Below are positions 1 through 64,000 of a DNA stretch of 64,000 bases, one piece after another. How positions within the stretch are numbered: the stretch's first letter is position 1; each line of letters begins with the position of its first letter. The DNA comes from an uncultured delta proteobacterium (GTDB lineage: Bacteria > Desulfobacterota > Binatia > Binatales > Binataceae). The position numbers and the translations under genes are program-made. The stretch lies in assembly GCA_963842085.1 (NCBI GenBank), contig CAWJET010000001.1, positions 1,920,001 through 1,984,000 on the forward strand, in the 5' to 3' direction. The notes under the pieces were generated by a model, which did no database searches, was not told the DNA's origin, and saw only the letters and a program-made list of their open reading frames with translations.

Positions 1-381
1 CTGCTGGGGAAGGTCGTGCGTCGCTTGGGCGAGGTGCGGCTGCTGAAAATCGGCGTGATCGCGATGATCGCCGGGTTGGCGCCGATGGGCTCGATTTCAT
101 CGCACGGCGCCTTGCTCGCGATGCTGGCCGCCCTCTCGATCGGTTACGGCTTCGCCAGCCCGTCGATCGCGAGCCTCATCTCGCGCAACACCAGCCGCGA
201 TTTGCAGGGTGAAGTGATGGGCGTGAATCAGTCTGCCCTGTCGCTCGCCCGCATCTGCGGCCCGGTTGCCGGGGGCCTCGCGTATCAGCTGATCGGACCC
301 GCGGCGCCCTACCTTGGCGGCGCCGCGGTCGCTATGCTCGCGTTCGCAACCGCCAGCGGTGTCGACATGCAGGCAATCTGA
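1..381 (+). CDS. MFS transporter (TetA/DHA1-like), C-terminal part, 5' truncated by the window edge
   Basis: Open frame from base 1 with multiple hydrophobic helices and an MFS-type QGEVMGVNQSALSLARICGPVAGG motif. Confidence 0.8.
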   Translation: MLGKVVRRLGEVRLLKIGVIAMIAGLAPMGSISSHGALLAMLAALSIGYGFASPSIASLISRNTSRDLQGEVMGVNQSALSLARICGPVAGGLAYQLIGPAAPYLGGAAVAMLAFATASGVDMQAI

Positions 382-399
382 CGCAATCGGGGGAATTCG

Positions 400-828
400 A
401 TGATCTTTCTTCGCGGTTTCATACTCGCACTTCACATCTTCGGCGTGATCTTCTGGATGGGCGGGCTACTGATGATCACCAGCCTGCTGGCGCGCGTGCC
501 GGAAGAAGTCGGACTGCCCAAGGAACGCTTTCTCGGCGCGGCGCGCGGTTTGTTCGAGTCGACAATCAACCTGGGCGCCGCAATCAGCATCATTCTCGGC
601 CTTCTGCTGATTCTCATGTATCCGTCGGTGCTGCGGCACGGATGGCTGCACGTGAAGCTGCTGCTGGTCGCGATCCTGCTCTTTTATCACGTGCGGTTTT
701 ATCGCCGGATCAAGTTCCTCGAGAACAATCCGAGCCAGTCTTCGCGGCGCGAGTTTCGCGTCATCCACGGGATGGTGAGCGCCCTGCTGATCGCGATCCT
801 GCTGCTGACCGTGCTGAAACCCTTCTAG
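400..828 (+). CDS. hemJ: CopD/HemJ-family membrane protein, probable protoporphyrinogen IX oxidase
   Basis: ALHIFGVIFWMGGL and GWLHVKLLLV match the conserved His and Lys motifs of HemJ; four TM helices. Confidence 0.7.
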   Translation: MIFLRGFILALHIFGVIFWMGGLLMITSLLARVPEEVGLPKERFLGAARGLFESTINLGAAISIILGLLLILMYPSVLRHGWLHVKLLLVAILLFYHVRFYRRIKFLENNPSQSSRREFRVIHGMVSALLIAILLLTVLKPF

Positions 829-883
829 CAGCAGGCGTCCGCTTCCCTCTCTCCAATCCCCCGCCCGATAACGGACGAGGGAA

Positions 884-1660
884 CTAGAACTGGTCCTTGA
901 GTTCGCGGGCCTTGGCAAAAATCGCGATCGGATCGTCATCCACCGACGGATCGTGCTTCTTCAGGTTCGCGCGCAGCTCGGGGCTGTCGGTGCGCAGAAA
1001 CGGATTGGTTTTCTTCTCGTCGCCGATCGTGGATGGCACCGTGAACTGGTTCTGTGCGCGCGTCTTCAGGCTCCACTCGTGCTTGTTTTTCAGGGCCTGG
1101 TTCCCCGGCTCCAGCGTCAGCGCGAAGCGCAGATTTTTCTCGGTGTACTCATGCCCGCAATAGACCTGGGTCGCGTCGGGCAGCGCCGCGAGCTTCTTCA
1201 ACGACGCGACCATCGTCGCGGCCCTGCCTTCGAACACGCGGCCGCATCCGCCGACAAACATCGTGTCGCCGGTAAAGACCGCGCCGAGCGCTGGAAAATA
1301 GTACGCGACGTGGCCGTTGGTGTGCGCCGGGATTCCGATCACGCGGCCTTCGAGCGCGCCGATCCGGACGTTGTCGCCGTCGGCGACCGCATCGGTCAGC
1401 GCGGGAATCCTTCCGCCCTCCGCACTCGCGCCATACACTTTGATTCCCGGCACCTTCGACGCGATGTCATGGTTGCCACCGGAATGATCGCCGTGCCAAT
1501 GCGTGGTCAGCACCGCGACGAGCTTCGCGCCGTGCGATTTCGCGGCCGCGATCACCTTGTCGGCCTCCGCGCAATCAACGACCGCGCATTCCTTGCTGCC
1601 GTCGTCGATCACCAGGTAGGCGTAGTTGTCCGATAGCTGCGGGACTGTGACTATTGGCAT
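884..1660 (-). CDS. gloB: Hydroxyacylglutathione hydrolase (glyoxalase II)
   Basis: DNYAYL, THWHGDHSGG, FTGDTMFVGGCGR, YCGHEYT and NPFLR motifs. Confidence 0.92.
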   Translation of the reverse strand: MPIVTVPQLSDNYAYLVIDDGSKECAVVDCAEADKVIAAAKSHGAKLVAVLTTHWHGDHSGGNHDIASKVPGIKVYGASAEGGRIPALTDAVADGDNVRIGALEGRVIGIPAHTNGHVAYYFPALGAVFTGDTMFVGGCGRVFEGRAATMVASLKKLAALPDATQVYCGHEYTEKNLRFALTLEPGNQALKNKHEWSLKTRAQNQFTVPSTIGDEKKTNPFLRTDSPELRANLKKHDPSVDDDPIAIFAKARELKDQF

Positions 1661-1677
1661 CGCGATACTCCTTGCAG

Positions 1678-2451
1678 CTAGACGCCAACGATATTGTAGC
1701 CCACGTCCACGTAAAGCGTCTGGCCCGTGACGCCGCTGGAAAAATCGCTCAGCACGGCGGCCGCCATCTTGCCGACTTCCTCGATCTTCATCCCGCGGCG
1801 CAGGGGAGAGCGCGCCTCGACCTCGTGCGCCATCGTATGAAAGTCGCGAATCGCCGACGACGACAGCGTGCGTGCGGGCCCGGCGCTGAGCGCGTTGACG
1901 CGGATATTCTTGGCCCCGAGGTCAACTGACAAGTAGCGCACGCAGGCTTCCAGAGCGGCCTTCGCCACACCCATCACGTTGTAGTTGGGAATCGCGCGGA
2001 CCGCTCCCAGGTAGCTGAGCGTCAGGATCGAGCCGCCGCCGCGCGCTTCCATCAGCGGTTCCGCCGCGCGCGCGAGCGCGACCAGCGAGTAGGCGCTGAT
2101 CTCCATCGACTTTTTGAAATTCTCGCGGCTCACCGTCAGAAATCGATCGCGCAGATCTTCCCGCTCCGCAAATGCGACCGCATGCACCAACAGGTCAAGC
2201 CCGTTCCACTTTTGCTTGAGCGCCGCGAACACCGACGCGATTTGCGCATCGTCGTTCACGTCGAGTTCGCCGATCACGTCCGCCTCGATCTGCGCCGCCA
2301 GCGGACGGACGCGCTTTTCCAGGATCTCGCCCTGGTAGGTCATCGCGATCTCGGCGCCTTCCGCGGCCAGCGTTTGCGCTATCGACCACGCCAGGCTCTT
2401 GTCGTTCGCGACGCCCACCACCAGCGCCCGCTTGCCCTGTACTATGCCCAT
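1678..2451 (-). CDS. fabI: Enoyl-ACP reductase
   Basis: GVANDKSLAW, ISAYSL, YNVMGVAKAALE and RVNALSAGP motifs. Confidence 0.93.
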   Translation of the reverse strand: MGIVQGKRALVVGVANDKSLAWSIAQTLAAEGAEIAMTYQGEILEKRVRPLAAQIEADVIGELDVNDDAQIASVFAALKQKWNGLDLLVHAVAFAEREDLRDRFLTVSRENFKKSMEISAYSLVALARAAEPLMEARGGGSILTLSYLGAVRAIPNYNVMGVAKAALEACVRYLSVDLGAKNIRVNALSAGPARTLSSSAIRDFHTMAHEVEARSPLRRGMKIEEVGKMAAAVLSDFSSGVTGQTLYVDVGYNIVGV

Positions 2452-2499
2452 GGCGAGTATCCTTGTCTGCGACGGTGCGCGCGGCTCAGATCGAGATTC

Positions 2500-3273
2500 T
2501 CATATCTTAATCTTCATGCCGTCATAGCCCAGTTCAAGCGCGATCTCATCCTCGCGGCTCAGCACTTCGCGCCCGAGATGGGTCAGCACCATCCGGCGCA
2601 CCTTGAACTTGTCGCGGTTGGCGGCCAGCAGCGGGTAGTTGAGATGAAACTTCAGCTGCGCGCTTTCGAAGTACGTGCATTCGCACAGGAACAGGTCGGC
2701 GCCGTCGCTCAGCTCGACCAGTTCGTCGTTCCATCCGCTGTCGCCCGAGAACACGATCGACTTCCCGCCGCTGTCGATTCTGAGCGACAGCGAGATTTCC
2801 GGCCTGGTGTGCGGACTGCGAATCGCGCTCACCTTGAACTTGCCCAGCCGCGTCGAGCTCCCCGGCTCCAGCACCACGAACTTGAGCTTGTGCTTGATCT
2901 TGTCGACTTCGAAATGCGGGAACATCGTGCGCATCAGCGTCCAGGTCCGCTCCTCGAGCTTGGGCGGACCGGCGATCGTCAGCACCTTTTTGCGGCGCGT
3001 TTCCCACATGTAGTCGAGGATCAGGAACGGCAGGCCGGCGAAGTGATCGCCGTGCAGATGACTGACCAGTAGCAAATCGAAGCTATCGGTAGAAATACCG
3101 CCGCCCTTGAGCGCCGGCAGCAGCCCGGGCCCGGCTTCCAGCAGGATTCGGCCCGCAGGCGCGTCGATCAGATAACCCGATTGTGAACGGCCGAAACTCG
3201 CAAACGCATCGCCGGTGCCCAACAGGGTCACGGTCACCGGCGCACCGTTTCGTGCCGTAGGATTCTGATTCAT
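2500..3273 (-). CDS. MBL-fold metallo-hydrolase (RNase Z/BN-like)
   Basis: LLGTGDAF, SHLHGDH, FSGDS and LTHLG motifs. Confidence 0.8.
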   Translation of the reverse strand: MNQNPTARNGAPVTVTLLGTGDAFASFGRSQSGYLIDAPAGRILLEAGPGLLPALKGGGISTDSFDLLLVSHLHGDHFAGLPFLILDYMWETRRKKVLTIAGPPKLEERTWTLMRTMFPHFEVDKIKHKLKFVVLEPGSSTRLGKFKVSAIRSPHTRPEISLSLRIDSGGKSIVFSGDSGWNDELVELSDGADLFLCECTYFESAQLKFHLNYPLLAANRDKFKVRRMVLTHLGREVLSREDEIALELGYDGMKIKI

Positions 3274-3329
3274 TGAGGCGGCCTATGCTATTATCATCTA
3301 CGGAAGCGCGCAAACGAGGAGCGCCCGGG

Positions 3330-4277
3330 ATGAAACAGGTGAAGATCGGGGTCGGTTTCGGACTCTGGCGGCTCGGGATGCCCCCGGCGGAAACGATCGC
3401 GCGCGTCGCCGAGCGCTCCGAAGATTGGGGCCTCGATTCCTTCTGGCTCTCCGATCACCTGCTCGCACCCTCGCCGGAACTCGACGTCGTCGCGACGCTG
3501 TCGCTCCTCGCCTCGCGCACCTCGCGCATGAAACTCGGGCCGAGCGTGCTGCTGCTCAACCTGCGCCACCCACTGCTGGTTGCGAAATCGTTCGCGTCGC
3601 TCGACTATCTGTCGGGCGGCCGGATGGTGATGGCGGTCGGCACCGGCGCCAACCTCGCCGACTACGCTGCCTGCGGGATTCCGCTCGAGGGACGCGGCAA
3701 GCGCCTCGACGAAGGAATCGAGGTGCTGCGCACGGTCTGGCGCGAGCGCGTCGCCAGCTACCACGGACGCTTCTTCAACTTCGACAACGTCACCATCGAG
3801 CCGCGTCCGGCCGCGCGCACCAACAACGATTTCGGCACGATGGACATCTGGGTCGGCGGCCGCTCCGACGCGGCGCTGAAACGCGCGGCGCGCCTGGCCG
3901 ACGGCTTCTTCGCGTCGTTCCAGACTCCCGACGAGTTCGGCACGAGCATGGCAAAGATTCGCGACTACGCGGCCGGCTACGGTCACGCCAACGCGCACAT
4001 CGAATCGGGACTCATCCTGCTCTGCCGCATCTCGTCGTCGCGCGAGCGCGCGCTCGAGGAGATGCGCCCGATGCTGTCGGCGATGGGCCGCGGCGCGGAG
4101 GCCTATCTCGAACGCACCGTTTACGGCTCTCCCGACGACGTGATCGCGCGCCTGGGCGAATATGTTGCCAAGGGTCTCGACAAATTTGTGCTGTGGCCAA
4201 TCGCGGAACCCGATGCGTGGCCGAAGCAAATCGAGCTGGTCGGCCGCGAAATTGCCTCCCACTACGCCGCTGCCTGA
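3330..4277 (+). CDS. LLM-class flavin-dependent oxidoreductase
   Basis: FWLSDHL, LDYLSGGR and IWVGGRSDAALKRAARLADG; ATG 3330 follows GAGGAG. Confidence 0.85.
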   Translation: MKQVKIGVGFGLWRLGMPPAETIARVAERSEDWGLDSFWLSDHLLAPSPELDVVATLSLLASRTSRMKLGPSVLLLNLRHPLLVAKSFASLDYLSGGRMVMAVGTGANLADYAACGIPLEGRGKRLDEGIEVLRTVWRERVASYHGRFFNFDNVTIEPRPAARTNNDFGTMDIWVGGRSDAALKRAARLADGFFASFQTPDEFGTSMAKIRDYAAGYGHANAHIESGLILLCRISSSRERALEEMRPMLSAMGRGAEAYLERTVYGSPDDVIARLGEYVAKGLDKFVLWPIAEPDAWPKQIELVGREIASHYAAA

Positions 4278-4842
4278 GGGGCGAACTGCCGCCGCCCTCG
4301 CGTTCCTATTCGCCGCAATCCTGGCGGGATGCGGCAACCCGTCCCCGGCAAAGGCGCCGCCGCGCATTTACGCCAGCGCCGAGGAGGTCGAGCTCAACTT
4401 TCGCGATCGCACGTTCGTGCTCGGCGACAACAATCAAATCGCCGAAGTGCGCCCGCCTGCCTGGCCCAAAGACAAGTTCCTCAAGCTGCCGTTCTGGCTC
4501 GGCATCAACGTCCTCGTGCCCGGCGTGACGACGCCCAAAGAGGGCGACTTCTACGTCATTAGCGAGGCGACTCTCGAAAAGCCGCTGGACACGCCCGGCG
4601 AATGGATGATCGAAGCGGGCAGCTCGCTGGTGAAGCAGGAGACGGTGTTCGTCACGACCCGCACGCAATACTTAGCCCCCGGAAAAATTTTGCCCACCAT
4701 CGTGCAGTACGTCGGCAAGCGCGAATTCAAGCGCGCCGACGGCGAGCCGGTGCAAATCCCAGTGCTGCGCGAGGTCTCGTTGCCGATGAAATGGACGCTC
4801 GGCGGCGGCATCCCGGCGGAATACGCGAGGTACCGCACATGA
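4252..4842 (+). CDS. Hypothetical lipoprotein (paralog 1); start codon uncertain
   Basis: Hydrophobic stretch ending in lipobox LAGC; strong similarity to the next ORF. Confidence 0.65.
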   Translation: MPPTTPLPEGRTAAALAFLFAAILAGCGNPSPAKAPPRIYASAEEVELNFRDRTFVLGDNNQIAEVRPPAWPKDKFLKLPFWLGINVLVPGVTTPKEGDFYVISEATLEKPLDTPGEWMIEAGSSLVKQETVFVTTRTQYLAPGKILPTIVQYVGKREFKRADGEPVQIPVLREVSLPMKWTLGGGIPAEYARYRT

Positions 4843-5462
4843 TTCGCGGCGGCCGGCCGATTCTCATCGCAATCGCGCTGACGCTCATGGCGCTCGCCGC
4901 CGGATGCACTCCCGACAAGGCGCTCGACTTCGGACCGGTCGGCGAGATCAACACGCCGCCCGAGGATCAGATGAGCCGCGATATCATGCGCGATTTCGCC
5001 GGCCGCGATTTCATCCTCGCCAACAACGATCACGAGGCGCACGTCAGCCTCACCGACTGGAAGCCGGGCCGCCGCATCATCATGCCGTACTGGCTCGGCG
5101 TGAATCCGCTCTACCCCGGCTTTCTGCGCCCGACTGTCGGACATCTATATGTGATGAGCCAATCGACGCTGGTCCGCCCGCTCTCGAACAACGAGTACCT
5201 GATTCGCGCCGGGTCGAAACTCTTCAAGAGCGACACGCTCTTCGAAGCGACGCGCACGCGCTACCTGGATACCGGCGGGATGCTGCCGACCGTGGTCCGC
5301 TTCGTAGGCACGCGCGTAATCACGGTGCCAAAAGACGCGCCCGCCACCGGAACGATCACGGAAAAGGTCCCGGTGCTGCGCGAAGTGTCGATGCCCATGC
5401 ACACAACGCCGGACGAGGACCTAACAGGCTACGCGAAATTCGAAGCAGTCAATGCGAAGTGA
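4839..5462 (+). CDS. Hypothetical lipoprotein (paralog 2)
   Basis: ATGA overlap with the previous stop; lipobox LAAGC; shares FWLG/YWLG, AGS, TRT.YL, LPT and PVLREVS.PM motifs with paralog 1. Confidence 0.7.
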   Translation: MIRGGRPILIAIALTLMALAAGCTPDKALDFGPVGEINTPPEDQMSRDIMRDFAGRDFILANNDHEAHVSLTDWKPGRRIIMPYWLGVNPLYPGFLRPTVGHLYVMSQSTLVRPLSNNEYLIRAGSKLFKSDTLFEATRTRYLDTGGMLPTVVRFVGTRVITVPKDAPATGTITEKVPVLREVSMPMHTTPDEDLTGYAKFEAVNAK

Positions 5463-5486
5463 AAATCCGTCGGAGGACTATCCCGC

Positions 5487-5909
<423 letters not shown>

Positions 5910-5914
5910 CGTTA

Positions 5915-7912
5915 CTACTCTTCTGACTCCTGCAGGGTCGCGGTTTGAAGAAGCTCTGCCGGCACATCTTCCAGAAAACGCGACACGCGGCCCATCACGA
6001 AGCCGAAGCTGCGGTCGAACATGTGGATCGGATACGACAGGTACAGCTCGTCGCGCGCGCGCGTGCTCGCGACGTACATGAGCCGCCGCTCCTCCTCGAT
6101 TTCGTCGTCGCCCACGCTTTGCGGCCCCGGGAAGCGCCCGTCGGCCGCCCAGATCAGGAAGACCACCTTCCATTCGAGTCCTTTGGCGGAGTGGATCGTG
6201 CTGAGCGTCATGTACTCGTCGTCCGAATCCGTCGCGAGCACGCCGTCGAGCGAGTCGCTCGGCGGCTCGAGCGCCATGTCCGACAGCATCTGCTCGAGGC
6301 TTTTGTAACGCTCAGTGAGATTCTGAAAATGCTCGAGGTCGCGCTCGCGTTTCGGATAGTCGTCAGCATACGCCTCGCGCATCACGGGCAGATAGTATTC
6401 CAGCGTCATCGCGATTTGCTCGGGCGGCCGTTTCTCACCGCTGCGCAATTCCGCCAGCAGCGCACCCAGCCGCTTGAGGCCGCCATCCGCACCGCCGCGC
6501 GCCGTCTCCGCAAACTTCGCGATTGCCGCCGCTGGATCGTCGGATGCCACCAGCACGTCGATCGTTCGCTCCGCCGTGCGATGACCGATGCCCTTGACCA
6601 GCGTGAGCACGCGCAGCCACGACACGGCGTCCGCCGGATTCGCGATGACCCGCAGATGCGCCAGCACGTCCTTGATGTGCGCGGTTTCGATAAACTTGAA
6701 GCCGCCGCGCTTGATGAACGGGATGTCGCGGCGCTGCAGCTCGAGTTCCAGATCGAACGAGTGAAAACTCGAACGGAACAGCACCGCGATCTCGCCGAGC
6801 TCGACGCCCTCCTCGCGCAGCTCCAGGATGCGCTGTGCGACGAATCGCGACTGCATGTGCTCGTCCTGCGCGCGCACCAGGAACGGCCGAAAGCCGCCCT
6901 CGCGATCCGTGAACAGCGCCTTGGTGTATTTTTCACCCGCGCGGGAGATCACATCATTTGCTACATCCAGAATTCCCTGGATCGAGCGGTAGTTCTGTTC
7001 GAGCTTCACGACTTTCGCGCCGGGAAAAATCGCCGGGAAGTCCATGATGTTGCGGAAGTTGGCGCCGCGAAACGAATAGATCGACTGCGCGTCGTCGCCG
7101 ACCGCCATCACGTTGCGATGATTCATCGCAAGCAGCCGCACCAGGTCGGCCTGAATCAGGTTGGTGTCCTGGTACTCGTCGATCATGATGTAGCGATAGC
7201 TGTCCGACAGCCGGCGCCGCACGTTCTCATGCTGTTCGAGCAGCTCGGCCAGCCGATACAGCAGGTCGTCGTAGTCGAGCAGGGCGCGCTCGCGCTTGTA
7301 GCTCTCGTAATTCTTCGCGAGCTCGAGAATTTCGGTCTGATGCTCGCCGAGATGCGGAAAGTCGAGCTCGATTTCCTCTTCCAGCGCGCGCCGCTTGTTG
7401 CGCGCCATGCTGATCGCCTCGGCGATCGTGCTCTTCTTCGGAAACCGCCGCTCGCGCGACGCGAGTCCCATCCGCGTCCGGAGCAGGTTGACCACGTCTT
7501 CCATATCGGAGCGATCGAGAATCGTGAAGTTGGGCTTGAGGCCGATCGGCGCGCCCATCCGGCGCAACACATTGTTGGCGAAGGAATGAAACGTGCCGCC
7601 GGCAACTGCGCCCGCGCGGTCTCCCACCAGTTGCTCTGCCCGGCGCAGCATCTCCTGCGCGGCGCGCCGCGTGAACGTCAGCAGCAGGATCGCGCCGGGA
7701 GGCACGCCGCTCTCGATCAGCCGCGCGACGCGATAGATCAGCGTGCGAGTCTTGCCCGAGCCCGCCCCCGCCACGACCAGCAGCGGGCCGTCGCGATGCG
7801 TGACGGCGGCGAGCTGCGCGGGATTGAGCAGCTCGGCGTACTTGATCTTGAAGTTGCGCTCGTCGGCCGGCGATGCCGGCTTTTCGCGCAGGTAAATTAC
7901 CTTGTCGGCCAC
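5915..7912 (-). CDS. ATP-dependent DNA helicase, UvrD/PcrA/Rep family
   Basis: AGAGSGKT, IDEYQDTN, VGDDAQSIYSFRGA, TIHSAKGLEW and EERRLMYVASTRA; GTG start at 7912 chosen. Confidence 0.92.
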   Translation of the reverse strand: MADKVIYLREKPASPADERNFKIKYAELLNPAQLAAVTHRDGPLLVVAGAGSGKTRTLIYRVARLIESGVPPGAILLLTFTRRAAQEMLRRAEQLVGDRAGAVAGGTFHSFANNVLRRMGAPIGLKPNFTILDRSDMEDVVNLLRTRMGLASRERRFPKKSTIAEAISMARNKRRALEEEIELDFPHLGEHQTEILELAKNYESYKRERALLDYDDLLYRLAELLEQHENVRRRLSDSYRYIMIDEYQDTNLIQADLVRLLAMNHRNVMAVGDDAQSIYSFRGANFRNIMDFPAIFPGAKVVKLEQNYRSIQGILDVANDVISRAGEKYTKALFTDREGGFRPFLVRAQDEHMQSRFVAQRILELREEGVELGEIAVLFRSSFHSFDLELELQRRDIPFIKRGGFKFIETAHIKDVLAHLRVIANPADAVSWLRVLTLVKGIGHRTAERTIDVLVASDDPAAAIAKFAETARGGADGGLKRLGALLAELRSGEKRPPEQIAMTLEYYLPVMREAYADDYPKRERDLEHFQNLTERYKSLEQMLSDMALEPPSDSLDGVLATDSDDEYMTLSTIHSAKGLEWKVVFLIWAADGRFPGPQSVGDDEIEEERRLMYVASTRARDELYLSYPIHMFDRSFGFVMGRVSRFLEDVPAELLQTATLQESEE

Positions 7913-7965
7913 GTCGAGCGCGATCCTACCACGCCGCGCGCCGCAAGTTGCGATGCCACGATGCG

Positions 7966-8454
7966 CTACGGCAGCATCGGCCCGCTTCCCGCGGGCGGGG
8001 TCTGGCCACCGTTCTTGTAAATACCCTGCATCGTCTTGTTCCACAGTTGATCGGGGCTGTTGAGCGAAGGCGATTGCGAGCCTGCCACCGCTGCTGAACC
8101 CTGCGGCGCCGAGCGCATATCTTCCACCTGCGGATCGAGCAGGATCTGGTCAACCATGCTGACGCTCGGATCGTTCAGGTACGCGGTCGCGATTCGTTCC
8201 GCGTCGTTGCGCCCGAACTGCGTCGCCACGAACCCGGTGAGTATCAACTGCTTGCTGCCGCCCGGGGAGGTCGAAAACTGCGCGGTAACCATCGGCAGAT
8301 CGTTCATATGCAGATACTTCGTGAGCGCGTCGCTGGTGCCCTGATCGATCACGTAATTCTGCGCCCGCGCGATGCCGCACGTCGCGAGCATCATGACGAT
8401 CGCCGCGACTGCCGCGGTTGCTCTAGCCTTCAAGTGCATTCGTCGCAACACCAT
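7966..8454 (-). CDS. Exported hypothetical protein, possibly BON-like domain
   Basis: Signal peptide ending ARA-Q; LILTGFVATQFGRNDAERIA...VDQI resembles a BON domain. Confidence 0.6.
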   Translation of the reverse strand: MVLRRMHLKARATAAVAAIVMMLATCGIARAQNYVIDQGTSDALTKYLHMNDLPMVTAQFSTSPGGSKQLILTGFVATQFGRNDAERIATAYLNDPSVSMVDQILLDPQVEDMRSAPQGSAAVAGSQSPSLNSPDQLWNKTMQGIYKNGGQTPPAGSGPMLP

Positions 8455-8548
8455 ACACCTGATCGAACGCGGTGTCGCGACGCAATCGGAAAAAGAGAGC
8501 GGGCGCCCATCTGCGACGCCCGCGCCTCTTTGTCCTTGCGATCATAAG

Positions 8549-9580
8549 TTAGGGAACTTGGATCTGCTGAATCTGTGCTTCCTCCTTCTGCACGACTTCA
8601 GCCGGAACGGGGGCGTATTGCAGCGACGGCGCCAGGGTTTGGCCCTCGCTTAACGCCCAATGCAGGAACTTCACGATCTGCTCGCCGATCTCCTTGTTGG
8701 TCTGCTTCTGATAAACGAGCAGATAGGTAAACGAAGATATCGGATACGCCTCCGCGCCTGGCGCATCAGTGATCGACACGCGGAAGTCGGCCGGCATGTT
8801 GCCCGCTACAGATGCGGCCGCAGCGGTCACCCCTGCCAGGCTGGCCTTCACCCAGTTGCCCGCCTTGTTCTGCAATTCAGCGAACGGGATGTGGTTGTTG
8901 AGCGCGTAGATCAACTCGATGTATCCAATCGCTCCCGGCGTTTGCTCGACCAGCGCCGTCACGCCTTCGTTGCCTTTGCCGCCGAGTCCGACCGGCCACT
9001 TAACCGAGGTTCCCTTGCCCACATCCGATGCCCAGGTTGGGCTGACCTTCGACAAGTAGTCGACAAAGATGTAGGTCGTGCCGCTGCCGTCAGAACGATG
9101 GCATACGACGATGTCCTGCGACGGGATCGCAGCGCCGGGATTCAGCGCCCTGATCTTCTCGTCATCCCACTTGGTTATCTTGCCCAAAAAAATATCCGCG
9201 ATTACAGGACCCGTCAGGCGCAGCGTGCCGGTGAATCCGGGTAGGTTATATGCGAGCACGTCCGCCCCCATCACGCTTGGAAAGTGAAAAATTTTCCCCG
9301 GCGCTTCGGAAAGCTGTTGATCGGACAACGGAGCGTCGCTCGCACCAACATCGACGGTCCGATTAGAGAGCATCCGGATGCCGCCACCCGAGCCGATCGA
9401 TTGGTAGTTGAACTTGATGCCCGGATTTTCCTTCGCGTAAACGTCGAACCACTTGGAATAGATCGGGTACGGGAACGTCGCGCCGGCGCCATTGATTAAC
9501 AGAGCGGCATATCCGGAGCGGCCGATCCGCGCGAACGCCAAAAGGATGAAAAGGGCCAGAATTAGTCGTCGTTTCAGCAT
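8549..9580 (-). CDS. pstS: Phosphate ABC transporter substrate-binding protein
   Basis: GAGATFPYP, YQSIGSGGG, HRSDGSGTT and GGKGNEGV motifs. Confidence 0.95.
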   Translation of the reverse strand: MLKRRLILALFILLAFARIGRSGYAALLINGAGATFPYPIYSKWFDVYAKENPGIKFNYQSIGSGGGIRMLSNRTVDVGASDAPLSDQQLSEAPGKIFHFPSVMGADVLAYNLPGFTGTLRLTGPVIADIFLGKITKWDDEKIRALNPGAAIPSQDIVVCHRSDGSGTTYIFVDYLSKVSPTWASDVGKGTSVKWPVGLGGKGNEGVTALVEQTPGAIGYIELIYALNNHIPFAELQNKAGNWVKASLAGVTAAAASVAGNMPADFRVSITDAPGAEAYPISSFTYLLVYQKQTNKEIGEQIVKFLHWALSEGQTLAPSLQYAPVPAEVVQKEEAQIQQIQVP

Positions 9581-9807
9581 CTTTTGAACTTTGCCTCGAA
9601 GTTAGTTGCGTCCGTTCGCGGATCTATGTGCGGCGCGAAAACGGTATGCATTGCATATTAAGAGAGGATGAACCGGGCGTGTCAGCCGGTTGAATTGTCC
9701 GCTGGGAGCCGGATTCCCGTGCATAGTCGCGTTTCGGCTCGATCGTTTGCTTTTCCCGCCCCGGCTCAACGACAATCCAATACTCAAAGCCGCGCCCGGC
9801 AATTTCA

Positions 9808-12126
9808 ATGAGTAAATCACTCGACGGGATTAATATCGTTGAATTCGATTCCAACCTTGGCGCCGCTTACGCCGCGATGCTGCTGGCGGAAAACGGCGCG
9901 CGCGCCATCAAGATCGAGCCGCCCGGCGGTTCGCGCGAGCGCGGCACGCCGCACTTCCACGTCCTGAACCGCTCCAAATGTGCGCTCGAGCTGGACCTCG
10001 ACGATCCCGCATCGCAAGCCCGCGTCGCGGACCTCGTTCGATGGGCCGACATCGTCGTCACCGGCTTCACACCGGCCCGCCTGCGGCAACTGAAACTCGA
10101 TCCGGAATCGATTCGCCGCGTAAATCCGCGCGCGATTGCGCTCGGCGTGCCTCCGCTCGGCAGCCGCGGCCCGGACGCCGACTTCGACGCGAATGACGAT
10201 TTGGTCACTGCGCGCGGCGGAATCACCGGCAGCCAGTGGGCGCGCAGCGGCGATCCCGTCGCCCTGGTTTTTCCGGCGGCGAGTTATTCGGCGGGCGTGA
10301 TGGCAGCGACGGCGGCGGTCGCCGCGATCCTGGCGCGCGGCGCGGACGGAGCGGGCGATGCGGTCGAAGTCTCGCTCCTGGCCGGCGCGTTCTCGCTCCA
10401 CACCGGCGCAATCCTGCGCCACGAAAAAATGACCAACCTCTATCACGGGCCGCAGGATCCGCTCGGCCCGATCCCGGTCTATCGGTTGTTCGAGGCCGCC
10501 GACGGCAAGTACCTGTTTGCCGCATGCGGCAACGCGACCTTCTGGGGCAAGTTCGCGATCGCGATCGAGCGCCCCGACCTGGTCAGCGACCCGCGTTTCG
10601 AAAATGCCCCGTGGGGAATCCCGGCCGAGCACTGGCAGCCGCTCAAGGACATCATCGAGCCGATCATCCGCACGCGCACGCGCGACGAATGGCTGAGCAT
10701 CTTGCGCGAGTCCGACGTCCCGTGCGCCCCGGTGATGTCTCGCCGCGAGTTCATCGAGCACCCGCAGACGCGCGCGCTCGCGATGCGCGCTGAAATCGAC
10801 GACCCCGCCCTCGGCCGCACGATTCAGATGGGCCTGCCGGTGTTCCTGAACGACACTCCCGGCGAAATTACCGGTCCCGCGCCTGCGGTCGGCGACGCTC
10901 GCGTCGCATTGCAATGGCTCCAGGAGCCAGCGCACGACACGTCGCCGGCAAAAGATGTGCGCCGCGGTGAACGGCCTCCACTCGATGGCGTCACCGTGCT
11001 CGACTTCGCCAGCTACATCGCTGGTTCGTACGGCCCGATGATACTCGCGCAACTCGGCGCCGAGGTTATCAAGATCGAGAGCCTCGAGGGCGATTCGTTT
11101 CGCCATTTCGGCTTCGGTTTTCTCGGTTGGAACCAGGGCAAGCGCGGCATCTCGGTCAATCTCGCGACCGCGGAAGGCCGCGAGATCATTCATGGGCTCG
11201 CGGACAAGGCCGATATCGTGGTCGAGAATCTGCGCCCCGGCCGGATGCGCAAATTCGGCTTCGATTACGAGACTCTTGCGGCGCGCAACCCGCGCATCAT
11301 CTATATGTCGGTCAACGCGTTCGGAAATCGCGGGCCCGAGCATAACCAGCCCGGTTTCGATCCGCTGCTGCAGGCACGATCGGGCGTGATGGCGGCGCAG
11401 GGTGGCCACCATGGGCATCCGGTGTACCTGACGTGCGCGATTTGCGATTACGGCGCGGCAATGCTCTCCGCGTTCGGATGCGTGCTGGCGCTGTGCGCAC
11501 GCGAACGCACAGGACGCGGCCAATTTTGCGAGACCTCGCTGTTGCAATCCGCGATGGCCTTCCAGGCGGGAGAGTTTGCGTTCTATCCGGGACGGCCCGA
11601 CTTGGAAAATGGCGGCGCGGAGAATCGCGGGTGCTCCGCCCTGTCGCGAGCCTATCAATGTCGCGACGGCGAATGGCTATTCATCTCGCTAGCGGATGAA
11701 ACTCAATGGAAGGCGCTAATGACTATTCTGCCGGGCCTGCCGAATAGCAACTGGGATGCGGCCGCGACGGAACCGAACGAAGGCGCGCTCGCGGCGGCGC
11801 TGGCGGAACAATTTGCCATGCTCGAGCGCGACGACGCTCTCGCGGCGCTCAAGAAATCCGCCATCCCGGCGACGCGGGTAAATCATATCCGTGAATTGTT
11901 CGACGATCCGCAGGTCCTTGCCAACGACCTGATCGCCGAGTTGTCTCATTCGCAATGGGGCCGCGTTAAGCAAACCGGATTGCTGACGAAGTTTTCAGCG
12001 ACCCCCGGCATGATCGAGCGCGCCGCGCCGCTGCTCGGCGAGCACACCGACGAGATCCTCCGCGAGTACCTCGGCTACTCGCCCGACCGAATCGCCACGC
12101 TGCGCGCCGCCGGCATCGTCAAGTGA
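9808..12126 (+). CDS. Double-domain CaiB/BaiF family III CoA-transferase
   Basis: Two tandem CoA-transferase domains (LAENGARAIKIEPPGG; LAQLGAEVIKIES...ENLRPG...PGFD), ending in APLLGEHTDEIL. Confidence 0.88.
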   Translation: MSKSLDGINIVEFDSNLGAAYAAMLLAENGARAIKIEPPGGSRERGTPHFHVLNRSKCALELDLDDPASQARVADLVRWADIVVTGFTPARLRQLKLDPESIRRVNPRAIALGVPPLGSRGPDADFDANDDLVTARGGITGSQWARSGDPVALVFPAASYSAGVMAATAAVAAILARGADGAGDAVEVSLLAGAFSLHTGAILRHEKMTNLYHGPQDPLGPIPVYRLFEAADGKYLFAACGNATFWGKFAIAIERPDLVSDPRFENAPWGIPAEHWQPLKDIIEPIIRTRTRDEWLSILRESDVPCAPVMSRREFIEHPQTRALAMRAEIDDPALGRTIQMGLPVFLNDTPGEITGPAPAVGDARVALQWLQEPAHDTSPAKDVRRGERPPLDGVTVLDFASYIAGSYGPMILAQLGAEVIKIESLEGDSFRHFGFGFLGWNQGKRGISVNLATAEGREIIHGLADKADIVVENLRPGRMRKFGFDYETLAARNPRIIYMSVNAFGNRGPEHNQPGFDPLLQARSGVMAAQGGHHGHPVYLTCAICDYGAAMLSAFGCVLALCARERTGRGQFCETSLLQSAMAFQAGEFAFYPGRPDLENGGAENRGCSALSRAYQCRDGEWLFISLADETQWKALMTILPGLPNSNWDAAATEPNEGALAAALAEQFAMLERDDALAALKKSAIPATRVNHIRELFDDPQVLANDLIAELSHSQWGRVKQTGLLTKFSATPGMIERAAPLLGEHTDEILREYLGYSPDRIATLRAAGIVK

Positions 12127-12129
12127 TCG

Positions 12130-12693
12130 ATGGATCCTGAGGCGGCTGCCGTCATCGCTCCACATCTGCTCGCGCGCGAGGAGCTGCTCTGGTGCGGACG
12201 CCCGCATGATACGACCGCGCTTCGATGGCGCGCCGGCGCGATCGTCCTGGTCGGAATCGCGGCGCTGGTGATGCGTGCGTTGCCGCTCGACTCCAGTCTT
12301 GCCGAGCGTGCCGACACCAATTCAATTCTGCTGGCAGTGTTGGTCGGGGTGCTCATCGCGGAAGCGATCGTGTTCCACTGGTATCTGTCGAACACGTTTT
12401 ACGGTGTCACCAATCAACGCGTGATAATCGTGTCGGGATTGAGAGAGCGCGAGATGGTGGCGGCTCTGCTCGACCGGCTGAACACTCCGCAACTACGCCT
12501 GCGGCGCATCCACCGCGACATAGAATTGCGCGCGCCCGGTGACCAGGGCTTTCAATTGAGATACCTGCCGTTCACGAACCCTTCTGTCCCGCCGGATTGG
12601 ATTGGATCGCCCGAGTGCTACCGCCTGATCGCGCTTGACGGCGCAGTTCGAGTGTACGACTTGATCGCCGAATCGGCGCGCAAGCTGGAATAG
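12130..12693 (+). CDS. Membrane protein with probable bacterial PH-like domain
   Basis: EELLWCGRP, two TM helices, then TFYGVTNQRVIIVSG. Confidence 0.6.
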   Translation: MDPEAAAVIAPHLLAREELLWCGRPHDTTALRWRAGAIVLVGIAALVMRALPLDSSLAERADTNSILLAVLVGVLIAEAIVFHWYLSNTFYGVTNQRVIIVSGLREREMVAALLDRLNTPQLRLRRIHRDIELRAPGDQGFQLRYLPFTNPSVPPDWIGSPECYRLIALDGAVRVYDLIAESARKLE

Positions 12694-12712
12694 TCAGATC
12701 CAGCGGAGCGCT

Positions 12713-13810
12713 CTATACGATCCGCAGATAGTCCGGCGATGGCAGCGGCGGGAATTTTGCCGCGGGCAAAGTCTGGTACCAGTACGCCACCGACGCGATG
12801 TCGTCCTGCAGCGGCAGGAACTCCGCGCCCTTGCGCGGATCGCTCATCCATCCGAGCGCCTGGATCGTCACCCGCAGATCGCGCTTGAACCTCACCGGAT
12901 CGGCGATATGCCAGCGGTACATTCCGAATCTCTGCTGCGACGCGTACAGCCCGTCGGGCCGAATGACTTGCGGCAAACCCGCGTAGGGCGTCGTGAACTC
13001 GCGATAGCCGCCGTTTTCCTTGCCCACGTCGAAGTTGTACGAGCCGCAGAAATAATCCTCGGTGCCGGTGCCGCAGATCGTGGGAAACTCCGCGTCGCCG
13101 TCGATGAAAAACTTTATCTCGCCCTCGCCCCACCATCCGCTGTTATGAACGCCCCACGCCATGTAGGTGCCGACGTATTGCCCGCGCCCCGTAACTCCGT
13201 CGAGGATTGTGTAAACCTCCTTGTACGGGATCGGATTCACGCGCCGGAACTGCGCGTGGAAGTACGCAGCATCAGTAGGTACTTCAGTTAGTACATAGTT
13301 GATTTGATAGAATAGTATCATTGCCGTGTCCGCAGTATTGGTCATGGTAATCAGGCAGCGCTTGCGAAACGGCATTTCCCAATAGCAATTGAACGCGCTG
13401 CCGGGATTCACACACACCGCCAGCGACGAAACCTGCGCGTACTTGTTCCATCCGCACGCGAAAAAATCGCCGACCGGGCATTCCACCGACGGCTCCGGCG
13501 ACCCGTCCCAGTAAATTCTCAAGATGCTCGAGCGCCACGGTCCCGTCGGCGTCATCCAGATTTGCGCGATCGCGCCTGCGCCCGCGATATCGGCCAGCAC
13601 TTTCACTTCATCGGGCTCGATGACGACGTACGGCGCGACCTTCCATCCGCGGCCCAGCTTGCGCGCCGGACTCTTGGCCGGGTCGGGGATCGCCATTGCC
13701 CCCTTGCCTTTTTCGCCGGTTGGATTTTCGGGACTTATCGAGCGGCTCTCGGCCGTCGAAAGAATCGCGAGCTTGCCCAGGTGCATGCCGAGTCCGTTGA
13801 ACGATGCCAT
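12713..13810 (-). CDS. DUF2961 / glycoside hydrolase family 172 protein
   Basis: RSISPENPTGEKG, WWGEGEIKFF, GTGTEDYF and DDIASVAYWYQ motifs. Confidence 0.88.
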   Translation of the reverse strand: MASFNGLGMHLGKLAILSTAESRSISPENPTGEKGKGAMAIPDPAKSPARKLGRGWKVAPYVVIEPDEVKVLADIAGAGAIAQIWMTPTGPWRSSILRIYWDGSPEPSVECPVGDFFACGWNKYAQVSSLAVCVNPGSAFNCYWEMPFRKRCLITMTNTADTAMILFYQINYVLTEVPTDAAYFHAQFRRVNPIPYKEVYTILDGVTGRGQYVGTYMAWGVHNSGWWGEGEIKFFIDGDAEFPTICGTGTEDYFCGSYNFDVGKENGGYREFTTPYAGLPQVIRPDGLYASQQRFGMYRWHIADPVRFKRDLRVTIQALGWMSDPRKGAEFLPLQDDIASVAYWYQTLPAAKFPPLPSPDYLRIV

Positions 13811-13883
13811 CGTGTGCGCCTCCTTATGACGGGCCGCGCAATTCTAGTCCGGTCGGCTCGCAACGCGGAAGGATTTCAGCGGC

Positions 13884-14855
13884 TTACAGTTCGAGGTCGA
13901 CGGTCACGAAATCGTGATCGGAAACGCGACGCATCAGAATCGGCGATCGCGGCGCTACGACCGCCGCCGTTCCAGCGATCGGACGGAGCTCGCGGACCGC
14001 GAGCCAATCGAGTTTTGGCCTCATCGATCGCGGGATCAGTCCGGAGAAGGTGAAAGTCGGGCGATTGGCGGCGTTGGCGCCTTCGATCTCAAGTCCACTC
14101 TCTCGTAGATGATCGAACAACGGCTCGTATGCCTGCGGCGCATGGAACCTCTTCGGATTCCAGATCATTTGCCGCGCCGCCGCCAACAGCAACCGCCGGC
14201 TCGACAGCTCAGTGGTAGTAGTATTCAGGTCGCCGCCGAAAATCGCCCGGCCCGCAGCCGGGAACGATTCCAGGTAAGTCGCGATCTGGCGCGCGCGCTC
14301 GGCCGGCGTGCAGCGGCTGTGCAGATGCGCAACGCCGACGGTCAACTCTTCGCCGCCGAATTTCACCCGGGTGACGATTCCGGTTGGCGTACCCATGCGC
14401 GTCCAGTGCCCCCGGCTTCTGGGCCATGCCATGGGCGTGGCCGGTTTGTGCATCGCGACGGCGGCCACGTCCTCGAACGGCGCGGCGCTCAGGATCGCAT
14501 TGCCCATGTACGAGACGATTTCGCCGCCATGCCGGGGTGCCAGACCGTACTCGGGAACGTACGCGCAGCTCAGCTCGAGCATCTCGCCTAGTTGGGCCGC
14601 GACGTCGCGGCCCTGCGACCGCTTCTTTCCCGCACTTGAGTTGATCTCGCACAGCAGGACCAGGTCGGCGCCGTGCAGCGGCGGACGTTTCAGACATGCG
14701 GCGATCTCGCGCAAGCGCCGGCCGCCGGCCGCGTTGAGCAGCACGACACGCAGGCGCGATCTCGCGCCGCGCGCCGCACGATTCACGACGATTGGCGGAA
14801 AATGCGGCGCCGGCTTTGCGCCACCAGGAGTGCTGAGGTCGCGCGCGCGGTCCAT
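13884..14855 (-). CDS. Endonuclease/exonuclease/phosphatase family protein
   Basis: LLCE, GNAILS, GGDLN, LDW and SDH motifs. Confidence 0.8.
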   Translation of the reverse strand: MDRARDLSTPGGAKPAPHFPPIVVNRAARGARSRLRVVLLNAAGGRRLREIAACLKRPPLHGADLVLLCEINSSAGKKRSQGRDVAAQLGEMLELSCAYVPEYGLAPRHGGEIVSYMGNAILSAAPFEDVAAVAMHKPATPMAWPRSRGHWTRMGTPTGIVTRVKFGGEELTVGVAHLHSRCTPAERARQIATYLESFPAAGRAIFGGDLNTTTTELSSRRLLLAAARQMIWNPKRFHAPQAYEPLFDHLRESGLEIEGANAANRPTFTFSGLIPRSMRPKLDWLAVRELRPIAGTAAVVAPRSPILMRRVSDHDFVTVDLEL

Positions 14856-14864
14856 CGCCCCGAG

Positions 14865-16952
<2,088 letters not shown>

Positions 16953-17055
16953 GAGTCTCGCTTCATCCTATCTGCCTCCCTGCGGTCTGTCATTCCGATC
17001 GAGGTAATTCCGCCGTATGGCACAGCGGCGAGCGCGCCAGTTACAATTCGGTGCT

Positions 17056-18804
17056 ATGGCCTCCGCTTCCGCACCACGCGCCTCTGCCACGTTGCAGCAA
17101 TCTGCGGCTGGCGATTCGCGATTCCGCCTGCGCGCCGGACTCGTCCTCATTCTCGCTGCGATTCTCTTCTTCGCCCGCCTCGGTGCGCGAGCGCTGTGGT
17201 CCTCGGAATTCCGATGGGCCGAAATTGCGCGCGAGATGCTGGTGACGCACAACTACTTCTGGCCGACCATCAACGGTCACGTCTATTACGACAAACCGCT
17301 CGGCTCGTACTGGCTCGTACTTTTTTCGACACCGATCACAGGCGGCCTCAACGAGGCGGCCACGCGCCTGCCCTGCGCGATAGCGGGCTTGCTCGCAGTG
17401 GGCATACTGATGATCCTCGTGCGACGCCTCTACAACGCTCGCACCGCGATACTCGCCGGCGTCGTCCTCGCGACCAGCTTCAGCTTCGTATTCTTTTCGC
17501 GCCACGCGAGCGCCGACGTGGAAACGCTCACCGGCGAACTCGCCGCGCTGCTGCTCTTCAATCACAACGAAGAGCGCGGCGGTGGCATCTGGGTCGTTGG
17601 CCTGTGGCTGATCATGGCGGCGACATCGCTGACCAAAGGTCTGCTCGGATTCGTGTTGCCGCTGCTGGTGATCGGGGTGTACTCGTGCCTGCGCGACGGC
17701 GGTGCGCAGTTTATTCAGGAAATTTCGCGTGGAGCCCTGGCCGAACGGACACGACGACTCATCGCGCGCAACCGATGGTTCTTCAATTGGTACACGATTG
17801 TGGGCATCGCGTTGGGCGGGCTGGTGTACTACCTGCCTTTTGAGATTTCCTCGCGCCTCACGGGCTCTGAAAAGGGCCTCCGGATGGTGTATCGCGAGAA
17901 TGTCGTGCGGTTTTTCCACCCGTTCGACCATCGCGGGCCCATCTACCTCTACGTCTATGTAATCTTCGCCCTGATGGCTCCGTGGTCAGCGCTGCTGCCC
18001 GCGGTACTCGTCGAAACGCACAACCTCCGTCACGCCGGGGCCGAGCCCGCTCGCGCGGATCGATTTGCATTGGTTTATTTCTGGGCGACGTTTATATTTT
18101 TCACGCTCTCGGGCTCGCGCCGCAGCTACTACATCCTGCCGATTCTGCCCGCCGCGGCAATCCTGATCGCCCGAACGCTCGCCTGTCGCGGCGAACTACG
18201 CTCGATGATCGCCCGGCGCCTGCTTACCGTCGGCTACGCAATCGTCGCACTTGCCGCAATCGCCGGCATCGTTCTGCTGATTCCCGCCCGAGCGATTCTC
18301 CCGAGTCCCTACGACGGGCTGCCCGCCCTGCCCAACAAGTCCGCGTTCATCGTGTTCTGGGTTGTATCGGTGGCGGCCGTAATCTACGCGATTCGTAAAT
18401 TCAGTTCCTATCGCGTCGCGATTTCCATGGGCGCAATCGCCTACCTCGCGATGACCTACATTTATATCTTTGCGATGCCTGCGGCGGAGGCTTACCGCGG
18501 CGAAAAGCCATTTGCCTACGCGGTCCTGAACAAGGTTGGCGGTTCCACCGACGGGCTCGTACTATTCAAGACCGAAGGGCCGCTGTTTTATCTCAATCCG
18601 CCCGCGCCGCTCCCCGAGTTCGACAAAAAGCAGGAGCTGGAGGATGCGATCGCAAAAGGCGAGGCTAAATGGATGATCGTTCGCCGCCGCGACATGCCCA
18701 AGCTCGACACCGCGGCCACCGTCGAGCTGAGCGAGGCGTCATATCCGTGGGAGACCGACTACAATTTCCGCAACAAGGTAGTCTTGGTCCGCCTCGGCAA
18801 CTGA
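17056..18804 (+). CDS. ArnT/PMT-family (GT-C, GT83-like) membrane glycosyltransferase
   Basis: SEFRWAEIAREML, YYDKPLGSYW, RLPCA, LTKG and RRSYYILP motifs; many TM helices; start uncertain. Confidence 0.82.
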   Translation: MASASAPRASATLQQSAAGDSRFRLRAGLVLILAAILFFARLGARALWSSEFRWAEIAREMLVTHNYFWPTINGHVYYDKPLGSYWLVLFSTPITGGLNEAATRLPCAIAGLLAVGILMILVRRLYNARTAILAGVVLATSFSFVFFSRHASADVETLTGELAALLLFNHNEERGGGIWVVGLWLIMAATSLTKGLLGFVLPLLVIGVYSCLRDGGAQFIQEISRGALAERTRRLIARNRWFFNWYTIVGIALGGLVYYLPFEISSRLTGSEKGLRMVYRENVVRFFHPFDHRGPIYLYVYVIFALMAPWSALLPAVLVETHNLRHAGAEPARADRFALVYFWATFIFFTLSGSRRSYYILPILPAAAILIARTLACRGELRSMIARRLLTVGYAIVALAAIAGIVLLIPARAILPSPYDGLPALPNKSAFIVFWVVSVAAVIYAIRKFSSYRVAISMGAIAYLAMTYIYIFAMPAAEAYRGEKPFAYAVLNKVGGSTDGLVLFKTEGPLFYLNPPAPLPEFDKKQELEDAIAKGEAKWMIVRRRDMPKLDTAATVELSEASYPWETDYNFRNKVVLVRLGN

Positions 18805-18828
18805 TCTGCTGAGGAAGCCCGCTTGCTT

Positions 18829-18973
18829 GTCATCTCGACGACGCGAACATCGCAAGCGCCTAAAGGATCTGTCAGGCCAGCCGGCAATCCGTCTTTGTCA
18901 TCCCGACGAGGCGAGCATCGCGAGCCAAGGAGGGATCTCGGAGCTTCGCGCAAGCGAAGCCGGTTCCGGTCTC
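18829..18973. repeat. REP-like family B (GTCATCCYGA...GGATCTCGG...GCTTCGCG-CAGCGAAGCCGGTTCCGG), two copies
   Basis: The roughly 77-bp unit at 18897-18973 is similar to 44954-45030 and 53136-53213; located between convergent genes. Confidence 0.8.
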
Positions 18974-19011
18974 TTACCCGCGCGCTTCGCGCGGTCCACC
19001 AGGCAGAAGCC

Positions 19012-20154
19012 TCACAGTCGCATCGGCATGACGACGTAGGTGTACTGCTGATCGGTCTCCGTCCTGATGACCCCGGGGCTTACGTCATCGCTGAGCCCGA
19101 GCTCCACGGTCGAATCGTTCCCTGCCGGAATCACACCGAGCACCTGCTGCACGTAGGACGCGTTGAATCCGATCGCGAATTCTTCGCTCTTGAAATCGAC
19201 GTCCAGCGACTCGCTCGCTTCGCCGGTCTCCGGACTCGTCGACGAGACCGTCAGCGTCCCGGCCGACAGCGCGAATTTGACGCCGTGATAGCGTTCGCTC
19301 GAGAAAATCGCCGCGCGCTTGATTGCCGAAAACAGCAAATCCCGCTTGACGACGATCTTGTACTTGGACTGCTTGGGGATGACGCCACGGTAATCGGGGA
19401 ATTCCCCCTCCACCAGCCGCATCGAGACTTCCGTCGCACCGCGCTTAAGGTATGCGAGCTGGCCCTCGAGGCTCAGCCGCACTTCGGCGTCGCCGCCCTC
19501 ATCCAGAATTTTGCGCAGTTCCGAGAGACCCTTTCGCGGAATGATCGCGCCGGTCTCCATCCTGAATCCCGGCACTTCGCGGTCGATCATCGCCAGTCGA
19601 TGCCCGTCCGTCGCGACCATCCGCGCCGAACCCGGCGCGTTGGACTCTACGAACACCCCGCTCAGGTTGTAACGGGCTTCATCCGGGCTGACGGCGAAGA
19701 TCGTTTTGTCGATCATTCCAGCCAGCACGGCGGCCGGAATGGTCAATTCGGCCTTGAGTTGTTTTTTTGCCGGACCCGAATCCTTGCCGGCACTTTGGCT
19801 TGGCATGGCGGGAAAACTGCGCGGGTCGAGGCCCATCATTTTGAATTTCGCGCGACCGCACTTCAGCTCGACCCAATCGCCGTCGAGCGACGTCAGCGCG
19901 ACTTCGTCGCCTTCGGTCTCGCGCACGATTTCGAAAAGCTTGCGCGCGTTGAGCGTCAGGCTTTTCTCCTTGCCGGAACACGCGACCTGGGTGCGGATTC
20001 CGACTTCGAGGTCGGTTGCGCTCAAGGTCAGCGCATTTCCGTTTGGCTCGATCAGAACATGGCCGAGTATCGGAACCGTCGTGCGCCGTTCCACGATGCC
20101 CTGGACCAGTCCCAAACCGCTAAGCAACGAAGCGCGCTCGATGGAGAGTCCCAT
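19012..20154 (-). CDS. dnaN: DNA polymerase III beta sliding clamp
   Basis: TVPILG, LSATDLEV, MVATDGHRLA, GEFPDY and C-terminal VVMPMRL. Confidence 0.96.
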   Translation of the reverse strand: MGLSIERASLLSGLGLVQGIVERRTTVPILGHVLIEPNGNALTLSATDLEVGIRTQVACSGKEKSLTLNARKLFEIVRETEGDEVALTSLDGDWVELKCGRAKFKMMGLDPRSFPAMPSQSAGKDSGPAKKQLKAELTIPAAVLAGMIDKTIFAVSPDEARYNLSGVFVESNAPGSARMVATDGHRLAMIDREVPGFRMETGAIIPRKGLSELRKILDEGGDAEVRLSLEGQLAYLKRGATEVSMRLVEGEFPDYRGVIPKQSKYKIVVKRDLLFSAIKRAAIFSSERYHGVKFALSAGTLTVSSTSPETGEASESLDVDFKSEEFAIGFNASYVQQVLGVIPAGNDSTVELGLSDDVSPGVIRTETDQQYTYVVMPMRL

Positions 20155-20395
20155 GAATTGTTAGCCCGTCTTCCTGTTTCTGGATCTTGGATCTCTAAAA
20201 AAGAATAGCAGTAATAGTAGGAGTTGTGGATTTGTTGATTGATCTTTCAAGCGCCCGAAAACGAAGGCCGTTCGGCCGCTGAAAAGCTGTTGGCGGAAAA
20301 GCGGCTGACCGACAGGGCCGGCCTTGCGCGCGCCGGCCCTGTCGATATCTCAATCCTTATGCCCACCTCCTCCACAGCCTCCTCCACATCGATTC
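20155..20395. other. Probable replication origin (oriC unwinding region)
   Basis: dnaA-dnaN spacer with an A-run, DnaA-trio-like TAG CAG TAA TAG TAG GAG (20206-20223), adjacent boxes TGTGGATTT and TGTTGATTG (20225-20241), and degenerate boxes TCCTCCACA at 20368 and 20380. Confidence 0.72.
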
Positions 20396-21817
20396 TCACG
20401 CGGCATTGGCGCGAATCGATTTAAGCTCGCGCTCGATTTTCTCGATCGAGAGCCGAAAAGCCGAATCACTGGTCACCCGGCGCATGATCAGGTTGTGCGC
20501 GTGAATCACGGTCGAATGATCGCGCCCGAAATGCTCGCCGATGGTCGGGAACGAGCTGTCGGTCAGCTTGCGGCACAGGTACATCGCAACCTGGCGGCAA
20601 AATGCGATGTGCTGGGTGCGCTTCTTCGACTTCAAATCCGTCAGCTTGATATGGAAAAAATCCGCAACGGTTTTCTGGATCGATTCGACGTCGGGCTTGG
20701 CGTCGGCATTTCGAATGAGATCCTGCAGCGCCTTGCGCGCGAAATCCACCGTGATTGCCAGGTTTTCCATCGAGGCCAGCGCTGCCAGCCGCGTCAGGCA
20801 TCCCTCCAGCTCGCGCACGTTCGACGAGACACTCTGCGCGATATACATCGCGACTTCCGGCGTCAGCCGCAGATTTTCGAGCACCGCCTTCTTCTGCACG
20901 ATCGCCACGCGCGTCTCCAGATCGGGCGGCGCGATGTCCGCGATCAAGCCCATCTCGAAACGATTGCGCAACCGCTCCTCGAGTCCCGGGATTTCGCGCG
21001 GAACTTTGTCCGAGGTCAGAACGATCTGATGCCGCTCGGCATGAAGCGCGTTGAACGTATGGAAGAATTCTTCCTGCGTGCGCTCGCGGCCGGCCAGGAA
21101 CTGCACGTCGTCGAGGATCAAGGTGTCGACCCGGCGAAATTTCTCGCGAAACTCGCCCATCTTGTCGCGGCGCAGCGAACCGATCAGCTCATTCATAAAG
21201 ATTTCGGCCGGCATGAAGAGCACTTTTCGCGGCCGCTCGCCGCTGGCCCAGATCTGGTGCCCGATCGCGGTCACCAGGTGCGTCTTGCCCAGGCCTACCC
21301 CGCCATAGATGAAGAGCGGGTTGTACTTTTCGCCCGGCTGATTGGCGACCGCCTGCGCCGCGGCATGCGCGAACTGATTGGCCGATCCCACCACGAACTC
21401 CGCGAAGCTGTAGCGGGGGTTCAGGGTCGGATGGCGATCTCCGCGCGGCAGCCCGGCTGCCGTCGTGGCGCGATTCGCCGCGGAGGCCTTGCCGTTACTG
21501 TTGCCGTTTGCATGACCATTGCCGTTGCCGTTGGTGTGGCCATTGCCCGGACGTTGCGGCGGGGGCCCCGCCGCAGCATTGTTGCCGAGAGTCAGCCGCA
21601 CCTCGATTTCCCCGCCCGCCTCCTCCGATAGCGCCGCGCGCATCAGGCTCAGATAGCGATCGTTGATCCAGTCGCGGAAAAACCGGTTGGGCGCCTCGAC
21701 TGTGACGGTCGATCCTTGATGACCGACAAAGTTGAGCGGCCCAATCCACGTCTCGTAGCCGACCTGACCAAGTTCATTGCGCATGCGGTCGGCGGCTCGT
21801 TGCCACAAACCATTCAT
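20396..21817 (-). CDS. dnaA: Chromosomal replication initiator
   Basis: YNPLFIYGGVGLGKTHL, DDVQF, QEEFFHTFN, SNVRELEG and RDHSTV; ATG 21817 follows GGGGGAG. Confidence 0.97.
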   Translation of the reverse strand: MNGLWQRAADRMRNELGQVGYETWIGPLNFVGHQGSTVTVEAPNRFFRDWINDRYLSLMRAALSEEAGGEIEVRLTLGNNAAAGPPPQRPGNGHTNGNGNGHANGNSNGKASAANRATTAAGLPRGDRHPTLNPRYSFAEFVVGSANQFAHAAAQAVANQPGEKYNPLFIYGGVGLGKTHLVTAIGHQIWASGERPRKVLFMPAEIFMNELIGSLRRDKMGEFREKFRRVDTLILDDVQFLAGRERTQEEFFHTFNALHAERHQIVLTSDKVPREIPGLEERLRNRFEMGLIADIAPPDLETRVAIVQKKAVLENLRLTPEVAMYIAQSVSSNVRELEGCLTRLAALASMENLAITVDFARKALQDLIRNADAKPDVESIQKTVADFFHIKLTDLKSKKRTQHIAFCRQVAMYLCRKLTDSSFPTIGEHFGRDHSTVIHAHNLIMRRVTSDSAFRLSIEKIERELKSIRANAA

Positions 21818-21905
21818 ATCGTCTCCCCCTGTGAAAACCGGAACCTCTTCCCCGTTCCGGAAGTAGTGCACGGGCATCGAATCCCGCGCGAAATTACGCA
21901 CAGTC

Positions 21906-21925
21906 TTATCCACACCTGTGGATAA
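21906..21925. promoter_or_regulatory. Pair of perfect DnaA boxes upstream of dnaA
   Basis: TTATCCACA (21906-21914), CC, TGTGGATAA (21917-21925). Confidence 0.9.
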
Positions 21926-22418
21926 CGAACATTTCCTTTGTCACCTTCAACAATTTGACGGCTCTTCACACCGGACTATCAACTCTTCCGGGTTACGATC
22001 GGTTTTGTGAGGCTTGAAAGTCTGGTCGAGAATGCAAGCGATGCAGACGTGCTTGGAAGCCATTAGCCCACGCGCCGCGAATGAACCCGGCAGTCGAAAT
22101 CGGTTCTCGAAAGTACGAAGTTTGCGGCCAAGGGAACGTGATAAACTTATTTCGCGATGAGGACAAGCGCGAAAAAAATTTTCTTTCTATGCGCGCGGAT
22201 CGAAAAGGAAATTTTGTGCGCGGAGGTTCGCGCGCCGCGCGCACGAAATTTCGCGCCGATCCTGCGATCGCTAGCAGCCGCTCTGGAAGCAGTCATGCGC
22301 GATCCGGAATTTTCGCGTCGTGCTGCAATTCGGTCGCATCAACACGCGTGCAATCGGATTTTTTTGCGCGCTCGAAAAAACAATTTCTGATCGCACCCGA
22401 GATCGGCAAGGAATTGCG

Positions 22419-23720
22419 ATGACATCACGCAAAAAATCAGATGAACTCTTCAATCGCGCCAGTGTTAAGATTCCTGGTGCGGTAAATTCTCCCGTGCGCG
22501 CATGGAAAGCCGTCGGCGCGGCCCCAATCTTCATCGAAAGTGGCAGCGGTGCAACATTGATCGATGCCGACGACAACACTTTTCTCGACTACGTTTGCTC
22601 CTACGGCCCCGCGATTCTCGGACATGCTCATCCGCGCGTCACCCAGGCAATTGCCGAGCAGGCGCGGCTTGGTTTGGGCTTCGGCGCGCCGACGCGGCTG
22701 GAGGTCGAACTCGCGGAATTGATCTCATCGGCGATCAAATGCGCACAGAAAGTACGACTCGTCAGTTCTGGAACGGAAGCCGGCTTGACCGCACTCAGGC
22801 TCGCGCGCGCGGCAACCGGGCGTCAGAACATAATCAAGTTTGACGGATGCTATCACGGTCACAGCGACTCGATGCTGGTGCGCGCCGGTTCAGGCGGCTT
22901 GACTCTTGGTCAACCCGACAGCGCAGGTGTTCCATCGGCGCTCGCCGCGATGACGATGGTTGCGCGATATAACTCGATTGAGACAGTCGAAGGATTATTC
23001 CGCGCCGCGGCTGACAAAATCGCCGCCGTGATCGTCGAGCCCGTCGCCGCCAACATGGGCGTGGTAAATCCTGACGCCGGTTCATTGAAGGCTCTGTCCG
23101 AAATCGCGCACAACAATGGCGCGCTTCTGATCTGTGACGAAGTTATAACCGGGTTCCGGCTCTGCTTTGGCTCGGTTGCCGAAAGTATGGGCGTCGCACC
23201 CGACCTGATCATGCTCGGGAAAATTATTGGCGGCGGGTTGCCGGTGGGCGCCGTCGCCGGCCCGGCGAAGCTCATGGACCTGCTCGCGCCGGTCGGTCCG
23301 GTTTACCAGGCGGGAACATTGTCGGGAAATCCGCTTTCCGTTCGCGCCGGGCTCGAAACACTTAGTGTTCTAAGGGAAAGCAATCCGTATGCCGCGCTCG
23401 ACGCTGCGGGCGCCCGCCTTGAAGCCGGGCTTCGCGACGCATTGAAGAAAAATGGCGAGACGGGATGCGTCAATCGCGCAGGCTCGTTGCTGACAATGTT
23501 CCTCGGTCCCGAACGCGTGCGCGACGCCGACGAGGCTCGCGCGTCCGACGCGGCGAAGTTCGCCAGGTTTTTCCACGGGATGATTGAGCGCCGGATAAAT
23601 ATCCCACCGTCGCAATTCGAGGCTATGTTTCTGTCGACGGCGCACACCAATGCCGACATCGACCGCACGATCGCCGCCGCCGCCGAATCTCTCCGCGATC
23701 TTGGCCGAGAGAAATCCTGA
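22419..23720 (+). CDS. hemL: Glutamate-1-semialdehyde 2,1-aminomutase
   Basis: PGAVNSPVRA, SSGTEA, FDGCYHGH, DEVITGFR, GKIIGGGLP and YQAGTLSGNP motifs. Confidence 0.95.
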   Translation: MTSRKKSDELFNRASVKIPGAVNSPVRAWKAVGAAPIFIESGSGATLIDADDNTFLDYVCSYGPAILGHAHPRVTQAIAEQARLGLGFGAPTRLEVELAELISSAIKCAQKVRLVSSGTEAGLTALRLARAATGRQNIIKFDGCYHGHSDSMLVRAGSGGLTLGQPDSAGVPSALAAMTMVARYNSIETVEGLFRAAADKIAAVIVEPVAANMGVVNPDAGSLKALSEIAHNNGALLICDEVITGFRLCFGSVAESMGVAPDLIMLGKIIGGGLPVGAVAGPAKLMDLLAPVGPVYQAGTLSGNPLSVRAGLETLSVLRESNPYAALDAAGARLEAGLRDALKKNGETGCVNRAGSLLTMFLGPERVRDADEARASDAAKFARFFHGMIERRINIPPSQFEAMFLSTAHTNADIDRTIAAAAESLRDLGREKS

Positions 23721-23727
23721 AACCGCG

Positions 23728-23946
23728 ATGGCGCTGAGCACGGGCAAAATGATGCGCTTCGCCGCGATCGGCTTCGAGTTCGCGTGGCCGATGATCGCCG
23801 GCGCAATCATCGGCCATTATCTCGACCTCTATTTCAACACCGACCCCTGGCTGACGCTGGTGATGTTCCTGCTCGGCGTCTTCATCGGCTTTTACCGGCT
23901 GATCCAGGAACTCGCGCTCTTCCAGCGGGAGAACCGCGAGTCTTGA
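23728..23946 (+). CDS. atpZ: AtpZ/AtpI-family small F0F1 accessory protein
   Basis: IGFEFAWPMIAGAIIGHYLDLYFNTDPW two-TM motif upstream of atpB. Confidence 0.8.
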   Translation: MALSTGKMMRFAAIGFEFAWPMIAGAIIGHYLDLYFNTDPWLTLVMFLLGVFIGFYRLIQELALFQRENRES

Positions 23947-23994
23947 TTGGCGTTTTGATAATTCTCAATATCTCGGGAGATCGAGGTCACAGCG

Positions 23995-24264
23995 ATGTGC
24001 AGGAATATCAAAATACTTTTCAATTTCGATCCACCCGTCACCGATGAGGAGGTTCGTGCCGCGTCGCTTCAGTTCGTGCGGAAAATCAGCGGCTTTAACA
24101 AACCTTCGAAGGCGAACGAAGGCGCGTTCATGACGGCGGTCGATGAAATCGCCGGAGCCTCGGCTCGTCTGCTTCGTTCGCTCGAAACCACCGCGCCGTC
24201 GAGGAATCGCGAACACGAGGCCGCCAAGGCAAGAGTTCGCGCCGCGGAAAGATTCGGCGCCTGA
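23995..24264 (+). CDS. DUF2277 family protein
   Basis: MCRNIKILFNFDPPVTDEEVRAASLQFVRKISGF signature; GAGG RBS. Confidence 0.85.
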   Translation: MCRNIKILFNFDPPVTDEEVRAASLQFVRKISGFNKPSKANEGAFMTAVDEIAGASARLLRSLETTAPSRNREHEAAKARVRAAERFGA

Positions 24265-24656
24265 TGGCGTTCTCGTGGTCAGTGCCGACGATTGCGTCGA
24301 TCCAGCGCACCAACTTCGTGCTCGTGATGGTCAGCGCCGTGGTTCTCGCTTTGCTCGCCTCGATGGAGGCGGCGGTGGGATGCCTGCTCGGCGGAGCAGT
24401 CGTGATCGCAAACCTATGGATCCTGTCGGCGCTCGGCGGCCTGATCCTGGCTGCGTCCAGCGCCGGTGTCTCCGGCGCAGCCGCCAAGCTGGGTGCGCTC
24501 GCGATTCCGCTGAAACTGTTCATTATCGTCTGCCTTGTCTATCTCGTTTTCAGCCGCGCCCGTATCGACGCGATGGGCTTTGGCATCGGCGTCTTGACTC
24601 AGATGGCGGCTATCATTATTGAAACCGGGCGTGCTTCGCTTCGCGGAGCCAGCTAG
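24264..24656 (+). CDS. atpI: ATP synthase protein I
   Basis: Four-TM hydrophobic protein directly before atpB; TGATG overlap with the previous gene. Confidence 0.75.
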   Translation: MAFSWSVPTIASIQRTNFVLVMVSAVVLALLASMEAAVGCLLGGAVVIANLWILSALGGLILAASSAGVSGAAAKLGALAIPLKLFIIVCLVYLVFSRARIDAMGFGIGVLTQMAAIIIETGRASLRGAS

Positions 24657-24680
24657 GATCGCCGCGTCGGAGAAATATAG

Positions 24681-25373
24681 TTGCAGAAATCGGTAAATTT
24701 CCTCGAACTGCTCGGCGGCGGCAGGATTCCCGAGGTGCTAATCGGCACCTGGATCGTGATGGGCATCCTGCTCATCTTTGGATTTATCGCCCGCGCCTCC
24801 ATCGCCGGCGCCGGAGACCCGGTTGTCCCGGACGAAGGACTGACCATCCGCTCGGTCTCCGAGATGATCGTCGAGTGGCTCGACGGTTTCGTCAATGAAG
24901 TCACGGAGATGCACGGGTCGCGCGCGATGGTACCGTTCTTCGGATGCATTTTCATGTTCATCCTGTTTGCCAACTTCTTCGGCTTGATCCCGGGGATGGA
25001 GCCTCCGACCGGCGACTCCGACCTGACGTTCGCCCTCGGCACCATTTGCTTCGGCTATTACATCTACCAGGGCTTCGCCGCGAACGGCGTCCGGTATCTG
25101 AGGAGTTTCCTCGGCCCGTACCTGCCGCTGGCGGTGCTGATGCTGCCGATCGAGCTGGCCGACAACCTGTTCCGGCCTTTTTCGCTCGGGATTCGTCTTT
25201 ACGCCAACATGTTCGCCGACCATACCGTACTCAGCATTTTCACCGGGCTGACGCGGCTGATTGTGCCGCTGGCGTTTTACGCACTCGGCTCGATCGTATG
25301 CGTGATCCAGGCGATCATCTTCGTGGTTCTTTCGATGAGTTACGTTCGACTCGCCGCAAGCCACGATCATTAG
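24681..25373 (+). CDS. atpB: F0F1 ATP synthase subunit a (TTG start)
   Basis: NFFGLIPG, PTGDSDLT and RPFSLGIRLYANMFADH (essential Arg); GGAG upstream. Confidence 0.93.
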   Translation: MQKSVNFLELLGGGRIPEVLIGTWIVMGILLIFGFIARASIAGAGDPVVPDEGLTIRSVSEMIVEWLDGFVNEVTEMHGSRAMVPFFGCIFMFILFANFFGLIPGMEPPTGDSDLTFALGTICFGYYIYQGFAANGVRYLRSFLGPYLPLAVLMLPIELADNLFRPFSLGIRLYANMFADHTVLSIFTGLTRLIVPLAFYALGSIVCVIQAIIFVVLSMSYVRLAASHDH

Positions 25374-25481
25374 AAAGGATTTTTCGTGCCAGGGATTCCG
25401 TCCGGAATTTGTGGTGGTAGAGGAAGAGAGGCGGTCGGCTGCGGCACCCGGGGCGCGCGAAAGAGAAGGAGGATCGAAAAA

Positions 25482-25823
25482 ATGTTACGACGACGGATTG
25501 GAACCATAGTGACGATGGCCGGTATGGCCATCCTCGCGTCGCCGCTGCTCGCGATGGCGCAGGAGGCGGCCGGAGCCGCGGGTTCAAGCGCGCCGCTTCG
25601 GGCGGGCCTGATCGCGCTCGCCGCGAACATCGGCATCGGCATCGCGGCTTTCGGCAGCGCGCTCGGGCAGGGCCGGATGGCGGCCTCGGCGATGGAATCG
25701 ATCGGCCGCAACCCTAACAGCGCCGGCCAGATCTTCGTGCCGATGATCATCGGCCTCGCGTTCATCGAAGCGCTGACCCTGTACGCGCTGGTGATCGCAT
25801 TCTTCCTGCAGGCGAAGATCTAG
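25482..25823 (+). CDS. atpE: F0F1 ATP synthase subunit c with N-terminal signal-like extension
   Basis: GIAAFGSALGQG, IGRNP and FIEALTLY motifs; AAGGAGG RBS. Confidence 0.95.
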   Translation: MLRRRIGTIVTMAGMAILASPLLAMAQEAAGAAGSSAPLRAGLIALAANIGIGIAAFGSALGQGRMAASAMESIGRNPNSAGQIFVPMIIGLAFIEALTLYALVIAFFLQAKI

Positions 25824-25856
25824 CGATTACGCACGCAGCCAATGCGGTGCTGACAG

Positions 25857-25883
25857 CGGGGCCCATCCGGGCCCCGTTTTTTT
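25857..25883 (+). terminator. Rho-independent terminator of the atp operon
   Basis: CGGGGCCC-ATCC-GGGCCCCG hairpin followed by T7. Confidence 0.9.
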
Positions 25884-25892
25884 CTTAGCATC

Positions 25893-25956
25893 GGGTGCAG
25901 GGGTCACCCCTGCCGAAGGAAGTGTGAAACCCACCGCGGGTTTCACATTCAATCAA
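25893..25956. repeat. REP-like family A, full copy
   Basis: GGGTGCAGGGGTCACCCCTGCC-GAAGGAA-GTGTGAAACCC-N5-GGGTTTCACA-TTCAATCAA; related copies at 47615, 50685-50747, 50973, 52016, 53071, 53249 and 54110. Confidence 0.85.
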
Positions 25957-25976
25957 GTGATTTCCCCGTCCACCCG

Positions 25977-26783
25977 CTACCCGCGTTTGGCGCCTTGCAG
26001 AATGTCGAACGGAGCGCGGCTCTTCTCACGCTTCAACAAGACGTACGTCGCACCCGCGCCGCCGTCCGCCGGACGTGCGCTCGTGAATGCCAGCACGTGG
26101 CCGCCAATTGCGCCATGCGACAGCCATCCGGCGGATGCATGCTTTAGCACCGAATGTCCGCCCGGAGATCGCAGCCCGCGCCCGTGGACGACCAGCACCG
26201 TGCGCAGCCCCTTGCGCACCGACGCGATGATGAACTCCTTGAGCGCTTCCTTGGCGGCGCCCTGGATCATCCCGTGCATGTCGAAATGCGCCTGCACGGC
26301 GAACTCGCCGCGGCGAAGCTGCGACACCAGGCGCGGGTCCAGGCCGACGCGGTAACCCTCGACGTATTCGTCCGACTCTGTGATATCGAACGGGGCCTGT
26401 CCCGACACGAGGTCCGACAGTCGCGCGATTACCTCCGCGTCCTCATCGACGATCGTGTGAGTGATCGGCGGCTCGAGCGGTATGCGCGACCGCGCGTTGC
26501 CGTTGCGATGCAGCGGCCGCACACCGTCGAGCGCCTGTCGCAGGAAAGACTCGTCGTCGAGCACTTCTGCAACGGGTGGCGCGGATTTTTGCACGGCCGG
26601 CGTCGCCGCTGTTGCAGCCTTGGGCTTGATCGCCGGCGCTTTCGATTCCGCTCGCTCACGCTCGGCGAGCATCTTCTTCAGGTCTTTGAATGGCGAGGAG
26701 AAGACCCGTTCAGGCGCGGACGCCGCCTTTCGTTCGCCGTCTGGCTCGTCGCCTCGGCGGCCATGCTTTCGCTTTTTTGCCAT
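25977..26783 (-). CDS. Stand-alone Smr-domain protein (SmrA/SmrB-like)
   Basis: ESFLRQALDGVRPL N-terminal motif, FDMHG, VVHGRG and DGGAGATYVLL. Confidence 0.88.
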   Translation of the reverse strand: MAKKRKHGRRGDEPDGERKAASAPERVFSSPFKDLKKMLAERERAESKAPAIKPKAATAATPAVQKSAPPVAEVLDDESFLRQALDGVRPLHRNGNARSRIPLEPPITHTIVDEDAEVIARLSDLVSGQAPFDITESDEYVEGYRVGLDPRLVSQLRRGEFAVQAHFDMHGMIQGAAKEALKEFIIASVRKGLRTVLVVHGRGLRSPGGHSVLKHASAGWLSHGAIGGHVLAFTSARPADGGAGATYVLLKREKSRAPFDILQGAKRG

Positions 26784-26977
26784 TGGGAGACAGAGCCGCA
26801 AGTTCGAGATCAATGACAGACTACGCCGAGGACGCAACGCCGTTCAAACCGGCGCGCGCTTGCAAGCGGGGGGAAGATAAAATCGCAAGCCAGAAATGGT
26901 GCGCATTCGGCGCGCATCGACTACACTTGCCGGCGTGTTGCGAACCAGTTCGAAGTTGCTGATGTGAGGATCCCCGT

Positions 26978-29503
26978 ATGCGCCGTGTCATCGTAATCGC
27001 CGCCGCAATTGTCGGCGCCATCGTGATTTTCGCCGGTGCCATCCTCTTTTATGCCGCGACCAACCTGAACTCGATCATCGCCGAACGCCGCCAGACTATC
27101 CTCGCCAAGGTCAGCAACGCGCTCGGCCGCCAGGTCCACGCCGACGACATCAAGGTGAGCCTCGGCTGGGGAATCATGGCCGACGTGACCGGCGTCCAGG
27201 TGGCAGACGATCCCGACATTTCGAAAAAGCCGTTCATCGAGGCAAGCAACGTTTACACGCGACTGCAACTGTTGCCCCTGCTGGCGCGCCGGATCGAGGT
27301 CACCGAAGTCGTGCTCGACAAGCCCGTGATCCGAATCGTTCAAACCCGCGACGGCAAGCTCAACGTGACGACGCTCGGCAGGAAGAAAGTCGAGAGCGAA
27401 GCGGAGTCGGGCGAGGCCGAGAGCAGGAAAGGCGGGGGCGCGACCGAAGAATCGCCGATGGCCGAAGCGGGCCGGGCGCCGTCGGCGCTGGGCTCGTTGT
27501 TCGTGCAGAATTTTACGATCAATGAGGGCACCTTGACCTATGAGACTGAAGGCGCGCCGCAGGGAGCGACCGTCAATGCGATCGACCTCAAGGTCCGCGA
27601 TTTCGGCTTCAATGCGCCCTTCACCGTCGCGCTCACCTTCGCCGCGCTCGCCGACCAGCAGAACTTCGATCTTTCGGCGACGATCGGGCCGCTGATCAGC
27701 AACGGCGTGCTCGATGTCGACGCGATTCCGCTGACGGGCAAGGCCAAAGTCGGGCCGCTTCAACTGACGCAGCTTGCGACGATCCCGATACTCGCGAAAT
27801 CGATTCCGCCGAAGCTCTCGATCTCCGGTCCGCTCAGCCTCGATGCCACCGCTGACGGCACCGTTCAGTCGATCAAATTCAACGTGACGAGCGATTTGAG
27901 CGCGCCTGCAATAACCTTCGGCGATACGTTCAGCAAGCCTGCCAACCTGCCGCTGAAGATATCGGCCGAGGGTTCGCGGACCGGCTCTGCCGTGGGAGTG
28001 ACCCTCGCCAACGTCACTCTCGGCGACCTCGAAGCGAAGGCAGCCAATATCAAGGTAGGAGGCGGCACGACCGCGGCTCACGTCGACACCAACAATTTCG
28101 ATATCGCTTCGCTCGCAAAAACGATTCCCGCGCTTGGCAAGTACAACCTCGCGGGCAAAGTCGAGATTCATGCCGACGCGGCGCTTGCGGAGGGCAAGGT
28201 GTCGGCTGACGGCACGGTCGCGCTCGCGGGCGTCGGATTGTCGCTACCCGATCAGAAAGCGCCCCCGCTGAGCAATCTCAGTGGCGACGTCAAGCTCACG
28301 GGCACCAGTGCCGACATTGGGCCGCTGACGTTCAATCTGGGCGCGCAGCAGGCCACGTTGAAGTCGCACGTCGACCAGTTCCAGCCGTTGGTAATGAGCT
28401 ATGAGCTGAATGCGGCCGCGGTTCGCCTGGCCGATCTCGTGCCCTCGCGGCCGCCCGACGAAGTGATCAACCAGCTTTTTGCCAAGGGCACGGTCTCGAT
28501 GGGTGGGAGGAATGTTACCACGGTCGATTCCGATATCACCTCGCCGTCGGGAAACCTGGCGAACGTTCCGTACCAGAACTTGAAGCTGTCGGCGTCGCTC
28601 GCCGACCAGCTTGCGCGGGTGACGATGCTGAAGTTGAAGGCGTTTTCAGGCGACATCGTCGCGACGGGAAACACGCGGCTCGCGGCGTCGGCGCCGATGG
28701 AAGCGTCGATCAGTTTTACCAATATCGACGTTCAACAGGCGCTCGACTCGCAAAAATCGAAGGCTGCGGGGACCGTTCGCGGGACGCTGGGCGGAAATAT
28801 CAACGTCACCGGGAAGACCGGCAGCTTCGACGAGATGAAGCCGACGCTGAAGGGCAGCGGCAAGCTGACGCTGACCAACGGCAAGCTGGTCGGCGTCAAT
28901 ATCGGCGGCCAGGCGCTCAAGAAGGTGCAGCACCTGCCCGCGATTGGCAACCTGGTTCCCGATGCGGTCGTCAAGAACCATCCCGAGCTGTTCAGCGATC
29001 CCGACACCGACATCCAGCTCGCGAGTCTGACCTTTGTGCTTACCGGGCCGCGAATCACGTCGCACGACATCAAGGTGCAGACGCTGGACTACAATCTGCT
29101 CGGCGACGGATGGTTCGACATAGACAAGAATATCGACCTGGCGGCGCGAATCGTGCTCTCGCCGCAATTCAGCAAGGAACTGATCGAGCAGAAGCAAGAA
29201 GTCGCGTTCATCGCGAATAAGTACGGACAAATCGACATCCCGCTGCAAGTCGTCGGGCAACTGCCCAAGCCGCAGGTCCTGCCCGACGTGACTGAACTTG
29301 CGCAACGCGCGGCAAATCACGCGGTGCAGGCACAGGGTCAGAAGTACCTGGGCAAGGTTTTCGGTAAGAAGGGACTGCCGGGAGGATTGAGCAAGTTTCT
29401 CGGCGGCGACTCGGGCGGAAATAACGGCTCCGGCGGTGGAGCACCCGCGGGCGGCTCCAACCCTCCGCCGAATCCGCTGGATCAGCTTAAGAAGTTGTTC
29501 TGA
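26978..29503 (+). CDS. AsmA-family protein
   Basis: N-terminal anchor, LQLLPLLARRIEVTEVVLDKPVI, beta-rich body and AsmA-like C-terminal GSGKLTLTNGKLVGVN...IPLQVVG. Confidence 0.8.
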   Translation: MRRVIVIAAAIVGAIVIFAGAILFYAATNLNSIIAERRQTILAKVSNALGRQVHADDIKVSLGWGIMADVTGVQVADDPDISKKPFIEASNVYTRLQLLPLLARRIEVTEVVLDKPVIRIVQTRDGKLNVTTLGRKKVESEAESGEAESRKGGGATEESPMAEAGRAPSALGSLFVQNFTINEGTLTYETEGAPQGATVNAIDLKVRDFGFNAPFTVALTFAALADQQNFDLSATIGPLISNGVLDVDAIPLTGKAKVGPLQLTQLATIPILAKSIPPKLSISGPLSLDATADGTVQSIKFNVTSDLSAPAITFGDTFSKPANLPLKISAEGSRTGSAVGVTLANVTLGDLEAKAANIKVGGGTTAAHVDTNNFDIASLAKTIPALGKYNLAGKVEIHADAALAEGKVSADGTVALAGVGLSLPDQKAPPLSNLSGDVKLTGTSADIGPLTFNLGAQQATLKSHVDQFQPLVMSYELNAAAVRLADLVPSRPPDEVINQLFAKGTVSMGGRNVTTVDSDITSPSGNLANVPYQNLKLSASLADQLARVTMLKLKAFSGDIVATGNTRLAASAPMEASISFTNIDVQQALDSQKSKAAGTVRGTLGGNINVTGKTGSFDEMKPTLKGSGKLTLTNGKLVGVNIGGQALKKVQHLPAIGNLVPDAVVKNHPELFSDPDTDIQLASLTFVLTGPRITSHDIKVQTLDYNLLGDGWFDIDKNIDLAARIVLSPQFSKELIEQKQEVAFIANKYGQIDIPLQVVGQLPKPQVLPDVTELAQRAANHAVQAQGQKYLGKVFGKKGLPGGLSKFLGGDSGGNNGSGGGAPAGGSNPPPNPLDQLKKLF

Positions 29504-29541
29504 CCTTTTCTATCGTTGAGAGAAGCGCGCGCACTCATTTT

Positions 29542-29585
29542 GTCATCCTTCCTGCCGCTCGCGTTGCTCGCTTTGTCAGGATGAC
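29542..29585. repeat. REP-like family B hairpin
   Basis: GTCATCCT...AGGATGAC inverted arms between convergent genes. Confidence 0.65.
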
Positions 29586-29673
29586 GAGGGGGCGGGCGTT
29601 CCGAACGATGCGAGGAACCTAACCCGTAACCTTTCTCATTGTGGTAACGGGAACCGGACGCGGAGAGACTCGT

Positions 29674-32010
29674 TCACAAATTCATCTGCACGATCGTTGC
29701 GCCGGCGCCGCCGTGATGCGGTTCCGCGCCGCGAAACGATGCGCAATATGGCGACGTGCCAAGGTATTCCGTCACCGCCTTTCGCAGCGCGCCCGAGCCG
29801 ATGCCGTGCACAATCCGCACTTCCGCGCGATTGGTCAGGAACGCGGTGTCGAGAAATTCCTCGAGCTTGCGCAGCGCGTCCGCCGTTCGCATCCCGATCA
29901 GGTTCAACTCGTCACGCTCGCCGCCCTCGATGCTGAAGGTGACGGCCGCCGTTTTCTTCTGCGCGGAGCGATTTTCGGGCGCGCTCGCCGCCGACCTGCG
30001 CAGCCGCTCGGGCGCGACCTCTATCCTGAGACCGCCGCGGCTGATCACGGCGCGTCCCGCTTCGAGCACGATCAATTCGCCGCGGATGTCGCCGACCTCG
30101 ACGCTGTCGCCGACCTTGAGCGGCGCGTCGGACTCCGATAAGGCGTCGGGCGCCGGCGCGAGGCTCTCGAGTTTCGCCGCCGCCTTGGTGATGAAGCCCT
30201 TCAAGTCGGTGCGCGATTTCACCCGGGTTTTCAGCTCATCCATCAGCGCCGCACCGTCGCGCCTCAGCTCTTCGATCAGGTCCGCAACTTCGGCCCGTAG
30301 CCGCTTGCGTTCCAGCTCGGCGCGCTCGCGCGTTTTTTCAGTGTCCTGAATCAGTTCCTGCTCGACGCGAGCGAGGTTGAGTTCGCGCTCGCGCAATTTT
30401 TCGAGCTGCGCATTCAGCTTGGCGCGCTCCGCGTCCAATCTCTTCAGCGCATCGCTGAGCTCGATCGTGCCGGCGCCCATCGATTGTTCGGCCGCGCGAA
30501 TTATTTCCTCGGGCAATCCGAGCCGGCGCGCGACTGCCAGTCCGTAGCTCTGCCCGATCGTATGCGGCTTCAGGCGATACAGCGGCGCCAGGTGCTCGGC
30601 GTCGAAATCCACCGCGGCGGCCTCGAAGCCGGCTTGCGAGTATGCGTGCAGCTTGACCGCGGTCGAATGCGTCGCGATCGCCATCATGCAGCGCCGCGTC
30701 CCGAGATGGTTCATCAGTCCGATCGCGAGCGCCGCGCCCTCGGCGGGGTCGGTGCCCGCGCCCGGCTCGTCGAGAATCACCAGCGCCGGCTCGTCCAGCG
30801 ATCTGATTATCTCCGACAAGTTTGCGATATGCCCCGAAAAGCTCGACAGGTTGGATTCAATCGACTGCTCGTCGCCGATATCGGCGAACACGCTGCGAAA
30901 CACCGTCGCCTTGCTGCCGGCGAGCGCCGGAATCAGCATCCCCGCCTGCGCCATCAGCGACAGCAGCCCAACCGTCTTGAGCGCGACAGTTTTTCCGCCG
31001 GTGTTTGGCCCCGAGATGACGATCCCGCGCTGTCCGGCGCCGATCTTCACGTCGATCGGAATCACGTCGCGGCCGCTGGTCATCAGCAGCGGATGCCGCG
31101 CGCCGATAAAATCGATTCCCTCGTCCACGAGCTGCGGCGCGACGCATCGAAAGCGCTCGGCGAAGAGCGCGCGCGCATTCAGCGCGTCGAGCGCGACCAT
31201 TGCGTCGAACGTGAACTGCAATTCCGGCGCGTACCCGCCGACCATCGCGGTCAGCCGCGCGAGGATTCGCGTTTCTTCCGCCTCCGCTTCGCGCTCGAGC
31301 ATCATCAGCCGGTTGTTCAGCTCGACCGCCCACAGCGGCTCGACGAACAGCGTCTCCCCCGAAACGCTTCGGTCCTGCACGATTCCCTCGAACCGTTCGG
31401 CGTAGTTCAGCTTCATCGGCAGCACGAAGCGGCGATTGCGTATCGTCACGATGTAATCGGAGACGAACGACTCCATGCCCGACGCGTTGAGCGAGCGCAG
31501 CAGCCGCGCCTCGAGTTCCGCGCGCTCGTCACGCAGCCTGCTGCGCAGCCGCTTCAACTCGGGGCTCGCGTCGTCGAGGATTGTGCCGTCGTCGGCCAGC
31601 GCACCGAGCATCGCGTCGGCCAGCTCCTTCGGCGCGAGCAGGTTCTGCACCAGCGCCGCGACGTGCGGGAAGCGCTCGACGCGCGATCGCAAAAATCCGC
31701 CGACATGGCGCGAGCCGACGATGAAATCGCGCACTTTCACCAGCGCTTCGCCGCCGAGGATCGCACCCGCGCGCTCCGCCGCCAGCAGGTACGGCCGTTG
31801 ATCGCTGAATTCGCCTATCGGTATCGAGCCGGCATGCGATCTCAGCTCGACCATTTCGGCTGTTGCGGCCAGCCGCTCCCGAACTTCATTCACGTCGACC
31901 GACGGGCGCAGTTGGGCGATTGCCTCGCGCCCCGGCTCGGAGGCGCAAAGCTCCATGACGAGGTGAATCACCTTGTCGAACTCGAGCGCTTTCAGATCGC
32001 GTTCACGCAT
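29674..32010 (-). CDS. mutS2: MutS2 (ATPase, coiled coil, KOW and Smr domains)
   Basis: LKALEFDK, SGETLFVEP, ISGPNTGGKT, DIGDEQSI, LDEPGAGTDP and IVHGIGSGALR motifs. Confidence 0.95.
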   Translation of the reverse strand: MRERDLKALEFDKVIHLVMELCASEPGREAIAQLRPSVDVNEVRERLAATAEMVELRSHAGSIPIGEFSDQRPYLLAAERAGAILGGEALVKVRDFIVGSRHVGGFLRSRVERFPHVAALVQNLLAPKELADAMLGALADDGTILDDASPELKRLRSRLRDERAELEARLLRSLNASGMESFVSDYIVTIRNRRFVLPMKLNYAERFEGIVQDRSVSGETLFVEPLWAVELNNRLMMLEREAEAEETRILARLTAMVGGYAPELQFTFDAMVALDALNARALFAERFRCVAPQLVDEGIDFIGARHPLLMTSGRDVIPIDVKIGAGQRGIVISGPNTGGKTVALKTVGLLSLMAQAGMLIPALAGSKATVFRSVFADIGDEQSIESNLSSFSGHIANLSEIIRSLDEPALVILDEPGAGTDPAEGAALAIGLMNHLGTRRCMMAIATHSTAVKLHAYSQAGFEAAAVDFDAEHLAPLYRLKPHTIGQSYGLAVARRLGLPEEIIRAAEQSMGAGTIELSDALKRLDAERAKLNAQLEKLRERELNLARVEQELIQDTEKTRERAELERKRLRAEVADLIEELRRDGAALMDELKTRVKSRTDLKGFITKAAAKLESLAPAPDALSESDAPLKVGDSVEVGDIRGELIVLEAGRAVISRGGLRIEVAPERLRRSAASAPENRSAQKKTAAVTFSIEGGERDELNLIGMRTADALRKLEEFLDTAFLTNRAEVRIVHGIGSGALRKAVTEYLGTSPYCASFRGAEPHHGGAGATIVQMNL

Positions 32011-32098
32011 CGCTAGTATCAAGCCCGGCCCTCTCAAAATTTAGCCCAACTTTGGTCCGCAGGCATCAGGATTCTTAACCGGCAGCAAGGACACTCAC

Positions 32099-33709
<1,611 letters not shown>

Positions 33710-33861
33710 TGAAATCAGGTTGTCCAATCTTCGTCTGGTTCTGTTCCGATTCCCTCTCACGTTCGTCGGGGGAGGGAATCAGAGGTGCTCATCCTCGAAG
33801 TTATCGTGAGCCGGCGCCTCCATTAGGCGCGGTTTCATCTACCGAAAAATGCTCCGCGAGG

Positions 33862-35343
33862 TCAGCCTTCCGGCGCGAGCATCTTGTCCGGCCGCACCAG
33901 CCGGTCGAACTCCTCCCCCGTGAGCAGCTTCAACGCCATCGCCGACTCGCGCAGCGTGATGCCTTCCGCGTGAGCCTTCTTGGCGACCTTGGCCGCGTTG
34001 TCGTAGCCGATATGCGGGCTCAGCGCCGTCACCAGCATCAGCGAATTTTCGACGTTGCGCTGGAGCTGTTCGCGATTCGGCTCGATCCCTCCGACGCAGT
34101 ACTTGCTGATCGACGCGCACGAATGCGCCAGCAGCATCGTCGAGTGCAGAAAATTGTGGATGATGAGCGGTTTGAAAACATTGAGCTCGAAATTCCCCTG
34201 CGAGCCGGCCGTCGTGATCGCCACGTCGTTGCCGATCACCTGGATGCAGACCATCGTCATCGCCTCGCTCTGCGTCGGATTCACCTTGCCCGGCATGATC
34301 GACGAGCCCGGCTCGTTCTCCGGCAGGATTAATTCTCCGAGACCGGTGCGTGGTCCCGAGCCCATCCAGCGGATGTCGTTGGCGATCTTCATCAGCGAGA
34401 CCGCCAGCGTCTTGAGCGCTCCGGACGCCGCCACCAACGCATCGTGCGCGGCCAGCGCCGCAAACTTGTTCGGCGCCGACTTAAACGGCAGCCCGGTGTA
34501 CTCCGCGATCTTTTTCGCCACGCGCTCCGCGAATTCCGGATGCGTATTGAGCCCGGTGCCGACCGCCGTGCCGCCGATCGCCAGCTCGAGCAGGTCCGGC
34601 AGCGCCGCCTCGAGCCGCTTCAGGTCATAGTCGAGCTGCGCGACGTAGCCCGAAAATTCCTGCCCGAGCGTCAGCGGCACCGCATCCATCAGGTGCGTAC
34701 GCCCGATCTTCACGATGTCGGCAAACTCTTTGGCCTTGCGCGCCAGCGCGTCGCGCAACTTTCGCACCGACGGGATCAGGTCGTGCGTGACTTCCTCGGC
34801 CGCCGCGATATGCATCGCAGTCGGAAACGTGTCGTTCGACGACTGCGACATGTTCACGTCGTCGTTGGGATGTATCGGCTTCTTGCTGCCGAGCACGCCG
34901 CCGGCCATCTCGATCGCGCGATTCGAGATGACTTCGTTGGCGTTCATGTTGGTCTGCGTGCCGCTGCCGGTCTGCCAGATGCGCAGCGGAAAATGATCGT
35001 CGAGTTTTCCCGCGATCACTTCGTCCGCAGCCGCGGTTATCAGCCGGGCCTTGTCGGCGGGCAGCTTGCCGAGCTCGCGATTCACTTCCGCCGCCGCCTT
35101 TTTCAAAATCCCGAACGCGCGCACCACCGAGCGCGGCATCCGATCGAATCCGATCGCAAAATGCAGCAGCGAACGCTCGGTCTGCGCCCCCCAGTAGCGG
35201 TCGTTGGCGACCTCGATCGCCCCCATGCTGTCGGTTTCGACGCGCTTGCCGGTCTGCGCCTTCACGGCCGCGGCCGCCTTTGCGGTCACCGGCCGCTTCG
35301 CGATGCTGGCCTTGAGCATCTTGGATCTCGAATTTGATGCCAT
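33862..35343 (-). CDS. fumC: Class II fumarate hydratase
   Basis: [18 protein letters not shown] and [13 protein letters not shown] motifs. Confidence 0.96.
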
Positions 35344-35561
35344 CTCCTATATTCCTGTCGGATTTCCGACGCTCTCCCACCGCCTATTCTAACCCGGCCG
35401 GCGGCCGATGACAGCGGTTTCCTGCCGCCGCGATTCGCCCCGGGGTGCCCTTTTCAGAGGCGCTGTGCCGATATAGGTTATGGCGCGTACTCTCGACAAT
35501 AGCGACCAAAGGTTTCGGTCGAGATATTATAAGGACTGGATTTCAAGCGAGGCTGCCAACC

Positions 35562-35921
35562 ATGCCCTGGACGATTACCCGTCTTTGCCGCGATTGCGTT
35601 GACACCGGATGCGTCAGCGTATGCCCCGTCGATTGCATCTACGAATACATCGGCGCCGACAAGGAAAAATTTCCCAACCAGCTCTACATCGATCCCGACG
35701 AATGCATCGATTGCGGCGCCTGCGAGCCCGAATGTCCCTGGCAGGCGATTTTCGAGGAGCCGGCCGTTCCCGACGTCCTCAAGGACGACATAGCGCTCAA
35801 CCACGCGATCCTCGAAATCAAAGATCAGTTCAAGGTGATGCCGTTCAAGAAGGTCGAGCACCCGACCCCCGAGCAAGTGGCCGAGAACAAGAAAAAATGG
35901 GGCGTCGATCCGAATAGTTAG
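35562..35921 (+). CDS. Ferredoxin (7Fe/8Fe FdxA-like)
   Basis: [17 protein letters not shown] and [12 protein letters not shown] motifs. Confidence 0.9.
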
Positions 35922-35958
35922 CAGCACAAACGCGCCAAACGCTGGCGCCACACATCGG

Positions 35959-36495
35959 TCACGCCGCTTCCTCAATCGCCGCCAGCAACGACCGCAGATC
36001 GAACGGCCCGTCGTGACGCACCCCATTTACAAAAAACGTCGGCGTGCCGTTCACCCCGCTCCTGACCCCGCTGCTAAAATCCTCGCGCACGCGCTCAGCC
36101 TGCGCATGCCCGGTCATCTCCTTGACGAACCGCGGCACGTCGAGATGTAGAGCGCGCGCATACCGCGCCAGGTCTTCATCCTCGAGCGCGTCCTGATTCT
36201 CGTAAAGCAGATCGTGCATCTCCCAGAATTTGCCCTGCGCGCCGGCCCCCTCCGCGGCTTCCGCTGCATGCTCGGCGTGAGGATGCGCCTCGCCTAGCGG
36301 GAAATTCCGAAAAACGAAGCGCAACTGATCTCCCAGCCGCTCCTGAAGAGCCTTCACGATCGGATACGCCTCGCCGCAATAAGGGCACTCGTAGTCCCCA
36401 TACTCGACCAGCGTAACCGGCGCCTTCGCTGGCCCCTGCACGTGATCGTTCGCGCCGACCGGCGGCTTGAGTTTGGCGGTCGCGGTTGGGGTCAT
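35959..36495 (-). CDS. DsbA-family thioredoxin-fold protein
   Basis: VEYGDYECPYC, FRNFPL and GVNGTPTFF; GGAGG RBS. Confidence 0.88.
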   Translation of the reverse strand: MTPTATAKLKPPVGANDHVQGPAKAPVTLVEYGDYECPYCGEAYPIVKALQERLGDQLRFVFRNFPLGEAHPHAEHAAEAAEGAGAQGKFWEMHDLLYENQDALEDEDLARYARALHLDVPRFVKEMTGHAQAERVREDFSSGVRSGVNGTPTFFVNGVRHDGPFDLRSLLAAIEEAA

Positions 36496-36505
36496 CGCGT
36501 CCTCC

Positions 36506-36994
36506 CTACTTTTTCGACGCGAGCGCTTCGAGTGCCTCCAGTATCCCATCGGCGCCGGGGTTGACGCCGACCGGAGACAGGTAGCTCCAGCTAATCGTTC
36601 CTTTAGGATCGATCACGAACAGCGCCCGCTCGCTGACGCCCTCGCGCTCCCGGTACGCGCCGTACAAGCGCGCGACTGCGCCCTTTGGCTCGAAATCCGA
36701 CAGCAGCGGAAAGTGCAGCTTGCGGTCGCGGGCGAAGGCGGCATGGCACCACGATCCATCTACCGAAATACCGACGATGGCCGCCTTGAGCCTGTGAAAC
36801 TCGGGGAGCACTTCATTATAGAGCGCCATCTGATCGCCGCACACCGGACTCCAGTCGGCCGGGTAAAATGCCACGATCAACGGGGCGCCGCGGAAGTCGC
36901 TCAATGAGACGAGTTGGTCGGGCGTGCTATGCAGCGCAAAGTCCGGCGCCGGAGTGCCGGCCGCGAGGATCTTGTTCGCGTTTTCCGTGGCCAT
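36506..36994 (-). CDS. Peroxiredoxin/redoxin (AhpE-like)
   Basis: FYPADWSPVC, ISVDG, LLSDF and ERALFVID motifs. Confidence 0.87.
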   Translation of the reverse strand: MATENANKILAAGTPAPDFALHSTPDQLVSLSDFRGAPLIVAFYPADWSPVCGDQMALYNEVLPEFHRLKAAIVGISVDGSWCHAAFARDRKLHFPLLSDFEPKGAVARLYGAYREREGVSERALFVIDPKGTISWSYLSPVGVNPGADGILEALEALASKK

Positions 36995-37112
36995 TCGGGA
37001 GAAACCTCCTTGATTTTATGCAGGTCAGAAACCTGGGTCGCGGACTTTCGATGCTGCTCCTTCCGCTCCGTTGTGACAAACAGATCCGGATTCACAGATA
37101 AAAAGTTGGGAT

Positions 37113-38636
37113 TCAGTTCCTTGCCGATGCGTACGACTTGCCGCGCTTCAGGAGTACAAGGTGGCGGTTGCCGTGGTCGGAGGTTAGGACCGGTTCGAAA
37201 TCGAGCGCGGTGCGCTGATCCGTTTTCCAGACGTGCGCGGGCACGATGACGAATCCCGGCGGCGCATCACCGAGGCGGCCCTGTAGCACTGGCGCGTCGC
37301 GATCGAGATAGAACAGCAGCGGCGCAACCTCTTCCTTGAATCCGTAAAGGTAGAGTGGGTCGGTGGGCGCGACGACGCGGGCGATTTCCTCGGCGGCGGG
37401 CCGAAACGAGTCGTCGCGGCACGTCCGCACTTCCATCCGCGGGATGTAGATGAAGTTAAAAACTACCAGCCCCGCGCATACTGCCGCGAATGACCAGGCC
37501 GCGGCGCGGCGCCATGCGAGCGGCGGGACGGTGACGATCCACCACGCCAGCATCACGGCGGCTGCCGGCCATACCGGGAGCAAGTAGGAGCGCCGCTTGT
37601 AGGCGGCGATGCTGAAGAAGACCACGGTGGCGAAGTAGAAGATCGCAAAGAGACGGACGGCAGAGCGCGCGCGAGCTGAGTCCGAGGATGCCGGGGAGCG
37701 AGCGGCGTCAGGTGCGTCGTGGCGACGAGTGAGTAATGGACTGAGTAATGCATAAACGGCGGCGACGGGAACAAGCAGGCTCAGCGGGGCCGAGTTTAGC
37801 AAGACCGGTTTCAGGTAGTACCACGGCGCCATCGCGCCGAGCGAGCCGAAGAAGCGGCCGACGTTTTCGGTGTCGAGCTGACGATTGAGGAAGGCGAAGC
37901 GCCCGCCGAAGTAACAGGCGAGATACCAGCTCGAAGCAATCGCGGCGCCGAGAATAATCGCGCCCGGATCGAGCATCGTCAGGATTTGGCGTCCGCGATG
38001 CTCGACGATCATGAAGATGAGGATCGAAGCGCCGGGAAGAATCATGCCGACAGGACCCTTGGCAAGCACCCCGAGACCGAGCGCCGCCGCCATCAGGTAG
38101 AGCGCGGGCAGCTTGGATTCGAAGCGCGCCACGGGGCCGGACGAAGCCGGGTCGCGCGGCATCCACCACAGAAAAGCGAACAGCGAGAGCGACTCGAAGA
38201 AGCACAGCGTCATGTCGACGCGGCCGAAGCGGCCCTGGCTGATGTACTGGTAGGACGCGGCGAGGGCGAGTCCGGCCAGCGCGGCGGCCTCAGGGCCGAG
38301 AAACTCGAACGCGAACATCATCGTCAGGATACCGCCGGCAATCGCGTAGAATGCGGACGGCAGGCGGAGATTGGCGGCCGTCACTTTGCGGATGCCGGCA
38401 AGGCGATCGATCGCGGCCGCAGTCCAGTGGAACAGCGGCGGCTTGTACATCGGCACGTTGCCGTTCTCGACCGGGAACATCAGATGGCCGTGCTCGACCA
38501 TCTGCTGCACGAACACGCCCTCGACCGCCTCGTTGCCGGTGCATACGTCGCCGGCGCCGAGCCGATGAAGGGTCAGTACCGCGATGAGTAGGGCGAGCGC
38601 GGCGATGGCAACGGCCGGTGGAATTTTAGCGGGCAT
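37113..38636 (-). CDS. Second ArnT/PMT-family membrane glycosyltransferase
   Basis: YKPPLFHW, RLPSA, RVDM, LAKGPVG and KRRSYLLP motifs. Confidence 0.82.
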   Translation of the reverse strand: MPAKIPPAVAIAALALLIAVLTLHRLGAGDVCTGNEAVEGVFVQQMVEHGHLMFPVENGNVPMYKPPLFHWTAAAIDRLAGIRKVTAANLRLPSAFYAIAGGILTMMFAFEFLGPEAAALAGLALAASYQYISQGRFGRVDMTLCFFESLSLFAFLWWMPRDPASSGPVARFESKLPALYLMAAALGLGVLAKGPVGMILPGASILIFMIVEHRGRQILTMLDPGAIILGAAIASSWYLACYFGGRFAFLNRQLDTENVGRFFGSLGAMAPWYYLKPVLLNSAPLSLLVPVAAVYALLSPLLTRRHDAPDAARSPASSDSARARSAVRLFAIFYFATVVFFSIAAYKRRSYLLPVWPAAAVMLAWWIVTVPPLAWRRAAAWSFAAVCAGLVVFNFIYIPRMEVRTCRDDSFRPAAEEIARVVAPTDPLYLYGFKEEVAPLLFYLDRDAPVLQGRLGDAPPGFVIVPAHVWKTDQRTALDFEPVLTSDHGNRHLVLLKRGKSYASARN

Positions 38637-38710
38637 CCAAAACTCAGTTTTCGCTCGCGCAATACTCAGTCATTGGACAAAACCCGGTCGTGGCCGCGAA
38701 TAGTCAGTAG

Positions 38711-39892
38711 TCAGTCGAGGTTCGCGCGGAATATACTAAGGCTCTTGATGCGCGAGGAATCGTAGCCGCGCCATTTGGCCGCGGGCACCTCGCGCGGGCC
38801 GGCGCGCTTGAAGCCGAGGCGCGAGAAGAAACCGCCGACCCGCTCCTCACTGGTGCAGGCAAAAACGTACTTGAGGCGGCGCGCGCGCGCTTCCTTGAGG
38901 ATCTCGCGGACCAGCACGGCGGCGACGCCTTCGCCCTGGAAGCGCGTCAAGGTGTACATCGCCGTGATCTCGCCGGCGCGGTCGCGGCGGTAGGGCTCGG
39001 TCAGCAGCGAGCAGATGCCGGCCAGGTGTTCGTCGCCGATCCGGTAGCCAAAGCACGACGGCAGGATTTGCGCGATCTGCTCGGGGCTGCGGTGTAGCAG
39101 GAAGCCTTCGTTCTGGCCGCGGACGATGAGCGCTTCGACTTCCTCGAAGTCGTCGATCGAGACCGGGCGCACGAAGCCGTACTGCATCTCGGTGAACAGC
39201 GTTCCGGCGCCGATGAAACTGAAAAGTTCCTCGTACACGTCGCCCGGCGCGACCAGGTTGACGGAGCCCACGCCGTCTTCGAGCGCGTCGCGGGCGGCGC
39301 GCACGATCGCTTTGCGAGCGGGCGAGCGGACGTATCGCATCGTGCGGCCGATGCGACGCTCCTCGACGAACGAAAGCCGATTGCCGTCCTTGTCGATCAA
39401 GCCGCCGCGCCGATCCAGCATCAGCAGCTTGAACACGCGCAACCGGCTGGCGAGCTCGCGGGCGAAGACGATGAGATCGTCGGCGTCGTCGCGGCTCATC
39501 GAGGCGACGACGATCGAGCCGGCACGCAGCCGCGCCCATATTTCGGCGACGGCGGAATCCGGCGGATACGGGCGCGAACGGAGTCCGTCGGACGGGTTGA
39601 AGACCGGCGGCGGTTCCTTGGGCGCCAGGCGGCCGAGCCGGCGCATCAGCTTTGGCAGCGCGCTCGGCGAAACGATGACGACGCATCGGGTTTGATTGCG
39701 GCGCAATTCGCGAAGCGTCAGCAGCAGAGAATCTAGGTCGGAAATGCGCTGTCCCGCGGGAGGAATCAGCGCGAACAGCAGGCTCTTGCCGTAGAATTCC
39801 TCGAGATAGAAAGTCTTCTCGGTGAAGACCGGTGCGATCCGGCGCGCTTTGCCGGTGATGTCGCCGAACGCGATCGCTGCAAAATCGCTCAC
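38711..39892 (-). CDS. ArgA-like N-acetyltransferase (divergent amino-acid-kinase-like domain plus GNAT)
   Basis: EELFSFIGAGTLF linker followed by GNAT (RFQGEGVA), as in classical N-acetylglutamate synthase. Confidence 0.65.
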   Translation of the reverse strand: MSDFAAIAFGDITGKARRIAPVFTEKTFYLEEFYGKSLLFALIPPAGQRISDLDSLLLTLRELRRNQTRCVVIVSPSALPKLMRRLGRLAPKEPPPVFNPSDGLRSRPYPPDSAVAEIWARLRAGSIVVASMSRDDADDLIVFARELASRLRVFKLLMLDRRGGLIDKDGNRLSFVEERRIGRTMRYVRSPARKAIVRAARDALEDGVGSVNLVAPGDVYEELFSFIGAGTLFTEMQYGFVRPVSIDDFEEVEALIVRGQNEGFLLHRSPEQIAQILPSCFGYRIGDEHLAGICSLLTEPYRRDRAGEITAMYTLTRFQGEGVAAVLVREILKEARARRLKYVFACTSEERVGGFFSRLGFKRAGPREVPAAKWRGYDSSRIKSLSIFRANLD

Positions 39893-39948
39893 GGCGCGTC
39901 GTCCGGAGCAAAGCGGAAGCGTGATCGCGCGGGACGCGCCGAATCGGG

Positions 39949-39982
39949 ACCCTCACCTGACCTCTCCCTCGCAGGGAGAGGG
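39949..39982. repeat. REP-like family C (CCCTCACC...CCTCTCCC-N-GGGAGAGG)
   Basis: Similar copy at 50911-50945; weaker copies near 29618, 33749 and 57952. Confidence 0.7.
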
Positions 39983-40025
39983 ATAGGAGTGGCGGGAATT
40001 CGCGAAGTCGCAGTCGGGAGGTTGT

Positions 40026-40514
40026 TCAATTCTGCTGCGCGGGTTGAGACTTGGCCGGCGACATCTCGCGCGACGCTGCGTCGGGAGCACAGACGGGCGG
40101 CGTGGGACGCGACGCGGCTATTTCGGCCAGCGAGGTGTCGGAGAAAACTTCGAGTAACACGCGCTGGCCCTTCTCCCACACCCGGTACATGCGACAGGTC
40201 GGCTGCAGAGCGCATGAGCTGCTGCCGTCGGTGCATACGTTGAGCGTGATCGGACCTTCGACCGCCTCGATAATATCGCGAAAGGTGACGGTGTCGGCTT
40301 TGCGCGCGAGCTGGTAGCCGCCGCCGGGACCGCGGCGCGCGTGGACGAGGCCGCGGCGCATCAGATCGCGAATGACTTTTTCGAGATAGTACTTGGGGAT
40401 GTGCTCGCGACTGGCTATCTCGCTGCCGCGCGCGACGCCCGACGGATGATCGGCCAGATAGATCATCGCGCGCAGCGCGTACTCGATCTTGCGCGGGATC
40501 TGCATCAGGCTCAT
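40026..40514 (-). CDS. Rrf2-family (IscR/CymR-like) transcriptional regulator with three Cys
   Basis: EYALRAM, RGPGGGYQLAR and IEAVEG...C-x6-C-x5-C. Confidence 0.88.
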   Translation of the reverse strand: MSLMQIPRKIEYALRAMIYLADHPSGVARGSEIASREHIPKYYLEKVIRDLMRRGLVHARRGPGGGYQLARKADTVTFRDIIEAVEGPITLNVCTDGSSSCALQPTCRMYRVWEKGQRVLLEVFSDTSLAEIAASRPTPPVCAPDAASREMSPAKSQPAQQN

Positions 40515-40543
40515 GCGTTTTTCACTCTTTCGCTTTTCAACTT

Positions 40544-41155
40544 TCACGACGCGAGCGCCGGCGTCGCGCGTAGCGTGAGAATCTTCTCGACATACTTGAC
40601 CAGCATGTCGTTCTCGATGTTGACGGTGTCGCCCGGCCGCTTGAAACCCAGCGTCGTCGACCGCAGCGTGTGCGGAATCACTTCGACCGAAAAGTTGCAG
40701 TCCTTGATCGAGAAGATGGTCAGGCTGATCCCGTCGATGGCGACCGAGCCCTTCTCGACCAGGTAGCGCGCCTGCGCGGGCGCGACCTCGAAGCTGAAGA
40801 GTTTCGAGTCGCCTTCGGGCTTGATCGACGCGACGCGGCCGATGCCGTCAACGTGGCCGGAGACCAGGTGGCCGCCGAGCAGCTTGCCCAGCGTGAGGCA
40901 GCGCTCGAGGTTGACGCGGCTGCCGGGCTTCAATTCGCCAAGTCCGGTGCATCGGATGGTCTCGGCGGAGACGTCCATCGCGAAGCGGCCGGGGCTTTTG
41001 GAAATCACGGTCAGGCACGCGCCGTTGACGGTGATCGAGTCGCCGATGTTGATTTCGGAAATCGGAAGCGAGGTGTGCACCGAAATTACCGCGCCCTGGT
41101 CGGTCGGCTTGAGGCTTTCGACGGTGCCGAGGTCTTCGATAATACCGGTGAACAT
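40544..41155 (-). CDS. ribE: Riboflavin synthase alpha chain
   Basis: MFTGII, GACLTV, VNLER, GGHLVSGHVD and GISLT motifs. Confidence 0.95.
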   Translation of the reverse strand: MFTGIIEDLGTVESLKPTDQGAVISVHTSLPISEINIGDSITVNGACLTVISKSPGRFAMDVSAETIRCTGLGELKPGSRVNLERCLTLGKLLGGHLVSGHVDGIGRVASIKPEGDSKLFSFEVAPAQARYLVEKGSVAIDGISLTIFSIKDCNFSVEVIPHTLRSTTLGFKRPGDTVNIENDMLVKYVEKILTLRATPALAS

Positions 41156-41352
41156 CGCTTTTCCTGTCGAGCGTTGATGTAGGCGGGGAGAAATCTCCAG
41201 AAAAATCATATCTTTTTGAGAGATGCCCGCGCAACAATCGCGTTGAAAGGAAGTCGAAAATATCCGGGATTTTTCGCTGCAAACAGCTTGTGCAGGCGGT
41301 CGTCATGCACCGCTGGAGAGTCTCCGCAAAATAGCGTAAGAGAGTAGGCGCT

Positions 41353-42522
41353 ATGTCTCTAAGAGCTAAATGCGCTATCGCCGGGCTCGGCCAGACCCGG
41401 ATGGGCAAAAACTTCGATCATCCCGGCCCGATCGGCTTCGCCGCCGAGGCCGTCAACCTCGCGCTGGCGGACGCGGGCCTGCAGCGGTCCGACCTCGACG
41501 GCCTGCTCGTCAACCCCGGGATCACATGGTTCAACAATCCGATGGCGTCCACGTCGCTCCAGAATGCGCTGGGTCTCCGTGACCTGCGGCTGACCGCGAC
41601 GATGAACCTCGGCGGCGCGACCGCCGCCGCGATGGTCATGCACGCCGCACAGGCGATCGACGCCGGTATGGCCGAAGTCGTCGCGTGCGTATTCGCCGAC
41701 GCTCCCCTGCGTCCGCCTTCGCCCAACAAGCGCGACGGCGGCGGCTCGGCCGCATCCTACGGCTTCGCCCAGGGCCTCAACGCGCATTACGGCCTGTTCG
41801 GCGTCAACGCCCAGTATGCGTTCGTTGCTCAGCGCCATATGTACAAATACGGGACCACCAACGATCATCTCGGCGCCGTCGCCGTGTCCGAGCGCGATTG
41901 GGCCAACCTGAATCCTGCCGCCCAGTTTTACGACACCCCGATGACGCTCGCCGACTACCACGCCTCGCGCTGGGTGGTTGAGCCGTTTCATCTCTACGAT
42001 TGCTGCCTGGTTTCCAACGGCGGCCTGGCGGTTATCGTGACCTCCGCCGAGCGCGCGAAGACCCTTAAGCGCCCGCCGGTGTACATCCTGGGGATGGGGC
42101 AGGGTCATCCCGGTGGCGACCCGCTCGAGACTCTCGTCTCCGGCGCGCCAATCGCCAAGGTGACCGCCTTCAAGATGGCGGGAATCAAGCTTGGCGACGT
42201 CAATTTTTGCGAACTCTACGACTGCTACACTTTCACGGTGCTGGTCACGCTCGAGGACTACGGCTTTTGCAAAAAGGGCGAGGGCGGGCCGTTCGTCGCC
42301 AGCGGTGCAATCGCCCCCGGCGGCACGCTCCCCGTCAACACCGGCGGCGGCCAGCTAAGCTCCTTCTATATGTGGGGGATGACCCCGGTCGCAGAGGCAA
42401 TCGCTCAGATGCGCGGTGAGGCCGGCAAGCGCCAGGTGCCAAAACACGACATTGGACTCGTTTCCGGCAATGGCGGTATCCTCGCTACGCATTCGACTCT
42501 GGTTTTGGGATCACAGCCGTAG
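41353..42522 (+). CDS. SCP-x-type thiolase-family protein (Ltp2-like)
   Basis: NPAAQF, DCCLVSNGG, ELYDCYT and NTGGGQLS motifs; no canonical nucleophilic Cys (GGAT). Confidence 0.82.
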   Translation: MSLRAKCAIAGLGQTRMGKNFDHPGPIGFAAEAVNLALADAGLQRSDLDGLLVNPGITWFNNPMASTSLQNALGLRDLRLTATMNLGGATAAAMVMHAAQAIDAGMAEVVACVFADAPLRPPSPNKRDGGGSAASYGFAQGLNAHYGLFGVNAQYAFVAQRHMYKYGTTNDHLGAVAVSERDWANLNPAAQFYDTPMTLADYHASRWVVEPFHLYDCCLVSNGGLAVIVTSAERAKTLKRPPVYILGMGQGHPGGDPLETLVSGAPIAKVTAFKMAGIKLGDVNFCELYDCYTFTVLVTLEDYGFCKKGEGGPFVASGAIAPGGTLPVNTGGGQLSSFYMWGMTPVAEAIAQMRGEAGKRQVPKHDIGLVSGNGGILATHSTLVLGSQP

Positions 42523-42624
42523 TATTAGCCGCGACCCGCGCTGTCACTGCCTTTGGCATGACGTAGCGTGTTTCAATCGTTTCAAACGCCCAATCGTCTA
42601 AGTTAATATATAAGCAAAACCACG

Positions 42625-43041
42625 ATGCCCGAAATCAGCAAACCTATCCCCGCCATCACCCCCGAGATGCGCGAGTTCTTCGACGGCGCGCGCGCCGGTC
42701 GCCTGATGGTGCAAAAGTGCGACGGCTGCGGGACCCTGCGCTTCCCCGCCCACGACATCTGCTCCAGGTGCAATTCGACCGCCTCGCGATGGGTCCCGGT
42801 GAGCGGCCGGGGCGAAGTCTTCAGCTTCAATATCATGCATCAGGTCTATCACCCGGGCTTCGCCGGCGAGGTTCCTTACGCGGTGGTCGTGGTCGAGCTC
42901 GAGGAGGGGTGCAAATTCATCTCGAACCTGCTGGGCGTCAAGCCGCACGACATCCGGTGCGGGATGCCGGTGGAGGTCACTTTCGAAAAACTCAGCGATG
43001 AAGTGTCGATGCCGAAATTCCGGCTCCGCGCCGCGAAATAA
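42625..43041 (+). CDS. DUF35 Zn-ribbon/OB-fold protein
   Basis: QKCDGCG...CSRC and PYAVVVVELEEG; next to a thiolase-family gene. Confidence 0.88.
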   Translation: MPEISKPIPAITPEMREFFDGARAGRLMVQKCDGCGTLRFPAHDICSRCNSTASRWVPVSGRGEVFSFNIMHQVYHPGFAGEVPYAVVVVELEEGCKFISNLLGVKPHDIRCGMPVEVTFEKLSDEVSMPKFRLRAAK

Positions 43042-43076
43042 TCCGGCCCGACTGAATTCATCAAGGAATCAATAAA

Positions 43077-44255
43077 TTGCAGCTCGATCAAAAATATTTC
43101 CAGCGCCTCATCGAGAGCTCGCCGGACATCATAATCGCCGTCGATAAGGACGGCACCGTGAACTATTACAACGAAGGCGCCCGTACCGGCCTGGGCTACA
43201 ACCCCGACGAGATCATCGGCCAGAAATGTACGCGCATCTATCCGTCGATCGAAGAGGCGCGCCGTGTGATGAAGGCGATGCGCGAGTCGAAGGACGGCGG
43301 CCGAATCGCCAGCTTCGAGACCGAGTTCCGCAACAAGGACGGCGAGCTTATCCCGGTGATGATCTCCGGCGCGCTCATCCACGATGACGAGGGCAACGAA
43401 GACGGCTCGATCGGCTTCGCGCGCGACATTCGCCGCCTGCGCCATGCCCAGCAGCTCGCGACCGCCGGCGAAATCGCCGTCAGTCTCGCGCACGAGATCA
43501 ATAATCCGCTCGAATCGATCACCAACAATCTCGAACTGCTCTCGCAATGCCTCGATGCGCGCCTCACCGAGTCCGAAAAAGTCGTCGAGAACGAACGCCT
43601 CGACTCGATTCGAAATTCCATCGAGCGCGTGCAGGCTATCGTGCGTCGCCTCGACGAGATGATCCGCAAGGGCGTGTACGAGACGCGCGACTACCTGGCA
43701 GGCAAGCGGATGGCCGATCTGGCGCCGCGCGAAGATGCGAAAGTGCAAACGCGCTCGCATGACGCGCCCCATACCGAGCAATCGCCGCTGGAAGGGATGT
43801 CGGTGCTGGTGCTCGACGACGATACCGCCGTCGTCAATTCGATGGCCGACCTGCTGCGCGCCGAAAAATGTATCGTGCACTGCGCCACGCGTCCGTCGGC
43901 CGCCTTCGGAATCATCCGCAACGTCAAGCTCGACGCGGTTATCTCCGACGTCGTGATGCCCGAGATGGACGGTTACGATTTCTATCTCAAGGTCAAGGAG
44001 GAGATGCCGAGCCTGCCGGTGATCCTCATAACGGCCTACTACTACGACAAGGATCACATCCTGAAGCGCTCGCGCCTGCGCGGTCTGGAGGGCGCCCTGT
44101 TCAAGAAGCCGGTGAATCCCGGCAAGCTGCGCGCGATGCTCCTGCAGTTGCGCCAGAAGGCCGCCCAGGAAAAAGCCGAAGCCAAGGCCGCCGCGCTGGC
44201 CGCCAAAGCCGCCGCCGCCGGCGACGCAGCCGTCAAGCCAATCCCCAGTTCCTGA
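43077..44255 (+). CDS. PAS-DHp(HisKA)-receiver signalling protein without HATPase domain
   Basis: PAS (IESSPD...NEGA...LGY), AHEINNPL H-box, receiver motifs LDDD, ISDVVMPEMDG and KP; TTG start. Confidence 0.8.
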   Translation: MQLDQKYFQRLIESSPDIIIAVDKDGTVNYYNEGARTGLGYNPDEIIGQKCTRIYPSIEEARRVMKAMRESKDGGRIASFETEFRNKDGELIPVMISGALIHDDEGNEDGSIGFARDIRRLRHAQQLATAGEIAVSLAHEINNPLESITNNLELLSQCLDARLTESEKVVENERLDSIRNSIERVQAIVRRLDEMIRKGVYETRDYLAGKRMADLAPREDAKVQTRSHDAPHTEQSPLEGMSVLVLDDDTAVVNSMADLLRAEKCIVHCATRPSAAFGIIRNVKLDAVISDVVMPEMDGYDFYLKVKEEMPSLPVILITAYYYDKDHILKRSRLRGLEGALFKKPVNPGKLRAMLLQLRQKAAQEKAEAKAAALAAKAAAAGDAAVKPIPSS

Positions 44256-44293
44256 TCCTCGCCTCCTTCTTGACCGCCGCTACCTATCAGCCC

Positions 44294-44862
44294 TCAGGGA
44301 CTTCCGCGCGATAGGACCCTGTACCTCGCGCAATCAACCAGGTGATCGTTGACCATCCCGGTCGCCTGCATCATCGCGTAGCAGATATGGTCGATCCGAC
44401 GAACTTGAACCCGCGCCCGATCAAGTCCTTGCTCATTGCGTCGGATTCGTCGGTCCGCGCTGGCACCTGCTTCAGCGCGCGCCACTGGTTGATCCGAGGC
44501 CGCCCGCCGACGAATCGCCAGATGTAATCGTCGAAGCTGCCGAACTCCTTCTGCACCGCCACAAATGCTTTCGCGTTGACGATCGTGGAATTGATCTTCA
44601 GCCGATTGCGGACGATTCCAACGTCCGCCAGCAGCCGCGTCACATCGCGCTCGCCGAACTTCGCGACTCGCCCCGGCTCGAATCCCTTGAACGCGCGCCG
44701 GTACGCCTCGCGCTTGCGCAGAATCGTGTCCCAGCTCAGCCCGGCCTGCGCCCCCTCGAGCGTGATAAACTCGAACCATCGCCGCTCGTCATGCACCGGC
44801 ACGCCCCACTCTTCATCGTGATAGCGAATCGCCAACTCGTTGCGCGCCCATCCGCACCGCAT
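44294..44862 (-). pseudogene. tag: DNA-3-methyladenine glycosylase I, frameshifted
   Basis: RCGW...YHDEEWG and QAGLSW; GFKFVGST continues as ICYAMMQATGMVNDH in another frame because of an AT duplication at 44385-44388. Confidence 0.85.
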
Positions 44863-44917
44863 CTCTTGAACCCCTTCGATAAGAGGAAGCTCAAACCAGA
44901 ATTATGGAGCCTCACTT

Positions 44918-45124
44918 GTCGTCCTGACCCAAGCGAGCAGCGTGCCGCAGTCTGTCATCCCGACGACGGGAGCGTTAGCGACGGGAGGAGGGACCTCGGA
45001 CAGCTTCGCGTCAGCGAAGCCGGTACCGGTTTTGAATCGCTGCCTCCGATTTTGTCATCCTGAGCGAAAGGTGCTGCAGCGAAAAATCCCGGATCCGGAT
45101 TCCTTCGCTGCGCTCAGGATGACA
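44918..45124. repeat. Cluster of REP-like family B elements
   Basis: Long unit at 44954-45030 and a hairpin with perfect 14-bp arms TGTCATCCTGAGCG...CGCTCAGGATGACA at 45053-45124. Confidence 0.85.
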
Positions 45125-45130
45125 CGAAGA

Positions 45131-46675
45131 CTACGCGCCGCTCGCGCTCTTGCGCTCCGGCTCCACTTCCGTTTTCTCCGCCGACTTTTCCGCGCATCGC
45201 CGCTTCAGCTCCGCGAACGCGTCATCGACGAACGCCTTCATCAGCGCCACGTCGGGCATCACGCGCGGGTCCGCCGTCATTCCGAAGTACAGACTCCTAT
45301 AGTAACTGAGTATTGCGACTGAATACCCCATCGTCGCGCCGAGCGGCACCAGCGGTATCATGTCCAGGCAGACGTGACCGTTGATGTATTGCGGCACCTG
45401 CACCCCGGGCACATTGGTCGCAATAAAATTTATCCCGAACGCGGGCAGCCCGAAGCCGTCCCGGCGCGGCTTCCAATCCGTCCACTTCGCCAGCCGTCCC
45501 GCGACGTCCATCATCGTGGTCGCCACGCGCGCCGCCGGCCCGACCATGCTCGGCGGAATCCCGTCGCTGAGCTGCATGATGGCTTCCAGAGCCTGCGCCG
45601 ACCCGGCCGCCTTGATTCGCTCGGTCTCTTCATTGATCAACTTCAGCCGCGCGACGATATCCATCGGCGCCGCCGGCGCGGTCGGGAACATCATCGAGAC
45701 CCGGTTGCCCAGCGAGCTTCTTTCGTCCTTGTGCCGCACGTTGACCGGACATCCGATGCACAGTTGCTGTCCCTCGACCGCGTACCCGTGATGCTCCAAA
45801 TAGCGCGCCGCGCCCTCGGTCAGCATGGCCAGTACCACGTCGTTGACCGATCCGCCGAAGGCCGATCTGATCGCGCGAAAGTCCGAGAACGATTGACGCG
45901 ACCACGCCACCACGCGGTCCTGCGTAACCGGCGTCGAGTTCCACGGCGTCGCCACTATCCGCCGCGTCGCCAGCTCCGTCATCACTCGCGACGCCTCCCC
46001 CAGTTGCCGCGCGCGCTCCGCCACCGATGCCGGGTCCTCGATCGCTTCGACCGCCGCGTTGATCGTCGAGTTGACCCTGCTCTGAATCTGATCGCGCACC
46101 GCCTCCGCGAATCGCCGGATCAGGCTCGACGGCCGCGCCGGCACCCACGGCTCCGGCGGCTGCGGAACATCGTCGGGCTCCGCGCGAAAGTCGTACATCA
46201 CTTTCAGCAGCTCGACCCCCGACACGCCGTCGACCAGGCAATGATGCACCTTCCACATCAGCGCCGTGCGATTCCCGTCCAGGTTGTGGAACGTGTGCAG
46301 CTCCCACAGCGGGCGCTTGCGGTCGAGCGGCTTCTGGTAGATGCGCATCATTTCCACCAGCGCTTCCCCTTCGCTCATCGCGTCGGGCAGCTCATGCAGA
46401 TGCATATGGTTATTGATCGCGAATTCCGGGTCATCCTCCATCATCGCGTGCGCCAGGTTCAGCGGCACCTCGCTCAGCCGCTGACGGTAGCGCGGCACCA
46501 GATGCATCCGTTCCTCGAAATGCCCCAGCAGCGAGTTGAAATCGACGCGCCCCTCGAACAGCCCGATCGATCCGATATGCAGCGGACCGCTTTGCGACTC
46601 GCCGTAGATAAAGGTCGCGTCCTGCGTCGACAACCGGTAGCTCGACGCGGATGGAAATGTTGATTGTTCGGCCAT
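45131..46675 (-). CDS. Wax ester synthase/diacylglycerol acyltransferase (WS/DGAT)
   Basis: HHCLVDG catalytic motif; SVNDVVL, LGNRVS and TNVPG. Confidence 0.9.
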   Translation of the reverse strand: MAEQSTFPSASSYRLSTQDATFIYGESQSGPLHIGSIGLFEGRVDFNSLLGHFEERMHLVPRYRQRLSEVPLNLAHAMMEDDPEFAINNHMHLHELPDAMSEGEALVEMMRIYQKPLDRKRPLWELHTFHNLDGNRTALMWKVHHCLVDGVSGVELLKVMYDFRAEPDDVPQPPEPWVPARPSSLIRRFAEAVRDQIQSRVNSTINAAVEAIEDPASVAERARQLGEASRVMTELATRRIVATPWNSTPVTQDRVVAWSRQSFSDFRAIRSAFGGSVNDVVLAMLTEGAARYLEHHGYAVEGQQLCIGCPVNVRHKDERSSLGNRVSMMFPTAPAAPMDIVARLKLINEETERIKAAGSAQALEAIMQLSDGIPPSMVGPAARVATTMMDVAGRLAKWTDWKPRRDGFGLPAFGINFIATNVPGVQVPQYINGHVCLDMIPLVPLGATMGYSVAILSYYRSLYFGMTADPRVMPDVALMKAFVDDAFAELKRRCAEKSAEKTEVEPERKSASGA

Positions 46676-46938
46676 TCTAACTCACCTCCGAGTGGGATCT
46701 TCCCTCGCTTGGGCGGCGGCGCGATGCCCCGTCCCAGTCGGGAAAACCTGGAAATGACAATGCCGCAGAGATGAAGAGTTTGGCAGGCATGCTCGCCGGA
46801 GTGCAAGCCAAATTTCACCGCCGCAACGCTTGCCCAGCCGCCCGCGCTGATCAAGGATAGCGGTCCGTGCCAGTTACGAGCGGCTTACGAGTAATGTCGA
46901 GCGCCACGCTTGCGCACAGCAGTTCGCCGGAGGTTCCA

Positions 46939-47520
46939 ATGCCCGAGCAGATCAAAACCAATCGCCCCTATCCAATTCAAATTAAACTGCGCGACGGCCA
47001 CACCGCCGTCATCCGCGTGATGGAACCCGACGACCTCGACAAGGTCCTCGAATTCGCCAAGGACCTCCCCGCCGACGACCTGCTCTTCCTCCGCCTCGAC
47101 ATCACCGATCGCAAAGTCGTCCAGCAATGGGTCGACAACATCAGGGATGGGCACACCATCACGCTGTTGGCCGAGATCGACGGCGACCTCGCCGCCTACG
47201 CCAGCGTCCACCTGGATCAGGCGCGATGGACCCGGCGCGTCGGCGAAATCCGGATCATGACCGCATCGCGTTACCGCGGCACCGGACTCGGCCGGCGCCT
47301 GGTCGCTGAAATATTCGATCTAGCGCGCTCCCTCGGGCTCAAAAAGATTACCGCCCAGATGACCACCGAGCAGACCGCCGCGCGCGCCGCCTTCGAGCAT
47401 CTGGGCTTTCAGGTCGAGGCGATGCTGTCGGACTGGGTCGAGGACCGCCGCGGCCGCTCCCGCGACCTGTTGATCATGACCCACGACGTAACCGGCTTCT
47501 CCGACCGCGTCGTCGCCTGA
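46939..47520 (+). CDS. GNAT acetyltransferase
   Basis: LRDG, RYRGTGLG and FEHLGF motifs; GGAGG RBS. Confidence 0.8.
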   Translation: MPEQIKTNRPYPIQIKLRDGHTAVIRVMEPDDLDKVLEFAKDLPADDLLFLRLDITDRKVVQQWVDNIRDGHTITLLAEIDGDLAAYASVHLDQARWTRRVGEIRIMTASRYRGTGLGRRLVAEIFDLARSLGLKKITAQMTTEQTAARAAFEHLGFQVEAMLSDWVEDRRGRSRDLLIMTHDVTGFSDRVVA

Positions 47521-47614
47521 GGCAGCCGGCCCGGCGGCGCGAGCGCTCTTCGCCCTATCCCTTCTAACAGGGCGAAGCCCGCATCCCGCGGCGGTGCCGA
47601 TTCTCTTTAACACT

Positions 47615-47679
47615 GGGTGCAGGGGCTGGCCCCGGCCGAAGGAAGTGTGAAACCCACCGCGGGGTTCACCTCAAATCAA
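47615..47679. repeat. REP-like family A, full copy
   Basis: GGGTGCAGGGG...GCCGAAGGAAGTGTGAAACCCACCGCGGGGTTCAC...AATCAA, near-identical to the copy at 25893. Confidence 0.85.
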
Positions 47680-48233
47680 CCTGTTGTTCCTGGGTCTGGC
47701 GCTTGGCGTCGGCGACGATTCGCTCGATCGGGGTTAGGGGGCGCTCTTGTGGCTTGTCCGGCCCTACAGGTTCCGGGATCCGGTTCTTGGCGTCGGCGAC
47801 GATTTTGTCAAGCGCACTTTGTGGCTGCGGTTGTTCCTTGTCCGGCGAGTTTTGCCGCTCGGGAGCCTGTTCTAGCTGCGTTCCATCGCGCCAGTAGGAT
47901 TGATATCCGATAAAGCCGTCCGGGCCGTACTCGATTTCGGCGGGGCCGTCTTCCCTATGGAGTTTGCCGTTGCGGCAATATTCTTCAAACCTAGAGCCGT
48001 CGGCTTGGCGCTCGACGACCGCCGGCCCGTCGTCGCGGTGTTGTTGGCCGTCGCGGAACCAGTGTTCGGTCGAGTATTCGCCGTCGGGCTCATGGTGGAT
48101 GCGGGCCGCTCCGTCTTTCTCGGTGAAGCTTGTCGGCCTGGTACCAGCTTTCATAGGTGACGAATCCGTCTTCGGCGCGCTCGGTCCAGGCGGGCCCGTC
48201 GTCGCGATGAAGTGCGGCCGACCGCTTTCGCAC
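47666..48233 (-). pseudogene. Frameshifted, probably 5'-truncated repeat protein (HR[DE]DG[PA]A repeats)
   Basis: Four LHRDDGPA-type repeats spread over two frames; one extra base in the T-run at 48116-48118. Confidence 0.6.
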
Positions 48234-48460
48234 TAGAGGAACTGACTATCGCCGAAGAGAGCTTGATAGCCGCGCTGGTGAAGAAAGCGGTCAGCTGAGC
48301 CGCCACAAGAAAGCCTGCTCCGATTTCTGATTCCAATGGCTCCGTACCCGCGAGCCATCGCGCGTTCCATCAGTTGGAGTCACCGGAATGTGCCAGTTAT
48401 CACCCGGTTTCGAAGTAACGGAAAGGTTAACTGTCCAACTGGGCCTCGACTAATCACCGT

Positions 48461-49171
48461 TCACTTTTCCGCGGCCGCTATGTAGAGACCCGCTCTCCCA
48501 ATCACGGGCGTCGGGGCAGTCGTGCACTCGACTTCCAGTGACGAGACCAGGTTCTCCAAATGGCTCCAGGGCTTGTTGAAACCCTCGAAGGTGGTCACGA
48601 AGTCTTTAGCACCCCGCCAAGTTCTCCAATTGGTGATGGGATGCCACCACGGAGTCCATTTCACGCCGATCGCGGCGATGCGTCCACCAGGCTTTAAGTC
48701 TTCGATCACGTTCCGCAACGCCGACGGAGTACGCATTATATCGTGAGTGAAGGAAAACAGCGCGGCGTCCGCCACAAAAGGTATCTCAGCGTCCTCGACT
48801 GGCGTGTTGATCAGCAGAACGTTGCTCCATCCGCGGCTCTCTACCAGCGCTCGTGCCGCGGCCAGTTGCTCTGGACTCTGCTCGATACCGATGATTCTTC
48901 CCTTGGCGCCGACTCTGTTTTCGAGCTCGGCGAAACTCCGGCCAGCTCCGCATCCTACGTCCAAGACAGTGTCGCCAGTCGTGAGTCGAAGGCTGGCTAT
49001 GCATCGTTCACTCAACTGGAGGAATTCCTCGAACCTTCTCTGCCAAACTGGACCACCGGTTGTTCGTCGATCGTAAACCGCCCGGACGCGTTCTGATCGA
49101 TACTTTTGCAATGCAGATTGCCGACTGGGCATGACGCCTCTCAGTAATTTTGCTGCGCGGCTGCGAATCAT
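48461..49171 (-). CDS. Class I SAM-dependent methyltransferase, atypical codon usage
   Basis: VLDVGCGAG, GIE and LKPGGR motifs; start uncertain. Confidence 0.78.
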   Translation of the reverse strand: MIRSRAAKLLRGVMPSRQSALQKYRSERVRAVYDRRTTGGPVWQRRFEEFLQLSERCIASLRLTTGDTVLDVGCGAGRSFAELENRVGAKGRIIGIEQSPEQLAAARALVESRGWSNVLLINTPVEDAEIPFVADAALFSFTHDIMRTPSALRNVIEDLKPGGRIAAIGVKWTPWWHPITNWRTWRGAKDFVTTFEGFNKPWSHLENLVSSLEVECTTAPTPVIGRAGLYIAAAEK

Positions 49172-49225
49172 TTTGCTATCGTCACAATAGCTTCACATCA
49201 AATCAGGTGATTTGCCCTTCCCCTG

Positions 49226-50269
49226 CTACTGCGTCACCACCAATATCCTGAACGTCCCCGGCACCGGCACCGGCCGCGGATGCGCCGCGGTACTGCCCGG
49301 CGCAAACTTGAGGTCCGCCGTCGGCAGGTAAATCATCTCGCCGGTGGAATCCACCGCCATCGTCCGCGCCCCCAGCGCGGTCCTCACCACCTGCGCCAGT
49401 TCGAACTTGTCCGCCGACACTTCGCGAATAATCGTCAACGTCCCGTCGCCGCAGCTCGCGAATGCCAGCCCGCCGCGGAATGCGCTCGCGTCGACGTAGG
49501 CGCCGATCGGAAACTCGGCCACGATCTTTCCGTCATCGGCGTTCATCACGACCAGCTTGTTGTTTCGACAGCCGATAAACAGCCGCCGCGTCGCACGGTC
49601 CATCGAGATCGCCGTCGGCGCCATCCCCGGCGCGGTCGGCCATCGCGCGACCACCTTCATCGCCTTCGTATCGACCACGGCCACCTCGTCCTTGTCCACG
49701 ATATTGACGAACACCTTGCCCTTCCCATCGGCGACCGCGAACTCCGGCTTGCCACCCAAATCAACCGTCGCCGCCGCTTTGCCGCCGGCCGGATTCACGT
49801 CGGGTGCTAAAGCCACCATCTGATGCGCGTCGCCGCAGAAAACCAGCACGCGATTACTGGCGCGGTCATAGATGATCCCGTCGGCGTCATCGGCCGCCGC
49901 CACCTTGCCGAGGCTCGCGCGGGTCTTCAAATCGAAGATCTGCACCGCGCCGGCCTTGCCGTCACTGATAAATCCGCGCCCCGCGTCGGGCACCAGCACC
50001 ACGCCATGCGCTCCCTGCTGCCCGCCGATATCTGCCAGCAGCTTTCCCGACGCCACGTCCACCACCATCGTATGCGTCGTGCGGGTGACGTAGAGCACCC
50101 GCCCGTCGGCTTTGAGCGTCGCGTAGTCCCATCCGCCCTCGCCGCCGACCGCAACAGTCGCGGCCACCCGGTAAGCATTCGGCCCCGTATCCGCCGCCAT
50201 CGCCGCGCCCGCTGCAACCGCCACCCCAACAATCACCAAACCGGAAAGTCGAACAAGATAATTTTTCAT
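49226..50269 (-). CDS. Secreted YncE/YVTN-like beta-propeller protein
   Basis: Signal peptide; GGEGGWDY, HGVVL, GKPEFAVADG and GARTMAVD motifs. Confidence 0.82.
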   Translation of the reverse strand: MKNYLVRLSGLVIVGVAVAAGAAMAADTGPNAYRVAATVAVGGEGGWDYATLKADGRVLYVTRTTHTMVVDVASGKLLADIGGQQGAHGVVLVPDAGRGFISDGKAGAVQIFDLKTRASLGKVAAADDADGIIYDRASNRVLVFCGDAHQMVALAPDVNPAGGKAAATVDLGGKPEFAVADGKGKVFVNIVDKDEVAVVDTKAMKVVARWPTAPGMAPTAISMDRATRRLFIGCRNNKLVVMNADDGKIVAEFPIGAYVDASAFRGGLAFASCGDGTLTIIREVSADKFELAQVVRTALGARTMAVDSTGEMIYLPTADLKFAPGSTAAHPRPVPVPGTFRILVVTQ

Positions 50270-50305
50270 ATGCCTTTTGTGTCATCCCGAGCCTTTCGAC
50301 CTCGC

Positions 50306-50662
50306 TCAGGACGCGACCCATCCAAGTTGCCGAAACGATCCGTCGGCCTCGCACTGCAACTCGACCACCCGCACCACCGCATCGACATTCAACTCTCCAT
50401 ACAGATGAGGAAACAACTCGCCCGCCGACTCGCCACGCGCCATCGTCGGCGCCTCATATTTCAATTCCGCCTTCAGCCGCGACTCGTCAATGCACAACAC
50501 GACCAGGCCGTCGCGCCCACGATAAAACCGGTTGGCAGTATCGATCACCTGCGCAAGCGTCGAGCAATGGATAAACCCCTCCACCCGCAAACTCTCCGGC
50601 GCATAACTCCCGCGCCCGACGGCCTCCGTCCACTCACTCCGCTTGACTATATGAAGGATCAT
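50306..50662 (-). CDS. DUF952 family protein
   Basis: ILHI, EGFIHCST and FPHLYG motifs. Confidence 0.88.
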   Translation of the reverse strand: MILHIVKRSEWTEAVGRGSYAPESLRVEGFIHCSTLAQVIDTANRFYRGRDGLVVLCIDESRLKAELKYEAPTMARGESAGELFPHLYGELNVDAVVRVVELQCEADGSFRQLGWVAS

Positions 50663-50684
50663 CGCACCCGCCCACGAATACCCG

Positions 50685-51018
50685 CGAAAGAACTTGATTG
50701 TAGTGGAACCCGCCGTCGGTTCCACACCTCCCTCGGCAGGGGTCACCTCCTTCGGCTTCGCTCAGGACAGGCTCTGCACCCGGTGCTGAGAAAGGATGCG
50801 GTCGGAGTTTACCCGACAGTTTGTGAGGAATTGGTTGCCATCGGAGCACTGGCGCCAAGTCATCAGAGGCAGAATCTTGAATCGCGCGCAAAAGAGCGCG
50901 CTGAATAAGGACCCTCACCTTAATCCTCTCCCTTGCAGGGAGAGGAAATTAACGCGCGTTGCTGGCGCAAAAGAGGTGTGGAACCCGCGGCGGGTTCCAC
51001 TACAATCACGTTCTTTCG
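50685..51018. repeat. REPIN-like inverted doublet of family A with nested family B and C fragments
   Basis: Arms 50685-50730 and 50973-51018 are reverse complements over 46 bp with 3 mismatches. Confidence 0.85.
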
Positions 51019-51944
51019 TTCCCCCGGCTTAGGCGCGCATCGATGCGCGTCGAATTGCCCAGCAGCATCTCGGCGATCGCTGTCAGATCGTTATCGTCGT
51101 AGTAATCGATTTCGATTCTTCCCGGGCTCCGGCCGCGGCGCTTGAAAATTCTGACCTTGCGCTTGAGCGCGCGTTGCAGGCCTTCGGCGAGTGCGTTCAG
51201 ATTGGCATCGGCGGCGGAGCGCGATGCGCCGCTCTTCGACGCGCGTGGGCGACTCGCCGTTGCCATTTCTTCGGCGCCGCGCGCCGAGAGTCCGACCGCC
51301 GCGATTCGCCGCGCCGCCGATAGCTGCGCCTCGGCGGATTTCAGACCCAGCAGCGGGCGCGCCTGTCCTGCCGAGAGTTCTCCCTTCGCGATCATAGTCA
51401 GAATCGGCTGCGGCAGTTCGAGCAATCGAAGCGCGTTGCTGACGTAGGGGCGGCTCTTGCCGACGCGCGCCGCGATTTCGTCCTGGGTCAGCTCGAAATG
51501 GTCGACCAGCCGGAAAAACGCGAGCCCTTCTTCGACCGCATTCAGATCCTCGCGCACGATATTCTCGACCAGCGACATCTCGAGCGCCGCGCGATCGTCG
51601 AGCTCGCGCACCACCACCGGCACCGCTTCCAGACCCGCCGCGCGCGCCGCCCGCAGCCGCCGCTCGCCCGCGATCAGCTCGTAGCGCGGCCCATCGGGCT
51701 CCGCCGCGCCGATTCGCCGCACGATCAGCGGCTCGATAATTCCCTGGCTCTGGATCGCGCGCGTCAGTTCGGCCAGCCGCTCCTTGTCGAAGTTTATCCG
51801 CGGCTGAAAAGGACCCGCCGTGATACTCCCGACCGGCGCCATCCTGAATTGCGCGCCGCTGCTGACTTCGGCGCCGGCTTCAATTTCCGCCGCCACGTTG
51901 CCGATCAGCGCATCGAGCCCTCGTCCCAATGGTTTCCGCATCAT
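51006..51944 (-). CDS. parB: Chromosome partition protein ParB/Spo0J
   Basis: LGRGLDAL, QPR, IAGERRLRAA, ENIVREDL and HTH GKSRPYVSNALRLL. Confidence 0.95.
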   Translation of the reverse strand: MMRKPLGRGLDALIGNVAAEIEAGAEVSSGAQFRMAPVGSITAGPFQPRINFDKERLAELTRAIQSQGIIEPLIVRRIGAAEPDGPRYELIAGERRLRAARAAGLEAVPVVVRELDDRAALEMSLVENIVREDLNAVEEGLAFFRLVDHFELTQDEIAARVGKSRPYVSNALRLLELPQPILTMIAKGELSAGQARPLLGLKSAEAQLSAARRIAAVGLSARGAEEMATASRPRASKSGASRSAADANLNALAEGLQRALKRKVRIFKRRGRSPGRIEIDYYDDNDLTAIAEMLLGNSTRIDARLSRGNERT

Positions 51945-52015
51945 CCTGGCAGTCCTCTGTGCTTTCGATCGTTTTCGCCTTTCGATCCGCACCGCTCAGC
52001 ATCGCGCTCGACGCG

Positions 52016-52045
52016 GGGAACCCACGGTGGGTTCCACATTCAATC
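52016..52045. repeat. REP-like family A, right hairpin only, overlapping the parA stop
   Basis: GGGAACCCACGGTGGGTTCCACATTCAATC. Confidence 0.75.
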
Positions 52046-52834
52046 AGTTCCCGTTCCATTCTGTTCACGCGCAATTATCTCCGCGGCGAGCGCGCGGTAG
52101 CCTTCGGCGCCGGCCGACCTCGGCCCGTACTCGAGCACGGACAGTCCATGGCTCGGACTTTCCGACATCCGCACGCTGCGCGGAATCACGCTGCGAAAAA
52201 CTTTTTCAGGAAAATGCTTTCGCACCTCGTCCGAGATTTCGTGACTGAGGCGATTGCGCGAGTCGAACATCGTGAGCACCAGGCCCTCGAGCTCGAGCGC
52301 CGGCCTGAGCGCCGCTTTGACCTTGTTGATCGTGCCGAGCAACGCGCTCAGACCCTCGAGCGCGTAGTACTCACACTGCATCGGCACCAGCACGGAGTCC
52401 GCCGCGACGAGCGCGTTGAGCGTGAGGATTCCGAGCGAGGGCGGCGTATCGATTAGAACATAGTTATATTCTTCTCGCAGCGGCTCCAGGAGCGCACGCA
52501 CGCGTCGCTCGCGACCTTCCATCGTCACCAGCTCGATCTCGGCGCCGACCAGGTCGTCGCCCGCCGGCGCCAGCGACAGCATCGGCCGCACCTGCCGGAG
52601 GATTTCCGCGATCGCCAGGCCGCCGACAATCGCCTGGTAGATGGTCTTGCCCTCGTGGCGCGCAGCGGCGACGTCCTCCGGCGTACTGATCCCGGAAGTG
52701 GCGTTCCCCTGCGGATCGAGGTCAACGAGCAGCACGCGCCGCCCCGTATCGGCCAACGCGACCGCAAGGTTGATAGCCGTCGTAGTCTTGCCGACGCCGC
52801 CTTTCTGATTGGCTATTGCGATTACCCGCCCCAC
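52040..52834 (-). CDS. parA: Chromosome partition ATPase ParA/Soj
   Basis: NQKGGVGKTT, DLDPQGNAT, DTPPSLG, QCEYYALEG and ESPSHG; GTG start. Confidence 0.95.
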   Translation of the reverse strand: MGRVIAIANQKGGVGKTTTAINLAVALADTGRRVLLVDLDPQGNATSGISTPEDVAAARHEGKTIYQAIVGGLAIAEILRQVRPMLSLAPAGDDLVGAEIELVTMEGRERRVRALLEPLREEYNYVLIDTPPSLGILTLNALVAADSVLVPMQCEYYALEGLSALLGTINKVKAALRPALELEGLVLTMFDSRNRLSHEISDEVRKHFPEKVFRSVIPRSVRMSESPSHGLSVLEYGPRSAGAEGYRALAAEIIAREQNGTGTD

Positions 52835-52904
52835 AACCTGCCCCGGCAGGGACTTGCCCCTGCACCCTCGCAAAGAAGAGACCTGGACCCGGACCGCACT
52901 CAGA

Positions 52905-52920
52905 CGTTTCACGTGAAACG
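52905..52920. promoter_or_regulatory. parS site 1
   Basis: CGTTTCACGTGAAACG palindrome matching the parS consensus. Confidence 0.92.
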
Positions 52921-53015
52921 TCCCCGCAACCATTAAATCCCCGCGATCGCAAAAGATCAAATCGCGCGATCAGATTTGCACAAATGATTGAATTTATTGA
53001 GTTTTCGCGATTAAA

Positions 53016-53031
53016 CGTTTCACGTGAAACG
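53016..53031. promoter_or_regulatory. parS site 2
   Basis: CGTTTCACGTGAAACG. Confidence 0.92.
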
Positions 53032-53089
53032 TTCCTCAAACGCGGAAGAGAGCCGCTTTTCTTTTTCATTGGGTGCAGGGGTCACCCCT

Positions 53090-53105
53090 GCTTTCACGTG
53101 AAACG
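53090..53105. promoter_or_regulatory. parS site 3, imperfect and fused to the family A hairpin at 53071-53091
   Basis: GCTTTCACGTGAAACG. Confidence 0.8.
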
Positions 53106-53135
53106 TCGGATGCTGCCAGCTAGCACTGCTCGTTC

Positions 53136-53213
53136 GTCATCCTGACGATGCGAGCAGCGCGAGCTGAGGAAGGATCTCGGACAGCTTCGCGTCAGCGAAG
53201 CCGGTTCCGGTCT
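53136..53213. repeat. REP-like family B long unit
   Basis: Similar to 18897-18973 and 44954-45030. Confidence 0.8.
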
Positions 53214-53263
53214 CGAGATCGCGGAGCGGTGCTTACTAAGGAGTAACCGGTCACCCCTGCCTG

Positions 53264-54013
53264 CTAGCGGCGGGTCCAGGTGGCGACGGCGCGGCGCATC
53301 ACATTGCGGCCGTGGCGCAAATCGTATCCGGCCACAGACCCATCGACCAGCCCCGCCGCCGAGGCGGCAACGACACTGGCGGCATCGTCGAACTTCTGGT
53401 CGGCGCTGACGTAGAGCATCAGCACGCCCCCCTGATGCAAAGCCCTACCGGCAATCTCGAAAATGCCGGCAGGATTGCCGACTGCGCGCGCCGTCACGAG
53501 GTCGAACCGGTCCCGAACGTCGAGCGATTCGGCGCGCGCGCATTCGACGTGGACGTTGCGCAGTCCCATCTCGACGGCGACCTCGCTGAGAAACGTCGCC
53601 CGCTTGCGGCGCGCCTCGACTAGAGTCACCTGAGCGTTGATCGCGGCGGCAATCACGAGGCCGGGGAAACCGGCGCCGCTGCCGATATCCAGGAAGCGGC
53701 GCTCGCGATCGAGCCGCGTGTTGAGCCGCAGGATCTTCGAGCTGACCGCAATCGAGACCGGGATAATACTGTCGAAGACGTGGAACACGATCTCGTCTGG
53801 GTCCCGCGGATGCGCCGTCAGGTTGATCTTCGTGCCCCACAGCGCGAGCGTCGCCGCCATCCGCTCGATCCGGCCCAGGAACTCGACGGTGTTGGCGACC
53901 ACCCCAGTCGCCGCGATCGCAGGGGCAAGCTGAGCGCGCACCGCGGCGGCAATCTCGTCGGGAGTGGCCGCCTTTTTCTTTTTCGGCGGCCGCGCCTTAG
54001 CCTTATGTTTCAC
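53264..54013 (-). CDS. rsmG: 16S rRNA m7G527 methyltransferase
   Basis: INLTA, HVFDS, LDIGSGAGFPG and TARA motifs; lies between mnmG and parA. Confidence 0.92.
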   Translation of the reverse strand: MKHKAKARPPKKKKAATPDEIAAAVRAQLAPAIAATGVVANTVEFLGRIERMAATLALWGTKINLTAHPRDPDEIVFHVFDSIIPVSIAVSSKILRLNTRLDRERRFLDIGSGAGFPGLVIAAAINAQVTLVEARRKRATFLSEVAVEMGLRNVHVECARAESLDVRDRFDLVTARAVGNPAGIFEIAGRALHQGGVLMLYVSADQKFDDAASVVAASAAGLVDGSVAGYDLRHGRNVMRRAVATWTRR

Positions 54014-54021
54014 GTGAAACG
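54006..54021. promoter_or_regulatory. parS site 4, overlapping the putative rsmG start
   Basis: TGTTTCACGTGAAACG. Confidence 0.9.
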
Positions 54022-54070
54022 TCCGTGATCAGCCGAATTACCCGCTAAATTCCTAGGTTATTTTCCAAAA

Positions 54071-54086
54071 TGTTTCACGTGAAACG
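54071..54086. promoter_or_regulatory. parS site 5
   Basis: TGTTTCACGTGAAACG. Confidence 0.92.
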
Positions 54087-54120
54087 TTCCTGAAGAGGCT
54101 CCTTTCAATGGGTGCAGGGG

Positions 54121-55989
54121 TCACCCCTGCCGGGCGCGCCGGCTCTTGATATGGACCGCAAGGATCGAGATTGCCGCCGGCGTGATTCCCGGCATCCGGG
54201 CCGCCTGCCCGAGCGAACGCGGTCGCACGGCTGACAGGCGCTCAGACACTTCGGTCGAAAGACCCATCACGCCCTTGAAATCCACCCAGCCCGGTATCGT
54301 CGTGTCCTCGAGGCGCGCGAACCGCTCGACCGCCTCCGCTTGCCGGCGAACGTAGCCCTCGTACTTGACCTCGGTCTCGAGCTCGGCGGCTTCGTCGAGG
54401 TTCAGCTCGGGATCGACGCCGCTCATCTTCAGCAAGGCGTCGTTGCCGATTTCGGGACGCTTGAGCAGCTCGATCGCGCGCACCGGCTGCGCGATCGGCG
54501 TCGAGCCGGACGCCGCAAGCAGCGCGTTGACCTCGTCGGACGCCGGTATCAGCGCCGATTTGAGCCGCTCGATCTCGCGGCGTACCGCCTCGGTCTTGGC
54601 GCGAACGCGCGCGCCCGCCGACGCGTCGAGCAATCCCAGCCGCTCGCCAATCGGCGACAGCCGGCGGTCCGCATTATCCTCGCGCAGCAGCAGCCGGTAC
54701 TCGGCGCGCGAGGTGAACATCCGGTACGGCTCGCCGCCGATCCCGCGGGTCACCAGGTCGTCGATCATCACGCCGATGTAGGCCTGGTCGCGGCGCAGGA
54801 TTAGCGACGGCTCGCCGCGGACCGTGAGCGCGGCGTTGATTCCCGCGAGCAGACCCTGCGCGCCCGCCTCTTCATAGCCGGTAGTGCCGTTGATTTGCCC
54901 GGCGAAGAACAGGCCGCGCACCAGCTTGGTCTCGAGCGACGGCGTCAACTGCGTCGGGTCCGAGAAGTCGTACTCGATCGCGTAGCCGGGACGCATGATT
55001 TCCGCCTGCTCGAGCCCGGCGATCGAACGCACCATCGCGAGCTGGACATCGAGCGGCAGGCTGGTGGACAGGCCGTTAGGATAAACCTCGACCGTGTCGC
55101 GGCCTTCGGGCTCGAGGAAAATCTGGTGGCGCTCCTTGTCCCGAAAGCGCATCACCTTGTCCTCGACCGACGGGCAATAGCGCGGCCCCTTGCTCCGGAT
55201 CACGCCGGAGTACATTGGGGAGCGGTCGATACCGCCGCGAATTATCTCGTGGGTGCGCGAGTTGGTGAACGTCAGGTGGCAGGGAATCTGCGCCTGCGTG
55301 ATGCGTTCGGTGCGGAACGAGAACGGCGGCGGCGGCTCGTCGCCCGGCTGGAGCTCGAGCGCGGAGTAGTCGATCGTGCGAGCGTCGAGGCGCGGACAGG
55401 TCCCGGTCTTGAGGCGGCCGATATGGAAGCCCAGTTGCGCGAGATGATCGCTGAGACCCATCGCGGCGAAGTCGCCGGCGCGGCCCGCGGAATAATTCTG
55501 CAAGCCGATATGGACGAGGCCTTTCAGGAACGTGCCGGTAGTGAGGATGACGGCGGGCGCCTCGAACACCTCGCCAATCTGCGACTCGACGCCGCGCACC
55601 GCGCCGTCGGCGACGAGCAGGCGCTCGACGCTCGCCTGCCGCACCTGCAGGTTGGCGGTGCGCTCGAGCACGCGCTTGCTGCGCGCGCGATAGGCGGCCT
55701 TGTCGGCCTGCGCGCGGCGGGCGCGAACGGCGGGGCCCTTGCGCGTGTTTAGAAACCGGAACTGGATGCCGGTCTCGTCGGCCGCCAGGCCCATCTCGCC
55801 GCCGAGCGCGTCGATCTCGCGGACCAGGTGGCCCTTGCCGATGCCGCCGATCGCCGGGTTGCACGACATCTGGCCGATATGGTCGAGGTTGAGCGTGAGC
55901 ATCAGGGTGCTCGCGCCCATCCGGGCGGCGGCGAGCGCGGCCTCGATGCCGGCATGGCCGGCGCCGACGATGATGACGTCGTAGGTCAT
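54121..55989 (-). CDS. mnmG: tRNA U34 carboxymethylaminomethyl modification enzyme (GidA)
   Basis: GAGHAG, MSCNPAIGG, GPRYCPS, AGQINGTTGYEEA and YRMFTSRAEYRL motifs. Confidence 0.97.
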   Translation of the reverse strand: MTYDVIIVGAGHAGIEAALAAARMGASTLMLTLNLDHIGQMSCNPAIGGIGKGHLVREIDALGGEMGLAADETGIQFRFLNTRKGPAVRARRAQADKAAYRARSKRVLERTANLQVRQASVERLLVADGAVRGVESQIGEVFEAPAVILTTGTFLKGLVHIGLQNYSAGRAGDFAAMGLSDHLAQLGFHIGRLKTGTCPRLDARTIDYSALELQPGDEPPPPFSFRTERITQAQIPCHLTFTNSRTHEIIRGGIDRSPMYSGVIRSKGPRYCPSVEDKVMRFRDKERHQIFLEPEGRDTVEVYPNGLSTSLPLDVQLAMVRSIAGLEQAEIMRPGYAIEYDFSDPTQLTPSLETKLVRGLFFAGQINGTTGYEEAGAQGLLAGINAALTVRGEPSLILRRDQAYIGVMIDDLVTRGIGGEPYRMFTSRAEYRLLLREDNADRRLSPIGERLGLLDASAGARVRAKTEAVRREIERLKSALIPASDEVNALLAASGSTPIAQPVRAIELLKRPEIGNDALLKMSGVDPELNLDEAAELETEVKYEGYVRRQAEAVERFARLEDTTIPGWVDFKGVMGLSTEVSERLSAVRPRSLGQAARMPGITPAAISILAVHIKSRRARQG

Positions 55990-56112
55990 GGCGAGCAGCG
56001 ATTATGGCCCGCGCGGGCGAATCGCGCAAAGGGCGGAGCGCGCGCCGCCGGCGATGTCTATAAGTAGGCTTATACTACATATGGTAGAGAATATGTTGCA
56101 TCGCGGCGATTA

Positions 56113-56126
56113 TTAACTATAGTTAA
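56113..56126. promoter_or_regulatory. Perfect AT-rich palindrome, putative repressor operator
   Basis: TTAACTATAGTTAA ends 4 bp before the ATG at 56131. Confidence 0.6.
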
Positions 56127-56130
56127 GTAC

Positions 56131-56889
56131 ATGGCCATCACCCAGAGCTGGGACCCCGACGCCTACGCGCGCAACGCCCGCTTCGTCTCCGAGCTCGGCG
56201 CGCCGGTCGTCGAACTGCTGGCGCCGCGCGCCGGCGAGCGAATCCTCGACCTCGGATGCGGCGACGGCGCGCTCACGCTGAAGCTTGCCGAGGCGGGCTG
56301 CGAGGTCGTCGGCGTGGACTCGAGCGCGCCCCAGGTCGAGGCGGCGCGCCGCCGCGGACTGGACGCGCGCGTCGCCGGCGGCGAGCGGCTGGCCTTCGAC
56401 GCCGAGTTCGACGCCGTGTTCAGCAACGCCGCAATCCACTGGATGAAGCCGGCCGACGACGTGATCGCCGGCGTCTGGCGCGCGCTGCGGCCCGGCGGCC
56501 GTTTCGTCGGGGAGTTCGGCGGCCACGGCTGCGTCGCGACGATCAAGCGCGCGCTGATCGAGGCGCTTGGGCGCCGCGGTATCGACGGCGACGCGCTCAA
56601 CCCGTGGTACTTCCCGACCGTCGAGGATTATTCGGCGCGGCTCGCGCTGCGCGGATTCGCCGTCAGGTACATCGCATTGATTCCGCGCCCCACGCCGCTG
56701 CCCACTGAAATCAACGGATGGCTGGAGACGTTTGCGCAGAGCTTCATGGCGCCGCTGGCGGACAATGAGCGCGCAGGTTTTATCGACGAGGTGCGCGAGG
56801 CGCTGCGGCCAGAACTCTGCGACGGCGGCGGCAACTGGTTCGCCGATTACGTTCGGCTGCGTTTTGCCGCCGACAAGCCGGCTGCCTGA
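56131..56889 (+). CDS. Class I SAM methyltransferase (trans-aconitate methyltransferase-like)
   Basis: ILDLGCGDG, FDAVFSNAAIHW and ADYVRLRF motifs. Confidence 0.85.
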   Translation: MAITQSWDPDAYARNARFVSELGAPVVELLAPRAGERILDLGCGDGALTLKLAEAGCEVVGVDSSAPQVEAARRRGLDARVAGGERLAFDAEFDAVFSNAAIHWMKPADDVIAGVWRALRPGGRFVGEFGGHGCVATIKRALIEALGRRGIDGDALNPWYFPTVEDYSARLALRGFAVRYIALIPRPTPLPTEINGWLETFAQSFMAPLADNERAGFIDEVREALRPELCDGGGNWFADYVRLRFAADKPAA

Positions 56890-56940
56890 CACCGTGGGCG
56901 ATTGAGTTCGTACGCGTCCGGCGGCAGTATTCCGTGCGAG

Positions 56941-57684
56941 ATGAACATCTTTCGCGAATTGACCGAGGGCCTGCCGCGGCAGGCGCCCGGCTCCGCAGCG
57001 GCAACGCTGCGCGCGCTGGGCCTGGTGCGCAAGCTGCCGCCGCACCCGCGGATTCTGGATGTCGGATGCGGTCCCGGCGCGCAGACCATCGAGCTTGCGC
57101 GCGCCACCCACGGCTGGCTCGTGGCGGTCGATATCCGCCAGCGATTTCTCGACGAACTGACCGAACGCGCCGGTGCGGCGGGAGTGCTGCCTCAGGTGAC
57201 GACGATCAACACCTCGATGTTCGACATGGATTTCGCCGACGCGTCGTTCGACCTGGTGTGGTCCGAGGGCGCCATCTACATTCAGGGATTTGCCGCCGGC
57301 CTTCGCGCGTGGGGGCGGTTCCTGAAGCCGGGCGGATGGATCGCGGTCTCCGAGCTGACGTGGCTGGTGCCCGATCCGCCGGCCGAAGCCGCCGCATACT
57401 GGGCGCGCAGCTATCCCGGCATGGGATCGATCGAGCGCAACTGCGAGATCATTGCGGAAGCGGGATACGTGAGCATGGATGGGTTCGTGCTTCCGGTGGC
57501 GGATTGGTGGAACAACTACTACGGGCCGGCCGAGCGGCGGGTCGAGGAGCTGAGAGAAAAGTACGCCGGCGACGGCGAGGTGCTCGCGAGCCTCGACGAG
57601 GCGCAGCGCGAGCACGATCTGTTCCGCGCATATCACGACGCCTACGGCTACGTCTTTTACGTGATGCGCAAGCCCGCCGCGTAA
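56941..57684 (+). CDS. Class I SAM methyltransferase
   Basis: RQAPG, ILDVGCGPG, FDLVWSEGAIY and YGYVFY motifs. Confidence 0.85.
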   Translation: MNIFRELTEGLPRQAPGSAAATLRALGLVRKLPPHPRILDVGCGPGAQTIELARATHGWLVAVDIRQRFLDELTERAGAAGVLPQVTTINTSMFDMDFADASFDLVWSEGAIYIQGFAAGLRAWGRFLKPGGWIAVSELTWLVPDPPAEAAAYWARSYPGMGSIERNCEIIAEAGYVSMDGFVLPVADWWNNYYGPAERRVEELREKYAGDGEVLASLDEAQREHDLFRAYHDAYGYVFYVMRKPAA

Positions 57685-57805
57685 TTTGCTGCAATGTTTG
57701 CGGTAAGCAGGGCAGGAAGCTAGCATCCCTTTCGCGCCAGCTACGCGGGCTTGCGTCCCGCAGCGATCGGTCGCGGAACCACAGTTTCGCAGGGGGAGAA
57801 AATCG

Positions 57806-57922
57806 ATGGTTGCGATTACTCGTTACGACGGTAAGCGGCCCATTCTGAGTGCCGTGTTTGCGATTGCGTTGCTTGCGGCGATCGCTGAGGGCACGGTCTC
57901 CGCAAAAATTCACGCAAGGTAG
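57806..57922 (+). CDS. 38-aa small ORF with one hydrophobic helix (small membrane protein or truncated exported-protein gene)
   Basis: GGGGGAG RBS; translates as MVAITRYDGKRPILSAVFAIALLAAIAEGTVSAKIHAR; below the ORF-track size cutoff. Confidence 0.4.
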   Translation: MVAITRYDGKRPILSAVFAIALLAAIAEGTVSAKIHAR

Positions 57923-58022
57923 CCCGCCGCCTGACTCACTCTCCGCGGTTGTTTCCCTTCCCTCTGCGGGAAGAGCCGGCCGTGAGCGAAGTCGAAGGGA
58001 GTTAGCTAAACCTCAATAACGA

Positions 58023-58865
58023 GTGAAGAACATGGCGACAGGCACTTCCACCGGCAACGATGCGATGGCTTTCCCGCACGCGGCGCGTCGCGTCGCGACG
58101 CCCGTCGAATCGTCGCAAGACCGCGTTGCGAGTTCCGCGCCCCTCGAGCGCGAGCGTTTGTTCTACGTGATCGCCTCGTTAGCGATGCTCGTCATCACTG
58201 CGATCGGCTTCAGGCAGTTCCTTCTCCACGGAAGGTCAATCGGCGGCGAGCCGATGACCCCGCAAATCGTGGGCCTCATTGTCATTCATGGGTCCGCGAT
58301 GCTCGGATGGGTATTGCTTCTTTTCGTCCAGAGCCTGCTGATCCTCAGTGGACGCCCGAGCCTCCACGTGATGCTCGGCCGCGTGGGCGCGGTGCTTGCG
58401 GCCGCGATCGTGATCCTGGGCCCGATAGTGGCGCCGCTGTCCGCGCATTTCAATCCCAACATCTACATCCCATTCGGAGGCGCGAGATTTTTCATGGCGC
58501 TTGCCGTTGCCGGCCCTATCATGTTCGGCGTGCTTGCCGCCATCGGCCTTGCCAATCGCCATCGGCCCGAGGTCCATCGCCCGATGATGCTGCTGGCGAC
58601 GCTCGCGATAATGACCGGGGCGATCGACCGAGCGCCCCACATGCCGTGGGTCATCGGCCTCGTCCGCGGCAACGTTCCGCTGTTTCATTGGGGCCAGGTA
58701 TTGTTACTCGGCGCGATCCTGTTCGCCCTGCACGCCGTGATGACCCGCCGCCCCAGTCGATACTACGTGATGGGCTACGCCGGCCTGGCGGTCGTGTGCC
58801 TTCTCGCCACCGTCGTCGCCCGCAGCGCCGCATGGGATCAACTCGCAAGCCTGGTAGTTCGGTGA
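58023..58865 (+). CDS. Hypothetical polytopic membrane protein with conserved His residues
   Basis: About 7 TM helices with IHG, LHVMLG and HRPMMLLAT motifs. Confidence 0.7.
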   Translation: MKNMATGTSTGNDAMAFPHAARRVATPVESSQDRVASSAPLERERLFYVIASLAMLVITAIGFRQFLLHGRSIGGEPMTPQIVGLIVIHGSAMLGWVLLLFVQSLLILSGRPSLHVMLGRVGAVLAAAIVILGPIVAPLSAHFNPNIYIPFGGARFFMALAVAGPIMFGVLAAIGLANRHRPEVHRPMMLLATLAIMTGAIDRAPHMPWVIGLVRGNVPLFHWGQVLLLGAILFALHAVMTRRPSRYYVMGYAGLAVVCLLATVVARSAAWDQLASLVVR

Positions 58866-59095
58866 ACAACGCTGCTTCAATTTTGATTATTTGATCTCTA
58901 ATACTTCCTTGGTTATGATTCGTCCACGGGCGAACCAGGCCGGTCCGGTTACGCTCTACGCCGAACCATCGAAATAGGAATTTCATAGTTAGGGGTTAGA
59001 TCGCCCGGATCAATCGCGGCTGCTTGCTCGCTTTCATTTCTTGCCGATCTGGGTTACCTGTTGCGGTACAAATCATTAGACCTGCGAGGAACGAA

Positions 59096-60286
59096 ATGGA
59101 CTTTTCGCTGACCCCAAAAACCGAACAGTTGCGCAAACGCGTCTCCGACTTCATGGACCAGTACGTCTTCCCGATCGAAAAAGAAGTTGGGCGCGCGATG
59201 GGCGAGAGCGGCAATACCGAGCCGCAATCGCTCAAAGACGTCCGCAAGAAAGCCAAGGCCGAGGGGCTGTGGAACCTCTTTTTGCCGGACGAGAAATTCG
59301 GCGCCGGACTCAAGAACTACGAGTATGCGCCGCTGTGCGAGTTGATGGGCCGCAGCCCGATCGGCGCGCGCGCGTTCAACTGCATGGCGCCCGACACCGG
59401 CAACATGGAAATTCTGACCGAGTTCGGCACGCCCGAGCAGAAAAAGAAGTGGCTGCAGCCGTGCCTCGACGGCGAGATGCGCACCTGCTTCTCGATGACC
59501 GAGCCTGACACTCCGGGCTCCGACCCGACCCAGCTCAAGACCCGCGCGGTGCGCGACGGCGACAACTACGTGATCAACGGCCACAAGTGGTTCACGTCGA
59601 ATGCGATCGGCTCGAGCTTCGCGATCGCGATGGTGGTGACCGACCCCGACGCGGAGCCGCATCGCCGCGCCAGCCAGATAATCGTTCCGACCGACACTCC
59701 GGGATTCAACCTGATTCGGCCGGTGCCGGTGATGGGCCACACCGGCGGCGGCGGGCATTGCGAGATAATCTACAAGGACTGCCGCGTGCCGGTGACCAAC
59801 CTGCTGGGCGAGGAAGGCGGCGGCTTCGCGATCTCGCAGGCGCGGCTGGGCCCGGGGCGCATCCACCACTGCATGCGAACTATCGGGGTAGCAGAACGCG
59901 CGCTCGAACTGATGTGCAAGCGGGCGAACACGCGCTTCACGCACGGCAGCTACCTGGCTGAAAAGTCGAACATCCAGGAGTGGATCGCCAACTCGCGCAT
60001 CGAGATCGACTCGTGCCGCCTGATGGTGATGCACGCGGCGTGGAAGATGGACACCGCGGGCAAGAGCGCCGCGCGCAACGAGATCGCGATGATCAAGGTG
60101 ATGTGCGCGAACATGGTGATGATCGTGCTCGATCGCGCGATCCAGGTGTTCGGCGCGGCGGGCGTCAGCGACGACTTCCCGATCGCGCGGATGTGGCGCG
60201 ACAGCCGCTCGCTCAGAATCGCCGACGGCCCCGACGAAGTGCATCGCATGGTTATCGCGCGCCGAGAACTGCGCAAATACAAATAG
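59096..60286 (+). CDS. Acyl-CoA dehydrogenase (ACAD10/11/LvaC-like)
   Basis: GLWNLFL, NCMAPDTGNME, FSMTEP, QARLGPGRIHHCMR and RIADGPDEVH motifs. Confidence 0.92.
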   Translation: MDFSLTPKTEQLRKRVSDFMDQYVFPIEKEVGRAMGESGNTEPQSLKDVRKKAKAEGLWNLFLPDEKFGAGLKNYEYAPLCELMGRSPIGARAFNCMAPDTGNMEILTEFGTPEQKKKWLQPCLDGEMRTCFSMTEPDTPGSDPTQLKTRAVRDGDNYVINGHKWFTSNAIGSSFAIAMVVTDPDAEPHRRASQIIVPTDTPGFNLIRPVPVMGHTGGGGHCEIIYKDCRVPVTNLLGEEGGGFAISQARLGPGRIHHCMRTIGVAERALELMCKRANTRFTHGSYLAEKSNIQEWIANSRIEIDSCRLMVMHAAWKMDTAGKSAARNEIAMIKVMCANMVMIVLDRAIQVFGAAGVSDDFPIARMWRDSRSLRIADGPDEVHRMVIARRELRKYK

Positions 60287-60308
60287 CGCCGACGGTTTCG
60301 CATCGCGC

Positions 60309-61403
60309 ATGGCTGAAGCGGTAGAAATCGTCCCTGAATTCGGCGACGTCCGCGACGAGGAGCAGCTCGACTGGGGCAAGCTGGCGGCGTACCTGCGCGG
60401 CAGGCTTCCCGGCGCCGACGCGCCCATGACGATCAAGCAGTTTCGCGGCGGCTCCTCGAATCTCACCTACCTGCTGCGCTTCGGCGAACGGGAATGGGTG
60501 ATGCGCCGGCCGCCGTTCGGCCCGCTGCCGGTCGGCGGGCATGACATGGGCCGCGAATACCGCGTGCTCTCGCGGCTGTGGGAGGTGTTCAAGCCGGCGC
60601 CGCGCGGGATGCTCTACAGCGACGACGCGTCGATCGTCGGTGCGCCGTTTTTCGTGATGGAACGCCGCAACGGCATCGTAATCAAGAACCGGCAGCCGCT
60701 GCCGGCCGAACTCGGCAACGATCCGGCGACGTTTCGCGCGATGTCGCAGGGATTCATCGACACGCTGGCCGATCTGCACGGCGTCGATTACACGGCGATC
60801 GGACTCGCGTCGCTCGGCAAGCCCGACGGATTCCTGAAACGCCAGATCACCGGATGGATGGCGCGATGGGAGAAGGCGAAGACGCGCGAAGTGCCGCTGA
60901 TGGAGAAACTCGGCGCGTGGTTTCTCGACAACATGCCGGTGTCGCCGCCGCCGGTGCTCGTGCACAACGACTTCTACCTGCACAACATCATGGTCGGCGC
61001 GGTGAATCACGGCGAGATAGTGGGAGTGTTCGACTGGGAGATGTCGACGATTGGCGACCCGCTGGTGGATCTCGGCATCGTCTTGAACTACTGGCGCGAC
61101 AGGAATGACCCGCCCGAACTGCTCGGGACCTCGCAGGGCGAGGCGCATACGCTGCGGCCCGGGTTCATGAGCCGCGACGAATTGCTGCATCGCTATGCGA
61201 GCCGCACCGGCCGCGACGTTAGCGGTATCGCGTTCTACTGGGCATGGGCGCACTGGAAGACGGCGACGGTGGTCGAGCAGATCTACGTGCGCTACGTGCG
61301 CGGGCAGACGACGGATCCGCGGTTCGCGCTGATGGGCCCGATGGCGCCGGCGCTGGCGCTGGCGGCAGCGCAGGTCGCGTCGCGGCTGGGCTTCAAGGGC
61401 TAG
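60309..61403 (+). CDS. APH-fold phosphotransferase family protein (LvaA/ACAD10 kinase-like)
   Basis: GGSSNLTY, RRPP, HDMGRE, VHNDF and DWEMSTIGDPLVDLG motifs. Confidence 0.9.
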   Translation: MAEAVEIVPEFGDVRDEEQLDWGKLAAYLRGRLPGADAPMTIKQFRGGSSNLTYLLRFGEREWVMRRPPFGPLPVGGHDMGREYRVLSRLWEVFKPAPRGMLYSDDASIVGAPFFVMERRNGIVIKNRQPLPAELGNDPATFRAMSQGFIDTLADLHGVDYTAIGLASLGKPDGFLKRQITGWMARWEKAKTREVPLMEKLGAWFLDNMPVSPPPVLVHNDFYLHNIMVGAVNHGEIVGVFDWEMSTIGDPLVDLGIVLNYWRDRNDPPELLGTSQGEAHTLRPGFMSRDELLHRYASRTGRDVSGIAFYWAWAHWKTATVVEQIYVRYVRGQTTDPRFALMGPMAPALALAAAQVASRLGFKG

Positions 61404-61405
61404 CG
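61319..61405 (+). repeat. 87-bp direct repeat, left copy (3' end of the phosphotransferase gene)
   Basis: Identical to 62267-62353 except for one base. Confidence 0.95.
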
Positions 61406-61517
61406 AGTCTCTGCATCGCTGACGCCGAACGCGGGGAGCAGCCGATCTTATTTTTGCGTCTTACTCTTCCATCATCCTGAGCGCAGCGAAGGATCTCGCG
61501 CGCCAGCGCCGTTTCCG

Positions 61518-61850
61518 CTATGCCGCCCGTCGCGGCTTTGGCATGGCGATATAGGAAGCAACTTCTTTTCTGCTAGCGCCCATTCGCAGAAGTGATCGCA
61601 CCATCAGATCAATACTGACCGAAGGATCGGCGGCCTCCATTTTAGCTACCCTGGACTGGCTCGAACCCAGCAGGCGACCTAGCTGCGCTTGAGTCATTCG
61701 GCGGCGGTTTCTTTGCTTTCTTACCGCGCCGGCAAGTCCGAGCTTGACCTCAACCAGCGCGCTTTCCTCATCGCTGAGCCCAAGAAAGTCCGTGGTGCTT
61801 CCGACTTTCCATCCCGCGTCTTCCAATCGCCGTCTTTTACGCTTCTGCAT
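61518..61850 (-). CDS. XRE-family HTH antitoxin (HigA-like)
   Basis: MTQAQLGRLLGSSQSRVAKMEA helix-turn-helix, downstream of the toxin gene. Confidence 0.85.
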   Translation of the reverse strand: MQKRKRRRLEDAGWKVGSTTDFLGLSDEESALVEVKLGLAGAVRKQRNRRRMTQAQLGRLLGSSQSRVAKMEAADPSVSIDLMVRSLLRMGASRKEVASYIAMPKPRRAA

Positions 61851-61860
61851 CGCTCATTCC

Positions 61861-62202
61861 CTAGCCGGCCAGTTCGTCATACCGCCGCAAACGTGACCGG
61901 CATCGATCGATCACGTCACCCGGCGTTCGACGAGTCTTCTTGCTGAACACATCAACTATCACGATGGCATCTGGATCAGTCCGGTACACTATCCGCCACG
62001 TATCGTCTCGGTCGACGACCCTCAGTTCGTGACACCGAGTTCCGATCGCAGCCATCGGCCGCGAATGCGGCAAGGAAAGACTCTCGCCCTGTTGCAAACG
62101 CCGCAGAAGTACCCCGGTCTCGATTCGGCCTTCCCGTGAAAATGGCGGTGTCTTGATCTCGCCATGCAGCCAGACCAAGGGTTTGTCTCCGGCCCTGGTC
62201 AC
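61861..62202 (-). CDS. RelE/ParE-superfamily toxin (HigB/Gp49-like)
   Basis: KPLVWL, LRRLQQG, HELRV, WRIVY and FSKKTRRTP motifs; toxin-first order; GTG 62202 preferred over ATG 62211. Confidence 0.85.
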   Translation of the reverse strand: MTRAGDKPLVWLHGEIKTPPFSREGRIETGVLLRRLQQGESLSLPHSRPMAAIGTRCHELRVVDRDDTWRIVYRTDPDAIVIVDVFSKKTRRTPGDVIDRCRSRLRRYDELAG

Positions 62203-62214
62203 TGAGCGCATCTT

Positions 62215-62230
62215 ATGTCAGATTTGACAT
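62215..62230. promoter_or_regulatory. Putative toxin-antitoxin operator inside the promoter
   Basis: ATGTCA-GATT-TGACAT lies between minus-strand TTGCGC (-35) and TAAGAT (-10). Confidence 0.65.
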
Positions 62231-62266
62231 CGAGCGCAAGCGCGGAATTACTTTCTGTGATTGCAT

Positions 62267-62353
62267 GCGGTTCGCGCTGATGGGCCCGATGGCGCCGGCG
62301 CTGGCGCTGGCGGCGGCGCAGGTCGCGTCGCGGCTGGGCTTCAAGGGCTAGCG
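62267..62353 (+). repeat. 87-bp direct repeat, right copy
   Basis: Duplicate of 61319-61405. Confidence 0.95.
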
Positions 62354-62686
62354 CTTTTCGCTCTTTCACTTTGCCAAAGCCATCATCGTTCTCCTGATGC
62401 GCGCGACGTTGCAAAGCATTGCGCGAGATTTCGCGGGGAGCTTGGCATCTCGCGATTTTCGGTCGAGCGATAATTCCCGCAATCGCCACGGTCTCAGTGG
62501 TGGCCCGCGTCTTGCGTGGTACCGCAGTGATGACCTGAATGGCCATCTCTCCGCGCCGAAGGTCACACTTATTGCGAGTATTTTTCACGCCTGGGAGGAC
62601 GGAAGAACGTTAAAGCTCGGGGCTGGCTGAGCAAGGACTCGTGTGTCGAATTGTCACAACTTTGGAATCTAATCAGGACACCGCAT

Positions 62687-64000
62687 ATGAGATTAAATCG
62701 ATTCGCAACAGTCGCCGCGCTCGCCTTGACGAGCGCGTTGGTTTCCACGGCAGTGCCCGCGGGGGCCCAAGTGAAACCGGGAGATTTTATCACTCCCGCC
62801 AATGCGGCAAAGGTCGAAGGGTTGGTCAGTCCCGGGAACCTTTTGCTGGTCAAGCAGGGCATGACGATGAAAATAATTCCGACTGGCCACCTTGACTGGC
62901 CGCCGCCCTACAAGGAGGCGACCGAACGATATTCGCCGCAGGTATCACTCGGCGCGGACGGCGAGCTGAAGAATTACGTTGCCGGCCTGCCGTTCCCGCT
63001 GGTCGATGCCAACGACCCGCAGGCCGCGACCAAGATCATGTGGAACTTCGCCTTCCGGCCGCTTTACACCGACGACCTCGATGAGCGTGGTGTCGAAGTC
63101 GTGAGTCATCGCGCAGGCTCGGCAAATGAAGTCGAGCATTTCTTGTTCGGCCACCTTGGCTTGTACAACTCTGTCGGCCGCACCGAGGTCGCGCCGACGC
63201 CGATGGATCCCGACGTTATGAAAACCGGCATCGCCTCTCGTTCCGGAGTTTTTCCGATCCTCGAGCCTGCCGAGATGCGCGGTGCTGGAATAGTCAGACA
63301 GCGCTACGCTATTCCGGGGTTCGAAGACGCGGTGTGGGAATACAGCTCTGAGACCCGCAGGCTGAGGCGGCTGCCGACCACGGAACTCGCGGATGGGTTT
63401 GGAGTTCCCAGTGGCGGCTCATCCGGCCCGAGGGGCGGAGGTGCGGGAGGCGCTACGACCTATGCCTCCACGTGGGATCCCGATTCCGCGTTCGGGTTCG
63501 CCGCAAGAATCCAAGACTTCAGCTACCGGCTGCTAGGCGAGCGCTCGATGCTCGCGTCGGTGGAGGCCGCGAATTCTCCCGCCCAGCCCTGCGCCGGCGA
63601 CGGCGGCCGCACAGTGTGCCCGGAGAATTGGGAAATGCGCCGGCTTTATGTGATTGAGGCGACGGCGAAGCCTCGCTCTCTTCTGGGCGCCAACGTGATT
63701 ACTCCGAAGCGTATTCTCTACGTCGACTCGGAAGGCTGGTTTATCACCGCCTCCGATCAATTTAGCGAGCAGGGCCAGCTCTGGAAGACGATCGTGATTT
63801 ACCATGCATATCGCGACCGGCCGGTGCCGGACGCCAGGGTCGCGATCTGGCCGTTCGAACGCATGTTCGAGACTGCGCTGGTTGATGAAGATCTGAGCAG
63901 CGGTTTCTCGACCGTGGTTTATTCACCGGGACACGAAAGTCATGACGACAGCTTGTACATCAATATGGGCGCGGTCGACCGGACCTTCTTCACGCCCGAG
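62687..64000 (+). CDS. DUF1329-family exported protein, 3' truncated by the window edge
   Basis: Manual translation gives MRLNRFATVAALAL...AQVKPGDFIT...YKEATERY...YVAGLPFP...KIMWNF; absent from the ORF track, presumably because it has no stop in the window. Confidence 0.8.
   Translation, partial: MRLNRFATVAALALTSALVSTAVPAGAQVKPGDFITPANAAKVEGLVSPGNLLLVKQGMTMKIIPTGHLDWPPPYKEATERYSPQVSLGADGELKNYVAGLPFPLVDANDPQAATKIMWNFAFRPLYTDDLDERGVEVVSHRAGSANEVEHFLFGHLGLYNSVGRTEVAPTPMDPDVMKTGIASRSGVFPILEPAEMRGAGIVRQRYAIPGFEDAVWEYSSETRRLRRLPTTELADGFGVPSGGSSGPRGGGAGGATTYASTWDPDSAFGFAARIQDFSYRLLGERSMLASVEAANSPAQPCAGDGGRTVCPENWEMRRLYVIEATAKPRSLLGANVITPKRILYVDSEGWFITASDQFSEQGQLWKTIVIYHAYRDRPVPDARVAIWPFERMFETALVDEDLSSGFSTVVYSPGHESHDDSLYINMGAVDRTFFTPE

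Follow-up and report, generated by a model that had tools for sequence, protein, structure and literature searches.

The parAB locus and its hairpins

In the 64,000-nt stretch of DNA analysed here (the window), parB and parA are accompanied by five parS sites, standard palindromes situated at parA, rsmG and mnmG, beside parAB and ~30 kb from dnaA (Table 1). Four have the sequence GTTTCACGTGAAAC (52906, 53017, 54007 and 54072) and one has CTTTCACGTGAAAC (53091), against 0.47 sites expected. The window also holds five hairpins of the form GTGRAAC-N9-GTTYCAC, at 25924, 47647 (one mismatch), 50703, 50978 and 52015 (one mismatch), where shuffles yield 0.02. The original prediction, which had listed both sets, saw in these hairpins a swapped parS, that is, the same two heptamers in reverse order within a repeat (family A) that generates, derives from or mimics parS. 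It had further pointed to a hairpin fused to a parS and to another hairpin close to one, and both are present: at 53071-53104 the hairpin GGGTGCAGGGGTCACCCCTGC continues directly into TTTCACGTGAAAC, and 24 nt separate the parS at 54072-54085 from the start of the H2 hairpin at 54110-54131.

Table 1. Partition genes, parS sites and family A copies in the window
Feature	Coordinates	Strand	Evidence
Complete family A copy (5' module, H1 25924-25946, linker, H2 25893-25914, tail)	25877..25972	-	nhmmer E 2.5e-28
Family A copy; H1 47647-47669 with one arm mismatch, H2 degenerate	47600..47688	-	nhmmer E 4.2e-19
Stop codon (TGA) of ORF 47666-48154, within the H1 5' arm of copy 47600..47688	47666-47668
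Family A copy; GTGGAACCC H1 variant (50703-50725), ACCTCC-type linker, enlarged H2 loop	50686..50812	+	nhmmer E 2.4e-16
H1-only copy (GTGGAACCC variant, 50978-51000); parB stop codon 51006-51008 in its 5' module	50970..51019	-	nhmmer E 8.5e-5
parB (ParB_N + HTH_ParB)	51006..51944	-	Pfam E 1.5e-30 and 2.4e-31
Degenerate H1-only copy (H1 52015-52037); its 5' module codes for the last ParA residues and contains the parA stop codon (52040-52042)	52010..52062	-	nhmmer E 1.3e-5
parA	52040..52834	-	Pfam AAA_31 E 5.3e-60
Hairpin resembling H2; parA start codon 12 nt away	52846..52867	+	sequence reading; outside nhmmer matches
parS-a, genus-conserved	52906..52919	.	sequence match + relatives
parS-b, genus-conserved, 110-123 nt from parS-a in relatives	53017..53030	.	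sequence match + relatives
Family A 3' module (tail + H2 53071-53091) between parS-b and the extra parS	53044..53091	-	nhmmer E 1.3e-6, model positions 66-115
Extra parS, duplicated copy flanking the H2 module; first base doubles as last base of H2	53091..53104	.	16-nt direct repeat across module
Remnant of H2; rsmG stop codon (53264-53266) 2 nt away	53249..53261	-	sequence reading
parS-c, genus-conserved	54007..54020	.	sequence match + relatives
parS-d, genus-conserved, 65-66 nt from parS-c	54072..54085	.	sequence match + relatives
Family A 3' module; H2 loop TGA (54121-54123) is the mnmG stop codon, MnmG ending ..RQG*	54100..54132	-	nhmmer E 5.3e-5

Family A is a modular repeat of one genus

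The family A repeat, ~125 nt long, is non-coding, rich in hairpins and built of modules; it was found in only one genus of uncultured Binatia. Its consensus runs from a 5' module (~GGGGAAGGGAAAATCACTTTATTGAAT) through hairpin H1 (GTGAAACCC-N5-GGGTTTCAC, a 9-bp stem with a 5-nt loop), a linker (GCTTCCTTGG) and hairpin H2 (GCAGGGGTGACCCCTGC) to a tail that contains the third hairpin (H3). The halves occur singly too. Both H1 and H2 fold as hairpins, H1 as DNA with -8.5 to -10.8 kcal/mol. The RNA fold of the full copy at 25877..25972 reaches -55.8 kcal/mol (z -4.1), and in the family A RNA fold the 5' module pairs with the H2 region. Rfam has no family at gathering scores across the window, and none at E up to 1 for four loci with family A, fusions and the family P unit described below.

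The genome under study (G000), that of a soil bacterium, contains 130 non-overlapping matches (nhmmer) spread over both contigs: 76 with H1 and H2, 12 with H1 only and 42 without H1. The exact H1 is found in 16 of 18 other genomes of the genus, compared with none of 12 genomes of other families in the class, and the composite H1-linker-H2 pattern turned up in none of 39 genomes representing 29 further genera within the genus's own family. In deep-branching genomes, a loose pattern search returned H1-like hairpins without H2.

The REP and BIME elements that go with RAYT in Enterobacteria and Pseudomonas are short GC-rich palindromes with many extragenic copies, arranged as modular mosaics behind genes; their stems evolve by compensatory change, and their taxon range is narrow. 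Family A resembles them in its many palindrome copies, its modules, its location behind genes, its compensatory stems and its narrow taxon, but it has no cognate RAYT, overlaps coding ends, supplies stop codons and keeps three hairpins in a fixed order. The cognate RAYT envisaged by the original prediction was rejected as mobiliser because the only PF01797 (Y1 transposase) match in G000 is flanked by GGGCGGGCCGCCGTGCCCGCC, another REP with 5 copies, ~14 kb from the nearest family A match. Target-primed copying by a reverse transcriptase was likewise set aside, since G000 has no PF00078 match.

Among MITEs, the Correia elements of Neisseria and the RPEs of Rickettsia overlap gene ends. Family A is like a MITE in being ~100-150 nt long, non-coding and dispersed, in its capacity to alter the 3' end of a gene and in having subfamilies from master copies. 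Terminal inverted repeats were not recognised, none being visible in the consensus. Unlike MITEs, 36 of the 37 ordinary H2-only copies in G000 show no target-site duplication (flanking repeats of at least 10 nt). Nor is H1 duplicated at the seven linker-less copies. A narrow literature search for parS together with repetitive extragenic palindromic elements gave only unrelated work among the matches listed, and one for Binatia repeats gave nothing on genomic repeats among those listed; within this scope we know of no published description.

Copies lie at gene 3' ends

Family A copies collect precisely at gene 3' ends and often provide the stop codon. An upstream co-directional gene is present at 44 of 77 H1 copies, with its stop codon ≤50 nt from H1 in 40 of the 44. 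For 16 of 37 H2-only copies, a stop codon in the same direction ends at offset -2..0 or +9 relative to H2, compared with 0.7% of random places. Four genes in the window (parA, parB, mnmG and ORF 47666) terminate within family A modules. This precision is relevant to how gene ends are annotated in an uncultured lineage, and to its 3'-end biology.

Family A is probably maintained as a 3'-end hairpin element, either selfish or of slight use. At the RNA level it could act in transcript stabilisation or termination. On the opposite strand the tail hairpin, with a T-rich stretch after it, appears to resemble an intrinsic terminator; the bases after H1 are GCTTCC and those after H2 are ACCC, neither being a T run.

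The likeness between H1 and the parS half-site

In canonical parS, the half-sites lie head to head without a spacer (GTTTCAC directly followed by GTGAAAC), and the ParB dimer on parS has a head-to-head geometry. H1 has the reverse order, GTGAAAC-N9-GTTTCAC, with a 9-bp spacer. The heptamers are indeed shared, as predicted, but only 7 nt of the true H1 stem, which is 9 bp long, agree with parS: H1 has C as its eighth base (a C:G pair in 78 of 86 copies), where all 20 parS sites are adjoined by G or A.

The further claim of the same degeneracy as parS is borne out by the copies in the window only; across the genome, compensated changes are most frequent at stem position 2. The 86 H1 copies contain 10 compensated changes at this position (T:A to C:G), five at position 4 and three at position 1. 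Position 2, which is T:A in 55 of the 86 copies and compensated C:G in 10, falls within the CACGTG centre of parS. The GTTCCAC form occurs in just 1 of 20 parS sites. Compensatory substitution at the first two H1 pairs yields GCGAAAC and GCGGAAC, and GCGRAACCC..GGGTTYCGC is present in 18 of 18 other genomes of the genus, forming GCG subfamilies without the parS heptamer. This GCG type predominates over GTGAAAC in the deep-branching genomes; it is more numerous than GTGAAACCC in G010, G015, G017 and G018 (10 vs 1 in G010, 4 vs 0 in G017; 33 vs 34 in G005).

H1 copies after parA, found at 14 of 22 loci, comprise five with GTGGAAC, four with GCGGAAC, three with GTGAAAC and two with GCGAAAC. The arms match in 10 of the 10 copies with an intact, fully readable 3' arm; of the remaining four, G000 and G012 have a degenerate 3' arm, G002 has a truncated one, and in G014 the end of the locus cuts it off. 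Since compensated variants occur throughout the genus, including after parA, it is the pairing that is conserved and not a ParB half-site. We conclude that the conserved properties of H1 are its pairing and the core GAAACCC/GGGTTTC.

The original prediction had named three observations that would speak against it, and two of them are what we find: the family is dispersed genome-wide, on both contigs, and the heptamers are unconserved among copies. Both argue against H1 as a swapped parS, a parS mimic or an origin-linked repeat. The clustering around parAB stands insofar as this is the single densest 7-kb stretch (6 of 130 copies, from 47.6 to 54.1 kb), but another locus has 5 copies and 100-kb bins elsewhere contain up to 11. 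The family is dense there because parS occupies the short spacers behind mnmG, rsmG and parA, where modules gather. The closeness of parS to family A relative to random intergenic places (P ~2e-4, with gene calls leaving 21.6% of the genome as "intergenic" background) was dismissed, since an unrelated repeat is equally close: 6 of its 21 loci, versus 4 of 14 parS loci, lie ≤100 nt from family A.

The 7-nt identity is a trait of a single subfamily. Coincidence is its most likely source, as the original prediction had itself allowed. Two observations count against coincidence: an exact 7-nt identity is a priori rare (three windows × two orientations / 4^7, or ~4e-4 per 9-bp stem), and the densest cluster is the one at parAB. 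As first stated, the swapped parS is probably ordinary, most likely a chance likeness within a REP/MITE-like repeat specific to the genus.

Single heptamers (half-parS) are ParB-bound in vivo in Pseudomonas aeruginosa, according to excerpts of PMC10419367 and bioRxiv 10.1101/280743. In the excerpts of the former, ParB binds isolated GTTTCAC and GTTCCAC, and >80% of its ChIP-seq peaks lie at these heptamers, independent of CTP binding and dimerisation (PMC10419367). They are precisely the two arm types of H1 in the window, and ParB could by analogy bind the H1 arms here. It is nevertheless quite improbable that H1 arms are functional weak ParB sites, through which ParB would coat the nucleoid or mark gene ends and for which the GTGAAAC subfamily would have expanded. 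Family A does contain about a quarter of the GTTTCAC heptamers of G000, of which there are 546 (499.5 expected) and, with family A and parS masked, 408 (435.7 expected); at this ratio of 0.94, however, the DNA outside family A shows neither enrichment nor avoidance of the heptamer, and the genome already holds ~900 chance half-sites. The tail-to-tail order with its 9-bp spacer is at odds with the head-to-head ParB dimer, and variants in which compensated changes destroy the heptamer are common throughout, including beside parA. Family A has the P. aeruginosa heptamers in its window H1 arms but does not conserve them within the family.

H2 modules flanked by duplicated parS

The junction of H2 with parS recurs in relatives. 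The pattern TTCACGTGAAA-N0-4-GCAGGG has 16 matches in 11 of 41 genomes of the genus, versus none for the reversed control pattern. A second parS lies across the H2 module in 13 of the 16 junctions and is missing in three. Filled and empty sites could be compared at parS-b (G001 vs G004), parS-d (G005 vs G008) and parS-c (G050 vs G008), and each pair shows the same signature: parS, module, parS and flank in one genome, and parS directly followed by that flank in the other. One and the same short H2 subfamily (loop CCAG, tail AGTCAGGAAA) occupies parS-a, -b, -c or -d, depending on the genome, and H2 joins parS at the identical nucleotide at several distinct parS sites.

Of the 37 H2-only copies in G000, the one at parS alone lies between direct repeats of at least 10 nt; two others have matches of 8-9 nt. 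The flanking duplication is therefore parS-specific, which generic slippage does little to explain. Read from its flanks, the extra parS at 53091-53104 is the product of an event that left a module between two parS copies. Such fusions add parS copies, and their recurrence is not accidental. The event may have been a local insertion or a template switch that duplicated a parS-containing segment on both sides of the module, and its product may have been retained because the number of parS rises. The idea of a repeat that generates parS thus survives for the H2 module, which is tied to parS copy-making, but H1 as the source is not supported. With some reserve, we hold it probable that family A is a genus-specific 3'-end hairpin repeat whose likeness to parS is coincidental and whose fusions are products of local insertion or template switching.

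The 3' modules might instead be specifically tied to parS, either by integration with a site duplication of 12-13 nt or as a mobile cassette of module plus parS, perhaps with the assistance of ParB holding sites together or stalling forks at site edges. The repeat would then truly generate parS copies, whether or not the H1 heptamer is related. The recurrence of the junction, the second parS in most cases, the filled and empty sites, the single CCAG-loop subfamily at four parS positions and the lack of flanking duplications at ordinary H2-only copies all fit such a link. We consider it unlikely, since contact with parS is seen at only one of 30 CCAG-subfamily loci sampled and at 1 of 37 H2-only copies in G000, the duplicated length varies (13, 17, ~30-60 and ~150 nt) in a manner that misfits a fixed-stagger transposase, the three junctions with a single parS are left over, and no enzyme is in view, the sole Y1 transposase belonging to another REP and a reverse transcriptase being absent.

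A descent of H1 from parS, by shortening and mobilisation of the stem between two parS copies, or of parS copies from H1, is scarcely credible. The site at the rsmG stop codon is H2-linker-H1 in G007, G016, G032, G003, G033, G009 and G011 and H2-parS in G000, G001 and G035; modules between two parS copies exist, and in any segment with parS at both ends a GTGAAAC...GTTTCAC stem arises automatically. However, neither flank of H1 (ATTGAAT and, on the opposite side, GCTTCC) resembles the outer parS halves, and the likeness goes no further than the heptamer. In the deep-branching G010, the H1-like hairpins inspected have CC, TC, GT or GC as first pairs around a constant GAAACCC, so the parS-like GT form looks derived. 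Moreover, parS is universal and far older than a genus-level repeat.

Dispersed parS sites in the genus

A second, conserved unit, family P, consists of parS followed by AGTTCAGGAGAAC, with exact parS at orthologous places behind housekeeping genes. Genomes of the genus have 8-29 exact parS, all round the chromosome, and ~10-25 exact sites far from the origin appear to be kept across the genus. No hybrids of H1 with the right-hand motif of family P occur in G000. GC skew in this genome is too weak for placing the terminus. The possibility that another ParB reads the dispersed sites was rejected, because the one further ParB_N protein is fused to a DNA methylase and lacks the ParB HTH. The pattern differs from that of the canonical parS/ParB-CTP system, in which, according to the excerpted part of a review, parS sites are clustered near the origin (PMC7333895).

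The modules flanked by duplicated parS (at least five positions, 11 of 41 genomes) and the dispersed family P sites may together reflect a centromere site caught up with repeats, with break points at parS edges as if ParB-bound parS were a place of template switching or integration; we regard this as possible, though doubtful. If true, ParB would act on a dispersed set of sites rather than on an origin-proximal cluster, and repeats would shape the number and placement of centromere sites, every fusion adding a candidate ParB loading site. The same excerpted review asks why the number of parS varies and what holds the sites near the origin (PMC7333895), and extra parS copies arising beside hairpin modules would, if confirmed, bear on this question. 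The contig ends of G000 fall in IS copies, and the genus includes a single-contig genome, G007.

Origin region and organization of family A

The genome under study (G000; 4.93 Mb, 61% G+C) consists of two contigs, C1 and C2, whose ends (C1:1-1224 and others) fall within multi-copy IS-like repeats; one 1.2-kb element recurs in 10 additional copies (89% identity). The window is G000:C1:1920001-1984000. Because its only full dnaA match (window ~20.9-21.4 kb), its sole canonical parB and the minus-strand gene order mnmG-rsmG-parA-parB all occur in the window, the window is the origin region. Contig C2 carries no dnaA or parB of its own, and GC skew is very weak genome-wide. A protein combining a weak ParB_N match with a DNA methylase was ruled out as a second parS reader because it lacks the ParB HTH (see table).

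The original prediction placed five GTGRAAC-N9-GTTYCAC hairpins and five parS sites in the window, and all were recovered at those places, against 0.02 and 0.47, respectively, expected by chance. The hairpin, here H1, has in fact a 9-bp stem and a 5-nt loop. It belongs to family A, a repeat of about 125 nt with the consensus order 5' module, H1 (GTGAAACCC-N5-GGGTTTCAC), linker GCTTCCTTGG, second hairpin H2 (GCAGGGGTGACCCCTGC) and a tail that contains a third hairpin. A search of G000 with an nhmmer profile of oriented copies gave 130 non-overlapping matches (76 with H1 and H2, 12 with H1 only, 42 without H1). These lie on both contigs and form several clusters, with 6 in the 7 kb around parAB, 5 at another locus and up to 11 per 100-kb bin. 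The predicted RNA fold is stable (-55.8 kcal/mol, z -4.1), and the hairpins fold as DNA too. Exact H1 is present in 16/18 other genus genomes and in 0/12 genomes from other families of the class, and the H1-linker-H2 pattern was found in 0/39 genomes spanning 29 further genera of the same taxonomic family; family A is thus restricted to the genus among the genomes searched. No Rfam family matches it. The linker follows the stem type, ACCTCC accompanying G at position 4 and GCATCC accompanying GCGAAAC, so subfamilies derive from different master copies.

Position counts based on our own rough gene calls (4515 genes, 84.5% coding) place family A at gene ends. A co-directional gene precedes 44/77 H1 copies, with the stop codon within 50 nt in 40 of those 44. 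At 16/37 H2-only copies, a co-directional stop codon ends at offset -2 to 0 or +9 from the first H2 base, compared with 0.7% of random places; offset 0 is a TAG whose last base is the first G of H2, and offset +9 a TGA in the H2 loop. Within the window, parA and parB terminate in the family A 5' module, ORF 47666-48154 at a TGA inside GTGAAAC, and mnmG in the H2 loop. In relatives, ParA homology breaks off at a common point (..AAEIIAR), the final residues and stop being supplied by whichever module is present. Family A is a putative 3'-end hairpin element.

Resemblance of H1 to parS

The H1 arms had been read as parS half-sites in swapped order, a reading that both the stem variation and the heptamer counts argue against. 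Identity with the parS half-site stops after 7 nt. Among 86 copies in G000, C:G replaces T:A at stem position 2 in 10, G:C replaces A:T at position 4 in 5, and position 1 shows 3 compensated pairs; position 2 falls within the CACGTG centre of parS. The compensated form GCGRAACCC..GGGTTYCGC occurs in 18/18 other genus genomes and in several rivals or exceeds the GTGAAAC form (33 vs 34 in G005, 28 vs 37 in G002, 10 vs 1 in G010, 4 vs 1 in G015, 4 vs 0 in G017 and 3 vs 0 in G018). In the H1-like hairpins of G010 the first pairs are CC, TC, GT or GC, whereas the GAAACCC core is constant. Right behind parA, where 14/22 loci carry a copy, four stem types occur (GTGGAAC 5, GCGGAAC 4, GTGAAAC 3, GCGAAAC 2), so the parS-like letters can vary freely even next to the partition genes. 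Ten of these 14 copies have an intact and fully readable 3' arm, which in every case matches the 5' arm; the remaining four have a 3' arm that is degenerate, truncated or interrupted by the locus end. The GTTTCAC heptamer is not enriched in G000 either (546 vs 499.5 expected; 408 vs 435.7 with family A and parS masked). By our own arithmetic, a 9-bp stem has an a priori chance of ~4e-4 of containing such a 7-nt match, which is small for a single family but unremarkable over a scan of very many windows. In principle, the H1 arms could still act as ParB half-sites, a view kept alive by the in vivo binding of Pseudomonas aeruginosa ParB to single GTTCCAC and GTTTCAC heptamers (PMC10419367). We conclude that family A is a new genus-specific REP/MITE-like family and that its swapped-parS likeness is most likely a coincidence.

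Proximity to parS was rejected as a sign of a tie between the two. Although 4/14 parS loci in G000 have family A within 100 nt, compared with 2% of random non-genic bases, so do 6/21 loci of an unrelated 29-nt repeat and 1/3 loci of a REP beside a Y1 transposase. The closeness simply reflects repeats sharing permissive spacers: the origin parS sites sit in the short intervals that follow mnmG and rsmG and precede parA, where gene-end modules gather. The third dispersed repeat, GTCATTCAGAGCGCAGCGAAGAATCCCGG, numbers 26 copies at 21 loci genome-wide, often neighbours family A (within 100 nt at 6/21 loci) and has a diverged copy at window 53130-53200.

A search for a cognate Y1 transposase led elsewhere: the sole Y1 (IS200-like) transposase of G000 (C1:1118700-1119360) has a REP of its own, GGGCGGGCCGCCGTGCCCGCC (5 copies, 3 loci), on its flanks, with two copies direct and two inverted. 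This layout is classically RAYT-like and has no relation to family A. A narrow literature search turned up nothing relevant on a connection of parS with REP-like repeats or on repeats in Binatia.

parS duplication at H2 modules

Two contacts between H2 and parS noted in the window were borne out: at 53071-53104 H2 passes directly into TTTCACGTGAAAC, and at 54110-54131 a second H2 lies 24 nt past a parS. We compared 22 rsmG loci, all spanning both spacers. In 16/22, a common parS core is present, with two sites between parA and rsmG (parS-a and parS-b, separated by 110-123 nt) and a further two upstream of rsmG (parS-c and parS-d, separated by 65-66 nt), and family A pieces appear and vanish around it. 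The junction of parS (minus its last C) with GCAGGGG has 16 matches in 11/41 genus genomes, the reversed control having 0. All 16 were inspected: 13 have a second parS at the tail end of the H2 module (see table), which was not seen in the stretch inspected at the other three (two of which have a CGT linker, the third being from G046). Empty and filled sites, [parS][flank] versus [parS][module][parS][same flank], were found in G004 versus G001, G008 versus G005 and G008 versus G050. Duplications differ in length (13, 17, about 30-60 and about 150 nt), and tandem arrays occur in G032 and at one G002 locus. Chance does not account for these fusions.

As such, the module has no specificity for parS. 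The short H2 subfamily of the fusions is a normal dispersed one, of which only 1/30 sampled loci touches parS, and flanking repeats occur at 1/37 ordinary H2-only copies in G000, the one at parS. Recurrent duplication of parS at a non-specific module therefore points to something specific when module meets parS. Each such event adds one parS, and the extra site at 53091-53104 is a product of this kind. The looser proposal that the repeat takes part in making parS copies finds partial support in the recurrent [parS][module][parS] arrangement. As a mechanism, a transposase with fixed stagger does not suit the varying duplicated lengths; no reverse transcriptase was found in G000. Template switching at ParB-bound parS is a candidate mechanism; alternatively, a [module+parS] cassette might move between parS sites.

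An H2-linker-H1 arrangement at the equivalent place beside the rsmG stop in seven relatives may be orthologous or independent. The ~100-nt spacer between parS-a and parS-b (window 52920-53016 and its counterpart in rsmG loci L014-L030, ..CATTAAATCCCCGCGATCGC..TCAAATCGCGCGATC..) is kept across the genus far better than adjacent spacers and may serve as promoter or operator of parA.

Two genomes, G035 and G018, are flagged as unpublished, and leaving both out alters no conclusion. G035 is counted in the parS-b-side fusions (one of three), the 11/41 junction genomes and the three post-parA GTGAAAC copies; G018 is counted with 0 exact H1, 0 exact parS, 3 GCG-type hairpins and an rsmG locus whose parS sites all carry one mismatch.

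Partition-related features, double-parS modules and family P units
Feature	Position	Strand	Genome or remark
parB	window 51006-51944	minus	Pfam ParB_N + HTH_ParB; sole canonical parB of G000
Weak ParB_N + N6/N4 DNA methylase protein, 489 aa	G000:C1:573160-574629 (L003:442-1911)	minus	no ParB HTH
Double-parS module	parS-b side		G000, G001, G035
Double-parS module	parS-a	opposite orientation	G002
Double-parS module	parS-c		G050
Double-parS module	parS-d		G005, G032, G047
Double-parS module	parS-b		G047 as well
Double-parS module	inside dispersed parS units		G002, G040 (twice), G008
Family P	G000:C2:1135607-1135640, C2:544739-544772, C2:183819-183851
Family P	G000:C2:465268-465299, C2:964633-964663, and others		all outside the window
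IS1595-family element in family P units	G000:C2:391441-393430, C2:928820-930808		Pfam PF12762 + PF12760

Dispersed parS sites and family P

Exact parS 14-mers number 18 in G000 (20 allowing one mismatch), spread over both contigs. Counts per genus genome range from 0 to 29, with at least 2 in 17/18 others and 8-29 in 16 of these, and from 0 to 5 in 12 genomes from other families of the class. According to the review PMC7333895, parS sites cluster near the origin, and what drives this is posed there as a question; set against that description, conservation of a dispersed set is unusual. In two deep-branching genomes, G015 and G017, paired exact parS sites 29-31 nt apart lie on many contigs, a pattern not seen in G000.

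Of the 20 parS sites of G000, 13 belong to a separate unit, family P, made up of parS, a short T-rich spacer, AGTTCAGGAGAAC and then AAAACRCGAA. It is present in 36/40 other genus genomes and has no Rfam match; conservation is far stronger in its core than in its left part. G007, a single-contig genome, has 17 parS sites all round the chromosome, 13 of them in family P. Units behind purC and behind folE occupy matching places in G000, G007, G033 and G012 and are absent there in G004 and G017. Two units of G000 have IS1595-family insertions at an identical point, between AGTTCAGGAGAAC and parS, and a further family P unit is split by a third, longer insert (C1:1043673-1046649). The situation is reminiscent of IS elements with REPs as their targets.
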